From NCBI GenBank assembly GCA_965644315.1, contig CBFFRQ010000068.1:868001-932000 (forward strand): a stretch of 64,000 nt of DNA, written 5' to 3'. The notes under the pieces were generated by a model, which did not search any database, had not been told where the DNA came from, and saw nothing but the letters and a program-made list of their open reading frames with translations. Source of the stretch: Caecitellus pseudoparvulus (lineage: Eukaryota > Protista > Bigyra: Bicosoecida). Shown here in pieces: positions 1 through 64,000 of this stretch (position 1 is its first letter; each line of letters begins with the position of its first letter). The translations under genes were made by a program, and so were the position numbers.

Positions 1-3000
1 ACAGCGCAGGATAGCTCCTCGTCCGTGATCTCCCCCACACGCAGCACCGAGACAGACGGGGGTCTGTATGAAGACGGCAACAGGCGCGGTGGGCTTGAGA
101 TGCCGCCAACACTGACTGCGAAGGTGTGGTCTCGGCCTACGCCAGGCACAGTAACACACTGCAGCTTCGTGTGGGGAACAGTAATGCTACAAGACACCGC
201 AGTGTACAGTGGGGTGTTCCCGGGGATAATGTACGTGACGGTAGGTGCGCCGTCTGCGTCGCTAACCACACCCGGCCCGAAGTTCGTGCCTGTCAAGACA
301 AGGGCATCTCCTCCCGGTGTCTCAGCATTTGTGAAGGACGCGTCGGCAAGTGTGAGGATGGCGGGTGCAGCATGCGAGACCAAGTGCGGAGCAGCCGTCG
401 TGAAGTCGGCCGGTTCGGCGAAGTCAGGCAAGCCTGCCGGGGACGTGAAGCGCACCCGCACAGCAAGGTCCGCGCCAACGCCCTCAACAGTGCTGCAGTT
501 CATGACTGTGTTGCCCAAGTCGCTCGCGTCCTCCAGCACTGCGCAATCCGTCGCGGTGTACTTGGAGCCGTCAGCGCCACCATACGTCACCATGGGGACT
601 GCACGAGGCGCTGACGGGTTTTGCTGGTGGAAGGACTTGGTGAAGCCGAAGTTCCTGCCAGTCAGGAGCAGAGTGCTGCCTCCGGCGGTGGGCAAGGCGT
701 TCGCCGGACCAGGCGCCGCGGCGCCATCTTGCACCTGCACTCGTGTGACTGTGACATCGTTGATGTCTGTCAAGTTGACCCGTACGTCGCAGAAAGCCTG
801 CAGGTTGGTCGGGTCGCGCACAAGAACGCTCGCTGTCAATCGCTGGGCATGTTCAAAGTCTGCGCTGGAGAAGGCCAGCACGACGAGGTTGAACCGTTCG
901 AGGACAGCGTCGTACTTCACGCCGAAGATGTCTCGCCCAGAGCTGTCCTTCGTGTTAGCCACGGCCACCAAGGAAAGCTCGCCAATGGTCCGGTTCACTT
1001 GGGTGAGGTCCTCGTCCGACACGCTGAGAGCGCCGACCAGCAGCTCCGTCGTTTCGACGCGCTCCGGAATGGAGAACGGCTGCAGTCCACAGACAGGCGC
1101 CTCGTCCACGTCTTGCACATCGACCTGAATCGTCCCTGCCGAGGACAAGCCGCCATCAGAAGCTGTCACGCTCAGCGTGAAGGTTGGGGAGGGCCCTTCG
1201 AAGTTCAAAGCGTTCGGCGCGGCATCTGCGCGCAGCTTCACAAGGTAGTGTGTGAGGGTCCCGCCTCCTGCCAAGGCAGATGCTGCATCGGGAAATGATG
1301 TCGCAGGAGCGACGGAGGTGCCGATGACTTCCAGCTCGAAGACATCGCTCTCTGGCGCAGCGAGCGTGAGGCTCAGGGGCAGCCCATCCTCGTCGGGATC
1401 ACGCCACGTCAGGTTTGCCAGTACAGAGCCTGGAGGCGTGTTCTCGTCAGGGGTGAGGGAGGCTTGCAGGCCGGCGTCCGGCACCTCTGGCATATTTGCC
1501 ACATCCACTTCTACCGTGTTGACGACAGTGACGGAGTCCTCTGCATCTGGGGGATGGTCTGTGATGAACACGTCGAGTATCACCTGAGGGGTGAGCTCGA
1601 AGTTAAGCATGGACGAGTTCACTTGCAGCTGCCCAGACTGTGGAGCCACGTCTTGGACATCTAGGAGGCGCCCACCACGGGGAGTCACATCCCGAACGCG
1701 GAAGGTGACATCATCACCGTCCGCGTCGGTGGCGACTAGGAGTGGAGAAATGGCCGCGCCAAGCAAAGAGTTTTCATCCACGGATCGGGCCACACCAGCA
1801 TTCGAAAGCACAGGTGGGCGGTTTTGGTTTGAAATGGTGACGTTGACTTGCGCGGAAATGGTGAGACCTTCACCATCGGCAACCTCCACGACTAGCGTGT
1901 GCACCTCAGACGAGGAGAGGTCTGCAAGGTCATTCACGACAACCACTTGTCCAGTAGCATCAACAGACAAGTTTGCGCTCGTGGAGCTGATCAAAGTAAA
2001 GGTAAGCGTATCTCCCGCGTCTTCATCAACAGCTGCCAGCGGGTCGCCCACTCCGACACCCGCGGTCGTCAGCTCTGCAACTGTGCGCTGGAACGTCTCA
2101 GACGGGTCCCATGTCGGGTTGTCATTTTCATCGGCAAGTTCCACGAGGATCCATACAGACCGGGTTTGGTTGCTGCCAGTGGGGTCTGTTGCAGCAGCTT
2201 CCACCCACACGAGTGGCTCCGATACGGGCTGGCCTTCGTAATTCAAGGCAGCAGTATCCAGGATCTCCAGCGACCACTCACGCACGGTGACATTGAAATA
2301 CTCCTCTACCAACACCCCCTGGCCAATGATGGTTGAGTTTGAGTTGACATCAAACGTAACGTTTTGCTGCACGTACGACGCGTTGACCGTCTCCACGAAA
2401 GAGCTTGGCAATGTCAAGCCCACTGCGCTTACGCCGCGCACGATGCCGTCGTTCGCATTGGTCGCAGGCAGGGAGAGTTGAACCGCGTCACCTTCATCGT
2501 CTGTCGCCTGTAGATACCCGAACACAGTTCCAGCTGGTGTGTGCTCACTAAGAACGACTCGGTTGCAAGCAAACTGCTTGCTGCCGCCGTACACCTCACC
2601 ATTTTGTGCTGCAGTGTACACCGGCTTGTTGTAGGTGGACCTAGTGTCAAAGTAGCACCTTCTCGCGTACGGCGAGGAGCCGCTGTTGTGCGTGGACGCA
2701 TAGTACACAAACCCTCTGCATGTCTGGGAGGCAGCGCAGTCAGCCTGGCATTGTGCTGCGTTTGCACGGTCTGACGGGAAGGGTGAGCCAAAGCGCACAT
2801 CCAGCTCTGATTCAACGCCGGGGGTCGGGAAGCTAACATCAGCGGTGCCAGACAGAGAAAAACCACCACTTGGCTCGTATCCCCAACCTGCATGCATGGC
2901 CCACGGGGTGTCCCAAGCCGTGAAGGAGGAAGAGTTGCATCTGAACAACGGCCTGTCATTGCGGTCTGTGATGTTAACCTGTACGTTCATGGTATCTTGC

Positions 3001-6000
3001 AGCGGCTCAGTGTCATCGCCATCGCGAATGCGAAGCACGAGGTCAAACTGCTGCGTGGACTCAAAGTCGATGACGTCGTTTGCGACAGCGAGCTCTGCGG
3101 TGGTCTTGATGGAAGGGATCGTGGAGTTGGCATCGTCAGGATCAGGCACAAGGATGGTTTCCTCCTTTGCTTCGATTTTGAAGGGGGCACCCAGAGCAGC
3201 GCTGCTGCCACCAGCACCAGCCAAAGCTGCGTACTGCGCAGTCGGTCCCGCCACAGAGCCAGGCGACACGCGGTTTTGGTTTCCGGAGACAATGATGACT
3301 TCAATACCTTGCTCGTCCAATGGCAGGGCGGCAACGTCTTGATCGGTGAAATCGATGGCCGTGATGACGGTGTCAGGTGGCGTGTTCTCCTGGATAGAGA
3401 AGGTGTAGGGAGGGTTGTCGTCAAGCCACTCTGGTGCCTCATTCACGTTCTGCAATCGGACGGTGACGTTCACAACTGTGACTCCGATGGGGAAGCCGTT
3501 TCCTCGCCCTCCATCATCAGTCACTTGCACTTCCAGCAGGAAGCTGGTGTCCTCTTCATAATCGAAAGCTTCATCGCCGGCACTCGACACGGTGATGGCA
3601 CCGGTGGCTGAGGCCATGTCCAGCCATGCAAGGTACTTTGCAGGATATGTTGCCAACGCGGCGTACGTCAGCGTATCGCCGTCTTCGTCTGTTACAGCTA
3701 GAGTGCCAACCGCCGAGCCTTGGGCAGAGTTCTCGATGACAGTCAGGCTTTGCGAAGCCGACACGCTGGGAGGGTCATTGGCATCGAGGACGTGGATGTT
3801 GACGAGGGCTGTCGCCTGGAACTCAGTGTCGTTGACCATGGCCAGGAGCGAGAAAGAGTTCAGGGCCGGGTTTTCGAAGTCGAGGAGGTTGGGCTTCGTC
3901 GTCACCAGCTGTGCTGTTGATCGCGTCCCCACGGTGGGAAGGGACTGCACGTCAAACTGATCAACAGCGTCGGTGATGATGACGGACCATGCCAGGTCGT
4001 CACCGTCTTGGTCTGTGCCATTCAGTGGCCAAATGGCCAAAGGTGCTCCGACTATGCCGTTCTCATACACATATGCATCTTGCGGCGACAGCTCCGGCGG
4101 GTCATTCTTGTTGATGATGTTGATGCGAACAACCCGGGTCACGTTCAGGGGCGGGTAGCCATCATCCAGAGCCATGATTGTGACGTTGTACTCTGCCTGC
4201 TCCTCAAAATCAGGGGGGTTACGCACCCGGAATTGACCAGAGCATGCACCAATGGAGAACGTGTTGTGGTCGTTGCCTGCCACAATGGAAAACAGCACTA
4301 GTTGGCCGTCATCTTCGTCAGAGCCTTCGATAGGAGTGCCCACCTTTGTGTTCACTGGAGCTTCTTCAATGATGGACCGCACTGGGTTGTCCTCCAGAAC
4401 GGGGTGGTCGTTGATGTCCCGCACTTGGAAGTAGGGCAGAGCCAAGGAGCTCAGCCTGCCGTCGCTGACCTCTACCCCTGCGGCCAGGAAAGCCGTGGAC
4501 ACAGACAGGTCATCAGTGCGATTGCGGTAGAGTTCGCGCAGGTACTCGTAGTTCAAGAACGTCGGGTCTGCCACATACACCTCCCCAGTGGAAGCATTGA
4601 CCGCCAGGACGTTTCCGACGTTGCCCGAAATGATCGTGAAAGACAGTCCACAGGTTGCCAGGTCTGGGCAGTCTCCGTCTTGGGCATTCAAATCCGCGAC
4701 CACGGTGCCAAACGGCAAGTTCTCGTCAATCACCGTGAACGGACCGGAAGCACGGGGAGGCTCTTCGATATTCAGCAGCTCCACATTGGCTGTCACGACG
4801 TCCACAGCGGATGCCTGAGATGCCCATGCCTTCATGTGCATGGTTGCCACCACTGCATCGACGCGCTGGTCCCACCCCCAACCATGGTTGATCCAGACGA
4901 CACGCTGGGGTGAATGGCTGGAGCCGATGCGCCTCGATGCCGCCCACATGCGGGTGTGGGTCTCGTTGTAGGCGTACGCAACTCCACCGTAGTTCACATA
5001 ACTGTAGTAGCCACACATCTGGGGTGTCGTTCCTTTCATGTCAAAGCGGAAGCCTTGGCCTGCACCGGTGTTTACCTGCGCAAGCACTTGCACCTGCCCA
5101 GGCAATCGGCCCAAGTCATGCCTCACCTCCGCATGGGCGAGGGAGTGTGAGTGTAAGTCAAATGGCGGGTGCTCGTAGCTCGGTGGGTTTACGTCATCAT
5201 CCGCCCGCCATGCCTGGACACGCAGTGCCACAGTCAGCGTCTCGGATGGCATCGCCTGCCCTCCCCATGCATCCCCAGTGCGCAGAGCGTAGCCAACTCC
5301 TACTCGAGTTGTGGGTAAGTGAGTGCGCACCATGTAGTCGTTGTATGCGTACACGACAGCGCCATGCCGGTACTCCAAGTTGCCGTTGTCGACTTGAGCA
5401 CTGCCGACAGCTTCGAAGACGAAGCCCGCGTTCCACCCGTCAAGGAACTTAGCCAGCACTCGCACGCGCCCAGGAAGCTCGCCAAGGTTGTGCCACACAA
5501 CTTGGTAGGAGCCTCGGTCCTTGTGAGCGTACGCTGTGAACCAGCCTGAGTCGAAATCTGGCGGAATCTCGGGCGCCGCGGTCACTTTGACTTCCACCAT
5601 GTGGGAACGCTGCTCCCACGCTTCCCGCGTGACGACGCCACCTTCATAGATGCCTCCCCAGCCTTGGCCAGTGTTCCAAGCTGAACCAATGCCAGACCGC
5701 TTGTGGACGGTCGGCGCCCACAAGCGGACACCTTCGCGACCCCACCCAAAGTGCACCCCGCCATACCTGAAGAGGTAGTGAGCATCGTGCACAAACACGC
5801 CCGGTGTGCCATGCATGATGAAGCCCTTGTTGGGGCCATCCACTGCCCGCACTTGAACAGTGACGCGCAAGGAGGCGGGGTCTTGGTCAACCAAGTGGGG
5901 GATTTCAGTGAATGAAAGCTGCCCGGCTTGGGAACCAAACTTTACCCACCCACTGTCGTACAAGGCGCGTTCACCCGCGACCTGCACTTGGAAGGTTTGC

Positions 6001-9000
6001 GAAGTTTCAAAGTCCAGGCGCTCAGACTTGTGCACGACGATGCTGCCAGTGGCGCCGTCCACGACAAAGGGTGCATCTGAGGCCGCGTTCACGACGTAGA
6101 AGCCACCCACACGGGCGCCAGGCTCCAAGGCAAGGGGGACGTTCGCTTCAGACAGAGGGGCCGAGTTCTCGGGAAGTGTAACGTTCTGTTCACGGCACGT
6201 GAACAAGGTGGATGTCCGGGCCACCTCGCCTGATGAGGCGCTCTGCACTGAGGAAGTGATGAAGGATGCTGCAGACGTCTCGTTGCTGTCGGGCCGCCGC
6301 TTGCCGATGGCAGACCAGGAAATGGACCCGCCGATCTCCCCGGTTGCGTCCAGATCACCGACTGGTGCCGCAGAGGACTCTAGCGCCCCCAAACCTCTGA
6401 TGCCCACCTTCTGAAGAGCACCTTCCAGAATCGTCGTGTTCACGGGCGACAGCAAGTCCACGCTGACATGGTCATACCAATCGTGGTACGAAAACCAGTT
6501 GTAAATGCCCACTGTCCCGTTCAGAATGGCATCAGAATCCATGTCCCAGTAGTCCACGAAGACTCGGTTCTCGATCTTCACAACGATGTGCCGGCCACGA
6601 ACTGTGACTTGCCATGGGGCCCAGATTCGCAAAGGAGGAAGGCTGATCTCAGCGTCACTCAAATGAACAAGGCAATTCGTCGGATTGCCAGCGACCATTT
6701 TGTAGAAGCACACGTAGCTGCCTCCGCCCAAGTCTAACTGGGCGTAAACGCGGTAGTATGTATCGTTTGACGCAACACGGAACGTGACGCTGCCGTGCCT
6801 CTCATGTGTGTACATCCACGTGTTGAACTGGTAGTCACGCCAGGAGCTCATAGCGACGGGGTCCGCATAGTAGGCATGAACCCCACCCCACCTTTGGGGA
6901 TTTGAGCCTTGAGAAGCGCTGTTTCGACTGCGCTCTGTGGACCAACCAATGCCTGCAACATCTGAGTGCAAAGGAGAGCCCCATGCGCGGCCCACTTGGT
7001 GAAGCCTGCTGTGCTCAATGAAGAACTTGCCTGACACGCTCTCTGTGCGGACGCCTTCGTGGTTCTGCACCCACTTCGCACCCAGCTCAGCCTCCGCCTC
7101 CCTGCAGCACATGACATACGTATCTTGGTACGTGCTGAAGAAAGCGTCATTGTTAGTCTGAGATGGCTCCACATTCTCGAAGAAGTCGCACGCCTCTTGG
7201 TTTGTGTGGCCGCGCCCAATGGCCATCCACGTGTCCCGGCCTGCCAGAGCCAAGTATGCTCGCCCATCCCGAGACTTGCCGTTGAATCGCAGCCAGCCGT
7301 AGGGGTGTCCGCTGTACCATTTTCCCGTGCACACCTCCTCGGCAGGGCACAGCTGGGCCTTCTGCTGCGCACAAGTCTCACGAGCCATGTCCCATGTGGA
7401 GAAGGGGTGGTGCTGAAAGTAACCAAGCCCAGGCGCTGCGATCACGGTCCGGCGAAGCGTGTCATGGTAGTAGCGTGTGACGAAGTTCTCCAAGTACACC
7501 TGCTGTCGCAAGGGTCTCATGTTCTGGGCAGCGATCATGACAGTCTCGCCTTCAGCAACAGAGTCGATGAACGCCGCGAATGTCTCCGCATGTCCAGGGC
7601 CGCTCATGGGGAACTGCTGCACTGACGACACCACGGCATTCTCCTGGTCAACAACTGCCACTTTCAGTCCAGAGAATGTTGGGTCATACACCCCTGACGG
7701 CTCCAAGGCTTGGCCATTGACCAACAGCTTCGCATAAGTGGACGCGATGCTCTGGACAAACACACGCCTGACGCGAATGGCATCCGTGTTACCAGCATCT
7801 GCATGACCGCCAAACCTGAACCGAACATACCGGGCTAGAACTGGGGTAAGTTCGGTTGCAAACAACTCCTCACGGACAATGTCAGAGCCATCGGCAGCTG
7901 CCAGAGTCGCAAACGGCGTCCAAGGCCCAGATGATCCCAGGCTATGTTCAACCTCCAATGTCTCGCCAGGCAAGGCAACAGCCAAGTCAAACCTGGCCCC
8001 CACTTGTGTGAACGACTGCGGTGACCCCAAGTCGATTACTAAGGACTGCTCAGATTGCCCCGTGCCAGGCGAAAAGGTCCACCCAGCCAGATCATCGGGG
8101 GGCTGGACAAAGCCAAGCAGGTGCCCTTCTGCAGCTCCCGGCGTAGGCGACGAATCAGAAGCTTGGAAGCTGGAGGAGGCACTGACCGAGGCAAGCATGC
8201 TGATTTGGTTGATGCTCTGTTCCTGGGGCATGGGGAACTCCACCACGTAGCCTCGCACTGAGTTTGGACAAGAGTTCTGGCAGCGCCCCATCCTGCCCAG
8301 CCGCGTGGAGCCAGAAGCGTCACACGCATCAGGGTGCAGCTGGAGGTACCCAGTCGTGCCCGTTGGGCTGGGATCTGAGGCCCAGTTGAGGAAGGTAACC
8401 TGCTCAACCAGTTTCGCATCCCCATCAGTTGTCTGCCACTCACCAGCGCCGGCATTCCAGCGCCCGGAGATCCAAGCCCGTTCACAGCCTGTCAAGATGT
8501 TGACGCAAGCGAGTTCATCTGCGTCAGAAATGACACTGAGGCGGCCTTGCGCTCCGTTGAACACCTTCTTGCGAGCTTCGATGCTGGCTCGCTCATACGT
8601 GATCTCCGGGGAGTACACGAACTGATACATCTTGCCAGAAGCGGGGCAGAAACGTGGAGTCCGCACATCTTCTCGACTCTCAACGACCTTGATGTCAGAC
8701 ACCGTAAACGCTGCTGTGTGCCCGGTATTTGCCATGGCTCGGAACACCAGTGGCTTGTCGTGGTGTTGCAGCTCTTGGGTCTCAAGCACCTCGTTGTCGG
8801 GGATGATTCGCGAGCGGTTGAGCATAAGCACGTTGTTCTCATACACCTGCACCTGGTCCTCAGTCACAAAGCATTGCACCTGTGCAGAATGACCCGCAGA
8901 AGTCATGACAGACTCAGCAACCACGGTGCTTTCGGAAGACGCCAATGCCTGCACTTGAGCCAAGGTCAGGGGCACTGGGTACGCCTGGAAGTTCCGAATG

Positions 9001-12000
9001 GAGTTGTGCTGTGAGTTGCTTTGGCAGCGCCCAAACCCGAAGGTTCGGGGGCCTGCGTTCACAATGTTCGGGTGGAACATGTCGCGGCCGCTCAAGCTGG
9101 TAGCACACACGCTGCGGCCGTTATAGTAGACCTGCAACAAGCCGGGGCGCAGGACGATGGTAATGTGGGTCCAAACTCCCAGTTCCAGCTCTTCTGCGGG
9201 ATCGCAGCCATTGTTCCAGTGCAGTTCTTCAGCCTTGCGAACGTGCACGTTGGATCGATACGGCCTCACCCAGACTGCGGGCTGGCGATCGCGCCCACCC
9301 GAAACCTCCCCTAGGTCTGTCTCAGTATAGCTTGCCGAGCAGCCCCGGAAGAAAATGCCACCCCAGTACCACGTTGTCTCGGTAATTTTGAACCAGAACG
9401 CGTATGACATGCCACCCGTGTGCCAGTCCTGGACTCGCTGCAGATTCCACGTCCTGTCTGTAGCAAGAGTGAACTCTTTGGAAGGCACCGGGTCATCTGT
9501 TTCATACTCATCGAAGTCTGAGGGAGGGCGCTGCGCGGAGTCGGTTCGGAACAGGTACAGCCACTTGTCCTCATCATTGTTGTACTGCAAGCGGACTTCG
9601 TCGGAGCACATGTGCAGGGAGGGCACAGTCGCCTGTGAGCCGTTCGTAGAAGCGCCCAGCTGAACGGTAAAGCTTGCGTGGTACTCCCGGGCATACTTCT
9701 CTGCGGTTTGTGCAGTGGCTGTGACACGGGCATCGCCAGACATGATGCCTCGCACATCTGGCACGATGTCGATGCCGGCATCCACTGTGCCGGAAAACTG
9801 CAGCTCATTGCTGGAGCCAGTTGCTGCAACTGCCACCTGCAGGCCACCGCTGGGGGCAGCTTGAGTTTCCCACGACGCTTGATTCGGGGAGGAGTCCGAT
9901 GTGACGTCAAGAATGCGAGAAGCGCCACCGCGAGACGTGGCAGTCAGCGACGGGCAGGACCTGGGCTCTTCACCAATGCCGGCGTTCAGGAGCATGACGT
10001 CATCGACGAACACTTCGGCGGACTGCTGAGGAGCAATGGTTGCGAGCACAATGGTGACGCCCGTTGGCAGCCTGGCCCCGAAGCCATACTTCTTCCCGAA
10101 GATGCCCTGCATGGTAAAGGACTTCTTGGACCACTCGTCAACTGGAGAATATGTCAACTCGTCACACAGCCCAAGCTCTTGCGCACCATTCACGCAGATG
10201 CGCACGAACTTGCGGTGAGCAGGGTTCTCAGAGGCCTGGATGTCATCACACCCTTCGTTCATGATGAAGCATGGGTGGTTGGGACGAATGTTGGCGAGGC
10301 CGTCATCCGCAACGAGAATCCAAAGGGGGACGCCCATGTAGAAGGGCTCTCGACGAACGCGCACGGAGAAGGTGAAGAGCGTGGTGCTGTTGATGTTCAG
10401 GCCACTCACCGTGCGCCGGCCGTACGGGAAGCTCGCATCAAGCAGCTCGCCACGCTTCTGGCGCAGCAACGCGGGAAAGGTGGCATCATTAGAGGGAGCA
10501 AGCCAGCCTTGTTCTTCCAGGCTGGAGTCATCACTGGGCAACCGGGCGAGAAAGTTGGCGTTTTGCACCACCCGCTGGTAGCGCAGGGGGTGCTCAGAAA
10601 CACCACTGGCATCGGTCATGTACGCCCCCCACTTGTGCGCAAGGTACAGCTCAACATTCATGCGCTCTGCGTTCGTCAGCACCCTGCGATACATGAGGAT
10701 CTCCCCCACCTGTCCGCTCGTGTAGCCTTGGTCGTAGTAGCCGTACGAGCCCATGCTCAGCACTCCGATGTCACGGTATGCGTTGATGTCTCCGTTGATG
10801 TAGGAGCCCACAGATACCCCACCCACCCACGCACGGTTGAGGTTGGCATCGGCCTCCAGGCATGCGACACCCCAGTAGTACGCATAGTCACGCGAGTCCA
10901 GCGAGTAATCGTTGGTGCGGTGATTTCCGGGCCAACGGTTAAAATTGTACACTCCCCTGTAGTTGCCAGAGTACACCCCGATGATGAAACTATGCAGAGA
11001 GCTCTGAAGAAGCCTGTTAAACGAGCCGCCATCTGGAGTGCGGCTGTCCACGACACACATGGTGAAGGGGCGCAGGGGTTCCACCGACTCACTTTGCCAG
11101 CGCATGCCACCATCGGGTGGGGTGTTGCGCACAGCTGGCATACCGACCTCCGCAGCGTGGGTTGCTGCCTCCCACTGCCAGTTGCCGTTGCTGAACCTGT
11201 CCGGGTCGTGGTCCAACACAAGGGTTGGTCGGGCGGTGCCAGATGAAGAGCCTTGGAAGGCAGCCAGCGACTGCCCGGCCCATGTATCAATGCGGGCACC
11301 GTCAACACTCAGAGGCAAGCCCGCATCTGCCTTCATCCACATCGCTGGCCCTGGTGGGATACCAGGGCAGTGCCTGGTGATTTGCAGGTCAGTCGCGAAC
11401 AGCCGGCCTCGCGTGTGGCCGACACCCTGAAGGGAGAAGGCCAGCGCCCGCACGGGGACAGTCGAGGTCAGGTCCAAGTGGACGTACTGCCAAACGCCTC
11501 GTTGTGAAGGAAGGGATGCCATCCCCATGCTGGACGTGATGACTGTGCCAGATGCGTCCAGGAGCTCCGCCCGCACCACGTCAGTGTTGGAGGCATCCCA
11601 CGCTGTCTCAACGAAGAGGTATGCAGAAACTCGGTAAGTTTCTGACGAGGAGCCGGAAGGCCACAGCGTTTCATTCCACAGCGCGTGGACACGTGGGAGA
11701 AATGTGCGCCTCTCCCACACAGTGTACTGGGCAGTTCCCGAGCTTTGGGTGGCCACTGACCCGAGAGCCAGCACGTGCCCTGTGTTGCCAGGCTCGTTCC
11801 CGCCCAGCCCTGTTGACGCCCATGTCACGATTGCCGCGCGGTTGGCAGGCCCGACACGAGTGGGGGGCATGCCACCGCGGAAAACACCGTTGCCCAGGAA
11901 AGCTGGGCAGCCAGTTAGGGTGGCGGCGTGCTCGTCGATCGTGATACGAACTCCGAATTCACCGCCAGATTTGAAGTCAGGCGCCACATCCCACGTAGAC

Positions 12001-13289
12001 GCAAGGCCATTTGACCCTCGGTACTCCTGCCACCCCCAAGCACTCGCAGCTGCGACGCCTGCCTCAAAGTCTTCTGAAAAGAGCACCTCACCGCGCTCAC
12101 AGGAGTCGGAGGAGATGAGATCTTCGCCGTTGCGGCACACCCAGTTGGGCTCCACAACACAGGAAGAGGAGCACCCGTCTCCATCGTCAGCGTTGCCATC
12201 GTCGCACGCCTCCCCACCAGTGCGGACGCCGTCACCACAGATGACGCGGCGGTCGGTGTCCACTGGGACTCGGCAGGCAGTGGAGCGGCAGCGCAGCCCT
12301 CGTGGCGAGCAGGGCGGCCCGGCTGGGTCTGTCACGTGCCGTGCGTTGCCAGACTGGTCCAGGACTTCCCAGCTGGCGTCCACTTCTTCCCAGTCAAGCT
12401 CCAGCTCCAAGCCCGCAGGGATGGGGGAGTCAGGGAGGTCATCGTCAAACATGGAGTCCCGGATGTCTTGCACGGTGCGAGCGATACTCCAGAATCGGGT
12501 GGTGTCCACGATGAAGGCGGCACTGTCAATGGCGTACTGCTCCAGGTTTCCGCCAATCACATGCTCACAGCGCGGGCTGGAGGACGGCACTGGCATCTGG
12601 CCGACGCTCTTCAGCAAGCCGTCCACGTACAGGCGCCCTTCCGTGCGGGCTGACTCGTACACGGCAGTCAGGAATACCCACCGGGCTTGTGGGAAGGATT
12701 CCGCAGCTGTCAGGCACACTTCATCAGTGCCCCCGTTTCCAGAGTTGTCGATGCACATGCGCAAGCGCGGGTTCTGCAGGCGCCGGGGCGGGCGGCGTGG
12801 TGGGAGTGAGGCGCGGAAAAAGGCGAGCCACAACTCCTGCTGAGTCTGCTCGACGCCACTCACCTCAGCGCCAAAGAGCCCAATGTGGATGCGTGGTGCG
12901 TTGCCAGCAGGGTTCCCCAGGTCGATCATCACGCTCTGCGGGGTGGTGGGGACCAGGGTGCTGGCTCGTCTCATGCGAGGAGGTGCATGAACTGGCGTTG
13001 CTGTGCGCACCTGTTCGAAGTCTGACGTGTGCGCTTCAGTCAGGAAGACCCACGCCTGCGGGAATCAGGAAGAGGTGCAACTAGTGAAGGAGCATGCCGG
13101 CCGAAAGGCGTCAGAAGCTGTACCCACTTCGATGGTGAAGTCGGGGCCGAGAGGGACCGGTGGCACTGACACGCGATCAGCACCACCACCGACAAAGAGT
13201 GCTGTGCCTGGATCTGCCGCGATGTGCAGCGGGAAGGCCAGCAGAAAGAGCATAGTGCACGCAATAATCCGTGCTGAGCGTGGATTCAT
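1..13289 (-). CDS. Giant cadherin/TIG cell-surface protein, paralog A (3'-partial, >4,350 aa). Proposed exons 13289-13128, 13055-13011, 12935-12864, 12773-<1
   Basis: ACC-ATG at 13289 starts a signal peptide (MNPRSARIIACTMLFLLAFPLHIAA). Three GT-AG introns (72, 75, 90 nt) follow, then one minus frame stays open to base 1; no ORF in the track uses that frame, consistent with no stop before the edge. Hand translation shows LamG-like, CGDG..EACDDGN Cys repeat, C-type-lectin-like (~8240-8650), F5/8C-like (~7750-8200), 11 cadherin repeats (PEN, DxD, LDFE, DxNDxP motifs; ~770-6195), PAN-like (~2560-2945) and IPT/TIG repeats (GG..L.LTGxNFG; 1-770). Confidence 0.9.
4830..5960 (-). repeat. Same triple protein repeat inserted in cadherin repeat 1 of paralog A
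   Basis: Translation gives YDSGWV..VRAVDGPNKGFI..YGGVHFGW..VRLWAP; PDFDSGWF..HNLGELPGRVRV..DGWNAGFVF..VYAYN; and HDLGRLPGQVQV..YGGVAYAYN..RMWA. Confidence 0.78.
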
Positions 13290-13703
13290 GGTACCAGGCT
13301 CGAGGGATCCGTGCAAGCAACAACGAGTGCAACGAGCTGGCAGAAGAGGCTTGAAACGCCGCCTCTTCGCCGGGCTGCCTGCGCAAGCTGAGAGCGCTCT
13401 CGGGCGGCTCAGGCCGTTGGATGCCTTGACAATACAAGCACCTTGATGGACGGCTGATCAGCACCGACCTGGTGCGATTGCATGCAAAGCTACTGTGGAA
13501 CGTGTGAGCTTCTGCACACCACGCACAGCTCCGCCCCCTTCCTCCCCCTGCTACCCCCTTCCCGAAGCGTCCGGTGCGACTCAAAGACCGCCAAACCAAA
13601 TCGTTTTGCCCTAAAGCGTGTCCTAGCGCACTCCATGGCTCCTATAGGCCTCACCTTGCTTCCGGCTGGCACGTGGCGTTCAGGTGCATTTCCGCAGGGA
13701 ACC
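13290..13703. promoter_or_regulatory. Putative bidirectional promoter shared by the two cadherin paralogs
   Basis: 414-bp spacer between two divergent ACC-ATG starts. It contains an 8-bp inverted repeat (13343-13350/13361-13368), a 12-bp palindrome GAGAGCGCTCTC (13390-13401) and a C-rich pyrimidine tract (~13533-13562). Promoter function is inferred from gene geometry only. Confidence 0.55.
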
Positions 13704-16700
13704 ATGCGGCTGGCGCCGAGGCTCTTTCTCCTCCTTTGTGGAGCGGTCAGCCTCCTCTCCTCACAAGCCCAGGAGGGCGTTTTGCTCCTGGACTATGAGT
13801 TCGAGAGGGACGAGTTCTCGTCGCTCAGGGCGTCGCCGTTCACGTTCGGCGGCGGTTCGTTCACCATCGAGGGTAAGTTCGGCGTTTCGCGTTGCCCGAG
13901 CAACTCGCAAGCTCACGCCTTCCCTGGCCGATTCGACCGCAGGGTGGTACTTCTTCCGTGATGATGCCCCCATTTCCACCATCTGGCACTTCGGGGATGA
14001 ATTCACCCAGTACAGTGCGTCCGCGCTGACGTGGGAGGTGGCAGGGCCGGCGTTGCCCTGACACGCCGTTGCCCTTTCCACCCCCACACTTGCGACAGCC
14101 CTCTTGCGTGGGGCACCTGCGGACCTGATATTGCACATGTTGTGCTTCCCCCTCTCACAGTTTCCTTGGGCTTCAACCGAGACCGCCACCTGGAGTTCTG
14201 CATCCGGTCCAGCCCTAGCTCTGCCGGCCTCGCTTGCATTTCCATGGCAAGGCGTCTGCCCCAACGATTGTGGACGCATGTAGCCGTCGTCTATGAGACT
14301 GGCGTAGGCAGAGCACGCATCCTGCTGGACGGAGTGGTGCAAGCTGCCGGCAGTGGCCTCCCTCAGCCACCTTCCTCGCAGCGCAAGCTGCATCTCTTCG
14401 GCGGACACCCCATCATCCCAAACACGGGCATTTCTGCCATGCTGGACGACATCCGCATGTGGAGCGTGGCACGGCCCGACAATGAGCTGCGGAATGGCAT
14501 GGAGTCTTCCATCGCGCCAGGAACGACTGGACTGGAGCTGGTGTACGACTTCGAGACCAGTTCAAACGGTTGGACTGTGCAAGACAGCTCTGGCAACTCT
14601 AATCGTGGCGGCACGGTGGAGTGTGCATTCCTGCGAGACTCATGTCTGGTGACCTTGGCTGAGTCCAGCAAGTCTGTGTGCGGAGATGGCAAGCGTGGTG
14701 CTGCCGAGGCTTGTGATGACGGGAACGTCGTGAGCGGAGATGGCTGCTCTGCTTCCTGTGCAGTTGAGGCGTCTTTCCTGTGCTTCCAGGGAAGCCCAGG
14801 TGGCACTGACCTGTGCATTGACGGCACCACTTTGGACTTCGCGAGGCTGGATGATGCAGCTACGTCAGCTGCGACGTGGACGTTCGAAGCTGGCACGCGC
14901 CCTGGCGCCGCAAGCGAAGTCACTTCCAACGCTCGCTTCGATGGACAGCGAGGCGCACGCCTGTACCAGCCGCCCATGCTCTCAAGCACGGGGCGGGATA
15001 TCATGCCGCGCAATGGCCTCTTCGTCTGGCTGCGTGCCGATGCGGGTGTATCTCTCAGCGGCAACTTCGTCTCGCGCTGGGCGGATCAGTCCGGGTCCGG
15101 CAACGATATGGTCGTGCCCAGTACCGGCGCGCGCACGGGCCCTACGCTTGCTGGCCCCGCCGAGACCAAGATGAACACGCCAGCCATTCGGTTTGACCGC
15201 GTGGAAGTCGGGCAAGCTCTGCAGTTCGAGAGCGATGCAGTACGCCTCGAGCTTCCGTACACCATAGTGCTGCTTTTCCGCCATCACACTCGCACGGGTG
15301 GACGCTTGCTGCACTCTCGTGATGGGCAAAACTTTCTCTTCGGTCCAAACGGTGGCAACAACGGCTGGCATTCGTCTCAAACGGGTTGGGTTCGGTTCAG
15401 AGACGGCACCGGCACACACTCTAGGGGATACGACTACTCTGCCACAAACAGGTGGTATGTGCTAGTGGGTGCTGCAGACACAGGGAACGTGAACCTATTC
15501 TTCCGAAATGGGAAGCTGGCAGGTGACTACCGCACCGCCACCCAGGCTGACCCTGGCCGCATCGGCATTTCCGACGTTCCTGGCGGCACAAGTGCTGGGA
15601 AGGCCTCAGCTGAAATCGTGGAGCTTGCCTTCTTCAATCGTACACTGTCTGAGGCTGAGATTCGCGATGTGCACCGATATTTTGCCGAGACATACAACCT
15701 TGCTGTCAGCCCGGCCCTTCCTCAATCTCGGGAGATGTTCCAAGCGACACCAGAGGACTACACGTCCTTCGCCACGAAGACTTTGGCTGGCACGGTGGGC
15801 AGCTCCACATACTTGCGCTTGTCTGCACAAGCAGCAGCCACTCCTCGCCGCTGGGGCGTTCCTCTGTGGATCGCGCTGTTTGAGGACAATGGCGGTCCGG
15901 CGCCGCAGCCGTGGGCTTGCACGGCTCGTAGCACTTGTGCTTCGCGGCGGTTTTACTCCATTTGCTTTGGGTCCGGATCAACTGAGGCCATGCATTGCGA
16001 TGAAACCCGTGATGCCCCAGAGGGAACATGGGAACCCATCATGCTCAACGTCTGGAGCAAGTTTGCTGGGAAGTACCGGGCAGACTACAACGGCCCTGCT
16101 GCAGGCGACGAGTACTTCAATCCCTCGGCCTCCTTGCGCTTCATGGCTGCCACGGTTGCGAGCGATGACGCAGCTGAGGGATTTGTGGATGAAGTTCACC
16201 TGTTCAACTTCAACAACCTCGCCCCATGCTCAGAGATTGCCGTTGTGTCCGTCGGCGCTGCAGGTTACGCTTCCAGCGTCTTGGCAGACCTGCCCCACAC
16301 CTACCTTCGGTTGGGAAGTACACCAGAGTCTGACTTGGTTTCAGGACTGAACGGGACTTCCTCTGGAGGCTCCTCTGTGGCGTTCGCTACCAACCAGGTG
16401 CAGGACAATGACGGGGCGTGGTCTGGAGATGTTGGTGCAGACTTTGTGCTCGGTCCAGTGCCCACTTCCTGGAAGGCATCCGCAGACTTTGGATTCGCAG
16501 TGGAATTTTGGGTTCGCTTGACCGGTCCCGCATACGGCACGACATCCACCTCGCCAGTGGTGTGGTCACCACTTGTCTCGGACAGAGCGGGTGCTGCAAG
16601 CTGGACCTTTCGCTTCGAGCTTGGCTCGGACATGCGCCTCCGCTTCGGCATCAACACCGACCGAGGTGCCAACTGGATCACTACAGACAATCCGCTGTCT

Positions 16701-19700
16701 GTCGGCTCCCACTTCATCGCTGGTGAGTGGGAAGCTGTCACTGGGCACTCCTTCCTTTACCTGGACGGCACTGAGCCAGCTTTCAGCACGGTGAGCCACA
16801 ACGGAAATGCGCACCGTCGCAACACTGGCGCCCTCCTCCACGCCTCCAATCAAGTTCGAGTGGGGTTTGACGGTACATTCACCCCTGGCGGTGCCAGCTT
16901 CAACCAGCCTGTCGTGGTGGACGAATGCGCAGTGTTCGCTACCGCGAAGGGGAGGGCCACCTTCGCCAACCGATTCCACCGTGTCACGCTTGATCACAAC
17001 GTGGAGCAGCTCGTTGATGTTGGAGGATCTCCCGCAGAGTCACTGGCAAGGTTGAGCTTTGATGGTGCGAATTTTGACGCTGCATCACCTGGCCTGAGTG
17101 TTTGGCGGATTTCCCCCGCCGGGACTCTTGCTTCGGCAACCCCTGAGACCTTCGACATTGTTAACTCCGACTCGAGCATTGCACAGGCGGCTGTGCATGC
17201 CGCCAGGGACTATCTGCTGGACGACTCACAGGTTCCAGTCAACACGACTGTTGCCGTTTCTTTGAGCTGGCCCAACCCGGCTCCGAGCTCCCTTCTCTTT
17301 GTGGATGACCTGTGGACACCTTTGAGCGACAAAATCCCCAGCACGCGCACTATCGCAGCTTCATTCAGCAGTGCTGACTCGTACTTGAACGAAAACCGGC
17401 ATGTTCGAAGCTTCTACTACAACATGGACGACGAACTGGCAGAGGCCGACAGGACCTGGCAGGGAGCGAAGGACTACTGTGAGGACGTCAGGGGTCAGCA
17501 CATGTGCACATACGACGATATCTGCCGGAACGTAGAGTATCGTGGCGACGACCCTGTCGCCAAGTACCCGAATATGGGTCACTTCAATGGAGAGGGCTGG
17601 CTGCCAGTTGCTGATGAGACCAACCTGTGGATCTCCGTGGGCAACGGCTTCCTCGAGCGGCAGTGCCGAACGTACAAGTGGGTTTCAGACAATGCCCAGA
17701 ACTTCCCTTACACTCGGGCTGACTACCCTGATTGGGTGACTGCACCCCCTCGCTCAGCCATTGCCTGCTGCGGGCGAGTGGGGTATCTGACCAGGTACAA
17801 GTCTGTCGTCGAATACCCAGATGACACGTCTAAGTGGAACCTGTACCATGAAGATCCCTGGTGGCAAACTGTCAGCACCAGTATTCGATCCCATTCGTAC
17901 TTCTTTGCCCGCCCGAAATCTGGCCCGTACAATGGCCACGCGACCAGCTCGGAGTCTGGCTCTGCCTCCTGCACACACCGTATGCGTGGCATGGTGAAGA
18001 TCTTGGACATCCCCGAGGCGTACACTTGGACAAATTACACCCTGGAAGTCCGAGTGTACGTGCATGTTCGCCAAACCGGGCTGGTGTTCCGGTACACGGA
18101 CCCCAACAACCACTACAAGTTCATGTTCAGCTCGTACACGTACGAATACTGCTCTGCGTTCACTCGCCACTCTGGATACGACGACGAGCGCAACAGCGCC
18201 ACTTTGTCTGAAACAGGCAGCAGGAAGTGGCAAGACTCCAACTTGCGGGTTGACTTTTACGAGTGGTTGAATTTGCGCGTGGATGTGTACGGCAACGAGT
18301 TCTCGGCCTACGTGAATGACCGCTTGGTGAACTCCTGGGTTGATGCCACAAACTCAAACCCCATGGGCACGATTGGCTTCTTCACTGCCTACAACGCCTA
18401 CACACAGTTCAGTCGCATCAGGGTGTACAAGCGGAAGCCTGTGGACGTCAAGCCGTTGAACTCTGCGCTCCTGTCGCTGTCCATGCCCCCCCTGTCCTTC
18501 ACTGAAACTGGTATCGGTGGACAGCCGAACCGGAGGTTCGGGACTGGCTCCTCCTATGCCAGCATCGGGGTGAAGACTTTGCAAGCTGAGAACAGCACCC
18601 AGGTGCACACGTACATGGGCACTGCATACAGAACGAACCTGGAAACTTTGCAACTGCCACGGAATGCGACGAACATGCCATTTGATGCGCAGACGCTGCG
18701 GGTGGGCCAGCGCCCAGCTGCGAAGTTGGATGGACCAGGGGACGGTGCCGCTATCGTCCAAGCCGCGCTCGGCTGCCGCCAGCAAAGCGTCAGCATCCCG
18801 GAAAACTCTGTGCCGGGTAGCGTCTTGCCCATCCCAATCCTGTCACAAGCTTCCTCGCGACGTGCTGTCTCGGACTTCCGTATCGCAGGAGTCGAACCCG
18901 ACACGGAAGTGGCAGAGCTGACCTCTGGCATTGTGAGTCCGTTCCGCAACTCGGTCATTGGAGTGATGCCGGAGGATGGAGTCCTCACTGTGAGGCGAAA
19001 CGTACTGGACTTCGAAGCTAAGTCCAGCCACACTGTGTCGGTGTCAGCGGGGGTGAACAAGTGGGACTCGGGGTGGTTTACAATGATTGGCATGTGCCCT
19101 GACAACCCTCTGCAGCCCAGCACCAGCGACTGCTACAAAGAGGTGGCCTTCCCTCCTGAGCTGGCTGCTGTGATGCAGACGCGTGACCCATCGCTTATGG
19201 ACGTGCAAGTGCAGCTTCGGGTGGCGGACGGGCCCAACCAAGGGTTCATCTTCACCCCCATGGGTGCTGCTCCTTGGGCGCGCTATGCGACGTGGTCGTA
19301 CTGGGGTGGCATGATCATGGGGTACAGCAAGACTCACGTTCGACTGTGGGCACCTTCTTTCCAGTACGACGGCAGGGGAGCTGTCATCAACCTTGGCGCT
19401 GGTTCAGGTGCCGTGTACGGGCAGAGCAGTGCAGATTATGACCAGGAAAAGAACGTGCAGTTCAGTCAGGACGTCGAAGTGCGCATCGTTGTGACGGAGG
19501 CAGCTGCTCCTGATTTCGACTCGAGCTGGTTCACGCTGAATGCCCAAGAAGCCCGCCGTTCGTACAACTATCTGCACCACGGAATGGCCAGGTGGCCAGA
19601 CCGTGTGAAAGTCTCCGTGCGTGCTGTGGACGGTGCCAACTCGGGGTTTGTATTCGACGCTAAGGGAGACGGGCAGAAGTACCGACACTATGGCGAGTAT

Positions 19701-22700
19701 GGTGGCATCGTGTACAACTACGATGAGAGCGTCGTGCGCGTGTTTGCGCCAGACGCTCGCCACCATGAGTCTCTCAGTCTCGGGGGCCACGCGATTCACA
19801 TCCCAAGCGGGTATCCGTCTGTGAACAGGCAGACATCTCGCTTCGCTTCAGTCAGGGTGCAAGCTTGGACCGGGGAGGTCCGCGAGCGTCCTGACTTTGC
19901 TACAAATGAGCAAGACATGACCTTCGTCCGCCACTCTACCATGTACCACGAACAGCCCGTGACCCTTCTCGGTCATCGACCGCCAGCTCGGTTCACGGCA
20001 ATCGCTTTCATCGACAACTACGGCTCCTCTGTAGGCCGCGCACCGCTTGTTGGCATGCACGGCAACTTGGCACACACCTACTGGAGCGCCTATTCCGGCA
20101 TCGCTTGGGCATACAATCGTCAAGGTGTGCGTGCTTGGGGTCCATCTCCAGATTTGACCAGATCGGAATGGCGCAGTACGAACCACGTGCCCTCCCGCGC
20201 AAGCGATGGGTGGGGCGGTGAAGCAGGGACTTGGTATAAGAGTTACGCGCGCACTCAGTTCACGACGTGGGGCTCACCACAGTCAGTGCAAGATTCGACT
20301 GCAGTGACAGTGCATGTGTCTGACCTGCAGGAGCCACCTGTGACCATCAACACGAAGTTCTCGATCGAGGAGGACGTGTCTGAACGCAATGCTTCGCTGG
20401 GCTATTGCGTTGGCCAGGTAATCGCCGCAGACGACGACGCCGGGGACGTCCTGTCCTTCTCTATCTTGAAAGGCAACACCCGGGGCGCGTGGTCTGTGAA
20501 CTCCACCGCCCACGTCTGCGTCGCTAACCCGTCTGCCATTAACTTTGAGGAGACGCCGTATTTTGTGCTTGCCGTGTCTGTAGATGACGGCATTTTCAGC
20601 AACCTTGCGATCGTGGAAATCGAAGTCTTGAACCGCAATGACCAAGTACATGTGTATCCAAAGAACCTCACAGTGCCTGAGAACGTCCGAGAAAACACAA
20701 TTCTGCTGGCAGCAGACCCAAGCGACCCGAACGAGAATGTGCCCTCATTCGATGAAGACCTTGACCAGGCTATCTTCTACTCCATTGTCGGGGGCAATGA
20801 AGACGGCACGTTCTCCATCAACGCCTGCTCGGGGCAGGTGCGCGTGAATCAGAGTGAAATCAACTTTGAGCGCCAGAACTTCTACAACCTCACCATCCGC
20901 GTGGAAGATGACGGCTCCCCCTTCACATGGGACGAATCTTGGACCACTATCCATGTGACCAACCGCAACGACCCGCCAACGTTGCTGCAGTCCACCGTGG
21001 CAGTGGGTGAGAATGCCCTAGCAGGGGATTTGGTAGGCCTGCTGGATGCTGATGATGAAGACAATGATCCGCTGTTCTTCAACATCCTGCACGGCGATCC
21101 CCTGAACAACTTCACGGTGCAATACCACTCGCCGCACCCTGTTCATGGGCGGCCACGCTATGGCGTGTTCATCTCGAATGACTCCATCAGCTGGGGTGAC
21201 GGCACCGGCCGCGAGGATACAGGTTTCACGTGTCCCAACGGTTGCGTGAATGAGACACGCTTTGCGCTGAGTTTCGAGGCGCCAGAGCTGCCCACCTTGA
21301 GCGGGGCAACGAAGGGCCGCAATCTGCAGATCCGGGTACAGGACCTCGAAACAATCACTGTCAACTTCCCCAACCACGCCACGACACAATTCGTCACCGT
21401 GGCAGTGGAGGACCGAAATGACCCCCCCTTCTTCGACGCCATCACACGCTCAGTCCCGGAAAACTCGCTGACAGGCACTTCGTGCAGCGCCTCCCTCACT
21501 GACTGCTCCAACGACAAACCTTGTGTGCGTGATGAAGATGCTGACGACTCCGGCAGCTTGGCCTTTTCAATGGCTCCTGACTCAGTGGGTCAGGTGCCGT
21601 TCAGTGTTCTGCCGAGCGGGGTGATCCAGGTTGACTTGAGTGTTTCTCCGACCACGTGGCTGGACTACGAGAGCACGAGTGTGTTCACGTTCAACGTCAC
21701 AGTCACGGACGGGGGAGGTCCAGAGGGACCTGGCCAGGCTTACAGCCGCACTGAGTCGGTGAGTGTCGCGTTGACCAATGTGGCCGAGCCACCCGAGGTT
21801 GTGCTCGTCCAGTCGTTTAACGTGAGTGAGTTGGCTTCGCTTGGGACCATCATTGGATACCTGAATGCGACTGATCCAGACGAGGGCGACGAAGTCACAT
21901 ATGACATCCGAACCGGGAACACCCAGGGATGGTTTGATGTTGTGGGTGCAGATGGAGCCATCACGGTTGTCGACACGCTGGATTTCGAGACGGCCCCAGT
22001 GCAGGAACTGTTTGTGTTTGCTACAGACGGGACGTTGGAGACACCCCAAATCAATGTGACGGTGATTCTCATCGATGAGAATGACCCCCCTCTCTTCCAG
22101 TGCACTCTCGAGGATGTCTTTGATTTCACCGTGGAGGAAGACACGAACGCCGTGCTGGGCTACGTGAATGGTGCCAATGAGATTAGCTCCGGATTCGAGT
22201 CTGCTGTCTACGATCTGCGCTCCGGCATCAACGATTTCTCCTTCCAGGATTGCCTTGAATCCTGTGCCTCCACGACGGACTTCACTTGCGTGGCAGCGAC
22301 ATACTTTGCCGGAACGGGCCCGAAGGTGTACCCTCAAGCCTCCTTCCACGGCGACTGCTTCGGGCGAACTGCGTTCCAAAACATCAGGGTGACTGATCCT
22401 GGTGCGCAAGCCGGGGCGACATCCATGTTCCGTGTGTCCGTGTGCGAGGAAGTTGCGGCCCTGCCAGAGAACCCTTTGCCAGGCACCGTTCTTGCCAACA
22501 TCACTGCCTTCGATTTGGACGGTGATCCAGCCGTTCTCTCCATCCCTGCTGCCAATAACCCAGGCTGGGCAGTGCAGCTGAATGGCACGGAAGTCATCGT
22601 GAACAACACAGCACCCTTCAACTTCGAGGAGACGCGCCAGATCTTGGTGCAGGTTGAGGTGTCTGATGGCACTTCCTCGGCCTTCACCTGGGTGCGGGCC

Positions 22701-25700
22701 ACGCTGGTGAACGTGAACGAAGCCCCCGCGTTCGTGGGAGACAACTCAACGTACTCGTTCGCTGTCGCTGAACTTGACCCTGACGGCACGTTTGTGGGGC
22801 GGTTGTCCGCGAACGACCCTGATGCATCCTATTCACTGGACTATTCCATCATTGGCGGCAACGACAAAAACACTTTCCGGGTGGTCCGCGAAGGTGCACT
22901 TGGGGACACGGCCCGCCTGGAGTTGAACCGCACCATCCAAAGCAACGAAGCCGACATTGATGGGGCTGACTACACGCTTGTCCTGGAAGTGTCAGACGGC
23001 GACTTGGCCAATGTGGTGGAGGTGTACGTGAACATCAACGCCACCAACACCGCCCCCATGCTCAGTGGCGTGGCAACTACCCGCACGATCCCCGAACACT
23101 CTGCACCGGGCACTGCCGTTGGTGCGCCCATCACTGTTATTGATAACGAAGGTGACCAAGTCACGTTCACAATCATCAGCACCACCCCCACAATTCCTGG
23201 CGCAGCAGGCCAGCCGGTGTTTGAGTTTGTTGAAGCCTCATCTGGCAGTTGGAACTTGGTCGTCGCACAGGCACCCCCACGAGGGGCTCTGAATTTCGAG
23301 TGCGACCGCACAGATCCTTTGCCAGGCTGTGCTGCAGGCCTCTTCCACACGTACAACGTCTCGTTCACCGTGTCTGACTGGGGCACGGGCAACCGCTCCG
23401 TTGACGCCTCCCTGACAGTGTCCGTCACTGATGTTGATGACACACCAGAAGCGCCGTCTACCATGGTCTTCTCCGTGCCTGAATTGTCCAATCTGGGGCG
23501 GGGACTGACAGACATGAGCGGCTCGCTGTCCAACCCACCTGCAGGCCTGGGTGGCTTGCGGGATGTGTATGACGACGACAAGGTCCCCTTGACCTTTACT
23601 CTCAGCGGGCCTGACTCGGCAGCCTTTGCCGTGGCCGCCGGGAATGGTGACTTGGTGGAGAGCTCTGGGAACATCAGCGACCCGTCCTTCCTGAACCAGT
23701 ACCCGCTTGGACAAACGCCTGACCTGACCGTGGCTGCTGAGCTTGACTTCGAAGTCAAGTCCCTGTACACATTCACCTTGTCAGTGTCAGATGGGGCGAC
23801 CACTTTGAACGTCGCAGTCACAGTGAACGTTACAGACGTGCTGGAAGCACCCGTTGTGGACTCTGGCTTGGCTGACCCCGCGACCTTCCTGGCGACGGTG
23901 CCTGAGAACTCCCCCCAAGGCACCCTGGCAGGCATGATCACAGCAAGCGACCCGGACGGAGACTATCTGTACTACGTCATCACTGGGGTCAGCTTCCTGT
24001 TCCAGGCCGGCTGCCCAGCTGGGTCCGAGTGCCAGGAGGAGGAATCCGCTGGGCAGTTCCTGGAGACTTTCTACACTGAGCCGGTGGCAGTGAATGACAC
24101 ATTTGGGCCGCACGATGCCCAAAACGCCAGTCTCTTCCTCCGCGCGCCCCAACCAGGGGTGGGCACCAGTGTCCTGGACTATGAAAACCGCCTGTTCTAC
24201 CGAGTCAGCATCGAAGTTGCCGACAGGCCTCTAGGCGCTCCCGGGCGCCTCAGCTCCATGGCGTACCTGAACGTCACAGTGTTGGACGTGAACGACATCG
24301 CCATCGACGCTGTGCGCATGACGCGAAGCAATGGCGCCGGCGGGTTTGTTCCAACTGATGGATTGCGAACAGTGGGAGGGCTCGACTTCATCGAAGTGCT
24401 TGGGCGGGGCATTCGGCACGAGAAGCCTGGCCCCGTGCCGCCGGTCATCACCTTGGAGTACGGATGCGAAGATGAAGTTGCTACGATCCCCGCATCCCCT
24501 GGCGACGATGCCTTCACCACCACTTGTGCATACACGGCCACGGGATGTGTCATGGACTCTGTCGTGGACATTCGCTGCGCGGCAGTGCCAGGGTCTGGTG
24601 CCGGCCACCGCATCCGCATCACCGTGGATGGCCAGGTGCGCCACAGCACGCCCTCCATCCACTCGCCCACGACACCCCAGCTCGTGTCCTACCTGCCTCC
24701 CCGAGTCACTGGCGTCTCAGCCCCCTCTCCACTCGCCACAGCTGGGGGGCAGTCCATCGTGGTTACCGGCTCCAACTTTGGGCCATCAGGAACGGAGCCA
24801 GTCTCTGCGACGTATGCCAACGGCATTCTCATGTTCGCCGCCACGTCTTGCTCCGTGGACAGCCACACGCAGATAACTTGCCAGAGCGTGGCTGGCGTGG
24901 GCACTGCCTTCCTCACGGCTGTCTCTGTGGATGGCCAAGCGTCAACCTCCGCCGCGTCGCTGCGAGCAGAGGCGGCAGGGAACCCCACATTCGCTGCGAC
25001 ACTGCAGGCGATGCAGCTGAACTATGCCGCGCCAGTGGTCTCTGGTGTCACTGCGACAAGCCAGCAGCACACCCAGCCAACATCTGGCAGCGGCGCAGTG
25101 CGCAACATGGCGCTGACTGGCACTTCCTTCGGGCCAGGCTCGGCAGCGCTGATCGCAACTGCCATGGACCCAGGAGCTACGTTGCCCCAAGTGCAGGCCT
25201 ACGTCTCCTTTGTGGGAGAGCTCAGAAACGCGAGGTTTTGGCTGCGATCCTCCGATTGCCAGCATGCTTCGGACAACCTAGTCGAGTGCAGCACTCCGCC
25301 TGGGGCGGGCAGCAACTTCACCTGGCGCTTGACGACGGGCGAGCAGACATCTGCGTGGTCCAGCGCATCTCAGCAGACGGGGTACGCTGCGCCTGAAATC
25401 ACCTCAGTCTTCGGCGAGGGTGTTGAAGAGGGGCCCACAGCGGGTGGCTCGCGTGTCTCGGTGCAAGGCGTGAACCTGGGCCCTGCCTTCTTGCTGTCCA
25501 AGCTGGACGAGAGTGGCTCCGAGCTCCCGGCCTTTTCGCCCATCGCAGCGGTGGACTCACTCCTGTACACTTCTCCCTTCTCAGTGCTCCCCAACCACAC
25601 GTACGCAGCCTCTAACTGTGCAGTTCGCACAGCGCATTCCCTGATTGACTGTGTCACGGCTCCGGGCACCGGTGAAGGGCATCGATGGACGCTCACTGTC

Positions 25701-28700
25701 GGGGACCAGGCATCTGCCCAGTTCATTCCCCCTGAGAATACTTCATACGCCAAGCCCTTCATCACGGAGACACTGGGTGCTGCTGGAACCGGTGCCGAGA
25801 CGCGCGGTGGGCAGACTGTCGTGTTGAGGGGGAGCAACTTGGGCCAGTTCCAAGTGGCCATTCAACGCGTGGTGCTGCAGGGCTACGACTACGGTGACAA
25901 GTCTGGGCCACTGAGAGCGTACGATTTCACGGCCAACTGCGTGCTTTCAGTTGCCCACGTGGAGCTGACGTGCACGACGCCAGAAGGTGCCGGTTCCTTC
26001 ATGAGCTTCGACGTCGTCGTGGATGGTCTGCAGTCAGAGCCTGCCTCCACCCGGTACTTGCAGCCCCACCTGGATGCCGTGCAGACTGCTGATCCTGCGG
26101 CAGGGGAAGCGGCTCGCAACGTGACTCCGAGCACCCTGCACACACGTGGTGGGGATGTTTTCTCGGTGCAAGGCTTGAACTTCGCAGAGAACATCACGTA
26201 CGTCACCTCCCTGACCTACTCTGGGTCCTACAGTGTGCCCGCCATCTCAGGCGGAGGCACTCGCCAAGTGCGGAAAGAGGTCGTCGCAAGCTGCAACATG
26301 ACTGCAGCGCACCACGAACTGCAGTGTGTGACACTGCCAGGCGTAGGGGCGGGTCTCCAGGTAAACATGCTCGTGGCGGGACAAGGCAGAGACTCTGAGA
26401 GCATCGACATGCCTCCAGTCTCGTACGCACCCCCTGACATGCTGACCATGCTGCCTTCCTTTGCTGCCAGCCAGGTTTCCTCTCGGATTTTCCGCTTGCC
26501 AGTATCCCTTGGATCTGAGCGAGACACTCTGACTCTGCCCACGAGGATGCAAGACAGTCGTCAGCGCATACGTCTTGTGGGCACGAATTTCGGCACGGCG
26601 GCTGAGGGCCTGACACTTCGTGCTCAGGTCGTTAACTCTGGTCCCGGTGATGCAACCGTTTTGCCGGTGTCTTTCTCTGAAGGGAACTGTTTCGAGTCCT
26701 TCGACCGCTTGTCCGGGACAGGTGGTACGCAGTGGTACAGCAGCGGCTTCCCGCTGGCTGATCTGGAGCAGGCATACGTCACGGCCGTTGGGTCCCCTCT
26801 CGCAGTGGATACAGCAGGCCAGTCGGTGCCGCAGGAGGAGCAGTCCAGGTCGGCTCCCTACTGCATCGACTTCATCCCGCCAGTTGAGAACCATGAATCT
26901 CTGCGACTGACGGTGGAAGTGGGAGAGCAACCATCAGCATCTGAACTTGAGCTATCCTTTGCCCGCCCACACGTCGGCGACGTCATCGTGGCGGTGTCTG
27001 AAGAATCTGAGATCGGACCCATCGTCGCCAACAGGTCTCGATCGGCATCCGGTACGAACGTGGTTCCGGCCCTGAATGTGCAAGAGGAGCTCCAGGGCTG
27101 GCGCATGTTGAAGCTGGAAGGCCTGGACTTCGGCACGAGCGGTGCTGTGGTTGTGCAGTACGTGGACCTGGTCGGCAACGGCACAGGCTCGGCTGATGCT
27201 GAAATCAACAGCACGTTGTACTCGACACATGGCATCTTGACGAAGTACGTGGAAGAAATGCGTGCTGCAGGCCACTGCTGTGCTGCTGCGGCGGCTGATC
27301 TCGTCGCAAGTTGCCTGGAGGAGTGCTTGCGAGTGGACTTGACCAGTGTCCTGGGTGGTGGCTTCTATGACCGCAACTTGGGCGCAGCGCCACGCAGTGT
27401 GCGCAGGGAAACCACTCTGTGCCGCTCTGATGTTGACATCGTCGCAGACTCCATCGTGGACCCAGCTTTCTACTTCAGGCCTGAGCTGCAGTTCCACTAC
27501 CGCCACGACAGTATCCGGTGCCTGCTGCCGCCTGCAGGTGGCCGGGAGATCACCGCTGCGGTGGGTGTGCTTGTGGCTGGAGGGCGGTTCCACGCGCACT
27601 CCAACGTCATGGACTTCTCGCAGCTCAGCCCCCGCATCCTGGAAGTGCGAAGCACGGCGACATTCACAGCAGGGGATGCATACCGCACCACGGGTGGACA
27701 GACCCTGCGATTATTGGTGGAGTATGCCGGCACTGTGGACCGCAACGTCACCCGGATTGAAGTGGGTGAAGAGGGCGTTCCTCCCGGTGAGCAGCGCATG
27801 CCCAACACCTTGTGCCCGATTGACTGGTCAGACTCCCAAGCTTTCCAAGAGCTGGACGACAATGGCGACCCGTGTGGCAGCAATTGCATTCGGTCTCGGG
27901 AGTTGGCTGTGCTGACCTGCTTGATGCCCCCAGGTGAGGGTACACAGGTGCCCATCCGTGTGTTCCGTGGTGACCGCGCTTCAGACAACGCCGAGTTTGT
28001 GACATTCTTGCCGCCCTCTGTGGATTCCATCATCCCATTCGCTGGCAGGCGCTTGCAGGCTGGGCTGCCCGCCTTTGGCACTGAGGGCGGCCAGCTTGCT
28101 TGGCTGCAAGGGTACAACCTGGGCATCTTGGACCGCGCTGTGAACTTCACTTTCGCGTCACCGTCCATGCCACTGGCTGGGTACACCGATACGGCTCCCC
28201 AGACGAACTTGAGCGCGGGGGTGCAGCTTGTGCCGCGCGGGCCTGGCCTGCAACCTTGGGAGCGAGTGCTCATTTCCATTCCAGCCAACGGTGTCGGGCA
28301 AGATCACCACGTGTGTGTGACGGTTGCCGGCCAGGCTGCATGCTCGCCAACAGGCGTCTTTTCGTACGCTGCGCCGGAAGTCACGCGCACCGTGAACTTT
28401 GCCTCCATCAGCACCCGGGGCTCCAATGGCAAGCTTTGGATCATCGGCAGCAACTTTGGGCCTGCCTATATCCCAGGCGTGACTTCGTTTTCCCTGCCTG
28501 GAGTCAACTACGAGCTACACGAGGCGGATTGGAACCACACACACATCGCGTTGACCATCCTTCCCTCCAACGGCGGCCTGCGCATGGACATGTCATTCAC
28601 AGTGGAGGGGCAGACGTGGCGGTCTGCCGATGTGGGGGGCATCCCTCCCAGCGGCCCGCCCGTTGTGGGTGACCTCACCCTCGTCAACTTTGCCCAGCCA

Positions 28701-31700
28701 GCGGTGAACCAGAGCACGACGGACCCCCTTGTGAACATTCCCACACGGGGGGGCATGAATGTGACCATCCGGGGCACGAACTTCGGCTTGGCGCCGTACG
28801 TGGAGCTGGGAGGGGTGCGCACGACACCTGTGGAGTCCGATCACGAATTCCTCACGTTTGTCGTGCCCGAGTCTGTTGGCTCTTACGATGTGGTTGTGTT
28901 CGCAAACAACCAGCCCATCAGCACCCCGTTGCGCCTGGAGTACGCCGCTCCCTCGCTGTCCTCCATCAGGGTGCTGCGAGGTTGCCAGCAGCGCTGTGGC
29001 GACATTGTCATCGGCGGGCAGGAGAGCGCGGGCCTGTACACGACGCCTTGCGAAGAGGACAGCGTCTTTGGCGGCACGGCAAACGTCGAACCGTACAGCG
29101 TGTGGACCAACCGTGTCACTGCGGATACTCCTGAGTGGGACAGAGTGCGCCGCTGTGCACAGCCAGACCGAGTGGAGTTGCGGGGCGCGAACTTCGGCTC
29201 CCCCACTGATGGAGCACACGTTGTCTTCAATGGCCAGCGCATCACTGCTCGTTGCGACAGCATCGACACGCCTGGCTCGCGGTTCAAGCCCCTGGTTCCC
29301 TGCCTCATGGACGTGCTGCCGTCCGAGGAGCACGACCTCGTGAAGATCCGCGCGCCTCCAGGGCAGGGGGCAGGCCACTCCATCCATGTGTCCTTGCCTG
29401 AAAAGGTGAACGGCGCCGCGACGTCCAGCTCCCTGGACACGCCAGCGCAGGCCATCGACTACCTGGCACCTGAGATCACCAACCAGCACCCACGCCCTTT
29501 CCGGGCTGTGGGGGACACCCTGTACTTCTTCGGGCACGGGCTGGGCCACAACTCAAGCGCCTTCCCGCTGTGCACCGACCCGGCATTCGGGCTGGAGCCC
29601 TTCCAGGATCATGACGTCATGCACGTCAGCCTGAGCGGTACCTTCAACTGCACGTCGCTGTGCTGGTCCTCTACGCTCTCTCCGTCAGCGTACCAGTTGA
29701 CTGAGCCGGGGGTGCCTGAGAACGGCCTCCCCTTCCTCAAGTGCGAGATGGGCCAAGTGCCCCGTGGGCCGCACACTGTGGAGGTGACGGTGGCCGGGCA
29801 GACGGGTGCCCGAGTAAACCTGCCTGACACGTCCACATCCATCCGCTCTGTCTGCGACAAGGCGTGGTGGGGCATGGACGGTGAGTACTGCTTGACTTGC
29901 CCTGAGGGTGCAGTGTGTGAAAACTGCCCCGCTGACAGCTGGGAACACCTCAACTGCCCGGATGGGTACCGTTCAGAAGACCCAGAGTGCCTTGTTGGCG
30001 CGGCCCAGCAGGGGCCGCAGTGTACGGAGCCGACCACTGAGGGCGGGGAGCCTGTGTCAGTGAAGGGCTTCTGGGTTGTGCAGATCCAGAACACGACTAA
30101 GGAGTTCAATGACGATGAAGTGTGCCCGCCTGAACGCCGAGGGCGCGAGGAATGCCCGCTGCCTGTCGGCTGCCTGCCAAGCTTCGCGTGTGTCGGCAAC
30201 AACGAGTGTGCTTTTGGCTACATCGAAGAAAGGTGCTCCAAGTGCCGGCCGAAGAGTCACTTCCGCATCGCAGGCGTGTGCAAGAAGTGCCCTGACAACC
30301 CGTGGATGCCCATCGTCGGCTTCGTGGCTGTCATCATTGTCATGTGTGGCGGTTCGTGGTACGTGAACAAGAAGAACCTCTCCTTGGGCATGGTTGCCAT
30401 CGGCATCGACTACTTCCAGGTGCTGGCAATTTTCGCCCAGTCCAACGTCAAGTGGCCGGACATCCTTATCGAGTTCTTCAACATCTTCTCGTACATCAAC
30501 TTCAACATCGACGTGGCTGCCCCTGAGTGCCTGACCCCCAACCTGGACTTCAGGCTTAAGTGGTACATGCAGCTGGGACTGCCCATCGGAGTTGCTGCCA
30601 TGTTGGCGCTGTCCTTTGTTGTCGTGTACGTGTGGAAGAAGTTCATCAATGGGCAGTCTGGTGCGGTACTGACGGCTCACTTGAGCCCGTCAATCACCGC
30701 CCTCGTGACGGCCATGTACGTGCTGTACCTGCTGCTCTGCCGGCGTGTGTTCGACGTGTTCAACTGCAACCCGACCGTGCCTCCCGACCCGCGCGGAACG
30801 CTGTACATGGAAGCCACCAACTCCCCCTGCTGGGAGCCTGGGAGTCTGCACATGCAAGTGCTGCCCTTCGCAATCTTTGGCCTTTGCTTCTACGTGATCG
30901 GGTACCCTGTTTTCGTCGGCTACTTCCTGTTCAAGTTCCGCGAAACCATCAAGGAAGACCAGCACCTGCGAGCCATCGGGGCGAACTACGTCGCGTCTGC
31001 AACAACAGGTAACGCTGGGGCGACCTTCCGTGCTCGGTACTCGAAGCTGTACTACTACTTCAAGCCGTCCCACTACTGGTTCATTCTGACGGTGCTGGGC
31101 AGGAAGGTGTTCCTTGCCATGACATCCCTCATGTTCCGATCCAACCCCGGCTTCCAGCTTGCAGTGGCGCTGCTCATTGTGTTCTTCTCGTTCACAGCCA
31201 GCGTCATCGTGCAGCCATACCTATGTGCTGCCACGGCAGAGGAGGTTATGGAGAAGCATGACAAGATGGTGAACCTGGGCAGTCGACTGCACCAGAAGAT
31301 CGACGTGGAGCTGCGACGGGCTCGAGCCCAGCAGGCAGCAGACCTGCGCAAGCAGAAGTCTGCTGGCTGGAGCAAGGCGAACGAGTCCTTGGCCAGCAAG
31401 GATGGCCAGTCGAAGGACTCGGGGCAGTCTGAGCAGGTGGCTGACACGCGCCACCTGCCCCAGAACCGGGCTGCCAACGGTGACACCCGCATGGCCGGCA
31501 GCATCCTGGTGAACTACAACTTCGTGGACCAGCTGCTGCTGGCGAACACCGTGCTGGTGTGCCTCATCGGGCTCATGTTTGAGAGCAACCAGTTCAGCAC
31601 GGACAACGCGGCCAACGATGCCGCGACGGGGTCCCTGACGGGCGTTGCCATCTTCCTCATCATGTCTGGCACCATCTTCTACATCACGTGCTTCACCATC

Positions 31701-32201
31701 GACATGTACGCCAACCTGGGCAAGCGCGGGTGCTGCACCACCCTGGAGGCTGAGAAGCGCCAGCACGGCTCGCTGCGCAAGGCCTTGATCAAGCGCCTCG
31801 TCACCAACGCCCGGAAGAAGAAGGCTGCAGGGAAGAAGGGCAAGAAGCCAGGCAAAGACTCCGGCATGGACGCCCTGATCGACGCCCGCAACGCGAAGGG
31901 TGGGGAGGAGGAGAAGGACACGGGCATGCAGATGAACCCCATGCTGATGAAGGCGGGTCACTCCGCGAACAAGGCAGCATCGGCTGTCGCTTCTCTCTCC
32001 CAGGAGCAACTGAAGGCCTCCAACGTCCCAGCCGAGGTGCCCGCGGATGCCGTGTACAGGGCGTACCTTGCGCGGTACTTGGCAATGGAGAAGGACATCG
32101 CGGTGCTGGCGGAGGAATTTGGCGACAAGAAATCAGGCGGCGGCGGCGGTGCCGCAGGCGCGGCTGGTGATGGTAAGGCCGCCGCCGGAGCAGGAGTGTG
32201 A
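13704..32201 (+). CDS. Giant multi-pass cadherin (Nonagonal-like), paralog B, ~6,093 aa. join(13704..13872,13943..14014,14161..32201)
   Basis: Signal peptide MRLAPRLFLLLCGAVSLLSSQA. Introns GTAAGT..CGCAG (70 nt) and GTGCGT..CACAG (146 nt) restore FTIEGWYFF and QYISLGFN in frame with the 6,056-aa ORF. Domains: about 3 LamG-like, CGDG..CDDGN repeat (~14675), lectin-like (~17450-17780), ConA-like (~17800-18430), 11 cadherin repeats (~18780-24300), IPT/TIG array (~24300-29830), Cys-rich neck (~29850-30300), about 9 hydrophobic helices (~30300-31710) and a cytosolic tail. Confidence 0.93.
19061..20270 (+). repeat. Three tandem ~125-150-aa protein repeats inserted in cadherin repeat 1 of paralog B
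   Basis: Units start WDSGWF / PDFDSSWF / PDFATN and share V.V...DGxNxGF.F, (Y/W)GG..YxY, VR(L/V/A)(W/F)(A/G)P and a final V.V.xW strand. Confidence 0.8.
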
Positions 32202-32398
32202 GCGGAGCTTGTGCTGTGATGCATCCAGCCACACTGCCCTGCGCGGTGCCTGGGCCGGTTTGCCCAGGCGCCCTCGTTCTACGTGCGTGTACATTCCATG
32301 AGTGTTTGTGAGTGTGAAAAGCAGGTCAAAGGGCTTGTCCCCCACCTGCAGGCTGTATGAGTATCGTGCGCCCCAATGCACTATCGCTGACTCGCCAG

Positions 32399-32940
32399 TC
32401 ACCCGCCGTGCAGAGTGGAGATGAACGAAATGGCATCGCCGTCCTGCACCTCGTACTCCCCTTTGCCCTCGATCTCCCAGTCTGCGTCATTCACCAGCAC
32501 AAGCACGCCAGGCCGCCTGCAGGGGGGGGTGCGGCATGGTGCGTGACTGCGATGGGGAGGAATGGTCAACAATTCCTTGCGCAGCACCACTCACACGGTG
32601 CCATCTGCGACAAACAGCTCAGGTCGCTCCTTCAAGTACTCGTCCTTGATGTGCATGATGAGGGAGTCCAACGTGAGGGATTCCCCTTGCACCGGCACTT
32701 TGATGTCCATCTCTTTCTGCTTGTCGAACAGGAGCTCCAAACCTCCACTGCACGGCGGGTGCGGAAATCGGTCGGGTGCCTGGTGCGAAGACGCTCACCG
32801 CGCCTGACAGAGTCGCACCTGAACTCAATCGACAGCGAAATGGATTTCATGCTCGGCGCTTCTGTCGTTGCATCTGCAGGCTTGGGCTGTGTCTCCTTGC
32901 CAGCCCCAGCGCTCGGCGGAGCGCTGCCTTCGCTGGCCAT
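32399..32940 (-). CDS. URM1: Ubiquitin-related modifier 1, 130 aa. Exons 32940-32819, 32747-32595, 32516-32399
   Basis: Splicing two GT-AG introns (71, 78 nt) gives [11 protein letters not shown]...[26 protein letters not shown]...[10 protein letters not shown], the Urm1 signature with C-terminal GG. Confidence 0.95.
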
Positions 32941-33100
32941 GTCGAGGCAATTGAGTGATGGTCGAGCTGCCTGTGCGATGATGTGGACCAGAGCGACCCT
33001 TTCGAAGATGGGGAGGGGGCTGAGAAAATAGTGCTCAGGGAGAGGATTTTCTGCATGGCCTTTCCGCGCGCGGCGGTTGACAGCGGTTCGCCAGCATCGG

Positions 33101-34183
33101 TTACGGCCCGCGGCTGCTCGCAGGATCCGGGCATTCGCCCTGCTGATCTAGCCAGCACTGCAGCGCGAACACGTGTGCCCGCCCAATGCACGAAGCGATG
33201 CCTCCAGTACTAGTCATGGTCGGGGCCAGGCCCGTCCCATTCACCACGGAGCAGGGCACGGGCAGGTCGGGTGGAGGGGTGCACGCCACGCCCTGCAGGC
33301 TGGGGAGCAGACCCACTCGCCGTCGGTAGGCTGCCGTGTGGGCCAACACTGACGCCACCTGCTCCTTGTCCAGCCACACGGCGGCCTCCACCTCCTCTGG
33401 CTGCAGCTGCACCCGCTGTCTCAGCCCGCCAGCAGCGGAGGCGGGAGGGAGGCATGCGCGGTACAGCATCACAAAGTGCTGGCGCTTGGGTACTGCGCCC
33501 ACGGGGCCCGTGGCAGGGTACGTGGACACCCAGGCACAGAGGGGGCGGAGGCCGCCCCCTGCCAGCCCCAGGTCCACCCCTGCCTCCTCCTTCAGTTCCC
33601 TGGCTGCGGCCTGCAGCGATGACTCCCCGTCGTCAATGTGACCCCCCGGCGCCACCCAAATGCCGGGGAAGGAGCGCATGTGGCTGGGGCGCTTGACAAG
33701 CAGGACGCTGCCCTCACTCTCCAGCACGACGACGGCGCCGGCGCGCCAGTGGTTGCTGGTGTCTGCGATGGGCTTGCCGTGCCGGGCACCGAGACACAGC
33801 GGGCACTCGGGTGCGTGGGAGAGGGGCACTACAGGGTGCTTCCCCGCTTCACTGTCCTGTGCTCCTGCGCCGGCCCATGGACTGATCACGAACTGTCTGC
33901 AGCCCGTCTCGTGGATGGACACGGCTGCGACGTCGTGCCCCAGCGCATCCTGCACGGGCGAGAAGCCCTCCTGTCCCAGCAAACATTCACCAAACCGCAG
34001 TGGAGCTGATTCAGTGCCTTGTGTTAGCACTGACACATGGGCTTTTGTTGAGTACGCCTTCTTTGCCTCTAAGGCGGCAGCCTGGGCGGCAGAAGCCATC
34101 CAGCGTTTCACAGGCGTTTCACTCGCAGCAGCAAAGCGGGACGATCGCGCAAACCCGAGCCACCGTAGAACTGGCGAGAGCAT
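33101..34183 (-). CDS. NUDT17: Nudix hydrolase, NUDT17-like
   Basis: Nudix box GGHIDDGESSLQAAARELKEEAGV with the flanks MRSFPGIWVAPGGH, WVSTYP, PKRQH and LQPEEV typical of NUDT17. The Arg/Ser-rich N-terminus resembles a mitochondrial presequence. Confidence 0.8.
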   Translation of the reverse strand: MLSPVLRWLGFARSSRFAAASETPVKRWMASAAQAAALEAKKAYSTKAHVSVLTQGTESAPLRFGECLLGQEGFSPVQDALGHDVAAVSIHETGCRQFVISPWAGAGAQDSEAGKHPVVPLSHAPECPLCLGARHGKPIADTSNHWRAGAVVVLESEGSVLLVKRPSHMRSFPGIWVAPGGHIDDGESSLQAAARELKEEAGVDLGLAGGGLRPLCAWVSTYPATGPVGAVPKRQHFVMLYRACLPPASAAGGLRQRVQLQPEEVEAAVWLDKEQVASVLAHTAAYRRRVGLLPSLQGVACTPPPDLPVPCSVVNGTGLAPTMTSTGGIASCIGRAHVFALQCWLDQQGECPDPASSRGP

Positions 34184-34330
34184 GGGAGCGCGTGGCGTGA
34201 TTAAACCGTCGGTGTGGCCCTGTCCAAATTGGAAGGACTCCCAACGCTGCCGCAGATTCTGCCGTTTTGCGAACCCTCGGAGACTGGCTCGCCTGCAGCG
34301 ACGTGACCGTCACTTTTTCCAACAAACAGC

Positions 34331-35668
34331 ATGGCTTTGACGCAGTCATACTCGCTAGGGGATGTGGAGCTCAGCATAAGGTATCACATCAGCGTCTAGC
34401 AACGTTTTGTGCTGTCACATCCTTACGAGTGGGCGCTGCATCCTGTGCACAGGAGCGTGGCGGGCGACAGCACTTGTGTCATGGTATCCGAGCCCTTCAA
34501 GGCCATGTTTGACATCGGCCTGCAGGCGCGCAGCATCATCAGCCACGACGTGGTGTTCATTTCACATGGGCACATGGACCACGTGGCAGCCCTGCCCTGG
34601 CACGCTGCCCAGCGGGCCATGGGCCACATGGCACCCCCCACATACTTTGCGCCGCCTACCACGGCAGCAGGCCTGGAGGCAGTGCTCGCGGCCTCCAGGC
34701 AGCTGCAGGAGCCCGGCGAGGCGTGCCTTGCAGCGAGCATTGTCCCGCTCTCCGCAAGCAGCACTGTGCTGCTCTCGAACAGCCAACGTCGGGGTGTGCC
34801 TGCTGCCGCGGCCGCTTCGCAGGGTGACAGCAGAGTTGAGGTGGCTGCAGGGGCAGACTCCCAGATGCACACAGACAGTCGGCGCAGTCGTGCTGTGGAG
34901 CTGCCTCCAGACACCGCCCCCACAGCACAGTGGGCCCAGCCGCGCAACTTCCCATTCTGTGTGCGCCCCTTGCCAGCACAGCACAGGGTTGAAGGCTGCG
35001 GTTTCTGCGTCTTCAATCGCAGCATTCGCCTTGCGGAGTCGGTGAAGCTGCTGTCCAGACAGGCGTTGCTGGAAGCAGAGGCTGCCGGGGAGTCCTTGCA
35101 CACTGTGCATGAGCGCGCACTGTTCGCCGTCTCAGGCGACACACTGCTCGATGCGGTGCTGGGGAGTCCGGAAGCGCTGCAGGCCAGTGTGCTGGTGCTG
35201 GAGTGCACATACCTTGAGGAGACACCGAAAACCAGTGTGTCCAAGTGCCGAGCCCGTGGACACACGCACCTGGTGGAGGTGGCGGCGGCATGGGCGGCGG
35301 GGACGTTTGAAAACGAGCACATTCTCCTTGCGCATGTCAGTCGGAGGTATCGCTTTGGAGCTGCGCTGAAGTTGGTCACGGGGACGCTACATGATGCATT
35401 GGTGACCCACTTAAAACAAGAGTTGGGGCATGCTCCGTCCGCTGCCGAGATTGCAGATGCCTCGGCTCAGCGGCCACACGTGCATGTGCACTGCCCGCCT
35501 GACCCACTTGACGTGCGCGGGGCAGCAGGACATGAGGCCAATCCGAGAAAGCGGCCTGCCGCACGTCAGCACAGCCGGCAGCACTCCTCTCGCGGGAGAG
35601 GGCGGGGCCGAGGTCGCGGCGGCTCTGCCAAGCGGGGCCGAGGGCATGCTCAGCACGGCTCCCGTTAG
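34331..35668 (+). CDS. Short-form (TM-type-like) tRNase Z / metallo-beta-lactamase nuclease, ~421 aa. join(34331..34380,34453..35668)
   Basis: A 72-nt GT-AG intron gives MALTQSYSLGDVELSIRSVAGDSTC. Motifs FDIG, FISHGHMDH (HxHxDH), HRV, SGDT, LVLECTY, GHTHL and LAHVSRRY resemble plant TRZ1/TRZ2-type enzymes. Confidence 0.85.
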
Positions 35669-35672
35669 ATCG

Positions 35673-38600
35673 TCACGTGCCTGGCGCGTACAGCCGAACG
35701 ATGCCGTCCAGAGAGGCAGTGGCCAGTCGAGGCACGTGAGGGTTGAATGCAACGCCGCGCACACTGTCTTTTGCGCCTCTGTGCTTGTGCACAAAGGCGC
35801 CTGAGCAATCAGTCGCGCCCGTCACAGCGCCACGAATGTCGTACATGTACGCAGAGTTGTCGTCACTACCCAGAGCTGCCAGCATGCCACAGGGTGAGAT
35901 GGCGACCCCGCACCCGGGGCTGGAAGCACGGTGCAGATGGCCACTCAGACTGGCCACTGGCACAGTGTTGCTGCCCGCCGAGCAGCGCATGTCCCACACC
36001 AAGGCTGCACTGCTACCAGCGGTGCCAGCCACTGACCCAGTCGCAGAGGACACAGGCGCAGCAGAGAGCAAGGTGTGGTACGTAGCTGATGGCAAGGACG
36101 CAGCATGAGACGCGCTGGGCAGCGCCAGGGCATGCGCTGCTCTGGGGTGGGCGTGAGGCAGGGTGATCACGACGCGACCCACTGCCAAGTCCACCACGTG
36201 GATGGACTTGTCAGAAGTTGCCACCGCTGCCAGAACTGCCTTCGGCGCGTTCATGGCAGCCATGGCCGTGATGGTGCTGCCTTCTGGTGCCACTTCCACA
36301 TCACAAACCAGCGTGGAGGTGTTCTGTACAGGCGGCCCAGTTGGTGATCCCAGAACAGTTGACATCGCCTCCACGGCAGCTGGCACGCGAAAAGTGTACA
36401 GCAGCAGGCTGCGCCCGGACGCCACACACAGCAGTCTGTCCCCATACGCAAAGGTTGCAGCGCTGACGCTGGCTGGGGGTGTCACCGTGAGGAGCGGGAC
36501 TTCCGAAGCTGCTCCCCACAAGTGCACTGCCTCACCGCCCACCCCCCACCCTGCCAGCAGCGACACTGCGCCACTGGCTGAGACCCCAACCCCCCGTCGA
36601 CGAGATGGAATGAGAGGAGCGCTGGTCCCTGCAGCTTGCCTCAACGTCCGCGGCGCCGCTGCAGGGAAGCTCGTGTGGCTCCACGCCACCCCTGTCGGCT
36701 TGCTGAAACCCGTGCGGTACACACGCACGCTGCCCTGCGAAACGCCGAGAGTAGCGGCCAACGAGTCCCCCCGCATGGCTGCCGCACGCCATGCGCCCGG
36801 CATGGACACTGTTCCCACACTGCCATCCACGAACCCGACAGCCAGTGCGTTTCCAGAACTTGCCCAAGCAACGGCGCAGTGCCCAATGCCTCGGGGAACG
36901 CTGCGCGCTGTCGCGTAAATGCCGCCACGACCAGCTGCAGCGGGCGCTTGGCTGGCTGCCTGGGGCTCCAATCGAAGCCCAGACACCGCTTGGCAGCCCC
37001 CTTCATCAGTCACTACAAGGGGGGGGGTGCTGGGGGGGTATGGCGTGGCAGCCAGCGTGGCCGGTGCCCGGCGCCCTCGGGACGGGGGTGCCGCGCGGTC
37101 TGCCCCAAACAGCGCCCTGGGCTTGACAGACCCATACCCTGATGATTGCACTCGTCTACCCCCCCTGGAAGGTGCCCGTGCAGCTCCTGACGTGGAGGCC
37201 GCCCCCCCCACAGCTCGCTCCAGCCACGTGCCAGAGACCTGCTCCTGGCTCGGGAACAGGCTCAGCGGAGCACTGGGCTCCCGGGAACCCGCGTCGCCGG
37301 GGGTGTGCTGTGTGGGGCTGGGCTGCAACCAGGCAGGGAGCGTCGGGTCCACGTCCTCTGCGCTTGCACTGCACAACGCTGCCCTGGTGGAACCGGCAGG
37401 CACCCACGGCAAGGCTGGCGGGTCAGCGGGCCGCAACATGCACACCGCGTCCAGGGTCGGTGTTCCTGCGGAGGCCAAGTAGAGCCGTCCATCCTTCAAG
37501 ACCTCTGCAGCGGCTATCAGAGGCGCCACGCTGGTGTCCAGCGTCGCTTGGGCTGCAGGGTCGGGGTGTACGAGGTCGGAATTTGCGGCTGCAAACATCG
37601 GGCGCCACGTAGTGGGGGACAGCAACACCGTGAAGTGAGCCATCACAACACACACAACTGCAAGTGGCTGGGCAAGGGGTGCGGCGCTCGCGGGTGGCAG
37701 GGGCTCCACCGCCTCTGCCTCGCCAGCACCGAACAGCGCAGCACCCGCCACTGCCCATGCTGGGAGTGCCTCTGTTTCCGACGCCAATGCGTGCAGTGGC
37801 TTCTGCGCAGCAGCACTGGCGCGAGGCGAGCCGCCCCAGCGCCCTTCTAGCACGCTGTCGTCGCCGCTTGACGAACCGCTCCGTGGCCGTGCAACTGGCA
37901 ACTGCACTCGCCGCACCACCAGCACAGCACAACCAGTGTCGGGCACGTCCCCACGGCCAGGTGGTGTGGGCGGAGGCGTCTCGTGCAGGGGAGAAGCCAC
38001 CACTGCTCGATCATCCCAGGCCGGCCGCTGGGCAGGCTGGACTCGCGCTCGGTGCCTGCGAGCGGGCGCTTGGACCCGGGTCGCGCCGCCTGCCTCGCCG
38101 CCCACACCCGAGCTGTGTTCCGCCTGCGGAAACAACTTGCGCAGGAAGGGCGCGCAGCGCACAGCATGCAGCAACAGCAGCTTCCGGCGAGATGCATCCT
38201 TGGGATGGGCAGCAGGGGCCAGCTGCAAGATGAAGACCCGCCCGCCCTCTGACCCCGCGGCGAAAGTGGGTGCCTCGCCAGCCCGCAGCTGGTGCAGGGA
38301 CACAAGCGGGGCCTTGCACAGCACGCCCGAGTCGTGCTCGCAGGAGGCTGCCGCCAGGTTCCACAGGCGCACGGAGCGGTCCTCCCCAGCGGACAGCAAG
38401 CGGCTGGCAAAGGCAGGCGGCGACTCTGGTGTCAGGGAGGGGAACCGCGCGGCCACCACCTGCCCGGTGTGCCCCTGCAGCACCATGAGGTTCTTGTCAT
38501 GGCGGTAGTCGCCGATGATGACGTCAGCGCCCACGCCGACAGCTAGCACTCGGCCTGTGCTGTCAAAGGCCAGGGATGTCGGCAGACCGCTAATGCCCGA

Positions 38601-38963
38601 TGTCAGGTACTGCACGCCGCTGTGGGCTTCCTCATCCAAGTCCACCACAGCTACCATGCCATCACACCCTACCGCGAGCAGTGGGTGGTCAGTGGGTGCA
38701 AATGCACCACATGTTGCACATGAAGCACCCTGGATCTCAAGAACTCTCAATGGCTGCGCAAGTGGCAGGTCGCCTTGACACCGGCGTTTCGCATGAGTTT
38801 CACATCGCCAACTCGCAAACCTCACAGCTGAGAAGTTCTGACGGGAAAAAAGAGCAACCTGAACAGGCTCTGACCGCAGCAGCACTGCGAGTAGGTCTCC
38901 GTCACTCCAGCTCGTCACGAAGGACGCTGGGGCCTGGAGCGCCACCTGCTGGGCACCGGACAT
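35673..38963 (-). CDS. WDR27: WD40-repeat protein, WDR27-like
   Basis: N- and C-terminal WD40 clusters (LQGHTGQV..SAGEDRSVRLWN; GH..CGVAISPCG..GSDDNSAYMYD..DSVRGVAFNP..LATASLDG) and a central SSGY motif, matching the WDR27 layout as I recall it. Confidence 0.75.
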   Translation of the reverse strand: MSGAQQVALQAPASFVTSWSDGDLLAVLLRSEPVQVALFSRQNFSAVRFASWRCETHAKRRCQGDLPLAQPLRVLEIQGASCATCGAFAPTDHPLLAVGCDGMVAVVDLDEEAHSGVQYLTSGISGLPTSLAFDSTGRVLAVGVGADVIIGDYRHDKNLMVLQGHTGQVVAARFPSLTPESPPAFASRLLSAGEDRSVRLWNLAAASCEHDSGVLCKAPLVSLHQLRAGEAPTFAAGSEGGRVFILQLAPAAHPKDASRRKLLLLHAVRCAPFLRKLFPQAEHSSGVGGEAGGATRVQAPARRHRARVQPAQRPAWDDRAVVASPLHETPPPTPPGRGDVPDTGCAVLVVRRVQLPVARPRSGSSSGDDSVLEGRWGGSPRASAAAQKPLHALASETEALPAWAVAGAALFGAGEAEAVEPLPPASAAPLAQPLAVVCVVMAHFTVLLSPTTWRPMFAAANSDLVHPDPAAQATLDTSVAPLIAAAEVLKDGRLYLASAGTPTLDAVCMLRPADPPALPWVPAGSTRAALCSASAEDVDPTLPAWLQPSPTQHTPGDAGSREPSAPLSLFPSQEQVSGTWLERAVGGAASTSGAARAPSRGGRRVQSSGYGSVKPRALFGADRAAPPSRGRRAPATLAATPYPPSTPPLVVTDEGGCQAVSGLRLEPQAASQAPAAAGRGGIYATARSVPRGIGHCAVAWASSGNALAVGFVDGSVGTVSMPGAWRAAAMRGDSLAATLGVSQGSVRVYRTGFSKPTGVAWSHTSFPAAAPRTLRQAAGTSAPLIPSRRRGVGVSASGAVSLLAGWGVGGEAVHLWGAASEVPLLTVTPPASVSAATFAYGDRLLCVASGRSLLLYTFRVPAAVEAMSTVLGSPTGPPVQNTSTLVCDVEVAPEGSTITAMAAMNAPKAVLAAVATSDKSIHVVDLAVGRVVITLPHAHPRAAHALALPSASHAASLPSATYHTLLSAAPVSSATGSVAGTAGSSAALVWDMRCSAGSNTVPVASLSGHLHRASSPGCGVAISPCGMLAALGSDDNSAYMYDIRGAVTGATDCSGAFVHKHRGAKDSVRGVAFNPHVPRLATASLDGIVRLYAPGT

Positions 38964-39134
38964 CTGCTGTCACTTCAGCCGCATCGAAGACAGAAGCTGG
39001 TGCGAGACACATCCCAGCATCTCCAGCCCTTGGAGTGCCTGTATCACGGTCGGTGCGATGCATCAATTTTGGTAACGAGGCATCCGTGTGCCACCCCAAA
39101 GCCTTCAGGCTGTGCAGTGTTCCAATTTCCGCAC

Positions 39135-40853
39135 ATGGAGGAGGCCAGGGACTCCCCCACGCCCCCGCCACTGCCGGTGGACTGGGCAATGTTCCCAGCT
39201 TCCAAGCACATCACTGACCTCTCGTCTTTGCCTCTTGCCATGCCTTGCGATGGCGACACAGAGTTCATCGTGACCTCAAAAGCGGACGGGGCTCGCACGG
39301 CGCTTGCCGAGCTGGAGCAACAAGTGTCACTGCCCCTACTTGGAACCTTCTGCAACGGTACAGTTCATGCTGAGGTACTCGTAGTACCTGCCAAGGGGGT
39401 GGGCCTGCCCTACAGGCGCTTTGTGGGCGTGTTTCACAACGCAGCTGCTGCCGGGCGGGAGGCTGCTCAGACCGCCGCTCAGTTGGGCGTTTTCTGGGCT
39501 GCAATTGCCAATCCTGCCTTATTGGAGGAGGGTCACGCCCGCCAGTCTGAGAAGATCGCCAGGGCACGGGTGCTTGCTGCTGCTGCAGCTTCCGCTATGC
39601 CAGGCGCGCAGGCATTACTGCCACTGCAACCTTGCGCAACTTCCCCTGCTGCAACGCAGCAAACTGGCATTTCAGCACCTTCTGGCTCCGGAACCGTGCA
39701 AGCCTTGTTGTCTCAAGCGCAGGCATCCACTGTGATTGCTGCTTCTCCAGCCCGTGGACCTGTGGCTGCCGCCAGCAGCACCCCCGGCACAGCATCCACA
39801 CAAGCCACTGCTGACAAGAAGGCCGCTGCTGCCGCCGCCGCTGAGAAGAAGGCAGCTGCTGCCGCTGCCGCTGAGAAGAAGGCCGCTGAGAAGAAGGCCG
39901 CTGCTGCTGCCGCCGCTGAGAAGAAGGCTGCTGAGAAGAAGGCCGCTGCTGCTGCCGCCGCTGAGAAGAAGGCTGCCGAGAAGAAGGCCGCTGCTGCCGC
40001 TGCCGCTGAGAAGAAGGCTGCTGAGAAGAAGGCCGCTGCTGCCGCTGCCGCTGAGAAGAAGGCTGCCGAGAAGAAGGCCGCTGCTGCCGCTGCCGCTGAG
40101 AAGAAGGCTGGGCTTCCCCAGGCCAGTACTGAGCAAGGCAAGAGCAAATCAGCCAAAGATGCTTCTGAGACCTCGAAAGCCGGTAGCCAGTCCCAGTCGG
40201 GCAGCTCTTCCGGCAGCAGCTCTGACTCGGGCAGCAGCAGTGGGTCGGGCAGTGACTCTGGCACTGACTCTGGCAGTGACTCTGCCTCGGGCAGCAGCAG
40301 TGGCTCCAGTAGCGGCTCCGGCAGTGATTCAGACAGTGCCAGCAGTAGTGAAGATGAGGCTGCGCCAGCGCCAGCACCGGCGGCGAAGCGGCGCAGGGCA
40401 GGGCAGAGGGCTGCCGCACCACCCCGAGTCAGCACTGGCTCTGCTGCCATGGGGATGGAGGCGCTGCTGAGTCTGGCCAGCCCCTCCGGAGTGGCCCGGG
40501 CATCTCCAGTGGCAGAGTCTCAAGATGAAGGCGGTGCAGCCCACCAGCGCCCGCGCAAGGTGAGCTTTGTTGAAGAGGAGGAGGCTGCTCAGAGGAGCAG
40601 CAGCACGTCAGTCAGTGGGAGTCCGGGGAAACGCACCCGTGGCCGTTCCTCTGCAGCCCGAAAGAAGGCTGGACGCTTGTCAATGGGAAGTACCGGGAGT
40701 GCAGATGATGGTGCTTGGGACAAGAAGGGGCGCCCGAGCTTCTCAGGTGAGGACGCAGCGGTGCTGGGCGTTGGCCAGCTTTTGAGCAGTCAGAGCAACC
40801 CAAGCAGGACGGCGCGCGGGACAAAGCGCGCTCGCGTCCAAAACAAGGAGTGA
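39135..40853 (+). CDS. Hypothetical nuclear protein: possible degenerate AP2-like domain, AEKK/poly-Ala repeat, Ser-rich and basic regions
   Basis: Long ORF (39000..40853). The probable start is MEEARDSP at 39135. Coding-like repeat, NLS-like AKRRR and TKRAR. Function unknown. Confidence 0.6.
   Translation: MEEARDSPTPPPLPVDWAMFPASKHITDLSSLPLAMPCDGDTEFIVTSKADGARTALAELEQQVSLPLLGTFCNGTVHAEVLVVPAKGVGLPYRRFVGVFHNAAAAGREAAQTAAQLGVFWAAIANPALLEEGHARQSEKIARARVLAAAAASAMPGAQALLPLQPCATSPAATQQTGISAPSGSGTVQALLSQAQASTVIAASPARGPVAAASSTPGTASTQATADKKAAAAAAAEKKAAAAAAAEKKAAEKKAAAAAAAEKKAAEKKAAAAAAAEKKAAEKKAAAAAAAEKKAAEKKAAAAAAAEKKAAEKKAAAAAAAEKKAGLPQASTEQGKSKSAKDASETSKAGSQSQSGSSSGSSSDSGSSSGSGSDSGTDSGSDSASGSSSGSSSGSGSDSDSASSSEDEAAPAPAPAAKRRRAGQRAAAPPRVSTGSAAMGMEALLSLASPSGVARASPVAESQDEGGAAHQRPRKVSFVEEEEAAQRSSSTSVSGSPGKRTRGRSSAARKKAGRLSMGSTGSADDGAWDKKGRPSFSGEDAAVLGVGQLLSSQSNPSRTARGTKRARVQNKE
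39810..40109 (+). repeat. Coding minisatellite: two 30-bp plus five 45-bp units encoding AAEKKAAAAAAAEKK
   Basis: Directly visible GAGAAGAAGGC(C/T)GC.. tandem array; the 45-bp units differ only at synonymous positions. Confidence 0.95.
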
Positions 40854-40997
40854 GGGCCCAGCTCAATGCAGCCCCCGTGCACGTGCTGTTGCAGGGCCTG
40901 GCCGTATCACCTCGGCTGGTGGCAGGGGAAGCGCTTGGCATGTGGCTCTCCAAGGGCAGCACCTGCGCTCAAATTCCGCCACAACCTCTCACTGAAG

Positions 40998-43900
40998 ATG
41001 AAGCGGACCGCTCAGAGGTCGCGCACGAAGTGGGGAGCGCTTCCACCTCTAAAGTTCCACCAGTGCTTTGAGCAGGGTGACTTTGTGCTGGCACGATCCG
41101 CTGGCGTGTACTGGCCGGCACAAGTCGTGGACAACCAGCAGGGCCTGAGCGGCGAGGATGCAAGCCGTGGCACGCCGGCAGCCAACCGGAGTTTTCAAGA
41201 TGCAATCACGTGGTGGGGAACTCAAACCCATCAACTATACTGTGTGTCTTTCATGTACGGCTCCGGTGCCACCGACTGGGGTAAGTTGGCGTTGGGCGTT
41301 GAGTCTGAGAGACTCAACGCACTACACTTTGCCTGCGCCTGCACACAGACTTTGTCGGCCCTTGGGATGTCCTCCCACTCACAAAGGATCACATTCAAGC
41401 TGTTCGTGGGGACGTTCAGCGGCTTGGTGCAAAGTGGGGAGGGCTGCGTGGCTTCGAAGAAGCTTTGGCCCGCCTGTGTAGGCTGGCCTCTAACAACGAG
41501 TCCAGCACCGAGCTGCCCCGCCCGCCGAACTATTCTGGCATCACAACGCTGATAGGCTCCCGAACGCCGTGGGGTGGCACCTTCGCGGCGTTGGCGGGGG
41601 GTGTTCCCGTGGGCGCCGGCTCGTGGTGGCTGCCGCGGCACGTGTGTGTCGTGAAGCCCCCACATCACGGCCAGCCCCCTACCATGCACACAGAGGCGCT
41701 TTACGTACACTGTGCCTTGATGGGGCCAGAAGAACCTATCGTCATCGCATCCCGAGTGCAGCTGGTGGCTGAGCACAGGGTGGCGTCCGGCCCCATGCTG
41801 TGGCGGGGGGTGGGGCTGGTAGGAGGGGGCGGCGGCGTCGGCGCGCACTTCTTTGTGTGCAAGCCCTCTGCCCTGCTGGCCAGCCACATGGACTGCACAA
41901 ACTTCGCAGTGAACAGCACGACACGTCGTGGGGCCAGCCTGGCAACGGGCAGCCTCAGCCACCTGGCCATCGCATACGTCCCCCAGACCTTTCACACGCG
42001 TGTGCAGCGCAGCACAGTCGTAGCAGGCACAGTGCCTCCACTCGCCATGGCTGCCATGCCTGTGCAGCCCACCGGTCACACCCACCGTGTGACCCTGGAG
42101 GCACTGGTGGCCGTGCAGGCGCACCCTGATCAGACTTGCTTGCTGTGTGGGCACAAGGAGCCACACAAGTTTCGCAAGCCCACCGAAGGCATGATCAGCG
42201 CCGGGCCGCTGCTGGCATTCATCCGGGGATGCGATGAAGGCCACGCAAGAATTGCGGGGCTGCAGGCAGCAGACGTGTGCTTTGACCCCGCCAGCTTGCA
42301 CGGCGTGAGCAAGATGCAGCCCCACAAGGACATGCTGGCGGATGTGCCGAACCTGGTCATTCCCCCTGACAAGGTCACCGTGCCTGAGCGGGTGTTTCAG
42401 TCGCTTGTCTGGGTCCACTCTATGTGCTTGCACACTGGCCTTGCCCGGGCCAAAGACCTCACCCCCGCAGGGGGCACGTGCAATGTCCTGACGTGGATTG
42501 AGTCTCACGGGGACAAGTTCGTGGCATGCTTCGACGGCCTGCCCCACCGTCCTCTGGCCATGGTGGCGTGTGGCCGGGACCAGTGCACATGCTCGTACCA
42601 TTTCACTGACTTGATGCAACATGGGTGGCCAAAACAGTGCGCAGGGCACGTGCAGCGGCCCAGCCAGCTGGAGCTGATGTCCCCGCCCGTCATTCACCTG
42701 CTCGTGCAAGGGCGGCGAGGGCTGACCGTAAACCCCACTGCCTGCCAAAGCGGGAAGACCATGGTGGTGCATGGCTGGGTGGTGGGCTTCCATGCCCCCT
42801 CTTGTACCCACACTGTGCTGCTGGACCGGCATCCCCGGCAATCCGAGCCTGGCGCCTGCATTGCAGTGGTGTCTCCCGGACACCAGCCGGCTCCCCCGCC
42901 CAAGGGCCAGGCCCCCAGCTACACCAACATGCCGCTGCATGGCGCCGAAGACATTGGCCGCAACGTATCCTTGCTCGTGGAGCACGACGACGACTGCGTT
43001 AGGGTTCTGAGGCTTCCCGCTGGCGACTTGCCAGAGGGCACATGGCCAGCCTGGGCCCGCGCGCCGGTCCCTTCCTTGCACTCCGAGCATGCCACGGGTG
43101 ACGCGGCGTCGGCCCCAGCCGTGACGGTGTCCACAACTGTGGGCCGGCGCAGGCGGACTCGGGGCTCTGACTCCACACCCCCGTCGATTTCTGGGCTCAA
43201 GCGTTGCCTGGGTGCGATGCGGAAGCTCCAAAGCCCAGCCGACTTGCCCAGCAACGCCGCCAACTGCCCTGACCTGGACCCGGCGGTGCTGCTGCCTGTG
43301 GAAGGGGGGGACCTTGCCCAGCGGGTCAAAGAGGCAGCTCGAGCACCGGACCCGCAGGCAGGCAACGTGCGAGATGTGTACTACGAAGTGCTTGGTCTGG
43401 ACCCCCTCCTGGGTCGCCGGCTTCAGTGGTCGCCGCTCCCTCCAGTCCACACGCAGGTGGAGGCGCTGCGGCACTTTCTCGCCCGGGTTTTCGCGGCAGC
43501 GCAGCGCCCGCCTCCCCTCTTGACTGCCGTGCCGGAGGCCGGCAAGAAGCAAGGGCGGCGCCGATATCGGAAGGGTCGGGAGCCGACCCATCGCAGCATC
43601 CAGTCTCGCCTGCAGGCTGCGCCTGCACCGCAGGCGATTCGTGGCACGAAGCGGAGCCGGGTGGGTGGGGAGCAACCTGCACCCCCTGCGCCTGTGACTG
43701 CGCCCGACACCGTCGCGTCAATGCTGCCCGTCCCCCGCGTCCCGCCCCCGCCTGCCAAGCCCCTGCAGCGATTGGATCCCATTCCGCACGTTCCTTGTGC
43801 AGGAGACGACCCTCCCCGCACGCTCGCTCTTTCCGTCCTGTACGCATCACCCCGCACCATCTGCTTGCGACGCATGCCCTCGCATGCGCTAGCCGGCGCT

Positions 43901-44287
43901 GCCACGGGTGCTAGCCCCCACCACCCGGCTGCCAGGGCCATGGCAGAGACCCTGATGCCGCAGGAGGGCCCTGACAATGTTGGAGGGACCCTGCCTCCGA
44001 CTGTTGCTGCCGTGGTCGGGAACATGGGCAGTGTTCACGCCCAGGCGCTGGTTCTGGGCAGGGCCACCTTGCGCGGGCCCGCCGCAGCTCCCAGCCTCAC
44101 AATCAGCCAGAGCATTTGGCTGGGCGGTAGCATAATGCGAGGGCGGGGCCGAGGCTCACTTGATGTAGCCCAGGTGGAAGACAAGGGCCCTCCTGTAGCT
44201 AGTGGTAGCGGCGACGCGCACATCACGCCACGTGCGGACCCAGCCAGCACCGCCGACAACGGCTGGGCACAACTCCTGGGGCAGTGA
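40998..44287 (+). CDS. PWWP + degenerate extended-PHD chromatin-reader-like protein, ~1,073 aa. join(40998..41280,41349..44287)
   Basis: FEQGDFVLARSAGVYWPAQVV..LYCVSFMYG is PWWP-like. A 68-nt GTAAGT..CACAG intron joins ORFs 40866..41552 and 41465..44287 in frame (DWDFVGPWDVLPL..FEEAL). TCLLC..GPLL..WVHSMC..VACGRDQCTCSYHF is ePHD-like. The start codon is uncertain. Confidence 0.7.
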
Positions 44288-44453
44288 CAGCGCCCTGGTA
44301 AATGTAATGCAGCCACTCGCTGAGACGAGCGCTCCATTCCCTTTTATCGGCCCCCTTGTGGCACAGCCCTGCACAGCCCTGCTCCTGGTCCACGTGAACT
44401 TCGCAGGGTGCTTGGCACGCTCGCTCCACTTCCAGCTGCGAAAACCGTCTGCC

Positions 44454-45129
44454 ATGGGAGGCACAGAGAGCAAGCCGAACACGCCTGTTGCGGTAGGCAG
44501 CGTAGGTTTTCCGCTGCCTTGGCTGGCACCGTCTGCGCCGCGCACGCTTCCGCTCTGTGGCGCACCCTCCGCAGGAGGCTGCCGTGCCAGTGGCTCAGAT
44601 CAGCGACGCTCAGCTCCAGGCAGCGTAAGTGGTTGCCTGCAGCTCCTGTCCGCCAGCAGCTGCCTGAGACCAACTTTCTGGCAGAATTGAAGTGTCCTCG
44701 CTCGCCACTTCCTCGCAGGGAAGCGGAGTTTTACGCAAAGGTGCGCCTGAGCAGCAGGGCAGCAGAAGCGGAATTCGGTTGGTCTTACCGCCCAGGTCCC
44801 CCCGCACGTCTGCACAGGCACACAAGGAGGGCTACGAGTCTGCGTACGACGCGTTGAGCAAGATGGTTCCCACTCAGGTTCAGTCTCTGCTGGAGGATAA
44901 GCTGTCTGCCGTTGAGGCAGCCCATGCAAAAAAGGTCGAGGCGGCGGTGGAGACAGCAAGCTCCTCCCTCAAGCGAGCCCCCATTCGTGACGCGCCTTGC
45001 TCAGAGGAGCGGGCTCGCGTGGCTGAGTGCTACAAGGCCTCCAGCACCCCGCTCAAGTGCCAAGATGTCGTGCAAGCCTACGCCTCTTGCGCCAAGCAGA
45101 GCTCGCGGCACTTGCTGGAAGGCAGGTGA
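44454..45129 (+). CDS. N-myristoylated twin-CX9C protein, MICOS Mic19/CHCHD3-like, 140 aa. join(44454..44492,44575..44624,44719..44740,44818..45129)
   Basis: MGGTES myristoylation start, three GT-AG introns (82, 94, 77 nt) that keep the frame, a coiled-coil middle and C-terminal CSEERARVAEC..CQDVVQAYASC. Confidence 0.72.
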
Positions 45130-45150
45130 AGGTCTCCTCGAATGCATTGC

Positions 45151-47206
45151 TCAATCCGAGTCCCAGTCTGAGTCAGAGTCAGAGCTGTCTTCGGCGTCAC
45201 GCTCCTGAGCCTCTTGGAATCCGCGGAACTTGCTGGCGTTGAAGGGGCCAATGGCAGCCACTGCCGGCGCGGGTGCTGGTGCGCCGGCTGCCTTGCGTTT
45301 AGCGGGGCCGCTGTCTGCGTCATCGGTGGCGCCACTCACAGCAGCCTTGGGCTTGCGCACAACCTTGGGCCCCGTGTCTACGCGCTTGCGAGACACGATG
45401 GCTTGGCTTGCCCGCCGGGCCCGCTCACCAGCCGCAGTGGGGACATCTTCGTCCTCGCCCTCCACCCTGGCGCGACGGCGGCGGAACTTCTCCTGGATCT
45501 CATCCTGCATGATCTCCGCGGCAGATTTCGGGCGTTCCTTCTTCGCCACAGGCTTGGCCTTGCGGAGGTTCCCCGCTTTGGACGCCAGCTCAGCAAACAT
45601 GCCGCCGGCAGGCGCGGGTGCTGGCGCGCCAGGTTGCGGCTTCTCTTCCAGAGCAGGAGCCTTCTTCAGTTTCTTGCCTCGTTGGATCTCAGCCAGGAGT
45701 CCACCACCGCCGCCGGATGGTGCTGGGGCTGGGTCGCTGTCCTCTGGTGCAGGTGCTGGGGCAGGTGCGGCAGGTGGGGGCTTGACAGGCTCTTGTGCGG
45801 GAGCTGGTGCTGGTGCTGGTGCTGGTGCTGGTGCCGGCGCTGGTGCTGGTGCTGGTGCTGGTGCTGGTGCTGGGGCTGGCGCTGGCGCTGGTGCTGGCGC
45901 TGGTGCTGGTGCTGCGGGGGCTGGCACAACGCTGGTAGAGCCAGTTGCGGACGGCGGTGGAGCAGTTGAGGGCGCAGGAGGCGGAGCAGGTGGTGGTGCA
46001 GAGCCGGAAACAGTGGGAGGAGGTGGTGCTGATGTTGAGAAGCTGCCGGATCCGTCTGTGAGAGCAGGCAAAGCAGGGAGGGCTGCCCGAAACTCTGCTG
46101 GCACGAGAGTGCGAAGCATCTCCTGGTCATCTGCCCCCGCACCTTCCCAGGCGATCTCCGCTACGTCAGGCAGCGCAGCAGCAAGGTCTGGAGCAAGCTC
46201 GATGTCCACTGCCTCCTGCAGCTTGGGCTGGTAGCCGTTGTCTTGGGCGCGCACGCTGGGCAGGGCTGAGCTGCCCAACGTAGTGGGGGCATCGGCCAAG
46301 CCCTCTGCTTTGCTTTCGGTGCGTTCGCGGGTGCCTTCCGCTGCTTGCAAGTTGTCCAGGGAGCGGTAGTCCTTGTATGGGTTCTCGCGGGAGTTGAACA
46401 AGAGCATGGAGGACACAGACGTGAGGGAGGAAGGGAGCGGGCCCAGGCCTTGGGTGGCCGCGCTGTCCTCGTCGAACCGCACAGAAGCGCGCAAGTGCAG
46501 GGAGCTCAGCAAGTCGAAGTTGGAAGCCCGTTGCTCGGCGTTGAAGGCGGCAGATGCCTCGCTCTGCGATACAAGCACGTGAGGGAAGGGGGTGAGCTCT
46601 GCGCCAGGGCAGGCTGAAGGCAGGCTACCCACAGCAATGATGTGTCGCCGCATGTCCGGCGTCAAGTCCACCGCGGCATCGATGTACTCCATAGACTCGT
46701 ACATGGAGTCGAAACGCGGCATAGCTGCGGGAGTTGCCGCAGGCAAGGCGTGGTGCAGATGTGGTGCAGTGCAGTGAAACGCGCTTGGCACGCCGCACCT
46801 TCTTCAATGGGGTACTTCGTGGAGGAAATGACCTGCACCGCCTGCTTCGTCCCCTTCAACTGCTTCACTTTGGCTTGGCAGTTGGCCACCTTGTGTCGCA
46901 GCTGCTGCACTCGGACGTGCTCTTTGTCGACCTGTGCAGTGGCTGGCGCAGTTCATGACTGTCTCACGGGCTTCCCCTGCCACACCACGCACCCGCGCCT
47001 CCACCTTGTCAAATACGTTTGTGGCCAGGCGGTGCAGCTGCTTCAGAGCATCCACCAGCACAGCCACTGACTGCTTGTCCTCGCTGTCCTGAGCCGTCAC
47101 TGCGCAGTGGTCATTGGTTGCAAGGTGCGGCACAGAAGCATCAGTGCCTTACGCGCCCAGCGTGCTGACCTGGTTGGAAGAAAACCTGGGACGTCTTCAA
47201 AGACAT
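45151..47206 (-). CDS. WASHC1: WASH complex subunit 1 (Arp2/3 activator), ~618 aa. Exons 47206-47153, 47088-46993, 46931-46799, 46724-45151
   Basis: WAHD motifs QAKVKQLKGTKQAVQVISSTKYP and SSMLLFNSRENPYKDYRSLDNL, a Pro-rich region, WH2 (LLAEIQRGKKLKKA), a central helix (IMQDEIQEKFRRRR) and an acidic Trp tail DSDSDWDSD*. The first exon is less certain. Confidence 0.88.
45796..45925 (-). repeat. Coding hexamer repeat (GCTGGT)n encoding (Pro-Ala)n in WASH1
   Basis: Visible tandem GCTGGT/GCTGGC array of about 18 copies. Confidence 0.9.
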
Positions 47207-47710
47207 GGCTGCCTGCTCTTCCTTTCCTTGTCCCTGGCAGCTGCGGTGAGCTGGGCTGCCCTGCAGGCAAGAGTCGCGCCGCCAAGAAGGCGTGTCAGGC
47301 GCACAACAGCTGCTATGCTATGCTGCGCTGCGCTCGAGTCCATATTCACTGGCGCCGAGCACCGCAGGTTGTTTGGTGGTGGTGTTGTGAGGGGCATCGT
47401 GTTCGGGCCCAGGCTGCGCGGGAGTGCGTCTGGGGGGGGGCTGCTCTGCAATGCGCCCAGCGCCACTGTGCCGCCGCTGGGCGAAGCAGTGCAGCGTGCG
47501 AAGCAGTGGGACCGTGGCGCCTGGGCAGACGAGCCAAAACATGAACCAGCACGCCGACACCCACGATTGAGTATTACAGTACTTGAGCGAGGCTGCGCAC
47601 GCGGCTCAGGCGTGAAAAGGCAGTGAAGTTTGGCCGCTGTGAGCAGCTCTTCCAACCGGAGCAGCGGTGAGAGCGAGGAGTTACACCAAGCAGCACCCTT
47701 CCCCCAGGAC

Positions 47711-50700
47711 ATGTCCAAGGTCCAAGAGCACACGGGCAGTCTATCAACCGAAACAAGCACTGTTGCAGGAGGTGTGCTTGATACACTTGTGACACCGGCG
47801 TCTACAGCTACTCTGGCCGCAGAGGAGTTGGCGTGCCTTCCCCTGCCCCATTCGACCTCGCTGCAGCACACGACGAGCTTCAGCCACACCAGTGGACCAG
47901 GACTGAAAGCCACTTCATCACAGAGGTCGCACTCGCTGCGAAAGGCAGGAGCCAGCGACGAGGTCAAGATGCAGCGCTCTCAAGGTGGCCGTGGCGTGGC
48001 GACAGAAGCTGCCCAGCATCAGGCCGCCCACGCAGACCACCACAAGCACCCTGCAGCTGTACAGCCTGCCAAAGGGAGCTCGGTATATGTGGATGACTCC
48101 ATTCCCTCAGCAGATGGAGTGGCGGCGCCGGTGCCGTCTCCTCCGGGCTCTGGTCCCCAAGACGTTTCTGGCTCTGGGCATCGCATAGCGACCAGCACCG
48201 AGGTAGGGCGGCTGTCCTCGCAGGCCTCCTCCACAGGCTCCTTGCTGCGGGCGGGCTCGAGCAGTGGGCGCAAGTCCAGTGCGGTTCCTGACTTTCCCAT
48301 GTCCAGCGCCAAGGCCCTGCTGTTCATGGCGTCGGCGCTGACCGACTACGAGCAGGGAGAGATTCTGAACTACAAAGTGGTGTACTTCCTTGGCAAGCCA
48401 GGCACGGCCAAGATCAAAGGCAGTGTGCGATCCCCCCACAACCATGGCTACGATGATGAAAACGGGGAGTACCGCGTCGTCATCGGCGATCACATCGCTT
48501 TCCGGTACGAAGTGCTCTCCAAGCTGGGCGCTGGCTCCTTCGGCCAGGTGCTCAAGTGCCGGGACCACAAGACGGGCGCTGATGTCGCGTTGAAGCTTGT
48601 GCGGAACAAAAAGCGCTTCCATAAGCAGGCACAGGTGGAGGTGGACTTGCTGGTGAAGATCCGGGACGCCGACGCGCCTGACCGTTCCCGCATCATCCAC
48701 GTGCAGAACACTTTCTCCTTCCGGCAGCACTTGGCCATCTCCTTCCCCATCATGGCTGTGAACCTGTACGAGGCGACAAAGTTGAACAAGTTCCAAGGCT
48801 TTCCGCTGGCTCTCATCCGGAAGATCGCTGTGCAGCTCCTGGCCGCGCTGCGCTTCCTGCGGCGCCTGCAAGTCGTGCACTGCGACCTCAAGCCAGAGAA
48901 CATCCTGCTGGAACGGCCAGGCCACTCGGCAGTCCGAGTCATTGATCTGGGCTCGGGCTGCTACCAGGACAAGCGCGTGTACACGTACATCCAGTCGCGT
49001 TTCTACCGAGCACCTGAAGTCATTCTGGGCCGCGCGTATGGCCACCCCATCGACATGTGGTCCTTCGCCTGCATCCTCTCCGAGCTGTACACAGGCTGGC
49101 CCCTCTTCCCAGGCACAAACGAGCACGAGCAGTTGCTGTGCATCATGGAAGTGTTTGGCCCACCCCCCGCCGCAGTGCGGGAGGGCGCCAAGCGGGCCGC
49201 CAAGTTCTTCGACGAGGACGGCGAGCCCATCGTAGTGCCGTTCAAGGGCCGTGTGCGCATCCCTGGCACGCGCACGCTGCAGCGGGCCATCGACCGAAAA
49301 CGAGTGTGTGATGACACCGCCTTCGTGGACTTCTTGGCTGCCTGTCTGCATTGGGAGCCTTCCAAGCGCCTCACGCCCGAGGAGGCCTTGGATCACCCCT
49401 GGATGGCGGACAGCCCGCCAGCTCTGATGCAAGCAGCTCGCAGCGCCCAGCCCATGACTGCGACTGAGTGGGCCAGGGCGCAGCTGCCGCCTATGGAGCA
49501 GGTACAATCCGAGCCTCGATGTGCCCAGAGCTCAGCTCCTGAGGAGGCGGCAGGCGGCAGTCCTGCGCCTGCTCTTGACTCGGTGCAGGCCATTGTGGAG
49601 GCAGCACACGAAGAAGAGACGCAAGGCAAGCCGGAGTCCCCCCAGCCCCCCGCAGCCTCCGGCGCTGGTGCACTCAGTCATGCCGCCTCCCACGTGCACC
49701 TGCCCACAGTGCCGACGCTGCCACCCGCTAAAGTGCAGACCGTCGCCGAAGACGCAGCACAGGGCGGCAGCTCTCGCCCTGGACAGGGGCCTGGTCGGAC
49801 GCTGGGCGTGTCAGCCAGCACCTCTGTCCTGCCTTCAGGCCACTCGTTGACTGGCCGCAGTGCCGGAAGACCAGGCCTCCGGGCTGTGGAAGAGGGTGGG
49901 GCCAAGGCGCGGGGTGGCGCCGTGGGTGCTGCGCAGGCAGCGGCAGGCTCCTCCCTGCCCCTGTCCCACCCTGCTGCCACGGCAGACAGGACGCAGCACC
50001 GGGAGGGCGCCACTGCCTCGGAGCATGGCATCAGCCCCGCCGAGGTGCTGGCCAGCCCGCCCTGCGTCTCAGAGGTGTCCCCGGACGACGTGTCCCCCAT
50101 GCCCCTGCAGCCACCCCGCAGTGCCACCGCTTCGTCCTCCGACTCGTCTGTGCGGGAAGACACCGCCGCGCATGTGCCGGATGTGGAGCCAGAGGATGTC
50201 GCGCCAGCCCCCAGCCCGCCTGCCACGGAGGTGCAGGAGGACAGCAAGGCGACTAGCAAGTCTGCTCGCCCTGCTGCACGCTCTTCCAGTGACGATCAGG
50301 AGCCCGCCAGGCAGCACACGGGCTCGTGGCACACACCTGCGCAGCCCATCGGAGGTGGAGGTGTCGGCCAGGCGACCCGCCTACGGCCCCTGGCCGCTGC
50401 TGGGCACACCCTTGTTGGATCCACACCAGCCTTGGGTGGGGCGGCCGTCAGCTCTGCCAGCCTCGCGTCGCCTGAGCCGGCCAAGCGTGCTGGGGCGGTT
50501 CCTGCCCTGAACCTGGGAGCGCTGCAGGCCCAGCAGGCAGGCCAAGGTGCCCACGTGTCCATGTACGCCAGCACGCCGGCACACCTCTCTGCCGTCGCAG
50601 CACACCGTAGGCGCCGCGCCCCGCCCATGCGCGCAGCATCCCTTGGCCGCATGCCCGTGGGGCCTGCCGCGTCGGGACTGGCGAGTTTGTCAGCCGTCGG

Positions 50701-51304
50701 CTCCCACATCCAGGAGGGCGGCGAGGGTGCAGCCGTGTACGGCACCATGGGCCGCAGGCGCCCCACTGCGCTGCAGCACGGACTGGCGCCCATGGCGGCC
50801 GGGTCATCCCCGTCGCATGCAGCGCTGGGCTCCAGCCCTTCCGCGCATGGGCTGCCAGCTTCTGCCGCCGTCACTCCTGTGAGCACAGCCAGGCGCCGGC
50901 CTGATCGCCCCACACCCAGGGCTGCAGTTCTGGGGCGGTCTGGGCCCACAGGGCATTCGAGCTTCAACCACGCTCCCTCCACGGCAGTGTCGCCCGCTCG
51001 GGGGCACCTTCGCTCGCTTCACCGTGGGGGCGTGTCCACTGGACGTGCCCAAGGCGGTTCCTTGACGTACTCGACCTCACCCTCCTCTGGCAGCCGCGCT
51101 GCCGTCACTGCTCGCACGCGAGGGCGTTCCCGGGGGCGCCTGGCGTCGCTGGATGCCTCGCGCACAACATCCAAGGAGGGCACAGGGCTGTCCACGTCAG
51201 CCATCGCAGCCGCGGCCATGGGCGGGCAGGGCTCTGCTGTGGCGGTTGGCAACGTGCGCAGGGTGCGCTCTCTTGGTCGCCAGCGGCGCAAGGCGCGCAG
51301 GTGA
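47711..51304 (+). CDS. Class-2 DYRK dual-specificity kinase with long low-complexity N- and C-terminal arms
   Basis: DH box NHGYDDENGEY, LGAGSFGQV, VALK, HCDLKPEN, activation loop VYTYIQSRFYRAPE and IDMWS. The first in-frame ATG is 47711 (the ORF opens at 47630), so the start is uncertain. Confidence 0.9.
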   Translation: MSKVQEHTGSLSTETSTVAGGVLDTLVTPASTATLAAEELACLPLPHSTSLQHTTSFSHTSGPGLKATSSQRSHSLRKAGASDEVKMQRSQGGRGVATEAAQHQAAHADHHKHPAAVQPAKGSSVYVDDSIPSADGVAAPVPSPPGSGPQDVSGSGHRIATSTEVGRLSSQASSTGSLLRAGSSSGRKSSAVPDFPMSSAKALLFMASALTDYEQGEILNYKVVYFLGKPGTAKIKGSVRSPHNHGYDDENGEYRVVIGDHIAFRYEVLSKLGAGSFGQVLKCRDHKTGADVALKLVRNKKRFHKQAQVEVDLLVKIRDADAPDRSRIIHVQNTFSFRQHLAISFPIMAVNLYEATKLNKFQGFPLALIRKIAVQLLAALRFLRRLQVVHCDLKPENILLERPGHSAVRVIDLGSGCYQDKRVYTYIQSRFYRAPEVILGRAYGHPIDMWSFACILSELYTGWPLFPGTNEHEQLLCIMEVFGPPPAAVREGAKRAAKFFDEDGEPIVVPFKGRVRIPGTRTLQRAIDRKRVCDDTAFVDFLAACLHWEPSKRLTPEEALDHPWMADSPPALMQAARSAQPMTATEWARAQLPPMEQVQSEPRCAQSSAPEEAAGGSPAPALDSVQAIVEAAHEEETQGKPESPQPPAASGAGALSHAASHVHLPTVPTLPPAKVQTVAEDAAQGGSSRPGQGPGRTLGVSASTSVLPSGHSLTGRSAGRPGLRAVEEGGAKARGGAVGAAQAAAGSSLPLSHPAATADRTQHREGATASEHGISPAEVLASPPCVSEVSPDDVSPMPLQPPRSATASSSDSSVREDTAAHVPDVEPEDVAPAPSPPATEVQEDSKATSKSARPAARSSSDDQEPARQHTGSWHTPAQPIGGGGVGQATRLRPLAAAGHTLVGSTPALGGAAVSSASLASPEPAKRAGAVPALNLGALQAQQAGQGAHVSMYASTPAHLSAVAAHRRRRAPPMRAASLGRMPVGPAASGLASLSAVGSHIQEGGEGAAVYGTMGRRRPTALQHGLAPMAAGSSPSHAALGSSPSAHGLPASAAVTPVSTARRRPDRPTPRAAVLGRSGPTGHSSFNHAPSTAVSPARGHLRSLHRGGVSTGRAQGGSLTYSTSPSSGSRAAVTARTRGRSRGRLASLDASRTTSKEGTGLSTSAIAAAAMGGQGSAVAVGNVRRVRSLGRQRRKARR

Positions 51305-51329
51305 CGTGCCACAATGCATTAGATTGTGC

Positions 51330-54300
51330 CTAGAAGGCACTCATGTCGGCGCTGCCCCACTGGTCGTCGCCCGGTTCAGCGGAGGCAGAGGCAGCTGCAA
51401 ACACTGCCCAGTCATCCTCGCCACTGGCAGTCGGGCTGGGGCTGCCCTCCGAGCCACCCGACAGGGACGCCTCAAGCCGTGGAGCTGGCGTGCTGGCAGG
51501 CGCAGGTGCGGTGCGGCTGCTGCGCTGCGCAGGACCGCCTTGGCTGTCGAGCAAGGCAGGCACGTGCCCTCCGGACGCGCCCCCCACGCCCCGCCCAACT
51601 GCCTGAAGGCGAACGAAGGCGTCCTTGGCGCTGGACTGGGCTACAGTTGCCGCTGGCTCGCGATGCAGCACGGAGAGCACGTGGCTGGGTGTGGAGGCGA
51701 TGGAACGCTGCATGGCAGGAACCTGCGCCGAGTGCCGCCACCCGGTGGGGGTGATGGCCGCATGCAGCTTGGCAAATGCAGACGAGGGCTGTGGGACTTG
51801 TCCGGAGGGCGCTGCATGTGTCGATGTCGCGGGGGGGATGGGCAGCACCTGCCACATGCCTAGGGGCAGCTTCTCCACCTGCTTCGCAGGCACACTGTCC
51901 GCTCGCCGCAGCGCAAAGGCGGCGTCCCACCCGGCACCAGGGCGAGCCCCCCGAGGCTCCTGCAGTAGTGGCAGTGGTGCCGGGCTGTACGCCGCGGCCA
52001 AGCTGCACCATCCACGGGGCAGGCAAGGGGGCGGGCTGCGCTCTGGTGCTCCGCTCACCGCAGGCAGGCAAGTGGGCCCTGGCAGCAGCGGGTGCAGTGC
52101 CTGAGCTGTCACTCTGGCCCGGTACCATGCGGCACCTCCCTGGCCCAGCCGCAAGATGGCCTGCACCTGGCGGCGCACCAGGCGCTGTCCCTGCACCGGG
52201 GACAGGCGGGCGAGGTCACTGCGGCTCCACGGCAAGCTGCCAAGGCCGTCCGCCCCGCCCACACCCATGGCATGCTGCACGTTCAGCGCAGCTGCTTCAA
52301 GTCGAGCATGCGGGTCATCCTGCGCTGTGCTGTGCGCCAGCTTGGCCAAGCTGTCTGGCATGGCGCCCGCCCGATCCCGCCGCACGTCCCCTCCTGCGAA
52401 AGCAGGCTCGCCGCCCCAAGCAGCCCGAGGCGCTGACCCGAACCCCCGTAGCAAGACCCCTGGACCGCCACCCAGACTGTCCGGCGAACCCCAAAATTCC
52501 TGCTTCATGGCCATGAGCTCGGGTGGAATCTTGGTTGTCAGGCTGCGGAAGGTGCCCGCGCGAGCGCTGGCCAGCGCAGCGAACGCTGCCACTTGGGCGG
52601 TATCTGCAGCACTGCCCAAACTGGCGACAAGGCCGGCCGCTGCGGTGACGCTGCCCAACGTGGGTGTCAGGAGGGCTGTGAGCAGGGGGGCCAGGCGGGC
52701 TGTGGCGGGGACCACGCGAGGTGACCCATGCGTCAGCATGGCCAGCCACAAGTTGGCCGCGAGCGCGGCACTGGGCCATGCCTCCAGCTTCCACTGCAGC
52801 GCTGGCAAAGGGAAGGCCACAGCACCCTTGCGCACTTCGGCTGGCGTGGGCCCCACATGCTGGCCCGAGCCTTGCAGGCCGCCGCTTGCCAGGTCACTGA
52901 CACGGTATGCGATGACGCCCAGCACCGCATCCAGTGCATGTGGGTGGTGTGACAGCGCCGCAACCAGCTGGTGCAGCTGTCGTGGGGGCAGGCTCAGGGC
53001 GCCGGCACTGCTCTGCGTCGCGCTCAACAGCACATCAACCAGCGGATGCCAGTCTTTCTCCGTCCCCGTCACCTGGCCAGGTGTTCCTGCAGACTGCGGC
53101 AGCATGTCCAGCAGATCATGTGCAGAGAGGTCACTGATGCCGGCACCCACCAACCACTCCTCGGCGGTGAAGAGGACATCTCTCAGCCCCAGCGGCTCCA
53201 GTACGCGAGTGAAGAAGGCGAGGGTTCGTACCACAGTGCACAGCAAGTCAGCACTTGTGCAGGTGGCCCCTGGGGAGCCGGCTTGCCCGAGTCCCCCAGC
53301 GGACCCGCTGGACACCGCCATGCAGCTGAGGCCCAGCAGCATGTCCCGCATGGCGCTGCGCCGGTCAGAGACCAGCTGCTGGGCCAAAGCTGCCTGGCCC
53401 CTGCGCCGAATGTCACCGAAGGTGCAGGCCGGCACATCACAGTCCCACCCCCCACTCTCTGGTCGCCGGGTCACACCCAGGGCCGTCAGCCACAAGGGGT
53501 CACAGATAAGCTCACGCGCTGACAGCAGCGCCGACAGGCTCACCTTCACCCCAGCATCGATCAGCATGTGCCCTGTCGCGTGGAGGCGTGCGTGGGCGGT
53601 GGGGTTGTCGATGCCCTGAGGTGCCTCACCCCTCACAGCCAGCCACATGGCCAGGGCGTGCTCTTGCAGCATCTGGGAGTGCCGAGCTTCCCGCAGCAGG
53701 GAAAGGGACACTGGATCCCCAATACCGTCCACAAAGGCTTCCTTGTCCCACTCCAGGACGGATACTGCGCCGCCACCCCTGCTGCCGCTGCCGCTGCGCT
53801 GGGTGGGGGCTGGGACCACCTTCACGTGGCTATGGCTGGACGACAGCAGTAATGCCAAGAAAGCAGTCACTGCCGCGTGCACAGCCAGTGCCAGGCCAGC
53901 ATCATGCCGGGAGAACGCCTCGTCCAGCTCACGGCCCAGGCGCTCCCCCGGCGTCTCGCCCCCAGCTGTCTGCAGGGCTGGGTGCATCCCCCACTGTGCC
54001 GATGGGGGCAGAGTCTTGGCGCCTCCCCAGGCCGAGCGCACCTCCCTGCCTACAGCCTGCCCGAGGGAGGAGGAGGCGATGGTGTGCTTCAGCCGGCGCC
54101 CAAACGCCATGAGAGAGGCACCTGTGTCGTAGTCCGCAGCCGATGCGGCCCCTGCTGAGCGCCCTGAACCATGCCCTGCTTCGTCGCTGACCCCTGCACT
54201 GCCAGATGTTGAGGCTGTTCCCCGCGCTCCGCGCAGTGCGGCCTGCACTGCGGGAGACACTAGCGGTGTCAAGGCAGCCAGAGTGGGGGGGTGCCGCCCT

Positions 54301-55864
54301 ACGCCCAGCGGGCTGCACGGACTCCATACGTGCCCTAGTGAGCTAGCGTCCACCGGCTCCTCTCCGGCGTCTGCAGCAGGGCCGGCGGACTTGGTTGGCG
54401 CGCCTGTGCCAAGGCCGAGCAAGTCGGAGTCGGCCCCACCAGCGACGGATGGCAGTGTGGCCGCTGCTGCGGCCTGGGCCCCACTGGGACTCACCGCAAA
54501 CATCATGTGCGCCAGGTGCTGGTGGGCCTGAGCGGCACTGCTGTGCTTCAGCGCACGCTGAGTCGTACCTGCTCCCGACGCCAGCAGGCCCACACCAGCC
54601 ACCGCTGCTGCAATGGCAGCATCCCATTGCCTGCGCAGCGTGAACAGTGCTGCCTGGTGAGGGCCTGTAGGCAGTGCCTTCAGCTGAACCTGCGATGACA
54701 TGGCGGGTGGGCTGTCGGGGGACGCCCGGACTGGCAGGGCTGAAGCGAGGGAGCTGGCAAGCTGCCTGGCGCCTGCGTCCCCTGCATGGGCAGCTGCAAA
54801 GCGCTTGGCCGCCGAGAAGAGGTGAGAGCTTGCCCCTAGCACCTGCTTGGCGCTTTGTGGGATGTGGCACTCCACGTGGCGCACTGTGGGGGAGGCGAGG
54901 TCTAGGAGGGGGGGTGCCCCGCCCCCCAATGCGAGGACGCCTGAGTCAAGGTCCACACACAGCACGGGGCCGATGCCAGAGGGACCAAACTGAGCTGCAA
55001 TGGCAGCCACTGCCGTCGGTGTCACGCCCAGGATGTACGGCTGGGGCGCTGTGATGTGAGCTGCCATGCTAGGGGGCAGGCTTGGCACCACCATGTGACG
55101 CCAAGTCAGCGGCCGCAGGAGGGCTAGCACACCCAGGACGCAAGAGGAAGCAGTGGACGGACGGGTGGAGATGAGCAGCATGCGGCGCTCGCACAGCGCC
55201 GCTGTCAGCAGCATACACAGACCGCGAGCATCGAGGCAGGCAAGCAACGGGGCAAGAGAAGCCTGCGCACGCGGAAGCACTTCGTGTGCACGGGTGTATG
55301 GCGCAGGGCATCAGGCGTGGGGCTGTGCAGCCTACCGTTGAGCCGGGATGAAGTGCTGAGGAGGAGCTGGGCGTGCCCTGGATCGGGGTGCAGCCCAGCG
55401 CAGCGTGGCGCAGGCGAGGCTGGCCAGGCGGCAGAGAACCAGACTGTGCCGAGACAGCGCACGTCAAGGCAAAGTGGGCGAGCCTGGCCTGAACGGGGAG
55501 CGAGACATGCCAGAGAGGGGCGATGGCCTGCACTGTGTACAGGACATATGCCTCAGAAAACCTGCACAGTGGGGGTCGAGGGGTGGGCTAGGTGACGACT
55601 GGACATGAAACGGCAGCTCGAAACGCACGCTTTGGCCTGCAGCGCCACGACTATGCGGCGGCAGTGGGACAAGGCAACGCTGGCTAGCATGATACGGCCA
55701 CCAGATGCAGTGGTCAGGGTGTTGAAGACTGTCTCTTGCTCGCTAGCATCCACGCAGGCCAGCTGCAGCGCTCGGCGCCGAAGGTCTTGGGACAGATGCT
55801 GCACCTCGTACACGGCGCTGGCCCCTGGCGCCCACCGCACAAGCATCACCCCCCAGGCGTCCAT
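51330..55864 (-). CDS. DENN-domain Rab GEF-like protein with a probable ENTH-like domain (5' exon structure unresolved)
   Basis: cDENN motif LLTAALCERRMLLIS..LLRPLTWRHMVVPSLP..APQPYILGV, dDENN-like WDKEAFV..HSQMLQ, and an upstream uDENN-like exon from ATG 55864 (TVFNTLTTASGGRI). The introns between ~55260 and 55630 are not fully resolved. Confidence 0.78.
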
Positions 55865-56267
55865 GGTGTGCACAGCCCGGCTCTTTCGGTCAATTTCACA
55901 GTTGCCGGGCCGCAAGCCCTGTGGATCGCCAAAGCTGCTCAGCAGGGCGGTGGACTTGCACAGGCTCGCTCCAGCAAACCAGTGCCTGAGTTTGACAGAC
56001 CTCGTCTGCAACTGATTGAGATCCTTGAGAAATGAAAAAATCTCAGGAGGTGCGAGTCTCTGATGGCTGGGTATGCAAGTTTGTTTTATTGGTATGCGTT
56101 GTCTACAGGTAGAAGGAGACCTGTCTCCACTCCTCAACTACTCTTCCCCGGACCTACACACGCACCCCTTTACCTCATACTCTTCCTGCCAAGGAAAAAA
56201 CACCCGCCAGAGGAAGGGGGGAAAAGCTTGTCCAAGACCCTGTTTGAGTGTTGTCTCCAGTGCCACG

Positions 56268-59264
56268 ATGTCAGTCGCTTGTGTTGAGGCGCCCGGCGAC
56301 CCATCGGCGTGGTGGTGGCCTGCGGAATTCGGGCTGAATCATGGGCAGGCGGGCGAGGCCTCCCACCTCTGTCGCAGAGCAAGGAGCTGGTCAAGGGTAG
56401 AATTGATCAGACTCGCAGCGGCAAGCCGAGCGTTCCAGACAGGAGAGCCTGAGTTTGTTGACATTGGAGAGGGGCCTTGGGCCAGGAAAGTGGAGGAGTT
56501 GCTCGACGCCCCTGTGCCACTGGACGCTCCCGTGTGGGCAGTGATGCAGGCTGTGCTGGATCTCCGTGTTGGCTCCCCCAGCTCCGCACACCAGGTCACA
56601 AACTGGATTCTTCAACCACTCACGAATGCTGCCGCCCCCTCCACAACCCACGTCAGTCACAGTTGGGCCGGGCGTACTCTGCGGCGTGCCGTGCTCATGC
56701 AGCGCCTGCGCCCCCCCATGCCACTGCAAGGGGCCGGGGCGACACTGGCCGCAGACGCGGCCCGCCTCATTGCGCATGTCGTCCAAGGAGGGGAGCTTGG
56801 TGTTGCCGAGCTCCGCGCTCTGTGCCGCGTGCTGGACAGGCAAGGCCTGACCAGCGTCTTGACCATCGCTCGGCTCGCCGCCGTTGCCGATTGGCAAGCA
56901 GCCATCACAGAGCTCCGGCGACGAGTGGACAGACTGCAATCACAGGACCTAAGCCAAGCTTTGGAAGGGATGCTCCTGGATGGCTGGCTGCTGGCAGGGC
57001 ACTGCCACAACCTGACAACGGAGCTGCCACCCGAAGCCCTGGAGCGGGGGCTGCGAATGGCCGCCTTTCGGGGCGACCACGCCACCTTGAAAGCCTTGGT
57101 GCGCCTGCCCCTCGCTGACATGGTACGAATCGGTGTTGCTGCTCCGGAGCAAGCGGGGCTGCTTGTCTCTGCGGCCCTGTGCGGGCCCGACGCCGGCGCA
57201 GTGCTTGAAGAGTTGCGCTTGGGACTGCAAGTGACCCAGTGTGAAACCTTTGGCCAGATGCTGGCCCAAGGTTGCATGCAGCCAGCAACGTTTGCAGAGT
57301 TGATTTCCATGCCCGGCGCCCTGCTTGCCCTGCTCGGCCCAGGGGGCATTGAAGAGCTGGTGTGTGAACTGGCGCAATCCGGGGCAGCCCGGCCACTTGA
57401 TACTCTCATCCAGCGCTGGCCGCACCTCGACCTAGGGTTCAATGGCGGGGCCCCACTGGTTCATGCCGCGAGAGCAAACCACGTTGCAGTGGTGCGGTTG
57501 CTCAGGGAGGCCCACGGCGACACGGGAGGCTGCCACCAGGTCGCTGTGCGGGCTGCGTTGGAATCGGCATGGCAGGCGCAGAGTGTAGAGGCTTTCGCGG
57601 TACTGGCAAGAATTGACGGCACAGACGTGCACGCCCTGCTACAAGACAGAACTCTTGCCTTCATGCTGCTTCGACCTGGCCACGAGCGCCTCGTAGATGC
57701 GCTGCAGGCTGTGCTGCCTCCTGGCGCTGACGTCGTCAAGGGTCACATGCTGCCCCTGTTGCTCGAGCACCTGGAGAGCAGGGCAGGGAGAGAAAAAGGC
57801 ACTGCTAGAAGTACGTCAAGACAGGGCATGCCCCTCGACAGAGTGGAAGCGGCCTTTGTCAACGGCCGGTGGGATGTGATGCACACCTGGCTGACACACT
57901 GCAGCGACGGCGACCACCCCCCCCCGCCAAGGATGCTTCAGGTGGCTTTAGCTGTGGCTGCGCGCGAAGGGCATGTCAGCATGCTGAAAATGGTCCTGGA
58001 AGTTGCGAGGGTTCACGGGACCCCCCTTTTCCATCTGCACGCGCTCGTGCAGGCCGTGCAGTGTGGCGCGTTGCCAACAGTGGAGGTGCTGTTGAACTTG
58101 CTGCCAAGCGACTTGCTAATGGAGTCTGCTCTTGCTGCTAGGCCCTCAAAGGACAGAGATGAAGGGGATTTGGGCCCCAGTGCACCTGTGGAGCTGCGCG
58201 GGAAGACCGCTGCCGAGCGACCCCGCGTGCACCTCGCAACCTTCCTGCTGCAAAAGTGTGTGTGCTGCCCGGCTGGAGACGTCACCTCGGCACTGCTGCA
58301 AAAGTGCCAGCAAGATGGACAGCCTTTGCGAAGCGTTGTTTCAGAACAAGACCCCGGCATTTTTCAGGGCGGTGCGGCAGGCGCCGGCTTGCTCACGCTG
58401 CAGCAGGCCGTGGCGGGGTCGCCCGGGGTGAGTGCTTGGCTCGAATTAAAAACCTCTGTTCCTGTGTTTGACGCGACAGGAACTCTGTACCAGTCCCTCC
58501 TGTCATGGTTTGTGGGCAGGGAGCTGAGCTGGAGCAGCCTGCGCACTTTGCAGGTCGTCCTGGCAGCTGGCTTCCACGAGGACGCAGGCTTCATGTCCGC
58601 CATCCTGCTCATGGAGGTCCTCCGCCCTGCCCTGTTTGATGTCGCCACTCCAGAAGGGCTTCCAGCTGCGGCCGCGTGTCTTGCCATGCACCTGGCATCC
58701 ATGCCGGCTCTGAGTATCGGCTGCCGACAAGCTCTTGTCCCCACCCTGGCAGACCCGGGGGCCGTCTTCCTCGTTCCCACGGATGGAACGTTCAAACCAG
58801 TGTTTCACGATGTTTTGCTGCCCCTGCTGTGTGCTGCTGATGCTACAAGTTGGCGGGATTGCCAGCTGGCAGGGTGCACCCTTGGGCGGGGCTCAGGCTG
58901 CGCCTTTCGCAGTCCCCCCTTAGAGTACCGCTTCGCCGCGGCGCAAAGCGACGGACAACCAGAGGAGACAGTGGCTGTCCCCCAAGAGATGGCTTCACCG
59001 GCAGCGGGGCATGCCGACTTTCCTGCTGCCCCCTCTGCCCGAGGCAGTTTGATGTCACCTGCCCTGGAACGACAACTGAGGCAGCCGTACCAGCTGCAGC
59101 TGGCTCCGGAGGTGAACTGGTTCCTGTTCCGCATGCTCCCAAGCGGTGTGCCTCCCGCCGAGGCACATGCGCACAAGGACCTCACGTGGGCGCTTCGACG
59201 CGACTGCATTCTGCTCCGCTCCCCGCCCCAGCCCGGCTCGTGGGCCGGGGGCAAGGAGGGGTAA
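56268..59264 (+). CDS. Ankyrin-repeat protein of unknown function
   Basis: Degenerate ANK units LRMAAFRGDHATLKALV, PLVHAARANHVAVVRLL, ALAVAAREGHVSMLKMVL and ALVQAVQCGALPTVEVLL. The ORF opens at 56073; ATG 56268 is the likelier start. Confidence 0.7.
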   Translation: MSVACVEAPGDPSAWWWPAEFGLNHGQAGEASHLCRRARSWSRVELIRLAAASRAFQTGEPEFVDIGEGPWARKVEELLDAPVPLDAPVWAVMQAVLDLRVGSPSSAHQVTNWILQPLTNAAAPSTTHVSHSWAGRTLRRAVLMQRLRPPMPLQGAGATLAADAARLIAHVVQGGELGVAELRALCRVLDRQGLTSVLTIARLAAVADWQAAITELRRRVDRLQSQDLSQALEGMLLDGWLLAGHCHNLTTELPPEALERGLRMAAFRGDHATLKALVRLPLADMVRIGVAAPEQAGLLVSAALCGPDAGAVLEELRLGLQVTQCETFGQMLAQGCMQPATFAELISMPGALLALLGPGGIEELVCELAQSGAARPLDTLIQRWPHLDLGFNGGAPLVHAARANHVAVVRLLREAHGDTGGCHQVAVRAALESAWQAQSVEAFAVLARIDGTDVHALLQDRTLAFMLLRPGHERLVDALQAVLPPGADVVKGHMLPLLLEHLESRAGREKGTARSTSRQGMPLDRVEAAFVNGRWDVMHTWLTHCSDGDHPPPPRMLQVALAVAAREGHVSMLKMVLEVARVHGTPLFHLHALVQAVQCGALPTVEVLLNLLPSDLLMESALAARPSKDRDEGDLGPSAPVELRGKTAAERPRVHLATFLLQKCVCCPAGDVTSALLQKCQQDGQPLRSVVSEQDPGIFQGGAAGAGLLTLQQAVAGSPGVSAWLELKTSVPVFDATGTLYQSLLSWFVGRELSWSSLRTLQVVLAAGFHEDAGFMSAILLMEVLRPALFDVATPEGLPAAAACLAMHLASMPALSIGCRQALVPTLADPGAVFLVPTDGTFKPVFHDVLLPLLCAADATSWRDCQLAGCTLGRGSGCAFRSPPLEYRFAAAQSDGQPEETVAVPQEMASPAAGHADFPAAPSARGSLMSPALERQLRQPYQLQLAPEVNWFLFRMLPSGVPPAEAHAHKDLTWALRRDCILLRSPPQPGSWAGGKEG

Positions 59265-59269
59265 GCCAG

Positions 59270-62200
59270 CTACCACAGACCTATGGCCTCCAAGGCCATG
59301 GCCTCCTGCGCGCCATCCTCTTCGGCTACCTCCAGCTGCACTGCGAAGCAGCTGTTGCACACGCGAACTGGATCCACGAAGCCCAGCGTCAGGAGGGGCA
59401 GGCGGTGTGCGGAGCACTTGCCGCAGAAGACCCCGCCACAGTTCCGGCAGTGGTGCCGCCGCTGGGAGAAGCTGAACTTCACTGAGCAGCGCATGCACTG
59501 GGCGGCCTCGGCGTCTCCAATCCACTCCTTGGCCACCAGAATGACGGTGTGGCGCCCACCGCAAGCAACAGCCCGCACCTCCTTGCCCTGCAGTGTGTCC
59601 ACCAGGACCGGCCCCAGGCCCAGCGTGTTCACGACAGGGTCACAGAAGCCCTCCACGGCACAGGACCCACCGCCATGCATGCAGTCCAACGGGACCCGCA
59701 TGCCCAGGCGGGGGTGCCCGGCGCGGGGGCGCCCGTCCCCCGGCCGGCTCGAGGTCGGCGCCAGGGCCATGCTGCTCGGGACATGGCCGCCTGAGGCGCC
59801 GCCCAGGGTTAATTTGGGAGGTGGGTGGTACGACATGGCAGCGGCGGAGTCCCCCGTGCCCCACACCGCCCCCATGCTGTCCCTCGGGGACCCGGACAGG
59901 GCGGGGATGGCTGCCTCCACACTGCGTCGCATGGACCGGCGCCGGTGGCCCCCGGAGCGCAGGCCGGCAGTTACCATGCTCAGCACCTCGGCCACCTCCT
60001 GCTCCGCCCCACGTGCCTGCCCCGGAGTGCTGCCCACCCCCCCCGCCATGCCGATGTCCTGCCAGGTGGGGCCCAAGACACGCTCCGTGCCGGAGGCGGC
60101 AGCCACTGCCGCTGCTGCTGTGGCAGCTGCCATGGCTGCTGCTGTTCCCCCCGTCTCAAACGCCATGGAAATGGAGTGGGGGCGCAAGGCCGAGCCAGCG
60201 GCAGAAGCAGGCGGCGGCAGCAAGGACACACGTGGGACCCTGCTTCCGCGCCGGCGGTGGGCGGGCGGGGCAGGTGGAGACCCCGCGGTCCCCGCCACCT
60301 CACCCTTGCTTTCCTTCCTGTCCCCCACCTGCTGCACCTGCCGCTCGCTGGGCAAGCGCGAGCCCATGTCCAGCAGGGCTTGCGCGTCCAGGCCGAAGAA
60401 CGCGGCGGCATCCACTCCGTCGTCACCGGCGCCGCGCGGGGAGGAGCTCCCCCCCTCGCCAGTCAGGGAAGCCAGCAGGCCTGAGGACGTGTCGTCTTCC
60501 CCTCGTCCCCGCAGCAGTTCATGCGCAAAGGCGTGGCTGCTGGGGCGGCCATCGTCGGGACTGCGGTGGCGCCCCTGCACCGACCCGGGGGCAGGCGCAC
60601 CGCTGCCGCGCCCCTTGCCTGCCCGGACGATGGCATCCGCTAGCTCCTGGGCCGTGCCGTGCACGGGCGCAACCTGGGGCGGGCGCGTCAGCGGCAGGAC
60701 GAGGAGGGACCCCAGTTTGGCCATGAGGCCGAGGAGGAGGAGGGGGCCTGTGGGGCCGCCCTCCTCCACCCCTGCCGTGCTGCCAAAGAGGTTGCGCACG
60801 CTGAGCAAGGAGGTGGGCACGGTGGAGGCGCCCCACCCACGCCCCTTGCGCAAGGCATGCCCTGCATCGCCGTCCGTAGAAGCGTGCTGCCCTCGGCTGG
60901 CAGGGTCCTGCTTCAAGGAGCCGCTGGGGGGGCGCAGGATGCGCGTGTCTGTGCGGGGCCGGGCGGGGGGGCTGCCCTCCTCTTTCCACTCCAGCGCCCC
61001 GCCCGCCTCCTCGGCGGCGGACCCACCTGCCCCGGTCGTGCCTGCCCGCAGCACACGGCTGGCACGGTCTGGTGCCGGCGCCTCTGGTGGCGCCTGGGAC
61101 CCCACGCTCATGCGAGTGGCGTTGGGTTCGGGCAGCCCATCCAGGGACTCCACGATGGCGCCTCGCCCGTTAATGCACAGGCAAGCGGCGGCATCTGCAG
61201 GCAGTAGAGGCACCCTGCCCGTGCTGTTGGGGTGCGGGGTCTGCAGGTTTTGCCGACGCAGGGGTGAGGAGGGGCTGTTGGGGGGCGTCGCGGGTGCTGC
61301 ACCGGGGCGTGGCGCGCCCCCCAACACGTGGTCGGGAGTCAAGGCGTACCCCCCCAGCGCGTTGCCCACGGCATCGTGTAGGTCGTGGACCTTGCCAGGC
61401 GGCAGGAGGGGGGGCGGCGGCACCGCCACGCCCAGGCGCCCGTCTGAGCCCACGCCACACACAAACAGCTGCCCGGTTGACGTGACGAGAGCCGTGTGGA
61501 AATCCCCCGCAGCCACAGCCCGCACGCCAGACAGGGGCAGGCAGGTGCTGCCGCCGCTGAGCAGCTCGCGCAGGGCAGGCGTGGGCGGCAGGGCCGTGGC
61601 GGCGGGGTGTGCGGCTGCCAGGTCGGCCAGGGCAGAGGGCGTGACATAGGCAGCCACGCCGGCGATGGAGGGCGCCTTCGCCGCCAGAGCACGTGAGATG
61701 CCCCGTGTCAACAGCTCAGCCATGCGGGGGTGCAGGCGCACTGAGCCGCCGGGGGGTGTGGGCGGGACCCATCCCGCTGAGCGGGCTGCGTCCACAGACC
61801 CAGCGATGGTGGAGGCCAGCTGTGCAACCAGTGGCGCCATGACCCGCATGGGGGTGGGCACGCACAGGGAAGAGGTGGGGACTGCGCCCAGTGTGGGGGG
61901 GGGCGTGTCCTGCCCCGGGATGGCAGGGGGGCGCGCCACCCACTCGCCACTGCGTGCCATGACGGCGCTAAGGGTGGCGCTGGGCACGGCTGTGGTGACG
62001 CCGGCGCCGCCTCCCGACTCTACGTCCACAGGCAGCACCACGTGCCCCAGCTGCCCCTGCCCCGCCGCCCCCCAGGCCCAGGCGGAGAAGGTGGAGCCGG
62101 GCGCCGTCGGCACACCCCGGCGAGGCCGCACCCCCGGCCCGTCCATGTCCGTGCTGCCGCTGCTGACGCGAGACACGGAGGAGGGGCGACTGGTCGGCCC

Positions 62201-64000
62201 GTCCCCCGCCACTGCCACTGTGTGTGCGGCGCCACAGGCCAGCGTCACAACCCTCTCCCCCAGGCGCTCTACATGCGTGGGCACGTGGCGGTCCCGCATG
62301 TCCCCTGTGCCCAGGGCGCCAGTTCCGTTCCACCCCCACGTGAACAGGCGGCCGGACAGCCCGACAGCCCCCGCGTGGTAGTGCCCCGCAGCGAGGGACA
62401 CGATGCTTTCGCCCTGGCGCACGAGGCCGCGGAGCAGCTTGAAGGTGGTGGACATGGCGGGGGGCTGGGAGGCGGGGGTGTCCGTGCCCAACACCCCCCC
62501 CACGTTGGTGCCAGCAGTGTACAGGCAGCCGCCCTCGTCCAACACCAGCGTGAAGGTCGCGCCAGCCGCCCCAGACACGACGAAGGCGGGGGTGTCTGGC
62601 AGGTCCTCTGCCAGTGTCCCTGGCTCCGCGTCCTCGTCCATGCCCAGCGCTGAGCTGCGCTGCCCCAGCAAGCTGTGCCGGTGCAGGGAGAGGGTGGAGG
62701 AGGCACGCCGGCGGCCAGGCAGGGGGGACCGGGTGCCCACACTGTCCCCCCGCGACAAACCACTGCCCATGGAGCCGGGGGGGGACAGGGGCCCACCCCC
62801 GGACGCGGCAGGGGACATCAGGGGCGACGCTGGTGCGGGCGTCCCACCCTCCGCCGGGTGGGTGCTGTGAACCTGCTGCACGATGGTGGGGCGCAGGCGG
62901 TCCCGGCAGTCCCCATGTCCCAGCTGCCCATGCGCATTGCTGCCCCAGGTGAGCAGGGCACCTTGCTCGGAGACCCCCAGGGAGTGCCGTGTCCCAGCAG
63001 CCACGAAGGTGAACCGGATGGGAGCGGGCGCCTGCGCCCCCCCACCTCCCGGCCGCACCAGCATGACAGGCTTGGAGCAGTCGGCCGTAGAGCCAGTGCC
63101 CAGGCGCCCCGCGCCGCCCTTGCCCCAGGCGAAGGCTTCCCCCGTCTCAGACAGTGCCAGACTATGCTCTGCTCCACACGCCACCTGGCGGATAGCCTTG
63201 CCCAGCAGCTTGTTCACGATGCGGGGCAGGGCTTGGGCGGGCCGGCCACAGTCGTGCAGCGTGGCTGGGCCATCATACGCAAGGGCAGGGTGCCCGTGGC
63301 CAGCCTGCCCCCACCCCGCCCCGCCAGCGGACAGCACATCACACCGCTTGCGAATGCCCCTTCGCAGGGTCTGGTTCAGGTCCCCGCCGGGGTCTGACGT
63401 CACTGCCGCCTGGATGGAGCCGGCCGAGTCACTCTGCAGGCTCAGTGCCACTGCCAGGCGGTCTGTGACGGCCCCTGCAGCAGCCTCCACTGACGCCGCG
63501 GCAGCCGTGTCCCCGCCTGCGAAATGTGAGCCGGCCTGGGCGATGCGGCGGCGGTGGCGGGCCATTTGCAGCAGTTGCTCCCGCCGCGCCACCAACTGGG
63601 CGGTGGGCGGTGGGCCCTGGACCAGGAATGCCAGGCCCCGCACCCACACCTCGAACTCTCGCCGGTCCTTGGCCACCAGGTCAAGGGAGCGGCAGGGGGA
63701 GCCCAGCGTGGGTGGGGCGGAAGGGCTGGGGGATGGGCCGGTGGCGGCGTCCGTGTACAGGAGGGAGAAGGAGAGTTTGTCCAGGGATGCCCGGCCGTTC
63801 TTGCGGAACACCTCTGTGTGTTGCCCCTTCACGAGGGTGGCGGAGCAGAGGAGAACTGCGCAGGTGCAGGGCGAGGCACTGCAGGCATCCCATGGCGCAC
63901 TGGCCGGGCAGCCCCACACGCACTGCGACGGTCTGACTCGGCCTTCTTGTTGGAGAACCAGCTCAAGAAGCGGCAGTCAGGGCTCAAGGTCAGCATGCTG
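59270..64000 (-). CDS. PH-RCC1-FYVE (PRAF-like) protein, 5'-partial; intron 63923-63856
   Basis: PH motifs LTLSPDCRFLSW..GQHTEVF..SFSLLY..RSLDLVAKDRREFEVWVRGL, several RCC1 blades (VACGAEHSLALSETGEAFAWGKGGAGRLG) and a C-terminal FYVE WIGD..RRHHCRNCGGVFC..VRVCNSC. Confidence 0.9.

Follow-up and report, generated by a model that had tools for sequence, protein, structure and literature searches.

When two giant receptor genes lie back to back across a few hundred base pairs, are they chance neighbours or two parts of one device? The question arises in Caecitellus pseudoparvulus, where genes A (minus strand) and B (plus strand) diverge from ATGs at positions 13289 and 13704 of the window, the whole stretch of 64,000 nucleotides that was analysed. 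Both belong with the Nonagonal-type cadherins, which to our knowledge have barely been studied; a head-to-head unit that is kept across deep divergence and duplicated exclusively as a pair offers a tangible, testable way into them. At stake are the means by which free-living flagellates recognise and hold on to prey, surfaces and one another, and the workings of cadherin-based adhesion outside animals.

Gene models and layout of the pair

Both start codons and the spacer between them were re-read in the sequence and agree with the first-pass annotation of a head-to-head pair of giant cadherin-TIG genes on a 414-bp spacer; both N-termini are signal-peptide-like, as had also been claimed. Reading from the N-terminus, each protein has a signal peptide and a head of lectin type, then 11 cadherin (EC) repeats interrupted by a PAN module, some 14 TIG domains, a Cys-rich stalk and, last, the nine transmembrane helices (Table 1). 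The span originally assigned to the pair, 1-32201, was correct at the end of B (32201), but base 1 cuts A at residue ~4,405, since its 3' end lies 6.7 kb beyond the window's left edge. That end was recovered from the adjoining sequence of the same contig (C68), as had been proposed, and yielded a complete frame of 6,634 aa with no internal stops and nine hydrophobic C-terminal helices as an anchor; A is thus neither a pseudogene nor anchorless. Joining of the three exons of B gives 6,093 aa. Short introns occur at the 5' ends, one in A and two in B, and the first introns of both genes are offset by one nucleotide within an aligned codon. Intron 1 of A is also found in the copy on contig C195 and is missing from the A-orthologue of the metagenome contig described below. 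Database searches were run with the single large exons of A or B, and the joined spliced models served for numbering and local BLAST/HMMER only.

Table 1: Features of genes A and B and of the spacer between them, in window positions; negative positions lie to the left of the window.
Feature	Position	Strand	Remarks
Gene A exon 1	13128-13289	minus	ATG, signal peptide; first LamG module begins
Gene A intron 1	13056-13127	minus	GT..AG; directly after the codons for ...DFTIE
Gene A exon 2	13055 to -6684	minus	ends at G000:C68:861317; open frame of 6,583 codons
Gene A exon 2, part in window	13055-1	minus	residues 55 to ~4,405
Gene A head	13055-6258	minus	Pfam and repeat map
Gene A EC1 plus insert	6257-4797	minus	repeat map
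Gene A EC2-6	4796-2910	minus	repeat map
Gene A PAN	2909-2616	minus	Pfam PAN_1
Gene A EC7-11	2615-708	minus	repeat map
Gene A TIG array	starts at 707	minus	repeat map
ATG-to-ATG spacer	13290-13703	no strand	exactly 414 bp; presumed bidirectional promoter and both 5' UTRs
13-mer TGAAACGCCGCCT	13352-13364	plus	inside spacer; shared with the spacers of C20 and C195
Gene B exon 1	13704-13872	plus	ATG, signal peptide, ...SFTIE+G; phase-1 intron next
Gene B exon 2	13943-14014	plus	
Gene B exon 3	14161-32201	plus	6,012 codons plus stop
Gene B head	exon 3 up to 18740	plus	Pfam and repeat map
Gene B EC1 plus insert	18741-20291	plus	repeat map
Gene B EC2-6	20292-22130	plus	repeat map
Gene B PAN-position gap	22131-22400	plus	repeat map
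Gene B EC7-11	22401-24341	plus	repeat map
Gene B TIG array	24342-29855	plus	repeat map
Gene B Cys-rich stalk	29856-30299	plus	
Gene B nine-transmembrane domain	30300-31709	plus	residues 5461-5930; hydropathy, AlphaFold2 model
Gene B cytosolic tail	31710-32198	plus	

Kinship of A and B

Within the stramenopile nine-transmembrane cadherin-TIG receptors, A and B represent two paralogous subfamilies that separated long ago. BLASTP aligned A151-397 with B90-323, A623-1078 with B366-763, A1941-4906 with B1179-4225 (25.5% identity, E 1e-156) and A5741-6536 with B5105-6063 (27% identity, E 1e-96), i.e. blocks in the same order at 25-27% identity, which bears out the description of collinear but very divergent paralogs. 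All four sequence anchors named at first pass (FTIE.W, GVPLWI, FVD[DE]V and TFSI.ACSGQ) are present at matching positions in both. The further proposal of an old inverted duplication stands in part: it is plausible because, among the family genes, the head modules are restricted to the A and B types, but the tree of the membrane domain recovers no sister grouping of A and B, nor does it reject one (AU p 0.43).

Pfam domains common to both proteins are Laminin_G_3, DUF4215 (the Cys repeat), DUF7495, Cadherin and TIG, to which A adds F5_F8_type_C (F5/8 type C), ILEI, PAN_1 and a second Laminin_G_3, and B alone a match like the ConA fold of 3-keto-disaccharide hydrolase. PAN_1 scored only in A; in B, EC6 and EC7 are separated by a gap of corresponding length. 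The Pfam Cadherin score amounts to 172 bits in B and 66-69 bits in A (cut-off 28.8). Counted with a home-made iterative HMM, cadherin repeats number 11 in A, in B and in both orthologues, in line with the equal counts claimed earlier; the TIG count is 14 for A and 13 for B. The EC layout comprises a partial EC1, an insert of 350-400 aa, five ECs, a gap of ~100 aa at the PAN position and five further ECs. A fold model of B 360-1180 resembles jelly rolls of the ConA/LamG type; the head also gave fold matches to clostridial neurotoxin binding domains and trypanosome sialidase lectin domains, but what is common is the ConA-like jelly roll only and implies no toxin relatedness.

By hydropathy, nine hydrophobic segments lie at the C-terminus of both A and B, and an AlphaFold2 model of the B domain displays nine membrane-length helices (pLDDT 87, pTM 0.87). 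A and B both retain all residues of the membrane domain that are invariant across the family. No convincing solved structural relative was found by Foldseek (best E 0.33) or VIA-align, the best VIA-align match (Z 8.6 over 113 residues) being a generic helical bundle; because a confident fold here lacks a solved match, the domain is a worthwhile structure target. It is also abundant in environmental data, with 2,690 cluster representatives matching it at a cut-off of E<=1e-3.

Cadherin repeats combined with nine C-terminal passes in both proteins accord with the kind proposed at first pass, the Nonagonal cadherins of stramenopiles (Fletcher, van West & Gachon, 2016, Gene 593:64, as cited in PMC7409359, PMC8164589 and PMC11603286). 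A and B resemble Nonagonal cadherins in bearing cadherin repeats on a C-terminal nine-pass domain, with an EC array broken into modules; the named homologues come from Cafeteria and Triparma, which would suit a stramenopile distribution. They differ in their size of ~6,100-6,600 aa, their ~14 TIG domains and their lectin-type heads of 1,600-2,300 aa. The assignment follows from architecture, and no oomycete names occurred among the named homologue matches.

A unit inherited and duplicated as one block

The genome holds three A/B head-to-head pairs, on contigs C68 (this window), C20 and C195. Similarity between C68 and C20 spans only window positions -6482 to 32102 and gives out in the final codons of A and of B; the block contains no gene besides these two, and the flanks are unrelated, with more than 28 kb to either side of the C20 block having nothing in common with C68. 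The C195 pair shows 60-62% amino-acid identity. The same arrangement recurs on the metagenome contig Ga0307982_1000105, with an A-orthologue (44% identity, minus strand) and a B-orthologue (45%, plus strand); the full A-orthologue P0188, which was the sole return of a word-based search with the A head, and the full B-orthologue P0001 both come from one ENA contig of 76,430 bp. Trees of A and of B are congruent: each has the shape ((C68,C20),C195) with the relative branching outside, supports are 96-100, and path lengths are similar. The A/B unit was thus inherited and duplicated as one block. The genome yielded some 20 or more genes of the family, of which only the A/B loci appear in head-to-head order.

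The check for head-to-head linkage in relatives, proposed at first pass, found it in this relative, at ~45% protein identity; Cafeteria yielded no linked A-type. There, B-type FNF29_05011 is present and an A-type was not detected, the locus that was read (L027) covering only the 3' end of FNF29_05011; Cafeteria's nearest LamG-bearing relative of A lies on a different contig. Two further loci from the metagenome scan (L029 and L030) were set aside, as their similarity is merely that of generic LamG modules. A literature search found no description of a conserved head-to-head A/B unit or of its duplication as a unit.

Linkage kept in a relative, three copies and congruent trees are what would be expected of a two-gene functional unit. 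The reading favoured here, to which we give a probability of roughly 55%, is that A and B form a co-inherited paralog unit under purifying selection, expressed from a putative bidirectional promoter, whose products work together at the cell surface. A tenable but distinctly less probable account is that the two are independent receptors whose old inverted duplication was never broken in a compact, little-rearranged genome, later segmental duplications having happened to span both. Local inverted duplication does happen anyway, as a tail-to-tail sister pair of family genes on contig C32 illustrates, and Cafeteria offered no linked A-type; conservation of the pair in the relative may, moreover, not exceed that of other neighbouring genes. 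Yet chance adjacency would have had to outlast divergence to ~45% protein identity, to come through two separate duplications, one of them in a block that stops in the last codons of A and B and takes in no other gene, and to coincide with purifying selection on both partners in two recent copies.

The spacer measures 414 bp in C68, 414 bp in C20, 433 bp in C195 and 428 bp in the metagenome relative, but its sequence is unconserved: alignment across copies and species left only one conserved 13-mer (TGAAACGCCGCCT), which is a genome-wide motif (16 copies, whereas the reversed control has 0). Divergent ORFs in the compact genome of C. pseudoparvulus commonly lie a few hundred bp apart, so that 414 bp alone says little, and both properties suit a neutral linkage. 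The shared bidirectional promoter is putative, deduced from spacer length only, and co-regulation of A and B is likewise inferred.

Proposed partnership at the cell surface and selection on the heads

The conserved pairing suggests a functional partnership of the A and B proteins. If the short spacer does act as a bidirectional promoter, expression of A and B would be matched. On the cell surface the two products could cooperate by forming a heteromeric receptor, or each could supply one of two complementary arms of a single device for adhesion or recognition. Long stalks of 11 cadherin and ~14 TIG domains would extend the lectin-type heads (LamG/ConA-like, discoidin, ILEI, PAN), which might bind glycans or proteins of prey, substrate or other cells, and the strongly conserved nine-helix domain with its cytosolic tail may serve inward signalling or internalisation. 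A bolder version, which we regard as tentative and would not expect to hold, makes A and B obligate partners of one heteromeric machine, in which lectin-tipped cadherin-TIG stalks couple particle or cell recognition to signalling or uptake; it would mean a two-gene module conserved and amplified as a unit in heterotrophic stramenopiles and built on a fold without a solved relative.

Pairs of this kind have parallels elsewhere. The collagen IV genes COL4A1/A2, A3/A4 and A5/A6 lie head to head on short shared promoters, were duplicated as pairs and encode products that co-assemble. A and B are likewise head-to-head paralogues duplicated as a pair (three pairs, congruent trees), but they belong to an unrelated protein family, their assembly is inferred and their spacer sequence is not conserved. 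Fat and Dachsous are giant heterophilic cadherins of animals, single-pass, encoded by unlinked genes and without a TIG array; A and B share with them giant cadherin ectodomains and the presumed partnership of two different cadherins, and differ in being linked, nine-pass and equipped with a TIG array.

The first-pass annotation also named the pair tgrB1/tgrC1 of Dictyostelium, an adjacent, divergent allorecognition pair whose highly polymorphic Tgr proteins are TIG-rich and cross the membrane once. A and B are also adjacent, divergently transcribed and TIG-rich surface proteins, and the pair is multicopy in the genome, so that they might be thought a polymorphic heterophilic ligand-receptor pair with variable heads defining self (allorecognition, kin or mating type). 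The rapid diversification predicted by such a reading was not seen, however: between C68 and C20, which are paralogous copies and not population data, A has a dN/dS of 0.09 and B one of 0.16, and in 300-codon windows the ratio never exceeds 0.37, heads included. Both genes are thus maintained under purifying selection between two recent copies, which argues against a fast-diversifying allorecognition system. Between orthologues, which align end to end, the heads (44-45% identity) have diverged no further than the stalks (44-52%), and the proteins carry nine helices instead of one, together with cadherin repeats. The allorecognition reading consequently appears improbable.

Least credible of all is that the extra copies are haplotigs or mis-assemblies of an ordinary single locus: C195 is a short contig of 21 kb holding only the two 5' halves, and C20 carries both a 5-kb tract identical to C68 and, in its B copy, a cluster of frameshifting single-base insertions, at the equivalent of window positions 20861-21152, typical of unpolished sequence (counted here against the unit reading), but C20 is rejected as a haplotig of C68 because its long flanks are unrelated, the C195 copies are just 60-62% identical in protein, and the pair is present on an independent metagenome contig.

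Structure of the A/B pair and its spacer

Genes A and B, the divergent giant cadherin-TIG receptor genes, are a real, intact and ancient pair of paralogues of a known receptor kind. The assembly around the window is eukaryotic (30.6 Mb) with short GT..AG introns. A plus-strand open frame of 6,056 codons occupies window positions 14031-32201, and a minus-strand open frame runs from 13064 leftwards past the window edge. Both 5' ends were read from the window sequence 12900-14200, which gives an A-to-B spacer of exactly 414 bp from ATG to ATG, the length reported for the divergent genes in the first-pass annotation. With the 3' end of A recovered from the sequence left of the window, where the gene continues into a C-terminal multi-pass membrane domain resembling that of B, its product of 6,634 aa proved to be complete and membrane-anchored. 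Database queries consisted of single exons only, joined spliced models being confined to local scripts. In the alignment of the FTIE codon region, the first introns of A and B are offset by one nucleotide, and the A-orthologue on a metagenome contig has no intron at this position (8800-8970 of that locus).

Features of the A/B pair (window coordinates unless a contig is named; negative values lie left of the window)
Feature	Position	Strand	Remark
Gene A start ATG	13289	-	sequence reading
Gene A exon 1	13289-13128	-	last residues ...DFTIE
Gene A intron 1	13056-13127	-	72 nt, phase 0
Gene A exon 2	from 13055 to -6684	-	3' end in the 20 kb left of window
Gene B start ATG	13704	+	sequence reading
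Gene B exons	13704-13872, 13943-14014, 14161-32201	+	
Gene B intron 1	13873-13942	+	phase 1
TGAAACGCCGCCT	13352-13364; G000:C20:47986-47998; G000:C195:8987-8999		spacer copies, 3 of 16
NP[LM][LMF] of B	~31935-31946		residues ~6006-6009
NP[LM][LMF] of A	outside window, in L003 (sequence left of it)		residues ~6492-6495

BLASTP aligned A and B in four collinear blocks with 25-32% identity, and all four of the short sequence anchors proposed for the pair were found. Cadherin, Laminin_G_3, DUF4215, DUF7495 and TIG are common to both (Pfam). A local iterative HMM detected 11 cadherin repeats (ECs) in A, in B and in each orthologue, in line with the equal counts claimed earlier, and its TIG count was 14 for A and 13 for B; hydropathy indicated nine helices in each. 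The EC layout is identical, a partial EC1 being followed by an insert of 350-400 aa and then by two blocks of five ECs, one on each side of a ~100-aa gap at the PAN position. PAN_1 scored in A alone, and a 3-keto-disaccharide-hydrolase-like ConA-fold match was limited to B. Extra domains of A are a second Laminin_G_3, a discoidin (F5/8 type C) and an ILEI domain. The fold model of B 360-1180, of medium confidence, matches ConA/LamG-type lectin jelly rolls where it is confident. We infer that A and B act jointly at the cell surface, where their lectin-type heads would bind proteins or glycans and transmission inward would run through the conserved nine-helix domain and the tail. In genomic logic the closest analogy is that of collagen IV gene pairs.

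Spacer length is conserved among the pair (C68), its copies on contigs C20 and C195 and the metagenome relative (414, 414, 433 and 428 bp, respectively); sequence conservation is absent among these four. All three spacers of this genome contain the 13-mer TGAAACGCCGCCT, a possible promoter element or transcription-factor motif that looks like a general one, because 16 copies occur genome-wide (30.6 Mb) versus none of the reversed control. The spacer suggests co-regulation of A and B. Elsewhere in the window, divergent ORFs are commonly separated by tens to hundreds of bp, and neutral linkage, that is adjacency of A and B without functional partnership, is a serious alternative.

Inheritance, amplification and selection

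A and B have been passed on and multiplied together, as one unit, with purifying selection acting on both. On the JGI metagenome contig Ga0307982_1000105 a plus-strand B-orthologue is immediately preceded upstream by a minus-strand A-orthologue (matching A residues 13-2950 with 44% identity), so that head-to-head linkage is kept in a relative. The full-length protein P0001 is orthologous to B (a single alignment of 6,124 columns gave 47.5% identity), and P0068 and P0188 are A-orthologues whose heads are 45% and membrane domains 64-71% identical to those of A; P0188 and P0001 each lie on an ENA contig of 76,430 bp. Similarity between C20 and C68 is confined to -6482 to 32102 of the window, which is both genes and nothing more (97% and 94.5% identity), and the flanks show none, even by tblastx. 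A third head-to-head pair, truncated in both genes by the ends of the 21-kb contig C195, has protein identities of 62% (B'') and 60% (A''). Trees of the DUF7495-to-EC region gave ((C68,C20),C195), then the relative, for A and B alike (supports 96-100), with similar path lengths for A and B (0.70 vs 0.61, 1.26 vs 1.31). No other family member matched in the genome is arranged head-to-head, and B's head was matched by A-type and B-type loci only.

C68/C20 identity is a mosaic, with 100% over 7583-12582 and ~90% over 21569-23568 of the window, and the C-terminal tails are homologous up to the stop codon with greater divergence; we read the copies as having duplicated longer ago and then been homogenised by gene conversion. 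The identical 5-kb tract lies in A's head, adjoining parts differing by 2-10%, and points to a recent gene-conversion event or a collapse in the assembly. Comparison of these copies gave dN/dS values of 0.09 (A) and 0.16 (B), with no 300-codon window above 0.37, a selection pattern that weakens the allorecognition reading proposed earlier. Heads and stalks of the orthologues are equally diverged (44-52% identity), and the nine-helix domain is best conserved (73-77%). A' is intact; the frame of B' is broken by 14 insertions of 1-2 bases within 300 bp (C20 equivalent of window 20861-21152), either a stretch of unpolished assembly or a lesion that disabled the copy very recently.

The membrane-domain tree recovers an A-type and a B-type clade, both with strong support but not next to each other, on a weak backbone, and an AU test did not reject A+B as a single clade (p 0.43). 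A and B types alone share DUF7495, the N-terminus of LamG plus DUF4215 and the split-EC1 region, which favours a common origin and makes the proposed old inverted duplication plausible. Since Cafeteria gene FNF29_05011 is B-type, the A/B split predates the divergence from Cafeteria; no A-type gene was found there, the nearest candidate (FNF29_01879) lying on a different contig.

The receptor family and the neighbouring genes

At E<=1e-3 the last 959 residues of B matched 2,690 cluster representatives, of which 444 passed E<=1e-30. All full-length relatives (3,300-7,800 aa) combine Cadherin and TIG with the nine-helix domain, those bearing names being from Cafeteria and Triparma, and at least 20 giant paralogues carrying this domain are encoded in the genome. 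Nine-pass stramenopile cadherins are termed "Nonagonal cadherins", as cited from the original description (Fletcher et al. 2016, cited in PMC7409359, PMC8164589, PMC11603286). A confident AlphaFold2 model of B 5430-5945 from a 64-sequence alignment shows nine membrane helices (pLDDT 87, pTM 0.87), for which neither Foldseek nor VIA-align yielded a convincing solved structural relative. Invariant polar residues within the predicted helices are B D5497, Q5500 and N5867 (D68, Q71 and N438 of alignment A1), and the loop joining helices 4 and 5 contains two invariant Cys. A short cytosolic-tail motif, NP[LM][LMF], is present in 38 of 104 long family proteins, where shuffles would lead one to expect 0.7; it is a possible adaptor or endocytic signal.

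Two family genes on contig C32 (717224-719125, plus; 740450-742255, minus) pair as sisters in the membrane-domain tree with a support of 100. They stand tail-to-tail with ~21 kb between them and represent a second local inverted duplication, in the orientation opposite to A/B. The membrane domains of paralogues C65:4074-5402 and C32:809841-811142 are nearly identical (branch lengths ~0.002), therefore another very recent duplication, and the open frame of the member at C94:54370-55548 extends over 8,657 codons.

Two long ORFs of the window (39000-40850 and 41465-44284) had no Pfam match. Otherwise ordinary-looking genes occupy 33101-63919: a NUDIX hydrolase, a WD40 protein, a WASH-like protein (WAHD plus WH2), a protein kinase, a DENN-domain protein, an ankyrin protein and an RCC1-FYVE protein.
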